A stretch of 64,000 nucleotides of DNA from Rebecca billardiae RCC1528. Its lineage: Eukaryota; Protista; Haptophyta. Shown here one piece after another: positions 1 through 64,000 of the stretch (its first letter is position 1; the number at the start of each line of letters is the position of its first letter). The stretch covers positions 372,001 to 436,000 of the forward strand of contig OZ251227.1 in assembly GCA_965240325.2 (NCBI GenBank), read 5' to 3'. The notes below the pieces were generated by a model. It was not told the DNA's origin and searched no databases. It was given only the letters and a program-made list of their open reading frames with translations. Both the position numbers and the translations under genes were made by a program.

Positions 1-786
1 CAGTGGCCCGGTGGGCGCCCCCGCCGGCCGCATCAGCCGGCGGTACCAGCTGCTGAGCACGCGCTCGCTCTCGGCGCCCAGCGGCCAGACGGCGAGGAGC
101 TTGCGCCCGAGGAAGTTCTTGCCAAGGTTCGACCAGTTCACCTGGTCCACGTGCACCGACGAGCCCGTGCCCGCCGCGCCGACGAAGACGTGGCCGCGGT
201 CCCACGAGGGCATGGCGCACACGGCGGCGGCACTCAGCACGTCCTGCGCGTCGCGCGAGAGGAGCGTGCGCGAGCGCTCGTCGAGGGTGCACGGGTGCTT
301 GCGCTTGCGCGTGCGCGAGAGCTCGGCGATGTACAGCCCGCCCGTCGCGGCGACCCCCGCCTCGGCGCCGTCCACCGCACGCTCGGCCGGTGGCGCGTCG
401 GGGTCGTCAAAGTCTGTCGCCGAGCGCAGCTTCTCGCCGAGTGTGCGCAAAAGCTTGCCGTCGCGGTCGCGCTTGAGCGTGCGCTCGCGCCCGGCAGTGT
501 TCCAGTAGTACACGCGCCCGTCCAACCGGTCCACCGCCTCCTCGCCAAGCTCGCGCACGAAGCCCGCGATGCCTGCGCCGCGCCGAGCGGCCGCGCGCAC
601 GTCGCGCCGCACCGACGCCTCGAGCCCAAGGGCCTTGAGCCCGCCGCGCAACACGATCACGTCGTCGACGTGGCGCTCGTAGAACAGGGCGCGAGCGAGC
701 GCGGCGGCGTCGGGCACGACACGCGCCGCTTTGCCCGGGTGCTGTCGCAGCAGCGCCTCGACCTGCGCGTCCACGTCCTCGGCCAT
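1..786 (-). CDS. JmjC/cupin-like 2-oxoglutarate oxygenase (3' end runs off the window)
   Basis: Own translation from ATG at 786 (MAEDVDAQVEALL...) is open to position 1 and contains HVFVGAAGTGSSVHVDQVNWSNLGKNFLGRKLLAVWP, matching the JmjC G..S..HxD...N.....GRK pattern. Absent from the ORF track because no stop lies in the window. Confidence 0.75.
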   Translation of the reverse strand, partial: MAEDVDAQVEALLRQHPGKAARVVPDAAALARALFYERHVDDVIVLRGGLKALGLEASVRRDVRAAARRGAGIAGFVRELGEEAVDRLDGRVYYWNTAGRERTLKRDRDGKLLRTLGEKLRSATDFDDPDAPPAERAVDGAEAGVAATGGLYIAELSRTRKRKHPCTLDERSRTLLSRDAQDVLSAAAVCAMPSWDRGHVFVGAAGTGSSVHVDQVNWSNLGKNFLGRKLLAVWPLGAESERVLSSWYRRLMRPAGAPTGPL

Positions 787-1322
787 CGTCTTCCAGATGC
801 GCGGTTTGCCCTGGCATTTATTGTAGGCCCTTTTTGTAATAAGCAAATTTCAGATAGATTTTCGGCGGCGTGCGATTTATTTATTCGACCGACGAGCTGA
901 TGAACCATCTGCCCCATTCTGCGCACCCGCCGGCAGGCTGCAGCAGTGTGAATTACGACTGATCTCGCCTGCCTGAGCTGTGTGCGTCTCTTATTCTTAG
1001 TAAACTGTAAACTGTATCATACGGTTTTTCTGAATTTCGCGTGCTGCGCGCATCATCATGCATGCCCATCGAGGCCGGCGGTCAACAAACACAGTGCATA
1101 CTGCATGCCCTACCAACGTCCTTTCACTAGTTAGGTCCTTTCACCTTTGTCCATCGCCCGGTCTGCCATGACCCTGACCGCGTGCGCGCATTGCATATCA
1201 GAGATTCAGAGTCATAGAACTCCTATACATCTAAGAGTCTGCTACGACGGCAGCAGCTCAGTCAAATCCGTAGCCCAGTCCGCAGTCGGAATCCGAATGG
1301 TCGGGCAGTCGTTCGTCACAGC

Positions 1323-2450
1323 TCACGACGCAAACGCTCCGTCCAGCAGCTGCTCGTGCATCGAGCGGTAGCCGTTGGCGATGTCTGCGACAAAGTCGTC
1401 GTCACGCCAAAGAGGCATCCCGATGCGCAGCTGGTCGAGCAGGTGTGCAAGCAGGCTATTTTCCGTCCAGAAGTCCGCCGCGTGCTGGTTGACGATGCGC
1501 GCGACCGGCCTGCCACCGAACCGCTCGGCACGCGGCGTGGGCGCGAGGTTGGCGTAGCCGCCATCGACGACTGCGTGGCTGCGGAAGCGCACAAACGGCC
1601 GATCGACGATGTTGAACGGGATGGTGCCACTCGCGGTCAGCGCGTGCAGCAGCTCGTCCACGTCGGCGAAGGAGGACACCAGCCACGACGGCGCCGGTGC
1701 GAACGGCCGCGTGAGCGCAATGTGGAGCTGGCCGTCAAGCGCGCGCACGCCGTCCGCGCCGGTTGGGAGGTGGGCGCGGAAGATGCGGAGTAGCCGCGGC
1801 CACATCTCCCAAGCGCGCCCGGCGAGCGCGATGCGCCGCGCGTTCGCGCCCATCTCGAGCTCACCCTGCACGACGCTCGCGCACACCGCACGCACGGCTG
1901 CCACGCGCGCCTCCGCGCTGAGGCGCAGCGACGGCGCGAGCATCGCGGCGATGGGCGCCCCGGTCGAGCAGCCGTACAGCTGCGTGTCGTTGGCAAGCAG
2001 ATCGTGCTGCGCGAGGTAATACAGCTGGCCAAAGTAGCCGGTGACCTTGTGCCCGCCGCCGGCGAACGCCGCTGCCCCGACGCGCGGCATGCCCAAACGC
2101 GGGGCGAGGGGCTTGCCCTCCGCATCGTGCAGGCTGTCGCAAGCGTCGAAGGCGCGGCGCATGATGTGCTCGGCACGCGTGCGATCGCCTTCGTCCCAGT
2201 CCCGGCTGAGTGTCGAGGGCCCGATCAGCCGCGCGGCCGCGTTCACGAGTGGCATGGCTGCCGACATGGGTGCGAATGCGATGAACGTGCACAGCCAGTA
2301 CACAAAGACGGCCGGCTGGGGCAAGTCGGGAGGGCAGCCCGCCGAGGCTGCGTCGATCACGTCGGCTGGTGTGGGCTCCGCGCGGAGCAGGGCCGCCAAT
2401 AGGACGCCGACCCAGGCCGCCACCAGCGCGGTGACGATGGGCGCGCGCAT
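1323..2450 (-). CDS. Patatin-like phospholipase with N-terminal hydrophobic segments
   Basis: FAGGGHKVTG (oxyanion loop), GCSTG (GxSxG) and VDGG motifs in the expected order. ATG at 2450 gives MRAPIVTALVAAWVGVLLAALL. Confidence 0.85.
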   Translation of the reverse strand: MRAPIVTALVAAWVGVLLAALLRAEPTPADVIDAASAGCPPDLPQPAVFVYWLCTFIAFAPMSAAMPLVNAAARLIGPSTLSRDWDEGDRTRAEHIMRRAFDACDSLHDAEGKPLAPRLGMPRVGAAAFAGGGHKVTGYFGQLYYLAQHDLLANDTQLYGCSTGAPIAAMLAPSLRLSAEARVAAVRAVCASVVQGELEMGANARRIALAGRAWEMWPRLLRIFRAHLPTGADGVRALDGQLHIALTRPFAPAPSWLVSSFADVDELLHALTASGTIPFNIVDRPFVRFRSHAVVDGGYANLAPTPRAERFGGRPVARIVNQHAADFWTENSLLAHLLDQLRIGMPLWRDDDFVADIANGYRSMHEQLLDGAFAS

Positions 2451-2958
2451 GCAGACGCCTGGGGCGCAGCTCGCCTTGAGAGGTTTCACGGGGAGCCGCG
2501 GGCCGCCATCGTTGTCGTTGTCGTCTGCCCTCAACTTTGCCTAGTTATATCAGTAACTAGCCGACGCAGTCGCAGAGCTGCTACAGCCTACAGCATTGGC
2601 GTCATGTACTACGACTAGCTTACGTCTACTAGTTACAAGACAGAGTAAGAATGTAGCTACTACTGGCTAGCCCGCAGGCTTCGCTGTCGAGTGTCGATGC
2701 CAGTGTCGCACTTCTTGAGACTCTGAGGCCGTCTCGTCTGGCTCTGCGGACGCGGTGCCGCGCTCGACCGCTCGTCATCTATCTTTATAGTTTACTACTT
2801 TATTCCGAATAATTCCGATGAAGACTGATAGTGATACTACATCAATCTAATAGTAAATAGTACGTAATTCGCCGCCATCAGGGCCACTACCAGTAGTCAT
2901 CAGTCATGAGTCCGCAGTGACCGGGGCCGCCATGATATATGCGCGCGGACTGAATTTT

Positions 2959-5086
2959 ATATGACCGCGTTCCGCGGTCCTTTTCCGTAGAACCAACGCA
3001 GTTGGGGGCCCGCGGCGCAGTGGTTGAGAATGAGACCGTGACGTCGTCAATCCGCACGGTCTGGCGTCTGCCTGGCAGTCAGACAGGCCGAGCCGCACCG
3101 TCTCGGAGAGTGAGTGAGAGTCAGACCCGTCCGTCGGACTCGCGGCGCGTGAATGGGCGCGCCGACGGCCAAGGGTGGCACGGGACACCAGCGGACGGGC
3201 CGCGCGGGGAAGCGGGGCGGCGCGCGCGCAGGGCGAGAGGCGCGGACGGGCCGCGCGGGGAAGCGGGGCGGCGCGCGTGCAGGGCGAGAGGCGCCGCGCG
3301 GCGCGGGCCGGCGCGTGCGCGCGCGCGCGCGCACCTGCTAGAGGTGCTCGCGCTGCGCCATGCGCTCGACGAAGGGCCGCTGGTCGCTCAGCCGGCGCGC
3401 CTCGGGCCGGCATAGCGAGAGCGCGCGCCACTGCTGCCCGCCCACGCTGCGCAGCCACGCGCAGACCGAGCGGAGCTCGGGGTGGGACGAAGCGAGTGGC
3501 GTGTCGCGCCCGCCGCCAGGCGCACGCGTGCCCTGCTCCGCACCGCGCCGCCGTGCTCGCCCGCCGCCTGCTCCGCCGCGTCGGCCTCGAGGATGGCGGC
3601 GGCCAGCGGCAGGCTGAGCGGCGCGCGCTCGCCCACCGTAGCTTCGAGGGCCGTCCACACCTGCTCGAGCTGCTGCAGGGCGTGGACAAGGGCAGCGCGC
3701 GCGCCCAGCGGGCAGCGCATCCGTGCCGCGTGACGCAGCGCGTCGAGCTCGGCGTCTCGCTTCGCCAGCTCGGCGCCCAGCGCCTCTGCGCGCACGCGTC
3801 GAGCTCGGCGTCGCGCTTTGCCAGCTCGGCGCCCAGCGCCTTCACGCGCACGTGCTCGTGTATCTGCGCGCGCACGGCCTGCGCGCCGCCGCCCATCTGC
3901 GCGCGCAGACTCGGACTCGTCGCGGCTGGCTGCTAGGGAGTGCTAGGGTGCGCGCCGCGTAGTCGATGGCCAAGGCCTGCAGCCAGCGCGCCTGCACCGA
4001 GAAAAGAAGGCGCGGCACGCGCGCTATAACCCAGTCCACGCAGACACGCGAGCGCGTGCTGGAGCGGCGCGCCGGGGCAACCGTCCACGTCGGCCGCGCG
4101 GGAGCCGCAGGTACTCTCGCGTGCCTGCGCGACGCAGCGCGCACGCACAGCGAAACGGGCGCGGGGTAGAATTCAGGAGAGCGCCGCCGCCCGCGCACCA
4201 CCCCACCGAGAGTGCGCACATGCGCACGCCACGACATGGCACGACATGGCGCACGAGTCGGACGCAACGCCCGACAGACAGAAGCCTTCGAAAATCCGCG
4301 CGCGCCCGCAAACGCGGCCGCGCGCGCGGGCGGGCGCGCGGGCGTGCGTGCGCCACCCGCGCGGGAGGCGCCCGCGGCCGCGCGGGCGGCGCGCGCGCGG
4401 CGCGCGCTCCGCGCGGTCGTCCACACCGATGGCGGTCGATCGAGGGCGACGAGGGCTCGCCCCGTTTTGGAGCGAGCGCGTGCCGCGCGCCCCCTGGCAC
4501 CCAACTGGGTATGATAATACCCACAATTACCCAAAATGACCTTATGCCCCCAACACCGTTAGCGAGCCAATGTACTGATATGATAGACTGAACGAGAGTA
4601 CCCACAATTACCCAATATACTCCAGTAGTGAATACGACCCCGACGAAGCCAATATATATATCGGTTGGTTACTTCACTGATCCCGTAAGGACGTGCAAAA
4701 ATAGCCTCAAAGAAGTGGTGGTTGGTTGGGGGCTGGCCAGGGTAGGGCTGGAGGCTTCGGCCGCCAGTCTGATCACCCGGAGCCCATTATAAAGGGGAAT
4801 TTAGGAGAAGCTGACGCTTGTATTGGACTTGTAACCGTCCTACTTCACACAGAAGTGAACTCTCACGCCCGGCCGTCCACGATTGATTAGGGGAATGTCG
4901 TGGACGCGGTTTTTTTCTCCGTGATGCATCTGTAGAGAGGGTCTCAAAATTCGAAACTCGGTCTCCGCCAGCCCTAAAAATCGGCCCCCGCGTCCCTTTT
5001 TCTTGATCAAAGATCTTTTTGAAACGTGGTTCCGGCCCGCTGGTGCGGGCTCCACGCTGCGCGCTCCGCCCTGCACCGCGGGCCAT
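2959..5086 (-). mobile_element. Non-autonomous hairpin-ended element, copy A (Helitron2/Helentron-like)
   Basis: Begins ATATGACCGCGTTCCGCGGTCCTTTTCCGTAGAAC and ends ...CTGCACCGCGGGCCAT. Both termini are identical in three other copies. The interior is homologous to copy C. Confidence 0.85.
3338..3900 (-). pseudogene. Degenerate coiled-coil gene fragment carried inside element A
   Basis: Frame-disrupted pieces ALGAELAKRDAELDA (duplicated), LSLPLAAAILEADAAEQAAGEHGGAV and QWRALSLCRPEARRLSDQRPFVERMAQREHL*. The last two also occur in copy C. Confidence 0.5.
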
Positions 5087-5307
5087 CAGTAGTCGTCTTA
5101 TATATATGTATATTATTATAACTACTAGTGTAGCATCAGTACTGGCCCGTACTCGGTACTGCTGCGTCTGCTGCTGCATGTGCAGGTCTGACAGCAGGAC
5201 GCGCGCCCTCGCATCAGCCGCGCTGACGAGCATTGACAGCGCATCGAGCCGGAGCGCGTCCGTATCGCGGGCACGTAGCTCATGATGTCGGCGGGGCCAA
5301 CGCTGCC

Positions 5308-8300
5308 TCAACGGCCCGCCGCACCCGCCGCGGCAGGCTCCTCGTCGGTACTCTCCCCGAGCACTGGCGGTGCCGGCGCGAGGCCGAGCGCGATTGCGTC
5401 CGCGAAGAGCCTGTCTCGCGCCGTGCGCCGCTCGCGCTGGATGGCAGCAGTGCTCCCCTCCGCCAGCTCGGCGCACTCCTCGAGCCGAGCGATGAGCTCG
5501 GCGCTCGAGCTATCGCGCCGCGGCGCGGCGCGCAGCTCGTTGATCACCGCCTCCACCGCGCTCGCATCTGTGAGGCACTTGCACGCACCCGGCGGCAGCG
5601 GCGGCGCGGCTGGAGATCGCGGAGTGGCGCCGGCCGCCGCCGCCGGCTGCGCGCCGGGCCTGCCGCCTGCGGCCGCCTTACCGGCGGCGGCTGCTGAGGG
5701 CTTGGCGGCGGGCACGGCGGCCTTGGATGCGGCCATCGACTCGAGCGTGCTGCGCGCCGTCGAGTTGCGCCGAGCTCGGCTCGGCGCTCGGCTGGGCGCG
5801 GTCTTGGACGTGAGCGCTGAGGGCGCGCTGTCAGCAGCGCGCGAGTCGCCGTCAGAGGCGCACGCGCCGTTGGCCGCCGGCGCGGCCGCCGGCGCGGCCG
5901 CTGGCGCGAGCGCGCGCTTGGGCGCCTCCGCGGGCGCGGCCGCCGGCTGTGGCGCCGCGTCGCCGTTCGGTGGCGGGGTCCCCTCTCCCTGGCTCCCCTC
6001 TCCCTCCGCGCCTTCCTCGCCCCGGCCGGCCGGCGCGCCCTCGTCCCCGCCCTCGTCCTCGTCCTCCTCGTCCTCTGAGGCTGAGCACAGGGCCTCGCGC
6101 TGCGCGCTGCTGTCCGCGGCACGCACGTGCGGCCAGCGCGCGGCCAGCCTGAACACGCGCTGCTCGAGCTGCTCCGCGCGGAAGAAGGCGGTGCCGGAGC
6201 GCGCGTCCACGCCGAGGAAGGCCATGCGGGCGGAAGACTTGTCCTCCAGGCCGGCTGGGTGCGCGGGAGGGGGCAAGGGCGCAGCGCGTCAGCTCACGGC
6301 GCGGGCTGCGCGCGCGGCGAAGGGCGATCGGGCAGCGCACGCGACCCGCGCGCCAAAGCGGCGCGCGCACAGCGGGCGCGCGCACCGACGGCAGCGCTCA
6401 GCGCCGGGCGGCGCCGCGCGAGGACGACTTCGCACAGCAGCAGCAGCAGGTGCGCGCGCGCGCGCAGGCTGAGGGCGCCGTACGCGCAAGCGGGGCGCGC
6501 GCCGCCGTCGGCCTCCGCATCCACGGGCAGCAGGCAGCCCGCCGGCAGGCCGCGCGTGCGCCCCCGCGCCTCCGCGCGCGCGCTCAGCGCCGCGTCGGGC
6601 CGCGCGAGCCAGCTGAAGAGCCCCGCGTGCGTGCCACCGACCGCTCGGCCCACGCCGCCACTGCCGGCGCTGCTGCTGCTGCTGCTGCTGCCGCCGCTGC
6701 CGCCGCCGCCGCCGCCGCGGCCTTGGCGGCGGGACGAGCCGCCTGCGCCGCTGGTGCCGCCGCCACCACCACCACCACCACCCTCCTCCTCGCCCTCGGA
6801 GCCGTCCGCACTCGACTCCTCGTCGTCGTCATCGCCCTCGTCGGCCGCGCTGAGCGCGCGCTCGTGCGCCTCGAGCAGCCAGTCGGCCAGCGCGCTCTCG
6901 ACACGCGCGTGCGCGGAGGCGAGCACGCCGGACGGCTCGGCACTGCCCGCGGGCGCGCCCGCGGGCGGCTCGCGCGCGCCGCCCGCGCGCAGGCTGGCCA
7001 CGTGCGCATCCAGCTCGCGCGCGCTCGGCACCGCGGCCGCGACGCGGCGCGAGCCCGCGGCGCGCAGCAGCGCCGCGTGTACGCGCAGCCACACGGCCGA
7101 CGCTCGCGGCACGGCGATCGCGAGCTCGAGCTCGGCGAGCGACGGAGGGCTCGGCCCGAGCCCCGGCAGGCCCCCGTGCGCCGTGCTGAGGAAGATGGCC
7201 GCCGCGGGCAGCTCGACACGCGAGCGCAGCCGCCGCAGCGCGCGCGCCGGCGCGCGCGCCTGCACCCACGCCTCCGCTGCGAGCGAGTCGGACTCGCGCT
7301 GCTGCCGGCGCAGCCGCTCAGCGCGGCGCTCCTCCTCCTCCAGCTGCTGCGCGACGAGCTGCAGCGTCGTCTTCGGCACGTCGACCGCGATGCCGCGCCG
7401 CGCAGAGCGCCGCTTGCCGCCGGACGACTCGTCGGCCCCGTCCGCGCTGCCGTCCGCGGCGCCGGGCGCGGACGCCGCGGCGCCGTCGCCGCTCAGGTGC
7501 ATGGCGGCGAGGCTGAGCGCCTCCTTCAGCCGGCGCGGCAGCATGGCCACCTGCCGCTCGAGGCCCTCGTCCAGCCTGAACGCCGCGCGCGAGACCGCCG
7601 AGCCGCTCGGCACGCCGTGCGAGCGGTACACCCCCGCCAGGAAGGCGCGCAGCTCAGCCACGAACGCGGACAGGCGCGGGTGCGCGCCCGCGCACACGCG
7701 CGCGCAGAGCGCGCGGAGCAAGGGCGCCGTGTCCTGCGCGAGCGGGCGGCGTGGCGTGGGCGGCGCGCGCGAGGCGCGCGCACGAAGCCGGCTCAGCCTC
7801 GCGCCGCACCCGGCGCGCTGCCCGTGGCCGCTGCGTGCGCCGCGTGCCGAGGCCGTCGCTCGGGCGGCCCGAGGCGCGCGGCGCGAGGGACGGGCGGGCA
7901 CGCACCTGCGCCTGGAGGAGGGCCTGGATGTACATGGGCGGGTTGGCGATTGCGCGCATGATGAGCAGCGCCGTCATCCCGTCCTCGCTCAGCTCGACCC
8001 CGTCGTCCACCTGGAGGCGGAGCGGCGCAGGCGACGCCGGCTGCGCCGGCTGAGCTGGCGCGCATGCGGCCGCGGTGCCCGCTTGCGGATCCTTGGCGCG
8101 CTTGCCGGGGCGCGCGGGCAGGTCCGGGGCGTTCGGATCCGTACTCAACACCGCTGGCCCAGCGCTCGCGGCGGCTCCGCCCGCCGATCTCGCCGCATCC
8201 GTGCTGGCTCCCGCCTCGAACGCCCGCTCGGCGCTCTCAGACGCCGGCCGCTCGCGTTTTTTTTCGGCCGAAGTGGGCGCGAGCAGGTCGAGCTCGGTGG

Positions 8301-8412
8301 CACCCTTGTAGAACGCGTCGTGCATGTCGTACACGCCGTGCTGCAGGAAATTGAAGTCGACGGGCACCTTCGCGCGACGCGGGCGCGACGCCGCTGCGTC
8401 GTCAGCCGACAT
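5308..8412 (-). CDS. WHIM/WSD-motif chromatin-remodelling accessory protein (DDT-WHIM family-like), 3 exons
   Basis: ATG 8412 (MSADDAAAS). Predicted GT-AG introns 7734-7905 and 6255-6385 join the frames. YGALSLRARAHLLLLLCEVVL resembles WHIM1, RMAFLGVDARSGTAFF resembles WHIM2, and CLTDASAVEAVINEL resembles WHIM3. Confidence 0.6.
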
Positions 8413-8634
8413 CGCGGGGATCCGCAAGCGGGAACACGGGAAGAGCGCGGCGTGTTCCGGACTCAGCTGGCGAGTCCGGTGCTCATTGCTCAACGTCGGA
8501 CGCAGCCGTCCGGCTGGCTCCCAGGCGGGCGGGCGCTGCGCTTTCAGAAAACTTGGCGAGGCCGCCGAGGCGGTGCCGCGGGCGGCCGTGACCGCGAGGG
8601 GGGCTCGACAGCGCGTCCGACGAGCGCGTCCGCC
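8413..8634. promoter_or_regulatory. Putative bidirectional promoter (WHIM gene / QSOX), representative of seven such gaps
   Basis: Only 222 bp lie between divergent start codons. Confidence 0.55.
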
Positions 8635-11600
8635 ATGCGCGTGGTGCTCCTCGCCGCGCTGCTCGCGCGCGCGGTGCGGGGCGAGTCCCTGTACGCCGGC
8701 TCCAACGTGACGCAGCTCAACCGCACCAACTTTGACGCCACCATCAACGTGACCGCCCCACACCGGGTGGTGGTGGTCGAGGTGCGCGCACGCGCCCGCC
8801 CGGCGCGCGCGCGCGCGCACGTGCACGCGGAGGGCGCGTGGGCGGGGCGCGCGAGACTGCCGCTCGGCACGCGCACGACCAGGCCTGCCTCACACGCTCA
8901 CTGCCGCGTGCGCGCGCGCACCGTCCGCAGGCGTACGTCTCGTGGTGCCCGCACTGCCAGCGGATGGCGCCCGCGTACCGCCGGTTCGCGACGGAGGCGC
9001 TCCCGTGGCGCCCGTCGATCAGCGTCGCCGCGCTCGACTGCGTCGAGCACGACCACCTCTGCCGGCGCCTCAAGGTGTGGGGCTACCCCACGCTCTTCCT
9101 CTTTGGCGACGTGCGCGACACGGGCGGGCGGCACAGCGTGGCGGGCGTCGATGTGGTGCCGATCCGGCACGAGGGCGCGTTCGCGGAGGGGCACCCGGCG
9201 CGCGCGATCCACGAGCTGTGGAGCTGGGTGCTCGAGTACGCCGTGCCGCGCACCACCGTCGTCAGCACCGAGGCCGAGCTCGACGCGTTCAAGCGCGCCG
9301 CGCGCCGCGCGTCGCCGCCGCAGCCGTGCGTGCTGTTTGTGCGAGACCCGTTCACACTGCCCGCGGCGTATGCGGAGGAGGGCGGGGCGGCGGGCGGCGT
9401 GGAGGTGTCGCCGCCGCCGCCGCCGTACCCGTTCGCCCCGCTGCCCGCCGCCTCGCCGCCGCCGCCCTACGTCAAGGGCCACTTCGACTCGCAGGAGGCG
9501 TCGCCGCCGCCGCCGCCGATGGCGCACGCGCTGCCGAGCGCGACCGACGACGAGTGCGCCGCGCTCACACAGCCCGCGTGCCTGCGCGCGCCGCACAACT
9601 GCGAGCCGGTGATCGACTGCTGGAGCGAGCACTGGATCTCCAGTTGCCGCTGGTGGCACGCCGCGAAGAACTACAGCTACGACGACCTGAAGACGTGGGG
9701 GTGCGCGTGCGCGTGCCGCGCGCCGCCGCCGCCGCCGCCGCCCACGCCGCCGCCACAGCCGGCACTGCCGCCGCTGCCGCCGCCTGCGCCGCCGATGCCG
9801 CCGCACGCGGGGCGGCACGAGCGCGCGATGACGCCGCGGCACCAGCTGCGCCTGCTCAGCATGCTCGCGTACGAGCTCGCCCCGCTGCGCATCGCCGAGG
9901 TCTCCTCCGTGCGCGGCCACGCCGCGCGGCAGCTCCTCACCCACTTTGGCGTGCCGGCCGACGAGGGCGACGTGCGCGCAGCACGCGGGGCGCACGCACA
10001 CACGCGGGCGCGCGGCGCGCGGAGGCGCACGGCGCGCGCGCGGGCGGAGGGCCCGCGGGGCGGAGGGGGCGTGCGATGGAGGGGGCGGGGCGTGCTGCGC
10101 TGCGCGCCGGCGCGCCGCGCCAGGCTCACGCGCCCCGCCCCGCGCGCGCACCCCGCACGCGCCGCCGCCCGCGCCGCCGCAGCCGCGCCGGCCGACCATC
10201 GCGGCGCTACCGGCCGGCACGTCCAACGCCGAGCTGTACAAGCTGGACGGGCTGCTCACGCTGGAGGAGGTGGCGGGGTGGCTGTACAGCTTCTCGCCCT
10301 CGCGCAGGCGCGGCGGGCCGACGACCACGCCCGGCGGCGAGTTCGCCGAGCTCGAGGAGGCGGGCGGCCAGATCGGCGCGCCCGGCGGCGGCGGCGGCGG
10401 CGGCGGCGGCAAGGGCGACGGCGGCGCGTCCGCGCGCGCGGTGTGGCCCGTGCCGGCTGCGGAGCTGCGCGCGAGCGTGATGTACGCGCTCGAGGCGTGG
10501 GTCTTCGCGGGCGGCTCCTGCCTGGGCGCGCAGCAGCACCAGGACCTCGAGGCGTGGCTCAGCGCGCTGCACGCACACCTGCCGCTCGCGCGCGGCGACG
10601 CGGGCCTGCTGGCAAGTCTGAGCGCGGCCGTGCGCGCCACGCGGCTGGGCGCGCTGTGCATCGAGGCGTGGAGCGCCGAGCTGCTCGGCCCGCTGCGCAC
10701 GGCGCGCTTCGGCGAGCTGCACACCGCGCCGACGCACGGCGGCGCGCGCCCCTGGTCCGTCTGCTCCCTCGGCCCGGACTTCGAGACGTGCGCGCTGTGG
10801 CTCACCTTCCACTCGCTGCTCGCCAACGCGGCCGACGACGCGGGCGCGCGGCAGGCGCTGCGCGCGGTGCACGGGTTCGTGCGCTCCTTCTTCGGTGCGC
10901 GCGCGCGGGCGGGGCGGGGCGGGGCGGGGCGGGGCGGGGCGGGGCGGGGAGGCCGGCGCGCGCGCCTCGCGCGCGGGCCGCCCGCCGCGCTCACCCTCGC
11001 GCGCGCGCCCCCCGCGCTGCGCCCGCCGCGCTGCGCCGCGCGTGCTGCGCGCGCGCCCGCGCCGTGCAGGCTGCCACGAGTGCCAGCGCCACTTCGGGCT
11101 GATGGCGTCTGAGCTGAGGGGCTGGCTGGACGAGGCGCAGCCCAGCAAGCGCGACGTGGTGCTGTGGCTGTGGCGCGCGCACAACACGGTGAGCGTGCGG
11201 CTCAACCTCACGCTGAGCAACACCGTCGCCGCGCCCACCGGCGGCGACAGCGGCCGCGCGGACGAGGGCGCCTCCGACCACGGCGCAGCGCGAGGGCCGA
11301 GCGCGGGCTACCTCTCCGCGCTGCGCCGCATCGCCGCGGGCGCGTCGCCGCACTGGCTCTTCCCGTCGGCGCAGCAGTGCGCGGAGTGCTACACGCCGTA
11401 CGGGCTGCACGGCTACTTCCCGGACAAGCTGGACGCGTACTGCAGCACGCTCGAGCGCGAGCGGCAGGAGTGCGACCAGGGGCGCGCGGCGGGGCAGACG
11501 TTCGACGGGGCGCAGGTGTACGCGTACCTGGAGGGCGCGTACGGCCGGACGGTGGAGGAGGCGCCGGGCGGCGCGGACGCGCGCGGCGAGGAGGAGGAGC

Positions 11601-12433
11601 ACGCGCGCGGCGGGCGCTCGGCCTCCTCCTCCTCCTCCTCCTCGGCGCACGGCTCGCACGGCTCCCGCGACGCCGGCCGCTCGTGGGGGCGGAGGCGGGG
11701 CACGGGCGGCGCGCCGCGGCCGCCGCTGCTGCCCGCGCCGTACCTCGGCAGCGCCGACCGCGCCGCGGGCAAGCACGGCACGCCCTTCGCCGCCGTGCTG
11801 CTCGTCGCCATGCTGCTCGGGGCCCTGCTCGGCCTGGGCCTCCTGCTGCGCCGCCGGCTGCGCGCGCTGCGCCCCGTGGCGGCCGTGCGCGCGCGCGCCG
11901 CGGCGGCGGGCGGCCGCTTCCGCGCCATCGCCGCCGTGAGCGAGGGGGAGGAGGACCACCTCGGAGGGGCGGGCGGCGGGGGCGCGCGGCCGCGGCAGGG
12001 CAGCGGGGGCGGCAAGCTCGCGAGCCCGAGCGCGCTGCTGCCCGCAGCCATCACCGGTGGCGCCGGCGGCGCGCGCTGGAGCCCCCTCGACGACGCCGAG
12101 TCGGGCGTCGAGCTCTCGGGCCGCGCGCGCTACTCAGACGACGGCACGGCCACGGACGGCGAGCTCGGAGGCGGCAGCGGCGAGGCCGGCGGGCCTCGCG
12201 CGGCCGGCGGGCGCGCGGGGCCGGGCGAGGGCGCGTGGCCGCACCCGGCGGCATCGGCAGCTGCTGGCCCCGGCGACGGCAGCGGCGGGCGGGTACACGC
12301 ACGCGACGTGTTGGCCGAGTCCGGCCTGGCTGGGCCGCCGCCCGCCGGGACCGCGCCGGCGGGGCCGAGAGGCGGGGCTGGCGACGGTGGCGACCGCGCA
12401 GCAGCGGCATCAAACGATGGCATGCTGCTTTGA
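8635..12433 (+). CDS. QSOX: Quiescin sulfhydryl oxidase (thioredoxin + Erv/ALR), membrane anchored, 4 exons
   Basis: Signal peptide MRVVLLAALLARAVRG; Trx WCPHC and VWGYPTL; Erv motifs CALWLTFHSL, FFGCHECQRHF, LWLWRAHNTV and FPSAQQCAEC; C-terminal TM. Introns 8782-8930, 9972-10182 and 10895-11069 restore the frame. Confidence 0.92.
10906..10948 (+). repeat. (GGGGC)n tract in QSOX intron 3
   Basis: About 8 tandem GGGGC units read directly. Confidence 0.85.
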
Positions 12434-12590
12434 GGCGCTGCCCGCTGCCGCTGCTGATGATCCTGATACTGTTGCGACGGCCAGGATCATCGTCGACGAC
12501 CGTAGCTAGTACGGTAGATGATCACTGGGTAGATGCCTGTGACCACGCCACGCGCAATGCAACGAGTTATCTGTTAAGTGTTATGCCGTA

Positions 12591-13590
12591 TCCCCTTACC
12601 GCAGGTTGCTTCTATACGAAGCAAAGATGGGTTCGCCCCCGCGGGTGCGTGCTCGGCGGGCAGGTGGACGCCACGAGAGGGCGCGCGATGGCTGAGAGGC
12701 ATCTTTGTGAGCATGTTCGTGGGCCACCCGAGCCTCATCGCCGCCGCCCTCCCCCTTCTCCGGTGCCACGGCGTCCAAACGGAGTGCCAAACGAGTGTTC
12801 GAGCACGCCCAGAAGCAAAGTTTTGAGGGGTGCTCAGTTCGCCTCTGAGGTGCTCGTATCGCTGCGGTATGGTGCCGCACGCGGTACCGCATCAGGCGGG
12901 GTGAAGGACGTCACCCGCCGGTCGGCTCTCGGGCTGCCAGTCAGTGCCTGTGGTGCTCGGACGCTGCTCTCCGAGCTCGAGATCCATCATGCGGCTTCCT
13001 GTGTGACGTCGGCAATGAGGAGGGTGTACTTGCGCAGCGGGGCGCGCGCGTCGCGCATGTGATCGACACCGAAACAGACGAAGAAACATGACCGCCCATC
13101 CCGCCGAGCTCCTGGCTGACTTGCACTCGGCAATCACGCCGCGCGCGCGGCCTGCGGCTGCTGCGTGCGGCAAGCCGCCAAGCGTGTCACGCGCGACTGG
13201 CAGGTGAGTGAGTTCAGCGCGACGAGTCATGTGAACGCGCGCAGACCAGCGCGTGCAGTACGTACACCGCCTACAGCCATCTCGACCGATCGCCTACCTG
13301 CCTGAAGCAGCTGCAAGGCGTGCAGCCGGGTGTCGCGGGCACACGGCCAGCCTGGCGGGCACGACACGCACGCCCGTACGGCAGCTCGGCGCGCTGCCGC
13401 GGGATGCCATCGTGGAGGCATTGTAGCTGGAGGGACCAGTCTGGCGGCTGTCTGAGGGTAGCTAGACCATGCCTGCACAGTGTCATGCGGCGTTCAGCGC
13501 CCAAAGACGCCCTGACTGGCCGCAGGGCGCCCTCAGCGGGCGCCGTCAACTTTGCTTCCATACGAAGCAAAGTGAACTGCGGTAAGGGGA
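12591..13590. mobile_element. 1.0-kb non-autonomous TIR element flanked by TA (Tc1/mariner-type target)
   Basis: TCCCCTTACCGCAG at 12591 and its exact reverse complement CTGCGGTAAGGGGA ending at 13590. TA lies on both sides (12589-90, 13591-92). Both ends carry a subterminal palindrome TTGCTTC-N5-GAAGCAA. Confidence 0.8.
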
Positions 13591-13850
13591 TACGACTTAC
13601 GCGAGAGGAGCGAGACTGACGAGACCGAGAGGTCGAGACCGGAGAAAAGGCCGGCAGCACCCAATTAATAAAAGCGCATCCGCGACCAAAAACCTGCCGA
13701 AACTAAAGTCGTAGTCACGATTTATTGCATTTTCCCGCGCAGCAGCGAGCCGCGCTTCCACTGGCGCGCTGCGCGCACGCTGCGTCCCGCGCCCAGTGGC
13801 CTCTCGCGGCGCGCGACGCTTGTGCGCGCGCTCGTGACGCGTGCGGGTTG

Positions 13851-16800
13851 ATGGGGCCGAAGAAGGCGGATAGCAGCGGGGCTGACGCCTCGGCTTATGA
13901 CTCGTGCGTCTCGGACGAGGCCGTGGCCAACGCCTGGCCAAAGGCGCCGACGCCGTGCGATGTCGCCCTGCCGCACGACATCGCCGCGGAGTGCAACAAG
14001 GCGAAGCTGGACAGGGGGACGATAGCGTGGACGCAAGTGCGTGATGCCGCGCGACCGATGCGATCATGCCACCGCGCGCATGCACCCGCGCGAGCCACCT
14101 GCAGCGCGAAGCGCTGACGCGGACGCTCTCGCGTGGCTGTGCACGCGCGGACCGCGCGTACACCGCGCACCGCGCACCGCACCGTCACGGCGCGCAGAAT
14201 CTGCTCAATGTGTCGCACAACCTGATCGAGAAGCACAGCGGATCGGCCGACCTGCTCGGCTACGCGCTGCTCTTCGCGCGCGCGGGTGCGTCGCGCGCTG
14301 CGCGCGGCGTTGCGCCATGCAGCCAGAGGTCGCAGGCCGCGCGCGCACTCGCGCGCAACCTCCCACCCGCGCCGCTCGCGACCCGGTGCGCCTGACGCCG
14401 CCTCTGCCGCGCGTGCACGGTGCGCACACGGCCGCGTCTCCCTCTCTCGGCTGCTCACGCACGCGCGCGCAGCGCTGAACTTTGGCGCAAACGTGAGTGG
14501 CGCGAGCGCGCGCGGCCCGCGCACTCTGGCGCGCTCGCCAGCCCGCGCTCACACTGGCTCGCGTACCGTGCGTGCGCTGCTGCGCGCACCGTCGGGCGTC
14601 GCCGGCCGCGCGCGCAGAAGATGGATGACGAGTCGACCATCATGTTCCTCAAGGCGCTGGCGCACGCCGTCGAGAAGTCGCCGGCCGAGAAGTCGCCGTT
14701 TGCGCTGAACGCGCTCACGCGCTGCCCGAGCGAGGGCGTGCTCGATGGGCTGGGCAGCCTCGGCGAGGCCGTGAAGGATCTGTGCGAGAAGATCGCGCAG
14801 GACGCGGACGTCCAGGTCGTGAGCAGGCGCACCGAGGAGGAGAAGCAGGCGAAAGCGACCAGCTCCCTCGCGCCCACGGCCCGCTCGGAGCGCAAGCAGA
14901 AGTTAAGCGCGGACAGCTTTGGCTTTGAGTGCGCCAAGAGGGGCGTGTACGGCTTCACGTTCGCCGAGCAGGTGGCGGTGCTCCTCCTGACGACGATGGG
15001 CAACACGCACAAGGTGCCCCAGAACGTGCGCCACATGTGGGGCGGACGGATCGCGACGCTCGACACGGGCGCCCTCGTCCGGAACCGGCTCCAGCGCATC
15101 AGCGACGCGCTCCTCGACGCGCAGAAGCCGCGGGGCGACGGCGAGCAGGAGCGTTTCGCCAAGCTGGCCACCGAGCTGCGCGAGGGCGCGCAGCTGTGCG
15201 CGGTGCTGCTGCCCAGGGACAAGGGCGCGGTGGCGAGCGTGGCGCGCGTGCTCTTCGGCTTCACGGTCCTCATCTTCGACACGACCGTGCTCAGCAGCCA
15301 CAAGGGCGTGCGATCCAAGCCGCGCGGCGCCGTGCGTGCGCCCGAGCTGGAGCAGCTGTACACGACCGCGCGGGAGCTGATGGACGACGTGGTCGCGGTG
15401 CTCGAGAAGGCGGACGCGACCGATGCGGAGCTCAAGTGCTACCGCCTGGCGCGCGAGCTCCGCGACGCGCTCGAGCCGACCGCTGCCGCCAAGGCGAAGG
15501 GCGCCGACGCGTCCAAGGGCCGCACGCTCAAGCAGATCGCCCCCGAGGTGCTCAAGGCGCACGACGCCTTCGTGCACGAGCTCAAGCCCAAGGTGGACGA
15601 GGTGCGCGCGCAGGAGTCTCGCGGAGACCGCGCCGACCCCGACGACCTGCCGCGCGCCTACCTCTCGACGCTGATCGGCTGCTCGCACGCGCTGTACAAA
15701 ATGCTGCTCAGCGGGCAGCGCGGGGTCGAGGCGAACAAGGTGCTCAAGGCGCTGCTCCCCCTCTGGTGCCGCCGCCAGCTGAACGACAGTGTCGCGTCCA
15801 ACGTGGTCCCGCTCGCGCCGGTGGTGCACCTCGTGAGCTCGGCGCTGAGGGACGCGATGCAGGCGGCGACCTTGCGGTCGCTCGTGTACACGCATCTGCG
15901 CGAGAGCATCGCGCAGGCCGTGGCGATCAAGGCGAGCGGCGGCGAGCGCGAGCAGTTAGTCGCGGCGGTCGCGTCCGAGACCTTGCTGCAGGTGCAGATG
16001 ATGGTCGGCTCGGACTCGGAGAGAAACCCGCCGTGGTGGGGCGAGCTGATGCCCGAGCTGGTCCTGCCGGCCGAGGACGACGACGAGCGGCGCCAGCCGC
16101 TCGCGCCCGCTGTCTTCCAGGTCACCGCCATCGCGGGCTGCTGGCCGGCGGCCGCGCTGCAGGACGACGGCGGCGCTGAGGCGCTCTTCGAGTTCCTCGA
16201 GGCGGCGTGGAAGCGCGTGCTGTGGCACCCGACCCACCTCAAGGCGCAGTTCTTCTTGATCGAGAGCGGCGTGCTCAAGCAGAAGTCGGACAAGGCGACG
16301 CTCGCGTTCGCGCGCGCGCTGCCCGCGGCGCTCACCTTCACGCTCGCGCGCGCGCGCGGCGGCAAGGAGTCGGTGCTCGCGTTCAAGATCGTGACCGAGG
16401 CCGTGCCGCCGCTGTTCGACATGCCGTCGACGTCCTCGGCCGACGGCGCGCTGGCGGTCGGCAAGCAGCTGTTGCGGCACAAGGTGCTCGAGGCGCTGCT
16501 GCGCGCCCACCACGCCGGCCTCGCGGGCGCGCCGCTCGACTCGTCGCAGCTCGAGGAGCTCCTCGCCGCCTTCTTCTCGATGCACACCGTGCTGACGCGC
16601 GCCTTCCCGCCGACCGGCCGGATGGCGACGCTGTGCGTGCGCAAGGCGCTGCACACGATGGCGGACAACCCCGAGCAGCGGCGCGCGTTCCGCGCGGGCG
16701 TGCGCCGCGTGGTCGCCATGGCGGAGAGCGAGGATCGGCTGATCAAGTTCCTCCGCCACCTGCTCGGCAAGCTCAGCCAGGACGAGGGCGCGGACGACGA

Positions 16801-19800
16801 GCGCGCGCGCGAGGAGGACGAGCGCTCGTGCGCGCCGCTGGCTGACATCCGCGCGGCGCTCGCGGGCGACGGCGAGGACGAGCTGGACGAGGGCGGCGGC
16901 GGCGCTGGCGCGCAAGGCGCTCGCGGGCTGTCCTCGAGCGCTTCTTCCGGCGCGCCCGCCTCGGACGACGCGGGCAGCGCGGGGAGGCGGCGGGAAGTCC
17001 CCGGCAGGCGGGCGGGTGCGCTGATTAAGCTCATAGGCGACTACCAGACCGAACTCCTCGTCAACCTCGAGCGCCTCGGGCTGATCGAGCCGCTGATCGC
17101 GATCGGCGAGCAGGAGGCGGAGAGGCTCGAGCGCGCGCCGCCGCCCGGGGCAGCCGTTCCGGGCGCCGACTCCTCCGACAGCGACGACGAGGTGGTGTCG
17201 AGCGCGGCCGGCGGCGACGGTGGCGGCGGCGGCGCGTGCGTGCGCTACTTCCGCCGGTGGTGCGCGCGCGTGATCTGTGCCATCTACGAGTCGAAGTGGG
17301 GCAGGTCCGACGTCGAGGATACCGGCACGGGCATGATCGGCGCGGAGTACGTGGCCCTCTGGTACGAGGCGGGCCTGCTCGCGCGGCTGCCGGGCGGGCA
17401 CTCTGTGCAGATTCGCAGCGCTGAGGGGGGCATGGTGCAGAGACTCATCAACGCCTGTGTCGAGCTGAGCTTGCGGCGCGACGAGCCAGCCTCGCTCTCG
17501 CTGGACAAGGCCTCGCGCGAGTTCGCCAAAGGGCCGCGCGCCGAGTCCTCCGGCGTGCTCCACAAGCTCTGGCGCGGCGTCGAGTCGATGCCGCGCGAGC
17601 AGCTCGAGCGCATGCGCTTGATCGTGCCGGCGGTGCTCGCGCTGATGAGTCGGCTGCTCGCCGACCCGCGGCTGCTCTCGAGGCTGCTCGAGGCGGCGTT
17701 CGAGGACGAGCCGGAGGAGCTGTTCAGCGCGCTGCGGGCGGCGCTACTCGTGCTCCAGCCGGCCGAGGCGCACGTCGCCGCGGAGTACTACGTCTTCGCG
17801 TACGAACTCTTCCCCGACCCGCTCCTGGAGGTGCTCAAGTACTGGCTCAAGACGTGCCCGGCCGCGCGGATCGTCGTCACCTTGGCCGGACCGTTGGAGT
17901 GCGAGCTGCGGGCGGTGTGCCTCGCCGCGGCGGCGATCGTGCGCGGGGAGCTGGGCGACGGGCCGATCCTGCGCATCTCCGTGCCGAACGAGACCATCGC
18001 GACCGCGCTGCTCGCGCTGCCCAAGCCGGTGCTGGGCGAGCGCGCGGAGCTGGACCCGGTCGTGGACGCGGTCGGGCAGCTGCTGCTGTCCGCGGGCAGG
18101 ATCGAGACCACCGAGCGCGGCAACGCGCGCGGCAACGCGCTCGGCACGAGGCTCGAGCTGCACCGCGCGGGCGGGATCACGGCAGCCACGCGGCACATCC
18201 GCGAGAGCGTGCTCCGCATGCACCGCTGGCAGCCACTGCCGCTCGAGGTGCTGCAGGAGCGCGCCGCCTACTCGCCCTCCGGCAAGACCCAGTCTCGGGC
18301 CCACGTGAAGGAGTTCGCGAAGGGGCTGCTGCGCAAACAGCACAGCTGGGCGGCCGATCTGCTGCACGTCAGCGCGGCGTACGCGAAGCAAGCGCACATC
18401 AAACTCGAGCCCACGCCCGAGCCCTCCCTCCGGACGCTCGAGTCCGGGCTGCTGCACAACGTGCTGCTGTGCGCGCGCGCGGGCGCGGCGCCGGCAGGGG
18501 CGCCCGCCGAGGCCGAGGCGGACGCCCTCGGCGCGTCCAAGGCGGCGGCCGAACTCAACACCGCGCGCGCGGAGCGGGTGCTCTCCTCGAGCTTCCGCGC
18601 CGGACTCGCCATGCTCACGGCCGACGAGCCCGAGCGCGAGTCGAGGATCGGCATGTGCGCTCTGTACGGCGTCGCGCTCGCCAAGGGGCCCAGCCCCGCG
18701 CCCAAGCTGCTGGCCGAGCTGGCCGAGCCGAGCGGCGCCCTGCACGCGCTGGCGGAGAGGCTCGAGATGCCAGACTTCATCGGCCTCGCGCACACCCTGG
18801 TGCGCGCGCGCGCGTGATCCCGCGCGTGCGTGCCGCCCTCGCGCAGCGCGCGCTCATGCGCGGCCCGCGCTGCTGCCGCGCTGCTGCCGCGCTGCTGCCG
18901 CGCTGCTGCCGCGCTGCTGCCGCGCTGCTGCCGCGCTGCTGCCGCGCTGCTGCCGCGCTGCTGCCGCGCTGCTGCCGCGCCGCGCAGAGCACGAGCCTCC
19001 TCCGGCCCGAGGCGGTGGAGCGAGGGCTGGCGCCGATCGACTCCGCCGCGCTCGCGGCGCGCGCGGAGCGCATCGCGCCCGTGCTCTCGCTGCCCTGCGC
19101 CGAGCTCGGCGCGATGTGCTCCTTCGATCTCCCGAGCTCCCTCGGCGCCGTGCCCGAGTTCGCCAAGGCGCACTGGCGCTCTGAGAGCAGGCCAAAGCAG
19201 CCCAAGCTGGTGAAGGACCACAACAAGGAGGCCGTGCGCGCGTACCCCGCGCTGCTCAACGCTGCGCGCGTGCTCCTCGCCGACACGCCCGGCACGGCCG
19301 AGCCGCTGGACACGCGCACCCTCGTGCGCGACCTCTCGCGCGCGTGCCATCAGCTGCAGCGCGTGTACAACCTGCCGGACGAACACTCGGCGGGCGGCGC
19401 GCTCGCGGACGAGCTCGCCGTGATCGGCGCGGCGGCCGAGCTGATGGAGCTGAGCGCGGATGGCACGCTGCACGTCGTGCTGCACCCGGAGCGGCAGCGG
19501 CAGCTCGCCGCGGCGCGCGCGCACGCGCCCGCCGCCGCCGACGATCCGCCCGCGGCGGACGCGCCGAGCGCGCACGCGCCCGCCGCCGCCGATGCGGACG
19601 CGGACGCCGCGCGCGCGCGCGAGCGCCTCAGCGATCTCGTGAGCGCCGACACGCGCTTCAGCCGCCTGCTGCTGCCCTCGTCCAAGGCGTGCGACGAGGC
19701 GACCAAGTCCATGGCGCAGGCGGTCGAGGTGCTCGAGCACCTCTCCAACGCGGTCGTGCTCGCCAACCACATCGTCGATGGCGAGGCGCTGCCGGCGCGC

Positions 19801-22781
19801 GAGGTGCCGCCGGGCTCGCCCGAGCGCGCGGCCGTCGCGGACGCGATGGCCGAGACGGTGCGCGCGCTGCGCCACATGCGGCCTCTGCGCGTGCTGGTGA
19901 ACGCGGCCGCGTTCGCCGCGGGGTACTTCCTGCACCACGCGCTCGGCGCGCTCGAGGAGCGCGCGACCGAGCTCGCGCGCGCCGCCGAGCGCGAGGCGGC
20001 CGCGACCTACATCGAGGCGCTGGAGGAGGAGGAGGGCGCGGCGAAGGCGAGGAAGGGCGCGAGGAAGGGGCGCGGCGGCGCGGCGGGCGCGGCGCCCGTC
20101 GGCACGCTCACGCCCGCCTCCCCCGCCGAGCCGCGCGGTGGCGGCGGCTCCGACGACGGCGGCGGCTCGAGCGACGACGCGGACGACGCGGACGACGACT
20201 CGAGCCTGCTGCAGATGGTGCGCACCAAGGAGAGGGCGATGGCGGCGGGCGGCAGCGGGAGCAAGGTGGCGACCGCGGCGGATGTTGTCGGCGTGGAGGC
20301 CACGGCGAACGGCGGCTCTGCTGAGCGCGCGCACGGCGGCAAGGCGGCGAGCGGCGCGGCGCGCGGCGCGGCGGGCGCGGCGGGCGGTGCTGACAAGCCG
20401 CCGCCACCGGCGCAGCAGCAGCAGCAGCAGCAGCAGCAGCCGGCCGCGCAGCCGCGCGCGTCGGCCAAGCCGGCAGCTGGCGCGGCAGCCGCAGCGGCCG
20501 ATGGCGGGGGCGCGCCTGCCAAGGGGGCGGCCGCGGCATCGGCCAAGCAGCCGCCGGGGAAGGCCGGGGCGGCGGTGGCGGCGGATGCGGGCAAGCCTGC
20601 GCGCGCAGCCGGCGCGCACTCTGCAGAGGGCGGCGCCGCAGAGGGCGCGGGCAAGCAGAGCCGAGCGCCGCCGGCGTCGAGACGCGAGGCCGAGCGGGCG
20701 AAGCTCGAGCTGGAGCGCGCCCTTGCCATCTCGCAGCAGGAGCAGCAGCAGGAGCAGGACACGGAGCTCTGCCCAAAGTGTAACCGGCGCTTCGAGCTGC
20801 TTTTGCTCATTACGCACGCGGGCGAGTGCGACGGCGAGGAGCAGTCGGCGCGCGCCGACGCGGGCGGCGGCGGCGGCGGCGGTGGCCGCCGCGGTGGCGG
20901 CGGCGGCAGCGGCGGCGGCGGCGGCGATGGCGGCGGTGGCGGCGGCGGCGGCGGCAAGCAGCACGGCGGCGGCAGCGCTGGCGGCAGCAAGCCGCCACCC
21001 CGAGCTGCAGCGGCGGCGGCAGCCGAACCAGCCGCGCCGTCGCCTCCGCCACCCAGCGCTGCGCAGCCGGCGCGGCAGCCCGCGCCCGCGCCCCGCGCCC
21101 CGCAGCCGGCGCGGCCGGCAGCGCCGCAGCAGGAGCGCGCTGCAGCCGCCACCGGGGCAGCGGCTGTGTCGCAGCCGCAGCCGCAGCCGCCGCTGCCGGC
21201 AGCGCCAACCGACGTCGCTCGCGCAGCCGCCGCCGCGCAGCCGCCCCAGCCCCAGCCCCAGCCCGCGCCGGCGCGGCTGCCGATACACGCGGACGGGCAG
21301 GGCGCCGCCGCCGCCAAGCCAGCGGCGCCGCGCGCGGCGCCGAGGGCTGAGGTGCCGGCTGCCGGCGCGGCGCGCGACGCCGCCGCGCCGCCGCCCTCGC
21401 GCGGCGCCGCGGCCGCCGCCGCCACCACCGGCGGCCGCCACCCGCGCGCGGCGGAGGCGGAGCGCATGGCGCTGAAGCAGCTGAAGGAATACCGCTCGAG
21501 CGTGTACGAGCAGGGCGGGCAGCGGATGGGCGTGTGGGTGCCCGCCAACGTGGTGCCCTACCTGATCGGCCAGCGCGGCGAGCGGATCAAGACCATGCGC
21601 GAGGCGAGCAACGCGTACATCGAGCCCGTGCCCAAGGAGCAGAAGGGCGCCGAGTACAAGATGAACAACGTGCTCTGCCGCAAGGTGCTGATCGCGCACG
21701 GCTCGTGCTCCAACATGGACGCGAGCGCGGTCACCAAGCCGTGCGAGCCGCGCGAGTTCGAGCGAGCGCGCGCGCGCATCGACACGGTGCTGCGCCAAAA
21801 GTGGAAGGAGGACCTGAGGCTGCACGTGGACAAGCTGCTCAAGAACATGCCGGCGCTGCCGCCCAAGCCGGCGCCGCCCGCGCAGCACGCGCCGCCCGCG
21901 CAGCCAGCGAGTGCGCCGCCGCCGCCACAGCACGCCGCGCCGCCGGCGCAGCCCGCGCCCACGGCGCCGGCCATGGCGCAGCCGGCGGTGCCGCCGAGCG
22001 CGCAGCCGATGGCAACGCCGCGGATGATGGCGCAGCCGATGGCGATGCCGATGGCGCAGCCGAGGCGCGGCCCCGCGCCGGGCGCTGACGACGGCGCTGC
22101 TCCGCAGCGGGCGCGCCCAGCCGCCCAGCCGGGCGCGCGCGGGGCCGGCCCGGACGCCGACAGCTGGAGGCACGTCGGTACCACGGCGGAGGCGGCCACG
22201 CATCCTGTGCTGCCGGCAGCACACGCGCGCCCGGAGCTGCCGGCTCCGCCGCCGGGCGCCGACGCGTTCGCGCACGCGCGGCCTCCGCCGCCGCCCGCCG
22301 CCGAGCCCGTGCCCGCGCGGACGCCCCTGCCGCCGGCCTCCATGCCCGCCGTCCAACCCCTCTGGCTGGACGGAAGTGCGTTCCCGGAGCTCGGCAGTGC
22401 GCCGGCGCGCCGGCCGCCCACGTCTGCGGAGGCCGCGCACCCGCCGCCGCCGCTGGGGCCGGGCGACGAGCTCTGGCGTGCGGGCTCCGTGCCGGGCGCG
22501 CTCGACGGCGGCGTGTACAACTGCGCGCACGCCATGCCTCACACGCCGTACGGCGCCGCACACCGCGCCAACCCGTTCGCCCCGCCCGGCGCATTCGGCG
22601 CGGGCGCGGTCGACGTCGCTGGCATGGCAGACCCGCTCGGCGCCGAGGCCGCGATGATGATGATCCCGCCGCCGCCGCCGCCGCCATTCATGATGGAGGA
22701 CGACGTGCCCGCGCGGGTGATGCAGCTGCCGCCGCCGCCGCCGCCGGACGAGCTGCCGGACGCGGCGCTCGCGGGCATGGA

Positions 22782-22813
<32 letters not shown>

Positions 22814-24167
22814 ACGCCGACCCGGGGTACGTGACTGGCGACGAGGTCGAGGACAACAACCCGTTCGCGACGGAGGTCGGCTCGCTCCTCAACCGCGCGG
22901 GTGCGCTCACGCGCCGCGCCGCGCGTCACGGCGCGCGCGGCCCGCTGCTGGTCCGGGGGCAGGATTCGAGCGGCGCTGAGCGGCGCGCATCGCCCTTGCC
23001 ACCTGCCTCCCTGGCGCGCGCCCTCGCGTGCGCAGGTGCGAACACGTGCTTCGTCAACGTGATCATCCAGATGCTCTGGGGCGTCGACGCCTTCCGCGAG
23101 GCCTTCTTCGAGCAGCGGCTGTCGCACAAGTGCGCGCGCGGCGCCGACGGCTGCGTGTTCTGCGCGACCGCGCAGATCTTCGAGTCGCTCAACGCGAAGG
23201 TGCAGTCGCAGCTCACGACGCCGGCGTCGGCGGAGGTGCTGCAGCGCGCGGTGAGCGTGCTCAACACCAACTTCGAGTTTGGCGAGAAGCAGGACGCCAC
23301 CGAGGTGCACGAGGCCATCCTGCACGGTGCGGGCCGCGCGCGCACGGCGCGCGCCCGGCCCGCGCGCGCCGGCGAGCGCGCGCTGACCCGAGCGCGCGCG
23401 GCCCCGCGGCCGCACTCGGCCCGAGCAGGCCTGCACAACGCGTTGTCGACGGGCGCGGAGGACGAGGACGACACGTTCGTGCGCGCCATCTTCAACAACG
23501 CCATCGAGGAGAACGTGACGTGCCAGGCGTGCAGCCACGTCGAGAAGCCGCACGTGTACGACACGTGGGCCGAGTACGTGTACTCGTTTGAGCTGATGGC
23601 GTCCATCGACTGCAACGGTGCGCGCGCGCGCGGCGGGCGGCGGTGCGCGCGGCCGTGGCGACAGAGCTGATCGCCTTTCCGGCCGCCGCGCGCGCCCGCG
23701 CTCGCGCAGGCGGCGGCGAGCGTCGCCGCTTCGACGCGGTGCTGCGCGAGCTCGTGGGCTCGTACCCGGGCAAGTGCCAAAACCCAAAGTGTGAGCAGGA
23801 CGTGTCGCTGTGTAAGCGGCAGCGCTCCGACCCACGCGTGTACTCGATCGTGATCGTGCACCCGAGCGGCTCCGAGTCGCAGGAGGACATCCGGAAGGCG
23901 CTCGACGCGGTCGACGACGTGATCGACGTGTCGGCGGTGTACACCGACGTCAGCGCGCCCCCGCGCGTCGCGCGCCTGAAGCACATCAACGCGTACGCGC
24001 TGGCGCACTACGTCGCGTTCACGTGGAGCGAGCCGCTGGGCGCGTGGCTGCTGCGCGACGACACGATGTGCAAGGTGGTCGGCCCCACATTCGAGGACGT
24101 GAAGGCTCGGTGCGTCGCCAACCGCTACCAGCCCGGCCTGCTCTTCTACGAGCGGATAGATTATTGA
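13851..24167 (+). CDS. Giant (~3100 aa) USP53/54-like deubiquitinase with helical N-terminus, UIM, UBZ-like Zn finger and KH domain (paralog 1)
   Basis: ATG 13851 (MGPKKAD). Three short 5' introns, then introns 18800-18987, 22901-23035, 23327-23428 and 23618-23709. Cys box LLNRAGANTCFVN, QDATE, His box HYVAF...WLLRDD, and C-terminal PGLLFYE. UIM-like ELERALAISQQE; CPKC...H...C finger; KH VPYLIGQRGERIKTMREAS. Confidence 0.85.
18867..18979 (+). repeat. 11-bp minisatellite (GCGCTGCTGCC) x ~10 inside an intron of USP paralog 1
   Basis: Perfect tandem units ending just before the CGCGCAG acceptor at 18987. Confidence 0.9.
22666..24156 (+). repeat. USP cassette copy 1, near-identical direct repeat of 34808-36297
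   Basis: Line-by-line comparison shows fewer than about 10 differences over ~1.5 kb, including three introns. Confidence 0.95.
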
Positions 24168-24281
24168 CAGATCAGCAAGTGTATCATTCAACTGACAAGC
24201 AGGATGATGATCGTAGTCAATGACAATGCTAACAGTGCGCACTGTCATAGTCTGTACTTAGCTACGAGTATAGCCTATATC

Positions 24282-24391
24282 TACAGTTTACTATGAAAAA
24301 GAGACGCACACAGCTCAGGCAGGCGACGAGTATTGGCTTACCCCCATACAGTTTACTAAGAATAAGAGACGCACACAGCTCAGGCAGGCGA
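24282..24391 (+). repeat. 45-bp direct repeat x2 (65-bp period) downstream of USP paralog 1
   Basis: TACAGTTTACTA.GAA.AAGAGACGCACACAGCTCAGGCAGGCGA at 24282 and 24347. Confidence 0.85.
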
Positions 24392-24678
24392 GATTGACGC
24401 CCGCCAACTGTCACCGCCCATGAAGCCGTCGCCGATGGTAAGCTAGCGCCGCCGGAAAAATTCGTTCAGCCTCACATCAGCCGTCCGCCTGCGAGGCCTG
24501 GATGAGGGCTGCGGCCGCCTCGCGGCGCGCCAGCGCCCGTCGTCCTCGCCCCACCGTCGTCCACAAAACGTCGTCGTCCGAACTCGCCGACCGGGCGCCG
24601 ATGCAACAGCACGCCGACAGGATGTAGTAGTATGGAACGTGGAGCCCCACTGTCGGTTGGGGAAGGCGTGTATCAAGC

Positions 24679-26232
24679 TCATGCTCGGAAGTCCCACAGC
24701 GGGACTTCTTCGAGCTTACAGGATCGCCAGTGAAGACCTCCCGCGCCCCTCGAGATCATACGGAGTTGGCGGCGAGATCGCGCTCTTGCGGCGGGCGGCG
24801 GGCGGGAGCGCGCGCCGGCGCTCGCTCGCGCGCTCGCTGCCCGCAGCGCGCGCGTCAGGTCGTCGTGAGCGCTTGCGCGCCGGCGCTAGGGCGCGTGCCA
24901 CCTGCGCACGCCGCTGGTTCGCGCCTGCGCGCTCTGCTCCGCCGCTGCGGCGCTTGCGAGCGCTCGCCGTGTCTTGCGCCGGCTCCCGGCCCGCCGCGTC
25001 GAAAGCCTGGTTGTGCGGCCAGCCAAGTGTGGCGTTTGCGGCTTGGCGCGCGAGCGCGCGACGCAGCGGATGGCGCGTGTGAGCCGTCCAGCCAGTGTCA
25101 CTCGCCTCGTGCGCCGCGCGCCGACCGCGCGCCCCAGATTCGACGACGAGCGCTGCTCGGTCACGGTGAGACGGGAGTCGGCGCTCCGCATCGCAGAGCC
25201 GCGTGTGGTCGCGCAGAAGAGGCCGCGCGTGGCCGGCGCGGCCGCTTTGTGCCGTGGTCTAGGCTTCAATCGCGTCCGCAGTCGGTGAGAACGCATGCCT
25301 CGCCCACGAGGTCACTCATCTTCTGCCCGTACACAGCGCGTGACACGTGAGGTGGATTCCAGAAGGTGTCTCGAGGTCACGCCGTCACCGATCGTAGCCA
25401 CATAAGCCATTGCGTGGAAGAGCTGCGCTCACGGAGATCGTGCACGTGTCATCAGCGCGCTACCAGACCATAACCATCGAGTTCTTGAAGCCGTATACCA
25501 ATGGAGTAGGATGGCTGGATGGGTTTGTTCGAGCCCACGGCTGGCGGCACGAGTGATACGGCCCGGCACGCAGAGTCAGGTCAAGTCGCCCACTCGTGAG
25601 TGCGGCGTGACCGCTTGGGCAAGGCAAGCAACTGCGGACGCGATTGAAGCCTAGACCACGGCACAAAGCGGCCGCGCCGGCCACGCGCGGCCTCTTCTGC
25701 GCGACCACACGCGGCTCTGCGATGCGGAGCGCCGACTCCCGTCTCACCGTGACCGAGCAGCGCTCGTCGTCGAATCTGGGGCGCGCGGTCGGCGCGCGGC
25801 GCACGAGGCGAGTGACGCTGGCTGGACGGCTCACACGCGCCATCCGCTGCGTCGCGCGCTCGCGCGCCAAGCCGCAAACGCCACACTTGGCTGGCCGCAC
25901 AACCAGGCTTTCGACGCGGCGGGCCGGAACCGGCGCAAGACACGGCGAGCGCTCGCAAGCGCCGCAGCGGCGGAGCAGAGCGCGCAGGCGCGAACCAGCG
26001 GCGTGCGCAGGTGGCACGCGCCCTAGCGCCGGTGCGCAAGCGCTCACGACGACCTGACGCGCGCGCTGCGGGCAGCGAGCGCGCGAGCGAGCGCCGGCGC
26101 GCGCTCCCGCCCGCCGCCGCCGCAAGAGCGCGATCTCGCCGCCAACTCCGTATGATCTCGAGGGGCGCGGGAGGTTTTCACTGGCGATCCTGTAAGCTCG
26201 GAGAAGTCCCGCTGTGGGACTTCCGAGCATGA
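24679..26232. mobile_element. Foldback element: ~603-bp inverted arms with 348-bp spacer, possible AAGC target duplication
   Basis: 24679-25282 is the reverse complement of 25631-26232 with few mismatches. AAGC immediately precedes and follows the element. Each arm starts with a subterminal hairpin (GCTCGGAAGTCCC-ACAGC-GGGACTTCTYCGAGC). Confidence 0.8.
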
Positions 26233-26457
26233 AAGCGGCATGACCAAAGGAATCAAGGCATGACAGTACCCGATCGCCCAACGGCCTTCCAGCCCACCGG
26301 ACTTCACTACATACCCGGTCCGGAGCAGGCATATCGACGCCTCAGCGTGCGAGTGCGCGCGAGCGGGCAGCGGCTGGCCGCAGGGCGTGGCAGGCTGCGG
26401 ACACAGCGCTCGCGTCCCAAGCGCGCCGAGGCGCCCGGCGACGCTAAACGCCCGGCA

Positions 26458-29400
26458 ATGGGCAAAAAGGGCAGCGAGGGCAGTGGCGCGGTCGCATCAC
26501 CTAAGGTGCCTGATGAGGGCACGACCTCGCTCGCTCTCACCCACCTCCCGTTCGATGACGGGCTCCCCGAGGAGATCTGCAACTTGCTCGGAAACGCCGA
26601 GTCCGATGCCAAGGCGGTGAAGGTGCGTGTGCGCCAGCTCGCGCGCGGAATCTCGCGGTCGATGCACGCCGGTGTGCCGATCTGACTGGCTATCTCGGGA
26701 GCCACGCGCCCGTGCCCGCCGGCGAACCCTCGCGACGGCTGATGGCTGTGCGTGCCGTCACGCGTCGCACCGTCGCACCCCACGCGCAGGACATCCTGAC
26801 CACGGCGATGAAGATGACGGGCGGCGATGAGAGCGCCCTCGGCCGTAAGCTCTTTTTGATGCGCGTCGGTGAGCGCCCTGCGCTGCCTCCCCGCCGCCGC
26901 GCCACGACGCTGCCCCGGGCGCGCGCACAGCCGCGCTCACGAGACCTGCTCGCGTGGCCTCTGCCGCTCCTCCGCGCTTGCGCAGTGATCCACGGCCTCG
27001 ACCGCGGCATACTGACACTCGATGAGGAGAATAAGGCCAAGTTTCTCGTGCTCGCGGTGGGTTGAGCCCCGCCACACTCGCCCCGCCGCTCATCGCGGGC
27101 ACAGCGCGCGCGTCGCCGTGCGCGGCCCGCGCGCTCACGCGCGTGTGTGCGCCTCCGCACGGCGCGCCGCAGGCGCGTGTGCTCTTCGGCGCGCTCTCGA
27201 GCAAGTTCAAGTCAACGGTTACCCGGCATGAGCAGGAGGCCTTCTTGACCGTGCTCAGCGTGAACGCGCTCTGCCTGGCTCCGCCTCCCGAGAAGCGGCC
27301 TGAGCAGCTCGGCTGCCTGAGCGCGGCGGCCGACTCGCTGTGCGCGCAGATCGAGAGTACGTACGGCGGGTGGGAGCGGCGTGACGACCACTTCGGCCAG
27401 GGCGTGCGCGTCTCGGACACGTTCATCTTCGGCTTCCACCTCTGCGAGACCGCGCTCATCCCGCAGGCGGGCTCGCAAGGGCTGGACGTGGTGCTGCCCG
27501 CCGAGTGCATGCGCGCCCTGCTCGCCGGCCCGTGGGCGCGGCTCATCCACGTCAACCACTACGCGCAGATGCCGGAGGGCCTGGGCGAGGCGGAGAAGCT
27601 TCTCGCGCGGCTGCGCGGCGACCTGACCGCGCTCGCTTCCGGCGTGCTCGCCGTGGAGGCCTCGCCGATGCCGAGCGGCGCCGCGCTACAGTTCGTGCGC
27701 ACGCGCTTCTTCATGCTGCACAGGCTGCTCGAGGCGCTCGGCAGGCAGCACGCCAAGATGAAGAGGGCGACGCTGGAGCGGCTCACCGCGCTGAAGGCGT
27801 GGGCGCGCGCGCTCTTCGAGGACACCGCGCCGCTGCTCGAGCGCATGAAGGCCTCCGACCACGAGGTCAAGTGCTTCGCCCTCACCTCGCAGCTCCTCGT
27901 CGGCGCGCGCCCGCCCGGCTTCAGCGTGAAGGTGACGCTGGGATTGATCAACGATGCGCACACGCACGTGTGCGCGGAGGTGAAGACGTTCAAGGGGCAG
28001 GTGGAGGGCGATCACGAGCAGGTGGAGGGCGACCAGGACAGCCTCCTCGCGAAGTGCGACTACCAGCTCGACAAGCCCTACTTCCACAAGGTCTACGGCG
28101 ACGGCAAGGAGGCGCTGCACCCGCTCGGCGGCCTGCTGAGCGGCTACCTCGCGCCGTTGGGCAGCGCGCTGCTCAAGGAGAAGGCGCAGAAGCTGCTGCT
28201 CGATGTGGGCCAGAAGGCGCTCGGCGCGATGCCGCACCCGTGCGCGATGCTCATGCTCGTCTGGCACGTGGACGAGTACAACAAGGTTCCGTGGTTCCAG
28301 TGCACGTTGATGTTCAACTCGCTGGCGGCGATGATGCCGAAGCGCGAGTTCAGGTCGCAGTGCGCGCAGTGGGCGCGCGCTGTGCACACGCTCGTGCCCC
28401 CCGGGCCGCTGGTGGGCGAGGCCGAGTCGGCGGTGGACGCGGCGTATGGGCAGTACTTCAGCGGCATCTTCTCGCGCACGTCGGTGCTGCTCGAGTTCTG
28501 CAGGCTCAGCTCCACGGAGCACACTGCCGAGGAGCTCCTCGAGAGCCGTCTCGAGATGCTGGAGAGTCTGCTGCCGCACGCCTGGGGCGCCAAGGCCAAG
28601 CCGCCTGCGCCGCCGCAGCCGCCTGCGCCGCCGCAGCACCTGCTCGAAGCGCACGCGTACACCTTCCTGCTCGCCGCCGCCGTGCAAGCGGGCGCGCTGC
28701 TGCACGGCTCGGAGGGCCCGCTGAGCTTCGACCTGCTCGACGATTTCCTCGGCAATGCTCTGCCGATGCTGCTCGGCGCGCCGCGGTATCCTGCCGATTG
28801 CCGTGTCGCGATCGATGCTTTGGCCTGCGTCTGCGGGTCGGACCGCTACGCGAGCAATCTCGTGCGCTGGCTGCGCCTCCAGACGGCGGCGCCGTTGCGG
28901 GTCATGAGCGCCGTGTGGTACACCAGCTTGCGCGCTCAGCTCGCGCTCATCCCAACCTCCATCGCCCAGCTCACGCCCGCCGCGCTGCTCGAAGGCTCCC
29001 TCAGCGAAGCGCTGCTCGGCCTGAGCAGCAATCTGAGCACCACGTCGATCCCCGCGCAAGTCACGAGCAACCTGACGGCCGAGTGCGTGCAGCTGCTGCA
29101 GAAGCACATGGTGGAGGGCGCGCGGTCGGTGACACGGGCCGTGCTGCTGGCATGCGCGACGATGGCCGCGCACGCCGCCGCCGCTCCAGCCGCGGCGGCC
29201 ACGCCCGCGCCATTGGACGAGCCGGCGGCGGGGGCGGCGGAGGCGGAGGCGGCGGCGGTGGAGGCGGCGGCGGCGGCGGCGGTGGCTCCGGCGGCGGCGG
29301 CGGCGGCGGCCGTGCCGCAGCCTGCGGAGGCGGCCGTGCCGCGCGAGGTGCAAGTTGCGCTTAGCGACGGCTTGTATGTGCTGCTCGTGTGGCTGTCGCA

Positions 29401-32400
29401 CGCGGCGGTACTCATGCAGAAGCTCCCCGCGCCGTCTGCCGCCAAGGTCGGGAGCAGCCTGCTCGGGCACGCGCTGGTCGAGCTGCTCGTCGCGCCCGCT
29501 GAGCAGCCGGCGGCGGGCGCCGAGACCGCCGTGCAGCTTGGGCTGCGCGCGGGCCTGGACGCCTCTTGGGACATCGCGTCGCAGGAGAAGCTCAACGAGG
29601 CGGCGAACACTCTGAATTGGGTCCTCACCAAGCCCGGCCTCGCGCGGCTGATGCAAGAGCTCGGGCCGCGCAACCCGCAGCTGCTCACCGCGCTCACGCG
29701 CGCGCTCTCGCCGGCGCGCGAGGGGGCGAGGGGCGAGCAGCCGGCGCAGCTCGCGCGCGTGGACTCGTTCACACTCAGCTCGGACAGCGAGGCGAGCACG
29801 CTCAGCACGGAGACGGGCGACTCGGAGCTGTGGCCGAAGTCGGGCCTCGCGCTGGCCGAGCTCGGGCTGTGCGCGCTCAACCTGCTCACGCTGCTGCCGC
29901 ACGAGGCGGTGCGCGCGCTGCCGTTAGTCTCGCGCTACGCGTTCGCGCCGGAACCGGAGCGGGTCGCGGAGCTGAACACGGTGCAGGAGACGCTGCACCG
30001 CTGGATGGGCGCCGTGCTGCGCGGGGCGATGCTGGACGCTGAGGAGCTGCACCAGTGCATCGTCATGAACACCGACGGCCGGCGGGCGCTCAGTCGGCCG
30101 GACGAGCGGGTGGACGGCCTGCTGCTCGTGCCGCTCCAGCTGTACCGCGCGCACTTTGCCGCTCAGAGCGAGAGCTGGCGCGCTGTGTGGTGCTGGAGCG
30201 ACTACGTAGCCGTCCTCGAGGACCGCCGCGGCGTGCTCTTCCACTGCTGGCACGCCCTCTTCAGCGAGACGCAGGAGCGCATCGAGGGGCAGCACGACCA
30301 GCTCTACATGGGCGAGCTCTTCGACCAGCTGCTGGCCGTCGTGAGCGAGCCGGAGACCCTGCGAACGTACCACGAGGCTTTGAAGGATTCCGCTGCTCGC
30401 CGACCCGGGGAGGAGAATGGCTACTTGCGCTTTGTGAGGGATCGCGCGGCCTCGCTGAAGCGGATCGCGCAGACGCTCGAGTTTGCCGTGCACGTGCTCC
30501 GGGTGCTCTTCTCGAGCGTGGACGCGGTCGTTCAGCTGCTCTTCGAGCAGCTCCTTTTCGCTCGGAAGAGGGTCTCGCCGGAGGAGATGCGCGAGCCGTC
30601 CATCTACCACGAGTATCTTCTCGAGGTGCTCGAGGTGCTCGACCCCGCGCTGCTGCCCTACGAGGAGGAGGCGCTGAGCGTGCTGCTCGACCCTGGCCTC
30701 CTCGCGAGGATGATTATCGACCTCACCAACTACCTCTGGGCCCCGCACGAGGAGGAGGAGGAGGGGGAGGAGGGGGAGGAGGATGAGCACCTGGTCACGA
30801 GCACCGCCTACAAGTTCTACGATTGTGTGGCACGCGCTGTCAGGGACATCAGGCAGCTGGATCGGGCTACCGACGGCTCGCGGGCGCATTACGACTACGC
30901 GCGTTTCGCGGACGAACTGGGCAGGTGGGGTCTGGGCGACCACTGGGTGTCCGCGGTTGAGCGCTGCGTGGAGAAGGAGCTGCACAGCACCGCGCTAAGC
31001 CGGCTGAACGACCTCTTCGCCGGCGAGCGCAATGAGCGCACGTGCTCGTCCTTGGCCACCCGATTCGGCGTGCGGCAGCTCGAGAGCGTCAGCGACGCGC
31101 AGGCGCGGGTGGTGAGCCAGTTGGTGATGGACGTGCGCTACTCGCACCTGACCAGCGCGGCTAGGCAGCTCATCGGCGGCCGGTCTCGCTTCCGCGTCAG
31201 CGTGGCACACGCGTGGTCGGCGCGCATCGCGCTGGTGACGAGCGCGATCCGCGAGCTCATGAAGAGCCGGTCGGGGCAGGCAGCGTCCGCCGAGCACGCC
31301 GCCGGGCCCGCCGATGAGGTGTCGCGGACCCTCGAGCGCATCCGCAACACGCTGCTCGCCGGGGTGGCCGGGCTGATGATCAGCCGCACGGGCGAGCCGG
31401 ACGCGCGCGTGGAAGACGCGGTCCTGCTCGCGGACGTGGCCGGGCATGCCGTCCACGAGCTGCGCTGGCACACTCGGCCCTGGGGGAAGGGGGAGGCGGT
31501 CGCGCACTCTTGGATGCTGCTCGCCGTCGCGATCAACACCGTCTTCAAGGGCCCGGGGCCATCGGCGGACGAGGAGGCGCCGACGGCGTGGCTCGGCGGG
31601 CTGCCGCGCGTGCGCAGCTTCTGTGCGGAGCTGGACGACGCCTTCAAGACGCGCAACACGTGGTTCTCCTACTTCGTGCTGGGCCCGGTGCCGGAAGCGG
31701 TGCGCGCCGTGCGCGCCGCCACGCCGCCACGCCGCCCGCCGCGCGCGAACGCTCGCGCACGCCCTCAACCCGCCCCGTCCCCTCTGCGCCCTCACCTCGG
31801 CGCACGCGCGCGCTTGCGCGCTCTGCAGCAATTGGCGGGCAAGTGGCTGCCGCAGACCGCGGAGGGGCTCAAGGCGACCGAGCGCTCCGAGGCGGTGCGC
31901 GAGCGGCTGCGCGCGTTCTGGGCGTCCCTCGAGCCCGAGTGCCGCGCCGAGCTCTGCCGCCTGCCGCGCGCCCCCGCCGCCGCGTCCGAGCGCGCGCCGC
32001 TCAAGCTCGAGCTCGGCCGGCGCTTCCGGCCCGAGCGCAAGATGGGCGAGGAGGAGAAGGCGTGGCGCACCGAGCTGCCCAAGCAGCTCTTGGAGCTGCT
32101 GAGCGCGGCGGAGCGGCGGGAGGAGGCGGAGGCGGATGCGGTCGCCGCCGCCGCGCCGGCCGACGCGGCCGCGCCCGCGGGCGGCTCGTCGGCCCAGGCT
32201 GGGCGTGGCGCGCTGAGCTTTCCGCTGCGCGTTATGCACAGCTACGTGCGCTCTCTCGAGGGCGAGAGCCTCTCGGAGGCAGACGGCGCGGAGCTGAAGC
32301 TGCTCCACGCGGTGCTGAGCGTGCTGGATCTCGGCTGTGCGGGCGCATCGCCGCGCGAGAGCGCGGCCGACGAGCGCGCGATCGACGCCCTGCTCGAGGC

Positions 32401-35400
32401 GGAGTCGCAGCTGGGGCACCTGCTGCTGCCGCCGGCCAGCTCGATCGAGCACGCGCGCGAATACCTGGTCTGGCACTGCGAGCTGCTGCGCAGCCTGAGC
32501 GCCACGTGCTCGCTGGCGCGGGAGATCGACGCCGGGGTGCACTGGCGCGTGTCGCGCGAGCAGCAGCCGCCGTTCAAGCAGCACGAGCTGAGCAAGGCGC
32601 TGCGCATGACGGTGGACAAGATTGCGGGGCGGCCGGCGTTGCGCACGCTGCTCACAGCGGCCGCCTTCCACGCGGGCCAGATTGCGACCGAGATCCTGAG
32701 CGGGCTCGTGCCCGCGGCCACGAGATGGGCGGAGGAGGAGCGGGAGAAGCGCGCGGACCAGCTGCTCAGCGCGGCCGCGGCCGAGCCGGGCGCGGCGGAG
32801 GAGTCGACGGGCGGCAAGCGCGGCGGCAAGAGGGGCAAGCCGAGCGCGGCGCGGACGGCGACGCCGCCGGTTGACGCGCCACCGCCCGCGCTGCCGAGCC
32901 CGCGGTCCAAGGCGCGAGCGAACGAGTCGGACGAGTCCGTGAGCGACGACGACGGCCAGGCGCTCGAGGCGCTGGTGCGCAACAAGATGCGCACCGCGCC
33001 GCAGCCCAAGGTGGCGAGTGCGCTGACGGTGCACGACGCGGGCGGAGGCGCGCCGGGCCGCGGAGGCGCCGCGGTCAAGCCCGGCTCCGGCGCGGGCGGC
33101 GTGCCCGCGCTCACAAAGCGACCGTCGGCCGACAGCAAGGCGCAGCCCGCCCGGCAGCCGGCGGGCGGCAGCCGCGCGATCACGGTCGTGCACCGCGCGC
33201 GCTCCGCCGCCGAGCGCGCCGCGGAGGAGGAGGAGGCGCAGCTCATTCGCGCGATGGAGGCGAGCGCGATGGAGCACAGCTCGAGGCAGGCCGCGGACGC
33301 GCGCGGTGCCGACGACGAGACGCCGTGCCCCTTCTGCGGCGTGCGCATGTCCGCCGTGGAGATCGTCGAGCACGTGGAGCGCGAGCACAGCGACGGCGCC
33401 GCGCCGCCGGCCGTGCCCAGCGGCGGCTGCGCGCCCACTGCCGCCGCCGATGCCTCGGCCAGGCAGGACCCGGCGCTCGCGATGGCGACGGTGCCGGTGC
33501 CGAGGGGCGGCGCCGCGGGCGGCGCGTGCGCGGCGTGCGCCGAGGTCGCGCCCACGGCGTCCTCCGACAGCGGTACCAGTCGGAGGCGAACGCGCGGCGG
33601 GCGGAAGAGGGGCTCCGCCCTGCCTCCCGCCGACGGCCCGCCGCCCGCGCCGCCGCCCGCGCCGCGGCCCGACGACGACTTCGACGGGCTGGAGGAGGCG
33701 CTGCAGCGCACGCTCAAGCTGTCGCTCGCGGAGGCGGGCGCGGAGGCGGGGGCGGAGGAGCCGGCGCTGCACGGCGCGCTGTACGGCGGCCTGGGCGCGC
33801 AGCCGTACGCGCAGCCGCAGCCGCAGCCGGCGGTGGACTCGCTGGCGCTGGCGTACGGCGGCGCGGGCGCGCGCGCGGCGCAGCCGACGGCGCTGCCGCC
33901 CGCGAGCGGGCTGGCGCACGCACGCGCCGCCCTGCCGCACGCGCCGCCGCCGCAGCCGGCGCCGAGGGCGGGCGGCGGCGGCAGGGCGCCGATGTGCCGC
34001 ACCTTCGTCTTCGAGCGGAACGGGACGCGGCTGGGCGTCTGGGTCGAGGCCGAGTTCATCCATCACCTCACGGGCGCGCGGCTGGCGCAGATGCGCCAGC
34101 TCAGCGGCGCCGCCATCACCATCGAGCCGGCGGAGAGGCCCGCCTCCGAGCACCGGTTTGGCAACCGGCCGTACCGCAGGCTCAACGTGTCGCACGCGGA
34201 CTCGCACGAGCCGCTGGACAAGCCCAACTTCAACCAGGTGCGGGACGTGGTGCAGAGCGCGCTGAAGTCGATCGCCGCCGAGCACATGGGCGGCGGCGGC
34301 GGCGGCGGCGGCGGCGCGCGGGCGCACGGCGGGCACGGGGCGCTGCCCGGGGCGCCGCCTAACTCGGCGCCGCCTCCGCCGCTCGACATGAGTGCCTTCC
34401 CAGCGCTCGGCGCCGCGCCACCGCGCCAGCCGCAGCCGCACCAGCTGCAGCAGCCGCAGCTGCCGCAGCAGCCGCAGCTGCAGCCGACGCCGCAGCCGAC
34501 GCCGCAGCATGCCGCGCCACAGCCGCCGCCGCCCTCGCTGCTGGACCCGCGCGCGCAGAACTTCCACTTCCAGCCGCCCCCAGCGGCCTCCGCCGGGCGC
34601 GCGCCCCCCGGCCTCCCGACCCTTGACCCACTGCCGGCCGCGCCGCTGGGTGCGCTGGGTGGCGCTGGGCCGTCAGGCTTGCTGGGCAGCGGCGCGCTGG
34701 AGCGGGTGGGCTGGCGGTCGGGCACAGCCGAGGGCCCGTGGGGCGGCGCCGCCCCGACGCTGCTGCCCCCGGTGCCGTCCTTCGCGCAGCACCCCGGAGC
34801 GCAGCTCCCGCCGCCGCCGCCGCCGCCGCCGCTTTTCATGATGGAGGACGACGTGCCCGCGCGGGTGATGCAGCTGCCGCCGCCGCCGCCGCCGGACGAG
34901 CTGCCGGACGCGGCGCTCGCGGGCATGGAGCTGCCGCCGCCGCCGCCGCCGCCCGACGCTGACCCGGGGTACGTGACTGGCGACGAGGTCGAGGACAACA
35001 ACCCGTTCGCGACGGAGGTCGGCTCGCTCCTCAACCGCGCGGGTGCGCTCACGCGCCGCACCGCGCGTCACGGCGCGCGCGGCCCGCTGCTGGTCCGCGG
35101 CAGGATTCGAGCGGCGCTGAGCGGCGCGCATCGCCCTTGCCACCTGCCTCCCTGGCGCGCGCCCTCGCGTGCGCAGGTGCGAATACGTGCTTCGTCAACG
35201 TGATCATCCAGATGCTCTGGGGCGTCGACGCCTTCCGCGAGGCCTTCTTCGAGCAGCGGCTGTCGCACAAGTGCGCGCGCGGCGCCGACGGCTGCGTGTT
35301 CTGCGCGACCGCGCAGATCTTCGAGTCGCTCAACGCGAAGGTGCAGTCGCAGCTCTCGACGCCGGCGTCGGCGGAGGTGCTGCAGCGCGCGGTGAGCGTG

Positions 35401-36308
35401 CTCAACACCAACTTCGAGTTTGGCGAGAAGCAGGACGCCACCGAGGTGCACGAGGCCATCCTGCACGGTGCGGGCCGCGCGCGCACGGCGCACGCCCGGC
35501 CCGCGCGCGCCGGCGAGCGCGCGCTGACCCGAGCGCGCGCGGCCCCGCGGCCGCACTCGGCCCGAGCAGGCCTGCACAACGCGTTGTCGACGGGCGCGGA
35601 GGACGAGGACGACACGTTCGTGCGCGCCATCTTCAACAACGCCATCGAGGAGAACGTGACGTGCCAGGCGTGCAGCCACGTCGAGAAGCCGCACGTGTAC
35701 GACACGTGGGCCGAGTACGTGTACTCGTTTGAGCTGATGGCGTCCATCGACTGCAACGGTGCGCGCGCGCGCGGCGGGCGGCGGTGCGCGCGGCCGTGGC
35801 GACAGAGCTGATCGCCTTTCCGGCCGCCGCGCGCGCCCGCGCTCGCGCAGGCGGCGGCGAGCGTCGCCGCTTCGACGCGGTGCTGCGCGAGCTCGTGGGC
35901 TCGTACCCGGGCAAGTGCCAAAACCCAAAGTGTGAGCAGGACGTGTCGCTGTGTAAGCGGCAGCGCTCCGACCCACGCGTGTACTCGATCGTGATCGTGC
36001 ACCCGAGCGGCTCCGAGTCGCAGGAGGACATCCGGAAGGCGCTCGACGCGGTCGACGACATGATCGACGTGTCGGCGGTGTACACCGACGTCAGCGCGCC
36101 CCCGCGCGTCGCGCGCCTGAAGCACATCAACGCGTACGCGCTGGCGCACTACGTCGCGTTCACGTGGAGCGAGCCGCTGGGCGCGTGGCTGCTGCGCGAC
36201 GACACGATGTGCAAGGTGGTCGGCCCCACATTCGAGGACGTGAAGGCTCGGTGCGTCGCCAACCGCTACCAGCCCGGCCTGCTCTTCTACGAGCGGACTG
36301 ACCACTGA
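26458..36308 (+). CDS. Giant (~3000 aa) USP53/54-like deubiquitinase with UIMs, Zn finger and degenerate KH (paralog 2)
   Basis: ATG 26458 (MGKKGSE). Three 5' introns, an in-frame intron 31700-31828, and three USP introns (first 35043-35176). UIM-like EEEAQLIRAMEASAME and EEALQRTLKLSLAE; CPFC...H....H finger; ERLRAFWASL motif; USP domain essentially identical to paralog 1. Confidence 0.85.
34808..36297 (+). repeat. USP cassette copy 2
   Basis: Matches 22666-24156. Identity starts in a (CCG)n run and stops within the last codons before the stop. Confidence 0.95.
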
Positions 36309-36644
36309 GCAGGATCTGCTGCTTTTGGCCTCCGAGGCCGCACTGACGCGGTCTCGCGGATTTCTCACCGGAGCGGGGCAGACGGCGCCCACGGCACGAG
36401 GCACGACGACGACGTCGACGTTCTTTATATTCGAAACCGGACACCGGTCTGCTCGGACTCGCTCGACGTGGACTTCCGGGAACATCGTCGGCGAGGCCCA
36501 TATGCTGAGATCCACTTAGTGGTCGTCATGACGAACTACGGCTATCTATACGAGTGTGTGTTGTTGATGCCTGTCACACTATGTTTTAGGGTGCGCGATG
36601 ATTCGGCATATAGAACGATATATCTGCTCATCTTCGTCACCTGG

Positions 36645-37232
36645 TCAGTGATGCAGGCGTCGGGACACTTGCTTAGTGTTTGTCGAACCAGCGCGGGCTC
36701 CCGTCATCTTGTGCTGCTTGTGCACACCTGCGGTTGCAGCACGCAGCCGGCGCTCCTGTGCGGTCGTCCCACGATCTGGAGAGTGCTTGCTCTGCCTGCG
36801 GCGCTTCTCCGCTCGCTTGATGATTCCCTGGACCAGCCCGGGCGAGGCACCGTCAATGCGGCGGATGATGGTGAGCCACACACCCCCGGGACTCTTGCGC
36901 TTGCCCGAGTGCGCACCATCGCACTCCATGCCGCCTTGGTGCTCAATCCGTTTCGTGCGCTTGAACGCTTTCATCGCCACCGACGTGCCGACCTCGTGGA
37001 CGAGCTCGCGCACGAGATCACCGTTCTTCTCGTTCAACTCCTTCACGATGAAGTCCGCCACCGTTGCGGCCGACGCTTTCTCGAGGACGAGGTGCTCGAC
37101 CTCCTGGAGCGGGCTGACAAACTCGCGACGGTGTGAAGGCGAGGCACCGACGCGCACACGGGCACCACCGCCGCCAGACTCGACCTCCAGCCGGTCGACG
37201 CCCTCGAGCAACGCTGCTCGCCGCGGGGTCAT
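36645..37232 (-). CDS. PHAX RNA-binding-domain protein
   Basis: VADFIVKELNEKNGDLVRELVHEVG...TKRIEHQGGMECDG...KRKSPGGVWLTIIR matches the PHAX RBD pattern (E..GG...DG..RRTPGGVF). ATG at 37232. Confidence 0.8.
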   Translation of the reverse strand: MTPRRAALLEGVDRLEVESGGGGARVRVGASPSHRREFVSPLQEVEHLVLEKASAATVADFIVKELNEKNGDLVRELVHEVGTSVAMKAFKRTKRIEHQGGMECDGAHSGKRKSPGGVWLTIIRRIDGASPGLVQGIIKRAEKRRRQSKHSPDRGTTAQERRLRAATAGVHKQHKMTGARAGSTNTKQVSRRLHH

Positions 37233-37361
37233 CGCTGACAAGCTTGCGCGAGTTGACGGCGGCGGGCGACTTTTGCTATTGATTGAGGTTGACCAACGGT
37301 CGACGCTCCGACGATCGAGTCGTCGTCGATGCGCGCTTCGTCAGCCGTGATTCCGGACGAA

Positions 37362-37901
37362 ATGACGATTGCGACAATGGCCGCCGGGAAGCGACGGCTG
37401 GCCGCATTGGTGCTGCTCTTCTGGCGTGTGAAGGCAGCCGCGTCGTTCGCTCCCTGGGCGGCTGGCCGTACCATCGTGCTCAGCCGGAGTCTTCCGACGT
37501 CCGCGCATGTCATCCTGCGCGAGCTCAGCGACGAAGACATCGCGACACTGCGGCGTGAGTATGACGGCTGGATATCGCGTGATCCAAAAGTCAGAGAGCC
37601 GCAGTTCTGGGCGCTGGTCAAGAGGGCCAAGGAGAGACGGGACCGACTGGAGATGAGGAAGCGTGCACTCGCCGAGCAGCTCACTCCGCTTCGCGATGTG
37701 CTGACCGTTTGGCAAGCCCTCACAGGTCTTCCACTGCTGGACTCTGAGAACCAAATTACACCGGCAGGATGGACGCTGACGGTGCTTGCAGCCGCTGCAC
37801 CGATCGCCGCCCTGGAGCTGCTCGGCCTCACAGGTCGAGTATGGATCACGCAGGTGGCAGGTGTACAGAGCACAGCGGTCTCTTCTTTTCCGGCTGACTG
37901 A
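37362..37901 (+). CDS. Hypothetical plastid-targeted membrane protein
   Basis: Hydrophobic signal followed by AAASFAP (ASAFAP-like cleavage motif) and a C-terminal hydrophobic helix. The 3' end is uncertain (possible intron). Confidence 0.55.
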   Translation: MTIATMAAGKRRLAALVLLFWRVKAAASFAPWAAGRTIVLSRSLPTSAHVILRELSDEDIATLRREYDGWISRDPKVREPQFWALVKRAKERRDRLEMRKRALAEQLTPLRDVLTVWQALTGLPLLDSENQITPAGWTLTVLAAAAPIAALELLGLTGRVWITQVAGVQSTAVSSFPAD

Positions 37902-38612
37902 GCCTTTGTGCGCCGCTGATGGTGGAATCAGGGCTTTCATCCAGGAATTGTGTGGATGGCACGGCGCCAGCGTGGCACGATGCTACGCGGTCGATTTTCC
38001 CGTGGGCCGCGCATTCGCAGCGCCATGGCGGAAGATGCGCGAGCGCCCATCACAGCACTGTCCCCTACTCATGGATATTGGTGGCCCCTGCGTTGGCGCA
38101 CATCCACCGTCATCGGTCAATTCGGTCATGTCGTCATCCCACTTGGCCAGGGCCGCACCGCAGGTTACCTCATGATACCTGGATCCTTCAATCTTCACCC
38201 CAGTGAGAAATTGTCATGTGTGTATATATATATATATATGTACGTATATATATATCATCAGTTATTACTATTCAGGCGATCATCAGCCACCGCGCCGGGG
38301 CAATATGGCCAAGCAATGTTGTCACGATATCCGAGCACGGACCGACCGAGAGTACGCACTACGTTAACTACGGGAACGGGGGCTCATCTTAATATCTATT
38401 CGTATTAATCTAAAACTAATAGTTTAATTACTACTCCGAATAAGCTACGGCTCAAGGACAAGGGCCCGGAGCGCCGGAGCGGCACGTGGAGTGACCAGCG
38501 TAATAAGTGCTCCCGGCTACTCTGTCAAGTAACGGTAACTGCCTGCTCATCGGCTCGTCGGTGTTATTACCGTAGTCGTTATATATTTCTTAAATTCAGA
38601 ATACTTACTGGC

Positions 38613-39539
38613 TCACGCTGCCGCGAAGGACGTGGCTGCCGCGTCTGAGAGCTGCTTACAAAAGTAGCGCGTGTCGGGCGCGCCGAGCCAGCGCACCTGC
38701 CACTGCTTCGGGTCGTACTCAGGAAGCACACTGAAGCCAAGCGACTCGTACAGCCGAGTGGTCGCGTCGTCTGTGCGCCGAACGTGCAGGTACAGCTCGG
38801 AAAATCCCCAGTGCTCGAGCGCGACGCGCTCACACACGTGCACGAGGGTGCTGCCGATGCCTCGTCGACGCGCACGCGGCGAGACGCAGAGATTACATAG
38901 ATATGCGCACGGCGGGTGTTTGGGCTGGGCGACCGTGCGCATCGCGTCCTCCATGCCATCGAGCGCGTCCGAGGGCACCTGCCCATCCCGCGGGCGGACC
39001 GTGAGCTCGACAAAGCCAAGCAGCTCCCCAGTTGAGGCGTCAGCGGCGCCGAGGGCGATCGAGCGGCTACCGACTGGTGCTGTGACGAGCGGTGGGTCGA
39101 TAAATACGTCGGGCGTGGCGGCAAGCAGCGTGCGCTCGCCTAGGCGCGCAGCGAGCGCGTTCACGATGGAGCCATGCAGATAGGCCGCAATCGATGAGTT
39201 GATCCACGCCACGGCCGGATCGAGCAGCCGACGCTCTCGAGGAGAGAAGGTATCATCCAGCGCGATGATCTCAGGGTAGAAGCTCTCAACGAGAAGTGTG
39301 CCCGCAGCAAACACGTCACCGCGCACCACGCCACCGAACGTGAGCCCCTTCTCTGGCTCGAAGAGCTTGCTGTCCACATCACCGAGGGGCATCAGCGCGC
39401 GCGCGCTGCTGCGGCGGCCAAGGGCACTCCGCCGGATCCCCGAGGTCGTCAGACCGCGCGGCGCTGAAAGCGCCACTCCATGGGCCACCACGAGGAGGAG
39501 GAGCCACAGAGGACTGCGGCACGTCACGCCCATGTTCAT
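38613..39539 (-). CDS. GNAT-family N-acetyltransferase, probably plastid-targeted
   Basis: AYLCNLCVSPRARRRGIGSTL (motif A) and LYLHV...TRLYESLGF (motif B). Signal peptide plus Arg/Ser-rich transit-like segment. Confidence 0.88.
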   Translation of the reverse strand: MNMGVTCRSPLWLLLLVVAHGVALSAPRGLTTSGIRRSALGRRSSARALMPLGDVDSKLFEPEKGLTFGGVVRGDVFAAGTLLVESFYPEIIALDDTFSPRERRLLDPAVAWINSSIAAYLHGSIVNALAARLGERTLLAATPDVFIDPPLVTAPVGSRSIALGAADASTGELLGFVELTVRPRDGQVPSDALDGMEDAMRTVAQPKHPPCAYLCNLCVSPRARRRGIGSTLVHVCERVALEHWGFSELYLHVRRTDDATTRLYESLGFSVLPEYDPKQWQVRWLGAPDTRYFCKQLSDAAATSFAAA

Positions 39540-39748
39540 GAGGAGTCGGCGACCCCACGACACCGTAACCTCGCGCTGGCGCTGCTGGTGTGTCAGCACC
39601 TCGACCCGGCGGCGCTCCGGACTCCCGGACCCTTCGCCGCGGCGGCGGCAGCCTCGGCGCGCGCTCCAAAACGGCTTGCGACCGGCTGAAAGGCTGCGCT
39701 TGCTCCGGCGGCAGCCAGTTCTTGACGAGCCGTCGTCGTCATCACGCC

Positions 39749-41248
39749 ATGTCACGCATGGCGAAGCAGGAGCAGAGCCCGACCAGTCGACGGTCGGCCA
39801 TCGCCGAGGTGCGCCGTGAGCACGCGGAGGATGTGCGCCGACTGCGCGCGGCGCATGCGCAGCAAGAAGCGGAGCTCAAGCTGCGCGTGGAGGGGGCCGC
39901 GCGCGAGCTATTTAGCGCCCGCGAGGCGCACGAGGCGACAACGCGCGAGCGCGACAAGGCGGTGCGCGAGCGTGCCCGCCTCGCCAGCGAGATCGACGCG
40001 ACCAAAACGCGGGCGGAAGCGGCCGAGCAGCGCGTGCGCACGCTTGCAGAGGAGCACCGCACCTCTGAGGCCGCGCTCGCGCGCGCGCGGGAGCAGCTTC
40101 AGCACGAGGCCGAGAAGGGTGAGCGCCTATCCAGCCTGCTGGCCGCAATGCGGCGCGAGCGGCACGAAGCCGGAGCGGTACCGGCACGGCCTTCATCAGC
40201 GAATGCGCGAGCTGAGGGCAACGCTCGGCAGATTGCGGACCTGCAAGAACAGCTCCGCCGCGCGGAGGCGCGCGTCCGCGCCGAGACCGCCAAGCGCGAG
40301 CGGCTGCTCGCTGGCGGGCCGCAGAATGCGCACTCGGCCGATGGAGCTGCGGCACGAGCCGAGGATGAGGGCGAGGGCTGGACACCAGCGTCGCCGCAGC
40401 CGGCGCAGGGCGCAGGGGCGGGTGCGTCTCTCGTCACGCAACGCCTTCGCGACAAGCTCGAGGCCACGAGCGCTGAGGTGACCGTCCTCCGCCGGCGGCT
40501 GACCGAGGCGCGCGCGCACTCTGAAGCTGAGCTTGCACAGGCACGAGTCCTCGCAGACGAGCGCGAGCTCAAGCTGCGGCGTGAGGTGCAGGAGCTGCGA
40601 GCAGCCCGCGAGGCCGGGGCCAGGTCAGCCGAGGCCGAGGCCCGCAGCACGATCGCTGCCCTGCGCCGCGAGAAGCTCGAGGTCGAGGCGGAGCGCGACG
40701 AGGCGCGCCGCATGCTCGAGCGCGCGCTCAGCCAGCGCACGGGCGGCCTGGCGCTGGAGGCGGCGGCGCAGCTCTTCTCTGTGGGCACGGACGGTGCGGA
40801 GAGGCCGGAGACACCGGGGCGGCCCGCTTCGTCGCCGGTGACACCTCGGAGCCGAGCCGCCCGCGCGCCCCGCTCGCCCTCACCCAGAGCACGCGCAGCG
40901 GAAGCCCGGCGCGAGGCGGAGCACCTGCACACCCTCGGCTCACTCAAGGCGGAGTCTGCCAAGGAGCTGCGCGCGCGAGAGCTGATGATCGGCAAGCTGG
41001 AGCAGGAGCTGGCCGTGTCCACGCGGAAGCACGCGCGGCAGCTCTCGGCCACGGGCGAGCGCCTCACCTCAGAGCTCGACGGCGAGCGGCGGCGTGCTGA
41101 TGCAGCCGAGCAGCGGCTGCTGTCGAATGCTGCCGATCTCCAGCGCGCGAGGGAGCGCGCGGCTGCCGAGCGCATCGAGGCGCAGAGGCTGCACGAGCAG
41201 CTCATGCTGGAGCGGGTGGCGCAGATGCGTGGCCCAACGCCGGTGTGA
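39749..41248 (+). CDS. Long coiled-coil protein of unknown function
   Basis: E/R/A/L-rich heptad sequence with typical coding bias. Start codon uncertain. Confidence 0.7.
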   Translation: MSRMAKQEQSPTSRRSAIAEVRREHAEDVRRLRAAHAQQEAELKLRVEGAARELFSAREAHEATTRERDKAVRERARLASEIDATKTRAEAAEQRVRTLAEEHRTSEAALARAREQLQHEAEKGERLSSLLAAMRRERHEAGAVPARPSSANARAEGNARQIADLQEQLRRAEARVRAETAKRERLLAGGPQNAHSADGAAARAEDEGEGWTPASPQPAQGAGAGASLVTQRLRDKLEATSAEVTVLRRRLTEARAHSEAELAQARVLADERELKLRREVQELRAAREAGARSAEAEARSTIAALRREKLEVEAERDEARRMLERALSQRTGGLALEAAAQLFSVGTDGAERPETPGRPASSPVTPRSRAARAPRSPSPRARAAEARREAEHLHTLGSLKAESAKELRARELMIGKLEQELAVSTRKHARQLSATGERLTSELDGERRRADAAEQRLLSNAADLQRARERAAAERIEAQRLHEQLMLERVAQMRGPTPV

Positions 41249-41527
41249 CATTCATTCAGCGCACACACAGACTACAGAGCGTGCTGTCAGACGCGCTGCA
41301 TACGAATTACGATTACGTGAAGCAGCAAGTTTCGTCATGATCATCATGATGATGGCCATCGGGCCACTCCCATGATTCCCACTCACTAGACCTATTCACT
41401 ACTCACCCACCGTCGGCGGGCGGCGGCCCAGGCCCAGCCCTGAGCTGAGTGAGCAGCCTGGCAGCAGGCCCTGCAGCCGGCCGCGGCATGAGATTGAGGC
41501 AATCTATATGTACATGCATATAGCAGC

Positions 41528-41548
41528 GAGAGAGAGAGAGAGTCTATA

Positions 41549-41604
<56 letters not shown>
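41528..41604. repeat. (GA)n and (TA)n microsatellites in a convergent spacer
   Basis: Read directly. Confidence 0.95.
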
Positions 41605-41608
<4 letters not shown>

Positions 41609-42148
41609 TAGAACCTATTGCCTAGGTTGGAGGTTCGGCTACTTCGGCTGTTAGTGTTGAATTTGATCCATCTACTGAGTACTGGCCGTCATATCGTCAT
41701 CGACAAGGGACCGCCTGGTCCACGGGCGTTTGATGTAGCTAGTGAATCATATTCATCAGAGGCGGCGAGCCGCCGCCTGCGCCGATATCCAATAATATAT
41801 CTGTGTCAATTAAGATGAGTCGGCGGTCGTCATATAATGATGACGACATAATCATCATCATCATCATCAGTCTCAGCAGTTGAAAGATGCCGCCCGGTAT
41901 AACTATTAACTACGTCGTATCGCTCCAGAGGGCCACTGGTGTCAGTGACCGGACTGTAGGGGGGTCAACCGAAGCCGGAGCCCAGCATCTTCCGATTCTT
42001 AGACTTAGAACTGCGCTGGTCCGCTAGATCTGCGTAGTTGAGGCTCTGAGTGAGGCGCGTGCTGTTTGCGGCCGTTCGCTCTGACGACATTGTCATCGTC
42101 GACATCGGCGCACTCCGCCGACGCGTTGGCACCGTTGGTGCCCTGCAG

Positions 42149-43375
42149 CTAGCATCGAGCGAACAGCCAGCTGAAGAGCAGCTCGTAGACGCGGGCCATT
42201 GTCTCGGGCTTCTCGCCGTAGTGCAACCCGTGCATCCCGCCGAGGATCAGCTCAAGCTGCTTGTCCGTCGCGGCTGCGCGCCGCACGAGCTCTTCTGATT
42301 GGCTGCTCGCGGTCGTCTTGTCGGCAGTTCCGTGCAGGACCAGGAATGGGGTGGTGAGTGTCTCCATCCGCGCTGCGATCGCGTCCGTCGCGCCGATAAG
42401 GGCACGGCCGGTGCGTAGGCGTGTGCGCCCCGAGTAGCTCAGCCCGTTGCGCGTGCGGTGCTCGTGCAGCCGCCACAGCGCTTCTGAGGCGTAGTTGGCC
42501 TCGGTGCGGTCGTTGCGCGGTACGAGCGCGAGGTCCTGTAGGACGGGCACGCGGCTGAACACCTGCAGCGCGGCCTCGACGGCCGGCTTGGGCCGCGCAT
42601 GCGCCGCGATACGCACCATCGGCGCGACGAGCAGCAGCCCCTTGAAGAGCGCAGGCCGGCGCATCGCGAGAGAGAGCGCACACGCGCCGCCCATCGACGA
42701 GCCGAACGCAAACAGCGGCAGCTGCGCGGCGGCCGCGACGCCCTCGCCCCCGACGCCGTCAGCGGGCATGCCGCGGCGCTCGCGTGGGCAGACGCGGTCG
42801 ATCCACTCCTCGATCGCCGCGAGGTGCGCGCCCCAGTCCCGGATGAGTGCGTGGAGGCCGTCTGAGCGGCCGTGGCCCGGCTGGTCGACGAGCAGGCAGG
42901 TGACGTGTGCGTGCTCGGCGAAAAGGCGCGCGGCGTTGAGGAGCGAAAAGTCCGAGTGGTCCTCGAAGCCATGCAAAAATACGACAATCGCCCGCGGCGG
43001 CCCGGCTGCAGGCGCGATCCGCTGCCACCACAGGAGATCCCCTGAGCGCAGCCGCATGAACTGTGAGCTCGTGCTCAGCTTGGGCGCGCCCACCGGGGGG
43101 TCGATGGGCCTCGTCGGATGCGGGTGCGTACCAGGCGGGAAGCGCGCCCGGCGCGCACGCGCGCTGGAATGGGGCTCAACGAGCCACGCCACGAGGGTCT
43201 CGGAGAAAGCGGCGAGCGCCATGCACGCGCCGACCACAGATGCAAAAGATGAGCCCGAGCGCGTGCCTGCGAGCATGAGGAGCGCAGCGGCCGCGGAGAG
43301 CACGCGCGGCCACGTGTCGCCAAAGTAAGCAAACAGCCCAACAAGCCCGATGGTGATCCACGCGAGCACCGCCAT
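42149..43375 (-). CDS. Alpha/beta hydrolase, acylglycerol lipase / lysophospholipase family, with N-terminal TM helices
   Basis: FLHGF, DQPGHGRSDG, GSSMGG nucleophile elbow, LHGTAD acid and GGMHGL histidine. Confidence 0.9.
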   Translation of the reverse strand: MAVLAWITIGLVGLFAYFGDTWPRVLSAAAALLMLAGTRSGSSFASVVGACMALAAFSETLVAWLVEPHSSARARRARFPPGTHPHPTRPIDPPVGAPKLSTSSQFMRLRSGDLLWWQRIAPAAGPPRAIVVFLHGFEDHSDFSLLNAARLFAEHAHVTCLLVDQPGHGRSDGLHALIRDWGAHLAAIEEWIDRVCPRERRGMPADGVGGEGVAAAAQLPLFAFGSSMGGACALSLAMRRPALFKGLLLVAPMVRIAAHARPKPAVEAALQVFSRVPVLQDLALVPRNDRTEANYASEALWRLHEHRTRNGLSYSGRTRLRTGRALIGATDAIAARMETLTTPFLVLHGTADKTTASSQSEELVRRAAATDKQLELILGGMHGLHYGEKPETMARVYELLFSWLFARC

Positions 43376-43490
43376 GTCGCGAGGCGGAGACGCGCGAGAG
43401 CTTCGATGTCTTCCCTCGTTCGCCGTCGTCGCACGGACACCACGGTCGCCGCCAGCGGCCGTGAACTCGTCGCCCAGCCCAACGAGCACG

Positions 43491-45023
43491 ATGGCGACCC
43501 CTAGCGATGACGATCCCGTTCCCCCGTGCTTCGACCACCTGCCGACGGAGGTGCTCGTAAACGTGCTCGCGTGCTTATCCGACGTCCGTGACGTGCTTGC
43601 CGTCCGCAACACCTGCCGCGGGCTGCGACACAGCGTTCTGCCAGGAGGAGCAGACGTTGCCGAACAAGCGCTGCGCTTGCGAGCCTTGCGCGAGCGACGG
43701 TGGATTCCGCCTGTGCTTCCGTCGTGGGCAACTTCGTGGATCGACTGGTTTCTCTTTGATGCGACGCGCGCGCACCACCGTCGCGCCCTCGGAACCAAGC
43801 CCATCGCGGCCGGCACACGTCACTCACTCGTGGTCATGGACTGGCACGTCGCCTCGTGCGGCGTCGCAATGTCCAACTGCCTCGGTCACGGAGACGAGCG
43901 CGACTGCTGGACGCCGCGGATAATCGACGCGCTCAGTGGCGTTCGCATCGCCTCCGTTGCTGCTGGTGGGCTCCACTCCCTGTTCCTCGCTGAGGGCGGG
44001 CGTGCCGTATACTCGTGCGGTGAAGGGACGTACGGTCGACTCGGTCATGGCGACCGTTGGGAGCGCGCTGTGCCCGCACGTATCCGCGCGCTCGACGGTC
44101 TCGTCGTCATCGATATTGCTGCGGGCCACGAGCACTCGCTGGTCGTATGCGACGATGGTGCCGTGCTCTCGTTCGGTCACGGGGCCTACGGCAGGCTCGG
44201 GCACGGCGATCGGCGCCATTGTGTGCTACCGACGCGCGTCCGGGCGCTCGACGGGAAGCCTGCGTGCGCGGTGTCCGCTGGGCACGCACACTCGCTCGTG
44301 CTCGGCCTCAACGGCTCGGCGCATGCCTTTGGCTGCGGCGAGTTCGGCGCTCTGGGCCTTGGCGATCTGCACAACCAGCTTACGCCCTCACCAGTGCTGT
44401 CTCTCGCGCATGAGCGCCTCGTCGCCGTGGCGGCCGGCGCGTGCCACTCCCTTTTCTTGGGCCTGAGCGGCAAGCTTTTCACGAGCGGGCACCACAGCTC
44501 AGCCGAGCACATGGAGGGCGTGTCCACGCCGCAGCCGTTGCTCGAGCTCGAACATGTGGCAGTCCGCAGCGTCGCCGCCGGCGGGCGCCATGCGCTGGCA
44601 GTCGCAGCAGATGGAAGGGCGTGGAGCTCGGGGGATCAGGCCTTCTACGGGCAGCTCGGTCGGGGCCGGGCGAGCATGGGGGTGGGTGCGGTCGATTTGC
44701 GCGGTGGAAGAGCGTTGCAAGTGGCGGCGGGTGCCGAGCACTCGTTGATCCTTGTTGCCATTGGCGGCGACACGGCGAAACGAGCACGAGCAGAAGGTGA
44801 CTACCCCGGCGAGTGTGCCGATGGCTGTGGCGAAAACGCGCCTCTGAAGCCAGCGAGTTGCGATGCTGGCCCTTGCTGCGGCAGCGTTGCAGCCAGCACA
44901 GGCGCATTCGCCACGGTGCTTGGCTGCGGCTGTGGGCTTCGCGGCCAGATCGGTGACGGCAGCGGCGTGGACAGGCACACGCCAGTGCGCATGAGTCTGC
45001 CATATATCGTCAATGATCAGTGA
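43491..45023 (+). CDS. F-box + RCC1-repeat (UVR8-like propeller) protein
   Basis: FDHLPTEVLVNVLACLSDVRDVLAVRNTCR F-box and seven repeats of the type VAAGxxHSL...SxG.G.YGRLGHG. Confidence 0.9.
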   Translation: MATPSDDDPVPPCFDHLPTEVLVNVLACLSDVRDVLAVRNTCRGLRHSVLPGGADVAEQALRLRALRERRWIPPVLPSWATSWIDWFLFDATRAHHRRALGTKPIAAGTRHSLVVMDWHVASCGVAMSNCLGHGDERDCWTPRIIDALSGVRIASVAAGGLHSLFLAEGGRAVYSCGEGTYGRLGHGDRWERAVPARIRALDGLVVIDIAAGHEHSLVVCDDGAVLSFGHGAYGRLGHGDRRHCVLPTRVRALDGKPACAVSAGHAHSLVLGLNGSAHAFGCGEFGALGLGDLHNQLTPSPVLSLAHERLVAVAAGACHSLFLGLSGKLFTSGHHSSAEHMEGVSTPQPLLELEHVAVRSVAAGGRHALAVAADGRAWSSGDQAFYGQLGRGRASMGVGAVDLRGGRALQVAAGAEHSLILVAIGGDTAKRARAEGDYPGECADGCGENAPLKPASCDAGPCCGSVAASTGAFATVLGCGCGLRGQIGDGSGVDRHTPVRMSLPYIVNDQ

Positions 45024-46137
45024 CTTGATTGAGTAGCACAGTATTAGCTGCTAGCTTAGTACGACTCATAGTAGCAGCTATCAGACGAGGCCGCATCGAC
45101 GAGATCGCTCGGATCCTGCTGTGACTGCGGCTGACTAGAGTGACGACTGCTGTCTGTCACTGAGTGCTGGCTGACCAGCTGATGCGATGGGCGGACGATA
45201 CTCGACTACGACGATCGACTGCTACGTACGACGACTGATGTCGCTGATAGATGGACGAGGACGCTCGAATATGATCGACGCGCGTCGATTTTATTCGTCG
45301 ATTTATTGACGCGTCGATCTGATTATAATTGTACGTCGATATTTTTTGACGATGATGATCGATCATCATCGATCAGATCGATATGATCATGATGTAATTT
45401 AGCCGTAGATCTTATTCGTCGTCGTCGTTGCTGCCATCCGCCTGCCTGCTACTGATTCCCTGGCCGCGAATCATGCATGATGCAACTATGACGTATAGCT
45501 GCTAGTCCGGTCACAGAATTAATACGTACGTAGTACGTGACACGTAGTTAGTATGATACTACTATATATTTATTTCAGTAGCATCACTATATTATCAGTA
45601 TATATGTGTGGGGTTATTATTGGTACAATAACTGATTGTCAAAGAGGACGACAAGGACGCCGCGCGCCAGCGCTGCTCATCAGCTCCATCGCCTTCTACC
45701 GGACTATTACCTCAACGAGCTGCCGTGCCGGACAAACAGCCAGTCCGGGTTGTTCCGTCCCGGACAAGAAGATCTTCGTTTCGAGGCGGTGACGGCATCT
45801 CGGCTTGTTCCAGCCACAGCGCGAGCGAAGGCTCGATGGCCATCGACCACGCGCTCCCCGCGTCGCCGGCGGCTGCGGCTCGCACGCGGGTGGCGCCGTC
45901 GCGTGCACCGACCAACATCTTTCGAGTTTCGGCATCACGCACCGCGTCTCGTCGACGGCGAGTGGCATGCCCACCGCATCTGCTGCTGCTCGCCTTTGCA
46001 TGAGGACACGTAAATCCCACTGAGTAGGAACACACGCAGCCGCCTCGGCATCAACATGCCAGGCGTGCCCACCTTCTGCCGGCCAGCGTTTGGCGCCGGC
46101 CGTTCGTTACGAACGAGGACGGCTAGTCGGCAAGTCG

Positions 46138-46288
<151 letters not shown>

Positions 46289-46346
46289 ACCATCGTCATC
46301 GGCGTATCATCATGTAATAGCTGCTGTAGTAGGGCGCCCGCCGTCG

Positions 46347-47636
46347 TTATTCTGTGCACGTGCTGGCAGCCGCCCCCGCATCATCGGAGTCGTCGTCAGC
46401 AATCCCGTCGGCGTCAGCAACCTTCGGACGCTGGCAACGATCACCATCAGTGTCCGCCGCGCCCGCGTTGACGGTCATGCCGGCACCTTTCAACTTGCCA
46501 GACCATTTGGCCGTCTCATCGATGAAAAAGCGTGGGCCATGGGGCCTGTAGTCGAGCGAGCGCACACCCAGGTTTGACTCGTGAGGCACAGCAGGCTCAA
46601 TCTGCGTCCCCTCGCCCCACTCATTCCACGAGGTGATGCTCACGGCAGCCACCCCTGCGTCGAGGGCCGCCGCCCAGGCCCGCCTGTAGTAGCCACCCTG
46701 CTGCCGGTGCCGAGTCCATCTGCTGTTCCATGGGCGGATGCGGGTATCGTCATAGCCGGGGCCGACACTCGGCACAAAGACTTTGCCCATCGCGCGCGCG
46801 CGCCGGGCGTACTCTGCCCAGCGCCTCCAGTCCGAGCCGTCGGAGAATCCGCTCGCTGCAAAGTAGCTGTAGAGGCCGTCAAACCCGCCTCGCTGGAGGT
46901 GGGCAAAGCCCTGCTCCTGTCCGAGCATCAGGCCGACGAAGAAGCCGTCGTATGCGGACCCTCGCACGGTCTGCGCGCCATGAGGGGTGAGCAAGCTCGC
47001 CCAGCTGACGTCGTCGATGTGGTACGAGTCATAGACGAAGTACACGGGGCGTGGAGGGCGGCCAGCGCGCGCAACCGCGGCTGCATGCGGCGCTGCTGGC
47101 CCCGTGTACCGCTCGCGCATGTACCGCAGGTCGTCGCGTAGGGACTGCACGCTGCGGCCCTCATACGGCTCAAGATGAAAGGCGATGCGGATGCCGTGCG
47201 CCAAGGCTGCCTCCATGGCCGCCTCTACGTTTAGATCCGTCCGCACGCCCTGTGTGTCTGAAGTCGGCCCGCCATCGCGGCCGGTCCACGAGAGCACCGC
47301 CACGTCGATTCCGGCCGCGCGCATGTCGCGCATGTGCACGTGCAGCACCGCGCGGTCGGATGAGCTGTAGCACCCTAGCTCGGGGTAGAAGGGCGAGTGG
47401 ATAGTGTCCGGTGGCGTGTGAGCCTGACCGTGCGCAAACGACGCGCGCTGCTTTGAGTCCCAGTGAGGCAGGACTTGGTGGTCCCAATGTGCCCAGCCAC
47501 CATCGGACGCTGGCGTGCCGTACCACAGGTAGTAGAAAGCGAACACACCGCGTAGCTCATCGGCACGCTCCGATCCCGCGGCGTTTACTGCCAGCCACGA
47601 CGCGAGCAGGTTCATCGCACGACGATGCGACGCCAT
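46347..47636 (-). CDS. Glycoprotein endo-alpha-1,2-mannosidase (GH99, MANEA-like)
   Basis: [45 protein letters not shown] and catalytic [16 protein letters not shown]. Confidence 0.93.
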
Positions 47637-47799
47637 TGCGATTGCGCCAACGAAGCCGCACGCACGCCGGTGCGCGCGCACCCGGTTCGATCCAGCAGAC
47701 AGATCGGGGATCGGCCGGGCGAGCAACGTCGAGGAACTTGCACCCTGCCCGAAAAACCCGGCTGCGTCCCCAGTCTGGTCCCAGCAACCTTTGACGACG

Positions 47800-49515
47800 A
47801 TGGCGGCGACGCGTTTCGGAGCGTGCCAAGCCGAAATGCAGGCGCGCATCACAGAGGCCGAGCGCGACGCGGAGGCGTCGATGATGCAGGTGCAGCTCAG
47901 CCGCAGCCACCTCTCACATTTCTCGGCGTATTCGTCGATGATGGAGCTGGACGCCGACGGCGGCGCCGTGCCGACACCGATGCCCAAAATTCTTCCTCTA
48001 ACCACGTACTTCGCATTTGTAAGCCTGGGGATGGGGACGAGCTGGCTGCTGTGCGATGCGCTCTTCTTGCAGGTGCCCTATCTCGAGATGACGCAGCCAG
48101 AGGGGATGTCCCTCGCGTCGCTGATGACGGTGTGCATCAACGTGGGCAACGTTGCTGTCCTCCTCTTCTTCATCCTCCATCGGTTCTGGCCACATGACGG
48201 TGCCCAGCTCGACGAGATCCTGATGGTGAGCATGATCTGTCTGGGTATCGCGAGCTTGCTGCTCGCCGCACTCTTCTGGCGGGTGCAGGCGGGAGGCTAC
48301 TCCATCGTGCTGCTGGTCGCCGCCGCGGTCGGCGGCTCGATCGGGGCGTTGCGCAACACGGTGCAGATCCCGTGGCTGCTGGCGTACGACAACCGGCTGG
48401 TGAGCGCGAGCGTGCTGGGCTCCGCGTGCGCAGACGCGCTCGTCGCGGTGATCGCTCTCGTGCAGAGGCCTGCAAGCGACGCGCGCGCCTTCGGGCCCAC
48501 CACCTTCTTCGTCATCACCGCTGTGATGGCTGCCCCAAGCCTGCTCGCGTTCGCGGCCATCAAGCGATACAGGCTGGGCAAGCTGCCCGCCACGCCCGAG
48601 CCGGCCCAGACAGAGCATGCGGCGGGTGTGAGCGCGCGCGCGGTCATGCAGCAGGCGAGCTCTCTGTCCACCGTGCGCGAGCACGGCATTGGGCACTCGA
48701 GCACCTGGCCGACGGCTGGTGCAGCCGGCCCAGCGGCGAGCGCGTCGACAGGCAGTGGCATCAGCAATGGCGTCGGCGCACCGGGCAAAGGCGCGCCAGG
48801 CGATGCCGGGCAGCCGAGCGAGGCGGGTATGCGCGCATGGCGCTCATGCCGGGACGGCCCCACCCTGTGTGACAGCTTTGACGTTGACCTCGCCGCCGGG
48901 TCCACCGGCGACGGGCTCACGATCGACGCACGGCCACGTGCTCGCGGACTGGCAGGGAGCGGCGGGCGACGCTGCTGCGGCACGGGCGCCCTGCCAGAGT
49001 GGTCCTGTCGCGCGGCGCGGCTGTTTCTGCTCTTCGCGCTGGTCCAGGCCGTCGTCTGGGGCATCACCCCCGGGCTCCTCCCCTACGCCGCGCAGCGCGT
49101 CGCCGATGCGCACGGTGGCTGGACCGGCCCCGAGCTGCTGCAGTTCTCGGTCTCCTTCTCCTACCTCGGGCTGGTGGCCGGCTCGTGGCTGTCGCTCTTG
49201 CGGCCGCTTTTCGCGGTCGGGCGACAGTCAGGCCTCGTCGTGCTGTGCGCGCTGGTGCAGATTGTGCTCGCCTTCGACACGTCGCTCGTGCTCGCACCGT
49301 ACGTCCCCGCCTGGCTCCTGGTGACCAGCGTCTTCATGATGAGGGCCTTGGACGGCTTCACGACGAGCATGATCTTCCGATCCGTGTCTGTTGACGAGCG
49401 CTACGGCGACAAGCAGGAGTTTGTGCAGCGCGGCATCACGCTCAGTGAGCGCGTGTCCACCCCCATCGGCGCGACTGTGGTGTACGCCGTGGTGAGGGCA
49501 GTGCTGCAGCGATGA
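47800..49515 (+). CDS. SLC52-like (riboflavin transporter family) multi-pass membrane protein
   Basis: GMGTSWLLCDALFLQVPYLEMTQPEGMSLASLMTVCINVGN resembles the SLC52 N-terminal signature (GMGSW...WVELP......PEGW.LPSY). About 11 TM segments with a large central loop. Confidence 0.7.
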   Translation: MAATRFGACQAEMQARITEAERDAEASMMQVQLSRSHLSHFSAYSSMMELDADGGAVPTPMPKILPLTTYFAFVSLGMGTSWLLCDALFLQVPYLEMTQPEGMSLASLMTVCINVGNVAVLLFFILHRFWPHDGAQLDEILMVSMICLGIASLLLAALFWRVQAGGYSIVLLVAAAVGGSIGALRNTVQIPWLLAYDNRLVSASVLGSACADALVAVIALVQRPASDARAFGPTTFFVITAVMAAPSLLAFAAIKRYRLGKLPATPEPAQTEHAAGVSARAVMQQASSLSTVREHGIGHSSTWPTAGAAGPAASASTGSGISNGVGAPGKGAPGDAGQPSEAGMRAWRSCRDGPTLCDSFDVDLAAGSTGDGLTIDARPRARGLAGSGGRRCCGTGALPEWSCRAARLFLLFALVQAVVWGITPGLLPYAAQRVADAHGGWTGPELLQFSVSFSYLGLVAGSWLSLLRPLFAVGRQSGLVVLCALVQIVLAFDTSLVLAPYVPAWLLVTSVFMMRALDGFTTSMIFRSVSVDERYGDKQEFVQRGITLSERVSTPIGATVVYAVVRAVLQR

Positions 49516-49708
49516 GATGGACTGCTGTGACGCCAGTCATGAGACACTGACGGTACGACGGTTCCGAGTGACTCACAGTAGGGACTGACCACTCAGTCAT
49601 CTGGAACTTGCTGGATCTCACTCGCATCCGTCATCGGATCGATCGACCCATCCTCAGACCTCACTCCTCAGTCCGTCAGATACTCAGATCAGACTACCAT
49701 TCGTCAGC

Positions 49709-51049
49709 ATGGCGGTCGATTTCCTCGCGGCCCTGGGCGTGCTCACACTGCTTGTTCATGCCACTCAGGCGCGGCATCCTGCGCCGCTGAGCGACATCAC
49801 GCTGTGCCAGGCAATCGTGCACGAACTTCACGTTGAGATCCGCAAGTTCGACATGCGCCAGCGCGGCGAGGAGGACATCTACGACACGGTTCCAGCTATC
49901 TGCCTCGCGCTCGTGCGCGGGTACACGTACCAGGAGCCCAACAATGACGGTGTGCCCTGGAGGCTGGTGAAGCAGCCTGAGGCGGATGACGACGCGGGGT
50001 ACGAGCCCGCTCCGTCGGTTGAAGCCATGCTGGCCATCAAGGCTGCATGCGAGACCTTCACCGACGAGTGGCACCAGCAGCTGTCCGAGCTGATGTACAA
50101 GCACGTGATGGAGTGCAGCGCTGAGGAGATCGCCGCCGGCTTCTGCCCGGATGCCATCAGGCAGGGGCGCGCCGACGTGGCCTCGGCCACACGAGGCGCA
50201 TCTGGCCAGACCGTCCCGCGCGCCCAGAAGAAGAAGAAGCGGAAGCAGAAGAAGGAGCCCGCGAACGCAGCTGCGGAGGAGACGGTGCCTGACTATGCGT
50301 CGATGCTGGACCAGTTCGACACCGACGGCTCCCTGCGCCGGCTGATGCAGCTCGAGGCGGAGTCGCCCGACGCCATGCTCGAGGACGCGCAGCGCGACTT
50401 GATCGAGGCCGGCGCCGAGCAGCTCAGCTGCTCTGTCTGCGGTCTGCTCGTCCGGCTCGCACGCGCACGTGCCGCCAAGCTGCCACATGCCCTGGCGGGT
50501 GCGAGCGAGGATGAGCTCGTCTCGCTGGTCGATGGGCTGTGCATGGGCGAGCTGCGCCGCGAGGACGGACTGCCGGAGTACGCGGGCAACCCACCGGCAT
50601 GGGCTGTCGAACGCTTTGAGGCGCGGCACGACAAAGCCACCGGCTGGCAGCTACAACAGCTGAGTCGCGACGACCGTCGGGCGCGCAAGCGCGACCCCCC
50701 GCCGTACGACGACGTAGTCATCTCATCCGCCATCCTGACGCGCGCCTGCAAGCGCGTGCTCCTGGGCGATGGCGAGGATGACTCGGACGTGGACAACGAT
50801 CTTGCGACGCTGCTCTACTTGGGACGCTCAGCCGCCGACGACGGTGCTGGCGTGCGCGAGCGCTTGTGCGCAAGGTGGTGCGGGGCTGGTGCAGCGGACC
50901 GCCACGCCCACAGCAACCGCGCAGACCCCGCACTCGCAGGCTACGATCATCGCGATAAGGATGACACCGATGTGACAGCCGCAGCCGCCCGTGTTGACGC
51001 AGCCCGCAGTGGCAATGCACGACAGCGCCGTCGTCAGGATGAGCTGTAG
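49709..51049 (+). CDS. ER-luminal Canopy/DUF3456-like protein with two saposin-like domains
   Basis: Signal peptide, two Cys patterns (C..IV..L...C...AC...FC and CSVC...LC...AC...LC), and C-terminal QDEL. Confidence 0.7.
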   Translation: MAVDFLAALGVLTLLVHATQARHPAPLSDITLCQAIVHELHVEIRKFDMRQRGEEDIYDTVPAICLALVRGYTYQEPNNDGVPWRLVKQPEADDDAGYEPAPSVEAMLAIKAACETFTDEWHQQLSELMYKHVMECSAEEIAAGFCPDAIRQGRADVASATRGASGQTVPRAQKKKKRKQKKEPANAAAEETVPDYASMLDQFDTDGSLRRLMQLEAESPDAMLEDAQRDLIEAGAEQLSCSVCGLLVRLARARAAKLPHALAGASEDELVSLVDGLCMGELRREDGLPEYAGNPPAWAVERFEARHDKATGWQLQQLSRDDRRARKRDPPPYDDVVISSAILTRACKRVLLGDGEDDSDVDNDLATLLYLGRSAADDGAGVRERLCARWCGAGAADRHAHSNRADPALAGYDHRDKDDTDVTAAAARVDAARSGNARQRRRQDEL

Positions 51050-51478
51050 CCGCCTATGGCAATTCGTGTAGCGCGCTATTAATTGCTAGCTATACTATAT
51101 ATAATAATAATATATATATATATATAATAAGCCGTTCCGCGGCGGCACCGTAATATTACTAGAATCAGACTGAAGTAGCAGTATAGTATGTGATATATAT
51201 ATATATATATATATATGGCTCCACTCTCATAAAAGGTAAAAAGCAGAAAACCACGCCCTTATCAAAAAACAAACGGCGTCGTCGTCACGGTAGTCAACAG
51301 TCTGTCCCTGAGTTGTCCTAACTCAGACCACTGGGAATTTGGTCTTGGATATTTTGGGCTTACTCGCGTGTTTTGCCCCGTGCCGAGGGCAGCTGATCAA
51401 ATTGTAAAAGATGACGATCGACATATTATTTTGATCAAATAAAAATAAGGGACGGGGCCGGGGGCCGCGACGAGATGT

Positions 51479-51483
<5 letters not shown>

Positions 51484-51568
<85 letters not shown>
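51484..51568. repeat. (TA)~42 microsatellite (a second shorter tract lies at 51193-51216)
   Basis: Read directly. Confidence 0.95.
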
Positions 51569-51571
<3 letters not shown>

Positions 51572-51789
51572 GTGCGGATTATTCGTCCGTATTCGGATGA
51601 AATCGCGGCGTCACAGCTTACTTACGGCAGATCACCTGACTGATTTTATCAGCGAGGCCCATCCGAGCCAGCCTGGGATATGTGCCGATGTGCGCGCGCG
51701 GTCATCATCGTCAATTATTCAATTATTGATCGGCGGAAGTCACAGCGTCCGCGCCGCCGCCATTTATAATGATTTATATTCCCGCGTAT

Positions 51790-53410
51790 ATATGACCGCG
51801 TTCCGCGGTCCTTTTCCGTAGAACGAACGTAGTTCGGGGCCCGCGGTGGCGGTGCACCCTCCGTCGCAGTCGTCCCGTACACGTGTAACTAGACTCCATC
51901 CAGCGGCGCGCCGCCCCAGCGCCGCGCCGCCGCCGGCGTGCGCCGAGTGTGGATGTCGGTCGTCGGCCGAGCTGCCCTCATCACAGACGGCCCTTACCTG
52001 ACCCCCTGCGCGTGCGCGACGGCCGACAGGCGGATGCGACTCGGCGTGATCGACGCACGAGCGCGACTCTTGCACGCCAGGCCACCGGCGGAGCTGACTG
52101 ACAGCCAGGGAGCCGGACGGCGCGGGACCGCGCGGATTCGACCGTTCGTTCGGGCCTGCCGCTGACCGTCGTCGCCGCGACGCCAGCAGCGCAGGAGTAG
52201 ATGATCTGCAGGTCAGTAGGGTTCGACCTGCGCGCCTGCGCGACGGCCGACAGGCGGGCGCGAGGCGTGAGCGACGCATGAGCGCGACTCTACGTGCACA
52301 CCAGGCACCACGCGGCCGAGCTGACTGACCGCGAGCCAGGGAGCACGGTGCGAGCAGCCATGCAGCACCGGTGCTTGCGCGCGCCGCGCGTGCACGGGGT
52401 GACACACCTCGGTCAGGCTCGGCACGCGTCGCAGAGGCACGGCCAGCTCTGGGCACGCCAGGCGCCCAGGCCACGCGGAGCTGACAGCCACGGGGAGCCG
52501 ACGGCGCGCGGGGCCGCGGCCAGTTCCGAGTTCGACTTGCGCCTGCTCTGAAGAAGAGTTCTGGGAGACCCTGGCGGAGAGGCATGGCAAGGGGGGCGTG
52601 TGGTGAAGTCGGAGACTCCGAGATCGATCAGTCCGGCATCATGCGCCGCTGCCCCCGAGCTTGCGAGAGCCCGAACACAGGGCGGCGGCTGCGGCGGCGG
52701 CGGCGCGGCCGCGCGCCGGCCGGCCGCGCAGGCATCGACAGGGCGCGGCAGGGGCGTGCGGAGTGACTAGTGAGCGGGCACGAACGCGATGTCGACGGCC
52801 GTCGGGACCCGCCGCAGACGCGCGCTCCAGGCGCCACTCGGCACTTGCCACGCGCACCTGCCCATCGAGCGCCCCCTTGCGGACCAACCAAGAGTCGTCG
52901 AGGCGCGCTCGCCACCCCAGCAGAAGAAACCTGCACAGCACGTCGTCCTTGCGACGACGGCAGGTTTTGAGCTCGCCAGCTCGGTAAGTCAGTGACTATG
53001 GAATGGGCTGGCAACGAATAGCTGCGCGGGTATTTTCAATAAGGCTTGCGGGTTTTAGACTCTAGATACCAACCGCCGCGAAGCCAAGTTCATATTCATC
53101 AAGGCGGAGGCAAACTATCACACATGAACGAGAGTCTACCCACAAAATCGCGCTCGTAACGAACCGTTACGTTAATGTCACGTCCAGCTGACGTCCAGAT
53201 CGCACTTTACTTAAGGGAATGAGCTGGACGCGCTTATTTTCGGCCTAATAGACCTCTCTATGCGATCTCAAAAACTCGAAACTCGGTCTCCGCCAGCCCT
53301 AAAAATCGCCCCCCGTCCCTTTTTTCTTGATCAAAGATCTTTTTGAAACGTGGTTCGGGCCCGCTGGTGCGGGCTCCACGCTGCGCGCTCCGCCCTGCAC
53401 CGCGGGCCAT
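51790..53410 (-). mobile_element. Hairpin-ended element, copy B
   Basis: Same 35-bp and 53-bp termini as A. Interior homologous to D; last ~267 bp nearly identical to the first ~270 bp of C. Confidence 0.85.
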
Positions 53411-53742
53411 TATACGTATATATATATATATATGACTAGCTGATACGATTACTGCTGCCGGCGGATGATCATGATATATCGCCGAGCAGGAGGAGCAGCT
53501 TCGAACGAAGCAGGATATTACAGTCATCAGTGATGCGTCATGCACGGCATATAGTAGCTGGCTTACTTCTGAGTATGCCAGGCCCACCACTGACATTCAA
53601 AGTTCATTAGGATTCATGTGCTCGGTGACGCCTGTTGACGGTTGCGCCTCAGCAGCGCCGTTGCGTGCGGGCTTGCGTCGTAGTACGTGCCGGCCAGCGC
53701 CAGCAGGGGCATGGCCGCGTCCCGGAAGGAGGACTGGCGACG

Positions 53743-54360
53743 CTACTTCCACTCCACAAAGTCAACGTTGAGCATGTTCTTGAGCTTGGAGAACGGGCCT
53801 TGCTTCTTTTTCATCTCGTCGCGCATCGCAGTCATCTCCGGCCAGATCTCAGCGAGGTCAGAGTCGGCAAGGATGCGAATGAACTGCTGCTCAGGGTTGT
53901 CGGTGGACTGGATGAAGGCTTGCAGCCTCTGGAGCGCGTCCTCCTTCGAGCCCAGCTTGAGGAGGCAGCACGCAATATTGTACTCGGCAATGGCCAACTG
54001 AGCCGGGGATGCAAAGCGCGTCTCCACCAATCCGCGAGGGTTAGGTGGCTGGCTCTTGTCACCGGGGGTCTGCGAGCCAGGCGACATGCGCACAACGTCG
54101 TAGCCTGCGCCAGGCAAGCCTTTGGCCTCCTCGAAGCGCTTCATCGCCGCCTCAAAGTCCCCAGCCGAGAAGCACGCGAGCGCCAGCTTCTCAGCCTCCT
54201 CGTACGTCTTCGGCTTTGGTGGGCTCGGTGGAGGCGGCGGGGCGGGGGTTTCGCTCATGCCAACGCGTGCGTGTGGACTCATACGGCTCGCGACCAGCCG
54301 CTCCGACGCCAGTAGCCTGACGTGACCGCATGTCAGCGCCACGACAAGCGCGGCGAGCAT
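53743..54360 (-). CDS. Small TPR protein, probably plastid-targeted (MET1-type TPR)
   Basis: Signal/transit-like N-terminus, TPR helices GDFEAAMKRFEEA and AEYNIACCLLKLGSKEDALQRL, followed by IRILADSDL. Confidence 0.75.
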   Translation of the reverse strand: MLAALVVALTCGHVRLLASERLVASRMSPHARVGMSETPAPPPPPSPPKPKTYEEAEKLALACFSAGDFEAAMKRFEEAKGLPGAGYDVVRMSPGSQTPGDKSQPPNPRGLVETRFASPAQLAIAEYNIACCLLKLGSKEDALQRLQAFIQSTDNPEQQFIRILADSDLAEIWPEMTAMRDEMKKKQGPFSKLKNMLNVDFVEWK

Positions 54361-54440
54361 ACCCACGTGCGTTCGGCGGTCCGGTTCTCGGGTTGTGCCG
54401 GGCTCGAGGAGCCAGCGTAGCGTTCGTGGCGGGCGAAAGC

Positions 54441-55614
54441 ATGGCGGCGCGAGTCGAGGCCGAGCGACTGGACAACCTACTCGAGAACGTGTGCGGCGTG
54501 GATGTGCGCTCGCTCGGTGCGTGCGCCGCGCCCATGCACGTGCGTGCGCGCTATGCCCCTTGCCGACACCCACCCCCGCGCCCTTCGCGATGGTGCGTTT
54601 GCGCCGCCACGCCGCGCAGCAATCGACAGCGCAGCGCGACCGGATGAAGCGCGCGTGCGCACCTATTTCCTGAGCTTTGCACGCAAGTACGCAGACATCG
54701 GCGCCTCCAACGACTACCCAGAAGCTGATGCCACCGCTCTCCGCCTGCTCGACGTGCTTCTGAGCGTGCGTCCGGACGACCTCGGCGCGCTTACACTGCG
54801 CGCGGAAGTGCGCCAGCGCGGCGGCGACGAGCAGGACGCACTCGATGCGCTCCAGGAGTTGGATCTGGCGCGACGGCTCTCGATATCAGGGCGTTCGTCG
54901 CTCACTCCTTCTGCCGGCATGCACACGCCTCGCCCCTCGCCGCTGCGCCCGGCCAACCAGGGCGCACCCCTCAGCAGCTGCGCTCGGCTGGCAATTGGCA
55001 CACCCATGACCTCCGCGCGCGGCAGCGGTGTGCCCGCACCGCCGTGGGCGTCGGCAGCGTTCACGCCGTCCGCGAGCCAGCCCCGTTCTGCGTGCAAGTC
55101 TGTCGCCGGCCTCGCCCCTACGGCCACGCAGCCTTCGCCGCTGGCCACCCCGACTGTGCCGTCGACACCGCTTGCGCGTGGCCGTGGCGCCAGCGCGCCC
55201 GGCCACTCAGCCGGGACGTCGGCGGGGGCATCGAGCGCGGCGAGCCCGGCGCGCATGTCGGCCTCACGTGGCGTGCTCGGCCGCAAGGGAGGGCCGCCGC
55301 CTTCCGCCGGCGGCGCGCAGAGCGCCGCGGAGGTGCTCGCCGCTGCGCGCTCACCTCGCGCAGGCGCACCGCCGTCGCCAGCGCCAGGAACACCCTTTTC
55401 CACGAACAGCGCGCAGCACAGCGCTGCCGGGCTGACTCGCGCCGGCGCCGCCTCGAGCGCAGCACAGCTGCAGACAGAGATCCGCCAGTGGAGCCGCCAG
55501 TTGGGGCGTCTGCAGGCGGCCGGCAGGAGCTTCCGCGAGCGTTCTGGGCCCGAATCGGAATGGGTCAGGAACTACCCGGGTGCTTCGGATTCGCCAGCTT
55601 TGCGCGCAGCCTAA
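54441..55614 (+). CDS. Hypothetical protein (helical N-terminus, S/P/A-rich tail), 2 exons
   Basis: ATG 54441 MAARVEAERLDNLL. GT-AG intron 54517-54619 joins it to the 54502-55614 frame. Confidence 0.65.
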
Positions 55615-55949
55615 TGTCGGGCCTCATTGGCGTCCCTGTGGCCTGTCCGTGAAACTGATGACATGGCCGGCGTGGCCGGGGGGGGGGGGGGGCGGGGCAC
55701 CCTGACCCAGCCGCCGGCGCCGTCGGGCGTGGGCGTGGGCCACCGCCGTGGGGACTTATAATAGCCGCCACTGGCACTGCCCGCGCGGCTGCGGGCCTTA
55801 GGTTATACCGGGGTACGGCCTGCGTTCCGGCCTATGCCAAGTATGATATGAGACTTATGCGCGGCATCGCAGCATTGTATAATTTGTAATCAGTCGTCGT
55901 ATTATTTGTATACGCGACATAATCAGACAGCATTCATCAGTACGTAGTC

Positions 55950-57665
55950 ATGGCCCGCGGTGCAGGGCGGAGCGCGCAGCGTGGAGCCCGCACCAGCGGG
56001 CCCGAACCACGTTTCAAAATAAAGATCTTTGATCAAGAAAAAAGGGACGGGGGGCGATTTTTAGGGCTGGCGGAGACCGAGTTTCGAGTTTTTGAGATCG
56101 CATAGAGAGGTCTATTAGGCCGAAAATAAGCGCGTCCAGCTGATTCCCTTAAGTAAAGTGCGATCTGGACGTCAGCTGGACGTGACATTAGTGTAACGGT
56201 TCGTTACGAGCGCGATTTTAAGTATGAGATTGCCGCCAACCGCCAACCGATAAAAACGGCAAGGCAAGGGCTCGGGAAACTTGATCACTTGTAAATGTGA
56301 ATAGTAAAATGCTCTCCCCGAGCGCGCCTGTCGCCTCGCAGGCCGCGCGTCTCGCCCTCTCCTCGCTCCGCTCTCCCCGAGGCTGAGCTCGCGGCCCGCC
56401 TGTCACCTCGCAGGCGCGCGCCACGGACACATGCGCGACGAGATCGCGGCGGGGGCGGCGAGATCGCGGCGGGGGCGACGGGCAACAACCTGCCCGCGGG
56501 CGCGTTCGTCACTCGAGGAGCAGCGCGCAAGGGCGAGCCGAGTCCGGAGCACGCGAGCTCGTCGCTCGCCGACCGGAGCAGAGCGCGCCGCCCGCCGCCG
56601 CCGAGCGAGCGGCGCGGCAGAGCTGATGAGCCGGATGCGCCCGGAGCTCGCGCGGCTGAAGGGCGAGCTCGAGCACGCGAGCTCGCGCCTCGACGCCGAG
56701 CGCGAGCTCCTCCTCAACTCGGTCGACGGCGGCGCGGAGGTCCGGCAGCAGCGTGAGGACTCACAGACAGTGTGAGTGAGCCGCGCGCAGCTCAGCCTGC
56801 CGCTGGCAGCCGCCGTCTTCGAGGCCGACGCGGCGGAGGAGGCGGCGGGCGAGCACGGCGGCGCGGTGGAGCAGGCGCGCACGCGCGGCGGCAGGCGCGA
56901 CGCGCCGCTCGCCTCGTTCCACCGCCCCGAGCTCCGCTCGGTCGGTCTCGGTGCGCGGCTGCGCAGCCGGCAGGCCGGCGGGCCAGCAGTCTGCAGTGGC
57001 GCGCGCTCTCGCTCTGCCGGCACGAGGCGTGCCGGCTGAGCAACCAGCGGCCCGTCGTCGAGCGCATGGCGCAGGGCGAGTACCTCAAGCAGGTGCGCCC
57101 GCTCGCGCGCACGCGCCGGCTCGCGCTCTCGCTCTGCCGGCACGAGGCGTGCCGGCTGAGCAACCAGCGGCCCGTCGTCGAGCGCATGGCGCAGGGCGAG
57201 TACCTCAAGCAGGTGCGCCCGCTCGCGCGCACGCGCCGGCTCGCGACCAGCGGCCCTTCGTCGAGCGCATGGCGCAGCGCGAGCACCTTGCAAGCTGAAG
57301 CAGGTGCGCCCGCACGCGCGCACGCGCCGGCCCGGCGCCGCGCGGCGCCTCTCGCCCTCTCGCCCTGCGCGCGCCGCCGCCTCGCTTCCCCGCGCGGCCC
57401 GTCCGCGCCTCTCGCCCTGCGAGCGCGCCGCCCCGCTTCCCCGCGCGGCCCGTCCGCTGGTGTCCCATGCCACCCTTGGCCGTGCGCGCCCGCATACTCG
57501 CGCCGAGTCCGAGACTCGGTCTCGGGTCTGACTCTCCCTCTCAGAGTGGCTGAACTGTCTTTCTGACTCGGACTGACTGACTCGTCAGTCTCATTCTCAA
57601 CCACTGCGCCGCGGGCCCCGAACTGCGTTGGTTCTACGGAAAAGGACCGCGGAACGCGGTCATAT
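55950..57665 (+). mobile_element. Hairpin-ended element, copy C
   Basis: Starts ATGGCCCGCGGTGCAGG and ends GGACCGCGGAACGCGGTCATAT. Interior homologous to A. Confidence 0.85.
57002..57331 (+). repeat. 120-bp tandem duplication (2 perfect + 1 partial) in the cargo of copy C
   Basis: Lines 57001-57120 and 57121-57240 are identical except the first base. The unit encodes ALSLCRHEACRLSNQRPVVERMAQGEYLKQ followed by a CAG|GTGCGC donor-like site. Confidence 0.9.
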
Positions 57666-57856
57666 TGCTGTATATATATATTGTATATCACATGCTGACA
57701 CTATTATGTCGGTCTGTCATGGCAATGCCAATGGTTGTGCGGGTGCCGACGGCCCACTGCCCACTGCCGCCACTGCGCTGGTCAGGAGTAAAGTCTGAGC
57801 CGCTTGATGCGCTTCTGCGGGGCCCGACGCCGCCTATTCGACGCAGCATGGTTCAT

Positions 57857-60106
57857 TCAGGCGCCGGCCGTGCCCGCCGCGCTGGCGGTCCCCGCGGTTG
57901 CGCTCGCGGCCGCCGAGCTCAGCAGCGCGTCCTTCTCGCCGCTGTTCATGCGCGTGACCAAGGACGGCGCAGCGACCTTCACCTTCGGGAAGAAGGCGAG
58001 CAGCGACATCGAGCCGCGCAGCACATCGCTGTTGTGCACGTGGTTGATCTCCGCGCGCTTGATCAGGTTCTCCACGCGGTCGTTCAGCTTGAACGTCTCG
58101 AAGACGTGCTGGTCCGGGGCGACCGCGAGCAGCGCCTTGATCGCGTTGTGCTGCACCGCGCCCTGCATCGGGTGCTCCTCCATCGCCATCGCGATCACGT
58201 CGGCGGCGCGCTGCGTGACGAAGGTGTCGGACAGCTTCGGATCTGCGCGCGGGGGCACGGGGACGGCGCCCGGACGGGGCGCGCACGCGGCACGTGGTCA
58301 GTGCGACGGTGCCGGCACGCGCGCTCGTGGGCGGCGCGTCGCGGGCAGCGTGGCGCGCACGTGAGAGCATCAGCGAGCGGATGGCGCCGCAGCCGTGCTC
58401 CTGCACGAGCGAGTGGCGCGGCATGTCGCGCATGGCCTTGCACGTGAGCACAAGCGCCTGGGCCGCGATCGCTATGCTGCGCTTCTTCTGCTCGGCACTC
58501 TGCTCCACCGTGCTGGCCTTGCGGCCGCGCGCCGCCCCCCTGCTGTCGTCGGCCGTTGTGCGCTTGCGCCCGCGCGGACCGCCTGCGCGGCCGCCGCCCG
58601 CCCTGGCCTGCAACGACCGGAGCAGCGGCGCGGAGCGCGCCTGCGCGGCGGCGCCACGCGCACCCCGCCCGCCGCTGGGCGCCTCGCCACCCTCGCCGCC
58701 CTCCCCGCCCGCCGCCGTCGCGTTGCCGGAGCCGATCGGCGGGAGCGCGGGCGAGGGCGTGGCTGCGGCTGCCGCGTGCTGCTTGGGCCTGCCGCTCGGC
58801 GGCGGCGAATGCGCGCCCTCGCCCGCGGCCGCGCCGTCGGCGGCGGCGGCGGCGATCGGCGTGGGCGAGTTCAAGATGCCCGCGGGCGCGTCCGCCTGCA
58901 GGTCCGCCATCTCGGCGCCGATGATCACGCGCAGCGCGCCCGCCGCGTTGTACAGCAGCATCCGGTGCGCGGCGATGATGCGCGCGGGCGCGAGGTTGCC
59001 GCGCTCGTTCGGGTGGCGCGCGATGGCGCGCAGGATGAGGTGGGTGGCGCCCGAGTCGGCGGCCTGCTCGCGCGAGGGGGCGTCACAGAACATGAGCTTC
59101 CACACGAAGCCGATCGCCGCGGACTGCACGTCCAGGTGGTCCTCGTGCACCTGCAGCGTGGTGAGCGCGAGCGAGAGCGCGCCCGCCTCCTTGAGCTGGC
59201 GCGCGTTCTCGTCCGCGGGCTTGACGGCGAGCAGCGAGGCCACGGCCATCCAGCCCTCGCGCTGGAGCTCGCGCTTGATCGGGAAGTCGCGCAGCGCCTC
59301 GAGCACGAGCAGCGGCACCGCGCGCGCGCCGCCCTGCGCCGTCGCCTCGTGGTGCGTGAGGATGGGCAGCAGGCTGTTCAGCCGCTCAACCTCCGCCTGC
59401 AGCGCCTCGAGCCGCGCCTGGCCCTCCTCCGTGCCCGCGGCCAGCGACTTGGCGTGCTCCTGCGCGCGCATGTACTCGGCGTGGAGCTCGAGCTTGCGCG
59501 CCTGCTCGCTCAGGATCGCGTTCTCCTCCTCCGCCTGCGCCTTGTTCAGCCGGCGCGACGCCTCGAGCTCCTCGGCCATCCGCGTCTCCTCCGCGCCCTG
59601 CTCGGACACGAGCTCGGCGTACCGGCGCTCCAGCTCGAGCGCGGCGTCCTTCTGCTTGTCGATCTCGCTCTTGAGGTAGACGACCACCTCCTTCTGGTCC
59701 TCCCGCTCCTTCTCCTTGCTCAGGCGCAGCTCCTCCATCAGCTCCCACACCTCCACCACGCGATCGTTGCTGCGCGCGCACGACGCACGGCGGGAGCAGC
59801 AGGGGTTGGAGGCTGGGGGGGAGCGGCATGGGCCTGGGGAACGCGCACGAGGGGCGGAGCGGCGCGCACCCCTTCTTCAGCTTCTCCTGAAGGTGCTCTA
59901 CTTGTAGTCGCATCTCCTCGCGCTCGAGCTCGGTGACCGGCGGCCTGCGCGCACAAGTGCCAGACCGGCCGCGCGGTGCGGAACGCGTGAGCAACGCGGC
60001 GCGCGGCGCAGAGCGGCCTGCAGGCGCGCGCGCGACGCACGACATGCGCGTACGCGAGGAGTTCCTCCTCCGGTGGCGGAGGCTCCGCCTTCTTCTTCGG
60101 CGGCAT
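57857..60106 (-). CDS. Coiled-coil (CFAP157/BBOF1-like N-terminus) + armadillo-repeat protein, 4 exons
   Basis: MPPKKKAE start. Introns 59945-60053, 59770-59869 and 58243-58360 keep the frame. TELEREEMRLQVEHLQEKL...EDQKEVVVYLKSEI is followed by ARM-like repeats (H.D..DVQ.AA, VQEHGCGAI). Confidence 0.65.
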
Positions 60107-60281
60107 CGTTCAGTCTCGTGCGAGGGGCTCCCTTGGATCAGTGCCGCCGGTCGGCAGGCGCCATTGTTGTGATCCAGCTCAAGACATGAAACGCAACAGC
60201 CGCTCCCGGACTCTGGATGAGGTCCGGATTGGGACCCGCCACCATTGCCTCACCCTCACTCACGTCGACGCGCTCGTCGCC

Positions 60282-62019
60282 ATGCTGACGCCCATCTTGC
60301 CCGTGGGCGCCGACGGGCGGCTGGAGCTGCCGCCGGTCTGCGCCACCGGCGCGCCGCCGGAGCGCACGGAGACCCTCACGCTCGCCAAGAGCCTCGCCTT
60401 CTGCGGCGATGTCGAGCTCAGCCTGAACACGCCGCTGCCGCCCGCGGATGCATCGGCCGAGGTGCTCGAGCTGATGCACTCGACGCACTGCTGGGTCGGC
60501 CCGCTCGGACTCACCACGTCATCCGAGCCGATCGTCGTGGACTGGCTCGACAAGGGCGCCCGCGCCGTCCTCATCGACCCGGTCACCTCCTCCACCGACC
60601 CGACAGAGATGCGCACGATGCTCTCGGCGCTGCCCAAGGACCGGCTGGCGCTCGTGGTGTGCTGGGAGGGCGCGCGCACGAAGCAGGGGCTGCAAGCCGC
60701 GGTGAAGGAGGCGAGCACGCGTCTCCTCGCCGGCGGCACCGCCGAGCTCACCGACGTCGTCGGCACGCTGCACGTGCGCATCGCGTCGCCGCCGACGAGC
60801 CGCTCCGGCGCCGCAGCGGAGACGGGCGCGGCGGTGGGCGAGCTGCTGCGAGCGCTCGGGCGCGCACTCGGCGTGCGCATGCGGCTCGGCTTCGACGGTG
60901 CGCCGCCGAGCGTCGCCGACGTCGGCGCGCTGCACACGCTCGACGTGTCGGCGCACGCGACGGTCGCGCTCGCCACGCCGCGCGAGCAGAAGGTGTCGAT
61001 GCAGGCTCCGGCCTCCGTGGCCGCGGCGGTGGTGGCGTGCGCGCGCACGGACCGCTCCGACGGGCTGCTCACGACGGTGGTGGTGGACGAGTCGGGCATC
61101 TGCCTCGGCCTCGTCTACTCCTCCGCCGAGAGCGTCCAAGAGTCCGTGCGCGTCGGGCGCGGCGTGTACTACAGCCGCTCGCGCTCGTCGCTGTGGCGCA
61201 AGGGCGACACGTCAGGCGCGTGGCAGCAGCTCGTGGCGATCGCGGTGGACTGCGACTCGGACGCGCTGCGGTACACGGTGCGGCAGCACGGCACGCCGCC
61301 CGCCTTCTGCCACCTCGGCACGCGCACGTGCTGGGGCGAGGCGGGCGGGCTGTACCACCTGCAGCAGACGCTGGCCGAGCGCCTCAAGAGCGCGCCCGCC
61401 GGCAGCTACACCAAGAAGCTCTTCGACGACCCGACGCTGCTGCGGCACAAGCTGCTCGAGGAGGCGCAGGTGCGCGCGGCGCGCGGCGCGCGGCGCGGCG
61501 GGCGGGCGCGCGAGGGCCACGCGGCGGCTCACCCGCCCCCCCCGCCGCCCCCTGCTCGCAGGAGCTGATCGAGGCGACCGAGCCGGACCACGTGGCGGCG
61601 GAGGCGGCTGACGTGTGCTACTTCATGCTCACGCGCTGCGTCGCCGCGGGCGTCACGATCGCCGACATCGAGGCGCATCTCAAGTGCGCCTGCGCGCGCG
61701 CCGGCGCGCGCGCACCGCCGCGGCGGCTTCGGCGTTGCGGCGAACTCACACGGCCGTGCCCCGGCGGCGCCACCCGCCCGCCCGCGCGTGCGTCCACGGC
61801 CGCAGCCGGCGCTCGCTCAAGGTGAAGAGGAGGCCCGGGCTGGCCAAGCCTGCTCGCGTCAAGGCGGCGGAGGAGGCGCTGGCGCAGCCCAAGCGCGGCG
61901 CGCCCGCGGCGGACCCGAGCGTGCTCCGCGCCGGCCGGCTGCGCTGCGCGACTGTCGTCGGCGCGAGTGCGCTGCTGGCTGGCCTCCTCACCATCGCCAG
62001 CAAGGCGCGCGCAGCGTGA
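60282..62019 (+). CDS. hisIE: Bifunctional phosphoribosyl-AMP cyclohydrolase / phosphoribosyl-ATP pyrophosphatase (fungal His4-type, no HisD domain), 3 exons
   Basis: YYSRSRSSLWRKGDTSG, DCDSD, FCHLGTRTCW, SYTKKLF, KLLEEAQEL and EAADVCYF. Introns 61470-61561 and 61684-61805. Confidence 0.92.
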
Positions 62020-62265
62020 ACAAACGTCCCACGAGCGACGCCGAGGGGCCCGCGAAGGAGTACTTGCGTGCGACGGACCGTGACTCGTGAGCCGAGGGCG
62101 CCAGCCGCGCCAGGGCATCCTCGCCCGCGCCCCCCCACGCCATCTGCACAGGCAGGACCGCATGCCCACAGGCTGCGCAGCCGGCGGACGACGCGGTATT
62201 CTAGCAGAACGCGAATATATGTATATATGTATATACATATATACATATATATATACTATATAGTT

Positions 62266-63922
62266 ATGGCCCGCGGTGCAGGGCGGAGCGCGCAGCGTGG
62301 AGCCCGCACCAGCGGGCCCGAACAACGTTTCAAAAAGATCTTTGTTCAAGAAAAAAGGGACGGGGGACGATTTTCATGGCTGGAGGAGACCGAGTTTCGA
62401 ATTTTGAGACCCTCTCTAACATGCATCACGGCCGAAAAAGGTCGCGCCCACGGCAAGTTCATAGTAAAGCGTGGAGTGACGCCCGTCCAAAAAACTTCAC
62501 GCCCTTTAGGATCCCTAACGTAACGAACCGTTACAAGCGATTTTTCCGGCCAATGAGATTGCAGCAAGGTCCAAGGAGCGATGACGTATCTAGATAGAGA
62601 TTGCCGCGAACCGATGTGACCATGTACGTCCCTTGAATCAGTTGAATCAACTATTCAATCGCGCCGTGTCTGTATCAGGAGCCGACGAGGCAAGGGTCAG
62701 TAGCGACAGTAGCCGATGGGCCAACCTCGGCGAATCTCAATACTATCTGACACCGGAGCGGGAGCCGGGGCGCCGGCGGGCCCGCGTTTTCTACGCCACG
62801 GCTGCGGCGAGACCGCGAGAGGATGAGGCGAGCTGACGAGCGACCGACGGGTGAGGACGGCGATGGGCAGGTGCGCGCGGCGAGTTGCGCCTGGAGCGCG
62901 CGGCTGCGGCGGGTCCCGACTGCCGTCGACATCGCGTTCGTGCCCCCGCTCACTCCGCGCGCCCCCGCCGCCCCGTGTCGATGCCTGCGCGCGGCCGCGC
63001 GCCGGTCGGCGCCGCGGCGCCCCGGCCGCGCCGCGGCAGCCGCCCTGTATTCGGGCTCTCGCAAGCTCGGGGGCAGCGGCGCCTGATGCCGGACTGATCG
63101 ATCTCTGAGTCTTCGACTTCACCACGCGCCGCCCTTGCCATGCCTTTCCGGGGAGCGCCGACGATCCGAGTCCATCGTCGACCGGTCGACTCTGAGCGAG
63201 GGCTACGCCTCGGAACTGAACGGTACTCTACGAGGAGGACGAGCTGCGCGGGCGACGGTGGTGCGTGACGTCCCCAGAGCTGGCTGTGCCTCTGCAACGC
63301 GTGCCGAGCCTGATCGAGGTGTGTCAGCCCGTGCACGCGCGGCGTGCGCGAATGATCTGTGACTGGTGCCCAGTCGCACCTCCGACCTCGGCACCGTGCT
63401 CCCTCGGGCTGTCAGCTCCGCGTGGCCTGGCGTGCACGTCGAGTTGCGCTCATGCGTCGATCACGCCTCGCGCCCGCCTGTCGGCCGTCGCGCAGGCGCT
63501 GGTCGAACCCTACTCGGACCAGTGCAAATCACCTAACTATCCTGGCGCTGCCGCGGTGCGCGGTGACCCGCGGCGGGACAGCGGTCAGTCAGCAGCAGCG
63601 GCCCGAACGAATCCGCGGCCCCGCACCGTGCTCCCTGGCTGTCAGCTTCGCGTGGCCTGGCGTGCACGTGGAGTCGCGCTCATGCGTCGATCACGCCTCG
63701 TCGCATCCGCCTGTACACAATCGGCGCCGCGCCGGCGGCTGCGAAGTGCGCCGATGGGCCCGCGCCCCGGGCGCGGCGGGCGGCGGCGCGCCGCTGGAGT
63801 CTAGTTGTACGGGCATGCAACTCCGGGTCTGTCAATAGACGACTGCGATGGAGGGTGCACCGCCACCGCGGGCCCTGAACTACGTTCGTTCTACGGAAAA
63901 GGACCGCGGAACGCGGTCATAT
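62266..63922 (+). mobile_element. Hairpin-ended element, copy D
   Basis: Same termini. Interior is a diverged inverted homolog of B. The 5' subterminal block resembles A. Confidence 0.85.
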
Positions 63923-64000
63923 CGGAGATTCGGAGCCACCCAACGGTTACTACTCCTAGCTATATAGGCCGCCGGTGTCAATAGTAGTTAGATAGTAGTG

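Follow-up and report, generated by a model that had tools for sequence, protein, structure and literature searches.

Interlocus gene conversion between duplicate genes is well described in reviews and surveys (PMC3924832, PMC3966223). The locus analysed here lies in a 64,000-nt stretch of the haptophyte Rebecca billardiae RCC1528 (hereafter, the window) and resembles the ordinary case: the tracts are of kilobase scale with sharp edges, introns and silent sites are homogenised, and the partners lie in tandem or on the same chromosome. It does not differ from that case in principle; what is notable is that one gene, A, has two tracts, with partners of different domain architecture.

Partial gene conversion also homogenises paired receptors, including Siglec-11/16 (PMC5701461), Siglec-5/14 (PMC4042635), and the CEACAM families (PMC2832619). 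As in those systems, one module here appears near-identical by conversion, while the remainder differs and the output differs. Gene A has its effector in common with its tandem neighbor B, while A and a distant sister gene, A', have in common a presumed targeting body and carry opposite predicted enzymatic tails. Unlike the Siglecs and CEACAMs, which are surface receptors, the A family would comprise intracellular ubiquitin enzymes; A and A' lie on opposite strands, 2 Mb from each other, and any repeated conversion or functional pairing here would be hypothetical.

Human USP53 and USP54 (PDB 8c61) are K63-linkage-directed deubiquitinases (PMC12037411). Among solved structures, USP54 comes closest to the A and B catalytic domain: Cys box, His box, and Asp can be aligned, and the fingers region has a CxxC pair. 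However, the USP domain of A and B sits at the extreme C-terminus of a protein of ~3,000 aa rather than at the N-terminus, and identity is ~30-35%. The RING-ended sisters of A, here called A' and A'', resemble the MEX3 ligases, which combine KH domains with a C-terminal RING, and the IAP RINGs (PDB 5zi6, 3eb5), in that both encode KH_1 followed by a zf-C3HC4_3 RING. MEX3 has two KH domains, whereas A' and A'' have one each and add a 1,800-aa helical body, a UIM, and a CCHC finger; this is a likeness of layout, and we do not claim orthology.

A C-terminal USP domain of the same subtype is also found in green-algal and plant proteins of 960-3,590 aa, namely Micractinium KAL4433821.1 and KAL4433789.1, [Myrmecia] bisecta KAK9809101.1, and Populus XP_061947507.1 (32-37% identity to the last cassette exon). 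One of these contains CCCH RNA-binding fingers. The four proteins have no detectable similarity to A and B beyond the USP, and a scan of them for KH, UIM, and UBZ found none.

Four giant genes of a predicted ubiquitin-system family

Searches of the 72-Mb genome (one genome, one strain) yielded four members of a giant ubiquitin-system family, A, B, A', and A'', with two different C-terminal effectors. The proteins are ~2,600-3,100 aa long and have the same layout: an ~1,800-aa all-helical body leads, the UIM and UBZ-like zinc finger come next, and the KH-like module and Pro-rich linker precede the C-terminal catalytic tail. This tail is a USP53/54-like domain in A and B, while in A' and A'' it is a cIAP/MEX3-type RING finger. 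All four genes are on one contig of 3.49 Mb (C10), with A' and A'' 2.0-2.4 Mb away from A and B. A fourth match to the KH module (C10:2058819-2062520) was rejected as a family member, as it belongs to a different gene with ankyrin repeats. A metagenome scan was blank; the close relatives seen are one MMETSP transcript (P0001) and short metagenome fragments. The family has thus far been seen only in R. billardiae and fragmentary marine relatives.

The models of A and B (Table 1) are intact: all introns are GT-AG, each CDS length is divisible by 3, and the sole stop is the terminal one. The frames chosen for gene A have a GC3 of 0.92-0.99, and its three cassette splice junctions are confirmed by the contiguous MMETSP protein P0001; the 5' introns and the 20-nt exon 3 are predictions from DNA. 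The mid-gene intron of B (31700-31828) keeps the frame and contains no stop, so that ORF finders run through it. Each search or fold took a single exon or an uninterrupted open frame as input, and protein lengths were calculated from exon coordinates. An earlier, sequence-only reading of the window had described bodies of ~2500 aa. The giant size stands, corrected to ~2725 aa upstream of the USP tract in A and ~2616 aa in B (proteins of 3108 and 2997 aa). That reading had also given the two genes common intron positions, which is right for introns 1 and 2 (same position and phase, 0 and 1) and, as to phase, for the mid-gene intron (phase 0 in both), but not for the third 5' intron, whose position differs.

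Table 1. Features of genes A and B, in window coordinates
Feature	Position	Strand	Description
Gene A	13851-24167	+	inferred 8-exon CDS, 3108 aa
Gene A exons	13851-14036, 14198-14285, 14473-14492, 14618-18799, 18988-22900, 23036-23326, 23429-23617, 23710-24167	+	predicted
5' young tract of gene A	13828-19980	+	6.15 kb; starts 23 nt upstream of the ATG and ends with the helical body (~1823 aa)
Gene A own middle	19981-22686	+	low-complexity linker, UIM and CCHC, KH, Pro/Gln-rich linker including the first poly-Pro unit
Gene A UIM and CCHC zinc finger	~20706-20802	+	
Gene A KH domain	21532-21636	+	Pfam KH_1, 26.3 bits
(CCG)n run (poly-Pro), 5' edge of USP tract	A 22666-22686; B 34814-34834	+	residue-level alignment
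USP tract, A copy	22687-24156	+	linker units 2-3, USP53/54-like domain, three phase-1 introns (22901-23035, 23327-23428, 23618-23709)
Gene B	26458-36308	+	inferred 8-exon CDS, 2997 aa
Gene B exons	26458-26622, 26790-26868, 26986-27056, 27173-31699, 31829-35042, 35177-35467, 35570-35758, 35851-36308	+	predicted
Gene B zinc finger	33317-33397	+	CCHH, Di19/UBZ-like; UIM-like stretch ahead
Gene B KH-like module	33998-34267	+	homologous to A 21493-21795; GXXG motif not kept
USP tract, B copy	34835-36297	+	introns 35043-35176, 35468-35569, 35759-35850

The bodies of A and B are collinear and ~28-32% identical, with the similarity confined to three islands (HSP E values of 4e-4, 3e-4, and 2e-9), which agrees with their earlier description as barely alignable. 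We scored the bodies by local alignment against shuffles, semi-global alignment being uninformative. Cognate exon pairs reached z of 4.8 and 7.3, above all 100 shuffles, while non-cognate pairs did not. Exon 4 of gene B is single copy in the genome at the DNA level. Word-based searches with B residues 1-1900 and with A exon 4 returned no body homologs, and a Pfam scan of both bodies matched no family. Atlas leads were HEAT/ARM/TPR-like only (scores <=0.90), and AlphaFold single-sequence models of the first 1150 residues of exon 4 were all-helical, at a mean pLDDT of 43 for A and 41 for B.

The zf-Di19 match in B (E 6e-5, 23.6 bits) falls under the Pfam cut-off of 27.5, and Pfam finds no KH in this gene; the KH-like module of B is recognized by blastp against A (E 7e-9 and 2e-9). 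The KH region of A has 49% aa identity to A' and 28% to B, and the GXXG motif that B has lost is present in A, A', and A''.

Near-identical USP ends of A and B

In a blastn alignment of 1491 columns, the 3' ends of A and B (22666-24156 and 34814-36297) are 98.93% identical; they mismatch at 9 columns, and two gaps are opened. The sequence-only reading had counted fewer than ~10 differing sites, with T/S and V/M changes and a poly-Pro length change, all of which we recovered. Its start of the tract in A was correct, while that in B shifts from 34808 to 34814, and unambiguous identity begins past the CCG run, at 22687 and 34835. The indels are 6 nt in the CCG run (two Pro) and 1 nt in an intron. 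Substitutions in the tract include two synonymous changes (GCC/GCT, AAC/AAT), two replacements (T/S at 23215, V/M at 23919), and three in introns. The identity had been thought to end at the USP domain boundary, but the 5' edge is ~71 codons upstream of the Cys-box exon, within the Pro-rich linker. The 3' edge is 3 codons (9 nt) upstream of the stop, where the tails read IDY-stop in A and TDH-stop in B.

Identity is lost abruptly at both edges. The cassette introns are 98-100% identical between A and B, whereas the homologous introns 1 and 2 and the mid-gene intron are 54-61% identical (shuffled, 50-56%). The 200-nt flanks on either side of the tract are 51-53% identical (shuffled, 49-56%), and upstream of the (CCG)n run the genes are unalignable. 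At both the DNA and protein level, the genome contains exactly two copies of the USP cassette. With two cassettes and four family members, the likeness to an immune gene array that had been proposed is not supported. Nor does the family have one constant effector: A', the closest relative of the A body, ends in a RING and not a USP.

We also looked at the pattern of differences within the cassette. Clustering of the differences, which would point to several conversion events, was weak and seen post hoc (P 0.13 and 0.04). At five of the seven cassette substitutions A has G/C and B has A/T, which is not significant, and neither GC3 nor GC content distinguishes the tract. The many genome-wide matches to cassette introns 2 and 3 are short, GC-rich, and on both strands, and are probably compositional rather than signs of a mobile intron family. 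The region between A and B contains a foldback (24679-26232) with arms at 24679-25282 and 25631-26232 (98-100% complementary) and a 348-nt loop; that it plays a part in conversion is speculation.

The domain encoded by the cassette is a USP. In the A cassette, the open frame continuing across introns 1 and 2 matches PF00443 with 58.1 bits (cut-off 23.9), and the relative P0001, which is contiguous, scores 85.9 bits. For both cassette halves, the best solved relative is USP54 (8c61; E 1.1e-9 and 5.1e-8), with other USPs at E > 0.2. The catalytic motifs align to those of USP54 (NTCF/NSCF, AHYVAF/KHYSTF, RDD/FDD), the Cys/His/Asp triad is intact, and A and B do not differ in their catalytic residues. 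The domain makes up the last ~312 residues of each protein, unlike the N-terminal placement in USP53/54. Judging from their domains, A and B are predicted to be deubiquitinases, and A' and A'' to be ligases.

Altogether, we consider it probable that A and B are old tandem paralogs within the four-member family and that their USP ends were recently homogenized by interlocus (non-allelic) gene conversion. The sequence-only reading had proposed such conversion, and our results support it: replacement sites are no more identical than introns or synonymous sites, identity breaks off sharply at either edge, and what lies beyond is homologous but anciently diverged. Outside the tract, both genes have a pre-existing homologous counterpart, seen in the weak HSPs, the z-scores of cognate exons, the first poly-Pro unit, and the three-codon end. 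Either copy, A or B, would have been used as repair template for the other, making the last 1.47 kb alike (two linker units, four USP exons, and three introns). The tract would have ended where usable homology gave out: on one side in the (CCG)n run of the linker, which evolves fast, and on the other 9 nt short of the stop codon. If the USP ends had been diverging for as long as the bodies, this would imply either continuous homogenization since duplication or an unusually tolerant event.

The near identity could in principle be an assembly or polishing artifact, if mis-assembly, or polishing with short reads from the other paralog, had produced the second cassette copy or its similarity. Assemblies are known to fail at near-identical repeats, but no result points to an artifact here. 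Each copy has unique sequence on either side within the single 3.49-Mb contig, the copies of this 1.5-kb repeat differ at 9 sites and 2 indels, and the frames of A and B and all six splice sites are intact. Polishing would also be unable to bring unalignable introns to 99%. We regard an artifact as highly improbable.

Gene A as a mosaic

Gene A is a three-part mosaic, with an A'-like body, a middle of its own that is single copy in the genome, and a USP in common with B. The 5' tract is 95.7% identical to A' (G000:C10:2436621-2430515, minus strand), which lies 2.04 Mb from A on the opposite strand, and introns in this tract are 96-98% identical. Identity to A'' (C10:2767403-2775518) is 82-89%. 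As in the USP tract, silent sites and introns are near-identical inside, and divergence outside is older. Neither A' nor A'' has a USP; both end in a C3HC4 RING that forms the last 55 residues (zf-C3HC4_3, 42.7 and 41 bits; cut-off 27), with cIAP2 and MEX3C as best PDB matches, and each has one KH_1 (23.8 and 21.5 bits; cut-off 21.5).

The A'-A'' distance is alike in both halves of the genes, while A is near A' in the 5' half only, which would make A the recipient of the 5' tract. By a process like that at the 3' end, sequence of the A' lineage, the putative donor, would have overwritten the first 6.15 kb of A. This may have happened somewhat earlier than the USP event (~3.8% vs. ~0.5% divergence). 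The A-A' mismatches are unevenly spread along the tract (p 0.002), and 6.15 kb is a considerable length for one conversion event when the loci are inverted and separated by 2 Mb; the tract may represent several events.

The family tree, (B,(A,(A',A''))), places A with the RING genes (89/99 for (A,(A',A''))), as do its body, its middle, and the KH identities. This is what would be expected if A had recently been RING-ended and acquired the USP cassette of B by a domain swap through CCG-run microhomology, changing from ligase type to deubiquitinase type. The 5' junction within a CCG run fits such a swap, and runs of this kind occur in the linkers of all members. However, A retains a USP-type first poly-Pro unit, which lies outside the tract and is diverged in A and B, and the linker has three units as in the outgroup P0001. 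The three codons after the tract are also B-like: they differ, yet are of equal length, with a common Asp and the same stop place. The sequence downstream of A preserves neither a RING relic nor a 3' flank resembling that of A'; the one match there is a 28-nt repeat. On the tree, the order USP, USP, RING, RING takes one change if USP is ancestral, while a swap takes two. We therefore think a swap quite unlikely; under gene conversion, A would have been natively USP-ended and would not have gained the domain in this event.

We then assessed selection on the bodies. The A-family bodies gave dN/dS of 1.38, 1.17, and 1.46 by NG86, which overstates dN/dS at GC3 ~0.95, with open frames kept. The RING gave 0.23 (body-vs.-RING contrast, Fisher p 0.005). 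The excess of the body ratios over 1 is not significant (chi-square p ~0.1; positions 1+2 vs. introns, p 0.14). The first two codon positions evolve as fast as position 3 and introns, while stops are absent (0, with ~5 expected) and all exonic indels are in frame (8 of 8). The A and B bodies are saturated for dN/dS. The proposed diversifying "sensor" gains some unexpected support from A vs. A' and A' vs. A'' (dN/dS ~1.1-1.5), but not from A vs. B, and not at a level significantly above 1.

These values could reflect a selected modular system, in which conversion is kept by selection, the effectors and the A/A' body stay matched, and bodies diversify under conflict, as in paired activating/inhibitory immune receptors. 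The elevated body ratios against a constrained RING, the pace of positions 1 and 2 in frames kept open, and the coincidence of two independent tracts with structured modules are consistent with this; any benefit from keeping modules matched is putative. Set against it are the lack of significance, the bias of NG86, and a family of four genes only, with no array. We take a neutral by-product as the default and consider such a system rather unlikely. To the same small degree, we entertain that A and A' may be a matched eraser/writer pair. Recurrent conversion would hold their targeting bodies (92% protein-identical) alike even as these evolve at the neutral rate or faster, with A as a K63-type deubiquitinase, A' as a RING ligase, and B supplying or sharing the deubiquitinase module. 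The family would then act as a combinatorial ubiquitin switch for targets that evolve fast, perhaps through conflict, comparable to paired activating and inhibitory receptors.

Implications for the family

Partial gene conversion between duplicates is a textbook mechanism; the novelty lies in the genes themselves. Members built on a single helical scaffold, with ubiquitin-binding and KH modules, end in a USP53/54-type tail or in a RING tail, and gene A joins a body of ligase type to a deubiquitinase-type tail in common with its neighbor B. The A/B cassette is a non-animal relative of USP53/54 and a candidate for testing of K63 specificity. One hypothesis, of low probability, is that of a paired ligase and deubiquitinase on one fast-evolving scaffold. 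If A and A' bind the same partners, they would be a natural experiment in aiming opposing ubiquitin enzymes at one target, and would also show conversion moving whole modules between genes.

Gene models and the shared deubiquitinase end

The tandem giant genes A and B lie in a window of about 70% G+C, and their coding frames have a GC3 of 0.92-0.99. The models of both (table below) have GT-AG introns throughout, exon sums divisible by three, and no internal stops; protein lengths are derived from exon coordinates, and searches and folds used unjoined exons. All three junctions within the near-identical C-terminal cassette are confirmed by P0001, a contiguous MMETSP transcript-derived protein from another organism, which crosses them without a break and is 55-74% identical to the three USP exons. 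Transcript-derived support is confined to these junctions, and the 5' and mid-gene introns are predicted from sequence. The sequence-only reading had proposed a shared intron layout, which holds for introns 1 and 2 (equal in position and phase) and for the mid-gene intron (phase 0 in both genes), but not for the third 5' intron, whose site differs. A predicted micro-exon between two GC-rich introns is required in A and in its paralog A'; at this position, B has a 71-nt exon, with its third intron elsewhere. The 11-nt unit CCGCGCTGCTG recurs in the mid-gene intron of A, and A' has five fewer units, the sole non-triplet indel between the two genes.

Features of the giant genes and their surroundings on contig OZ251227.1 (C10)
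Feature	Position	Strand	Description
Gene A	window 13851-24167	+	eight exons, 3108 aa (inferred model)
Gene B	window 26458-36308	+	eight exons, 2997 aa (inferred model)
Gene A'	C10:2436598-2428187	minus	2.04 Mb from A; intact five-exon model, 2601 aa
Gene A''	around C10:2767403-2777866	+	from genome search with A exon 4
A'' body with internal duplication	L014+L016, C10:2768028-2774762		equivalent of window 15077-16968 present twice
Identity tract	A 22666-24156; B 34814-36297		98.93% over 1491 columns
Predicted micro-exon, A	window 14473-14492		20 nt
CCGCGCTGCTG repeat, A	window 18865-18985		~11 units
KH domain with GXXG loop, A	window 21532-21636
KH-like module, B	window 33998-34267
Cassette introns, A	22901-23035, 23327-23428, 23618-23709		all phase 1
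Direct repeat, A 3' flank	window 24282-24391		45 nt, 96% identical, 65 nt apart
Foldback	window 24679-26232		1.55 kb; arms ~604 nt, loop 348 nt
JmjC/cupin-domain gene	L016:3930-5816		Cupin_8, E 2.6e-10
KH/ankyrin gene (L017)	C10:2058819-2062520	minus	rejected as family member
Island, exon 4	A residues 168-281; B residues 131-241		30% identity, E 4e-4
Island, A exon 5	A residues 201-301; B frame from 27173, residues 1734-1835		32% identity, E 3e-4
Island, KH region	A and B KH regions		28% identity, E 2e-9

When the two gene regions were compared by blastn, the cassette pair was the single dominant match, with 9 mismatches and 2 gap openings; a repeat finder and base-by-base alignment also recovered it. 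The sequence-only observation, with fewer than about 10 differing sites, is confirmed with small corrections, and the two amino-acid changes and poly-Pro length change read from the sequence are as described. The differences comprise two mismatches at the (CCG)n edge, a 6-nt CCG indel, two synonymous changes (C/T at 22818 and at 23043), two replacements (A/T at 23215, Thr/Ser; G/A at 23919, Val/Met), and four intronic differences (G/A at 22918, a 1-nt indel at 22955, G/C at 22957, and G/A at 23351). The tract ends three codons short of the stop; over these codons, 4 of 9 bases differ, with length, Asp, and stop position the same in A and B. Between the two genes, the introns inside the cassette reach 98%, 99%, and 100% identity, versus 54-61% for homologous introns 1, 2, and mid-gene (shuffled sequence, 50-56%) and 51-53% for the 200-nt flanks on either side (shuffled, 49-56%). 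Identity across the cassette is far above chance and above what protein-level constraint gives. Counted genome-wide as a check, the cassette is present in exactly two copies in the 72-Mb assembly, by DNA search and by protein searches with two different exons.

Each cassette intron splits a Gly codon after its first G, is 81-90% G+C, and folds as a long GC hairpin. Introns 2 and 3 have dozens of short 74-90% matches genome-wide on both strands, which are probably compositional, the alternative being an intron-borne repeat family. A foldback with arms 98-100% complementary lies between the A stop and the B start. The 3' flank of A also holds a direct repeat, a 28-nt piece of which recurs past the A' stop, at a distance of about 900 nt.

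By profile search, the cassette encodes a deubiquitinase domain of the USP type (PF00443, 58 bits). Its nearest solved relative is human USP54 (Cys-box exon, E 1e-9; last exon, E 5e-8), whose catalytic Cys, His, and Asp have aligned counterparts in the cassette. USP53 and USP54 are K63-linkage-directed deubiquitinases (PMC12037411), a preference that the A and B domains may share. Upstream, going N-terminal, are a Pro-rich linker of three ~20-residue units, each closed by a poly-Pro run, then a KH or KH-like module, a UIM-like helix adjoining a zinc finger, and the body. A, A', and A'' have a CCHC zinc finger, and B and P0001 a CCHH one. The KH domain of A (26.3 bits) has its GXXG loop (GQRG), as do A' and A'' (GPGG), whereas the loop is lost in the homologous module of B (GARL) and in P0001, so RNA binding may differ among family members. 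The bodies, of about 1,800-1,900 residues, matched nothing in Pfam. Modeled from single sequences, the A and B bodies are entirely helical at low confidence (pLDDT 43 and 41), and Atlas leads are weak and HEAT/ARM/TPR-like.

Beyond the cassette, A and B are collinear, yet they are very old paralogs. The strong upstream divergence noted from the sequence is confirmed: islands of only 28-32% identity remain. These are significant, and cognate exon pairs have local scores above 100/100 shuffles (z 4.8 and 7.3), whereas non-cognate pairs do not, so both the paralogy and its contrast with the 99% tract are real. Beyond this genome, the cassette has close relatives at 58-61% identity in one MMETSP transcript and in short marine metagenome pieces; more distant ones, at 32-37%, are a poplar protein and large proteins of green algae, in which the USP domain is C-terminal. 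Word-based searches with the A and B bodies found no homologues, a metagenome scan for relatives was blank, and literature searches of narrow scope found no description of a giant USP/RING family.

RING-ended sister genes

Genome searches with A exon 4 identified two more copies, A' and A'', on the same contig. The match of A' to A, at 95.7% identity, begins 23 nt ahead of the ATG and runs to window 19980, where the helical body ends; introns within this 5' tract are 96-98% identical, and identity falls to 35% upstream and 47% beyond. For A'', identity is 82-89% to A along the 5' tract and 87-89% to A' along the whole length of A''. About 1.9 kb of the A'' body is duplicated internally and in frame, and one open frame of 2245 aa results. 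Past the body, A' and A'' have the UIM, CCHC finger, KH module, and Pro-rich linker in diverged form, and in place of a USP domain their C-terminus is a C3HC4 RING finger (zf-C3HC4_3, 42.7 and 41 bits), for which the best solved matches are cIAP2 and MEX3C. A JmjC/cupin-domain gene lies immediately downstream of A''.

The middle of A (19981-22686) is single-copy in the genome, its next-best match being the A' KH region (67% over 534 nt). In the KH region, the A protein matches A' at 49% identity and B at 28%, and a small tree groups A with the RING-ended genes as (A,(A',A'')), with support of 89/99. B exon 4 has no second copy in the genome at the DNA level. Gene A is thus a mosaic; members of its family carry one of two kinds of tail. 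As judged from sequence, the family comprises four members, two USP-ended (A and B) and two RING-ended, with B counted for its whole layout. A KH-module genome search returned A, A', A'', and one unrelated gene, B's more distant module falling below the search threshold. The unrelated gene was rejected as a member: it has this KH-like module in two copies, with the motif R-L-G-L-W-V-P, followed by ankyrin repeats, indicating that the module is used outside the giant family too.

Inferred history of the two tracts

The A'-A'' distance is alike in body and tail, whereas A is near A' only in the body. In the simplest reading, the first 6.15 kb of A would therefore have been overwritten by A'-lineage sequence after the A'/A'' split. 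The 231 mismatches in 6071 positions between A and A' are unevenly spread (chi-square p 0.002), and the longest clean run is 279 nt (P 0.005). Such unevenness is consistent with a number of patches that differ in age, although variable selection is an alternative source.

At the 3' end, gene conversion of the cassette, as earlier proposed, is well supported by near-invariant introns beside flanks at shuffle level. It would have acted between homologous USP ends of A and B, with A already USP-ended. We regard this as the probable course, because the diverged first poly-Pro unit lies outside the tract in both genes, each of which has three units like P0001. A recent replacement of a RING end by a USP end in A is improbable: it sits poorly with that unit, and it would require two changes on the family tree, against one if USP is ancestral. 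The post-tract codons, which match in length, Asp, and stop position despite their base differences, likewise argue that A was natively USP-ended. That the assembly itself produced the identity is very hard to credit, given that, on a single 3.49-Mb contig, each copy is flanked by unique sequence and carries differences of its own.

Evolution of the bodies

Between A and A', exon 4 has a dS of 0.030 and a dN of 0.041 by NG86 (ratio 1.38), and the initial part of exon 5 has a dN/dS of 1.17. Neither these ratios nor the body ratios between A' and A'' below are significantly above 1, and NG86 overstates dN/dS at GC3 ~0.95. Exon 1 has six replacements and zero silent changes. Differences by codon position are 4.4%, 4.1%, and 3.3%, versus 2.75% for introns 1-3, an independent yardstick that points in the same direction. 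No stop codons were observed (~5 expected without constraint), and 8/8 exonic indels are multiples of three, the sole intronic indel being 55 nt. Between A' and A'', body ratios are 1.46 and 1.14, versus 0.74 for middle plus tail and 0.23 for the RING (body versus RING, Fisher p 0.005). Thus, the bodies stay open while their protein changes about as fast as silent DNA. These rates fit diversifying selection, and they also fit a helical scaffold whose sequence is very loosely constrained.

The sequence-only reading likened the locus to an immune-like array of variable receptors with a constant effector; a count of two cassettes and four genes, with two effectors of different kinds, does not bear this out. 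The logic of A, A', and B resembles that of paired receptors homogenized by conversion (PMC5701461, PMC4042635, PMC2832619), a parallel in gene layout that might extend to function. Within the one genome assembly studied, what is worth following is that the predicted deubiquitinase gene A and the predicted ligase gene A' have a 92%-identical, fast-evolving body in common, and that the deubiquitinase module of A is also common to its neighbor B.
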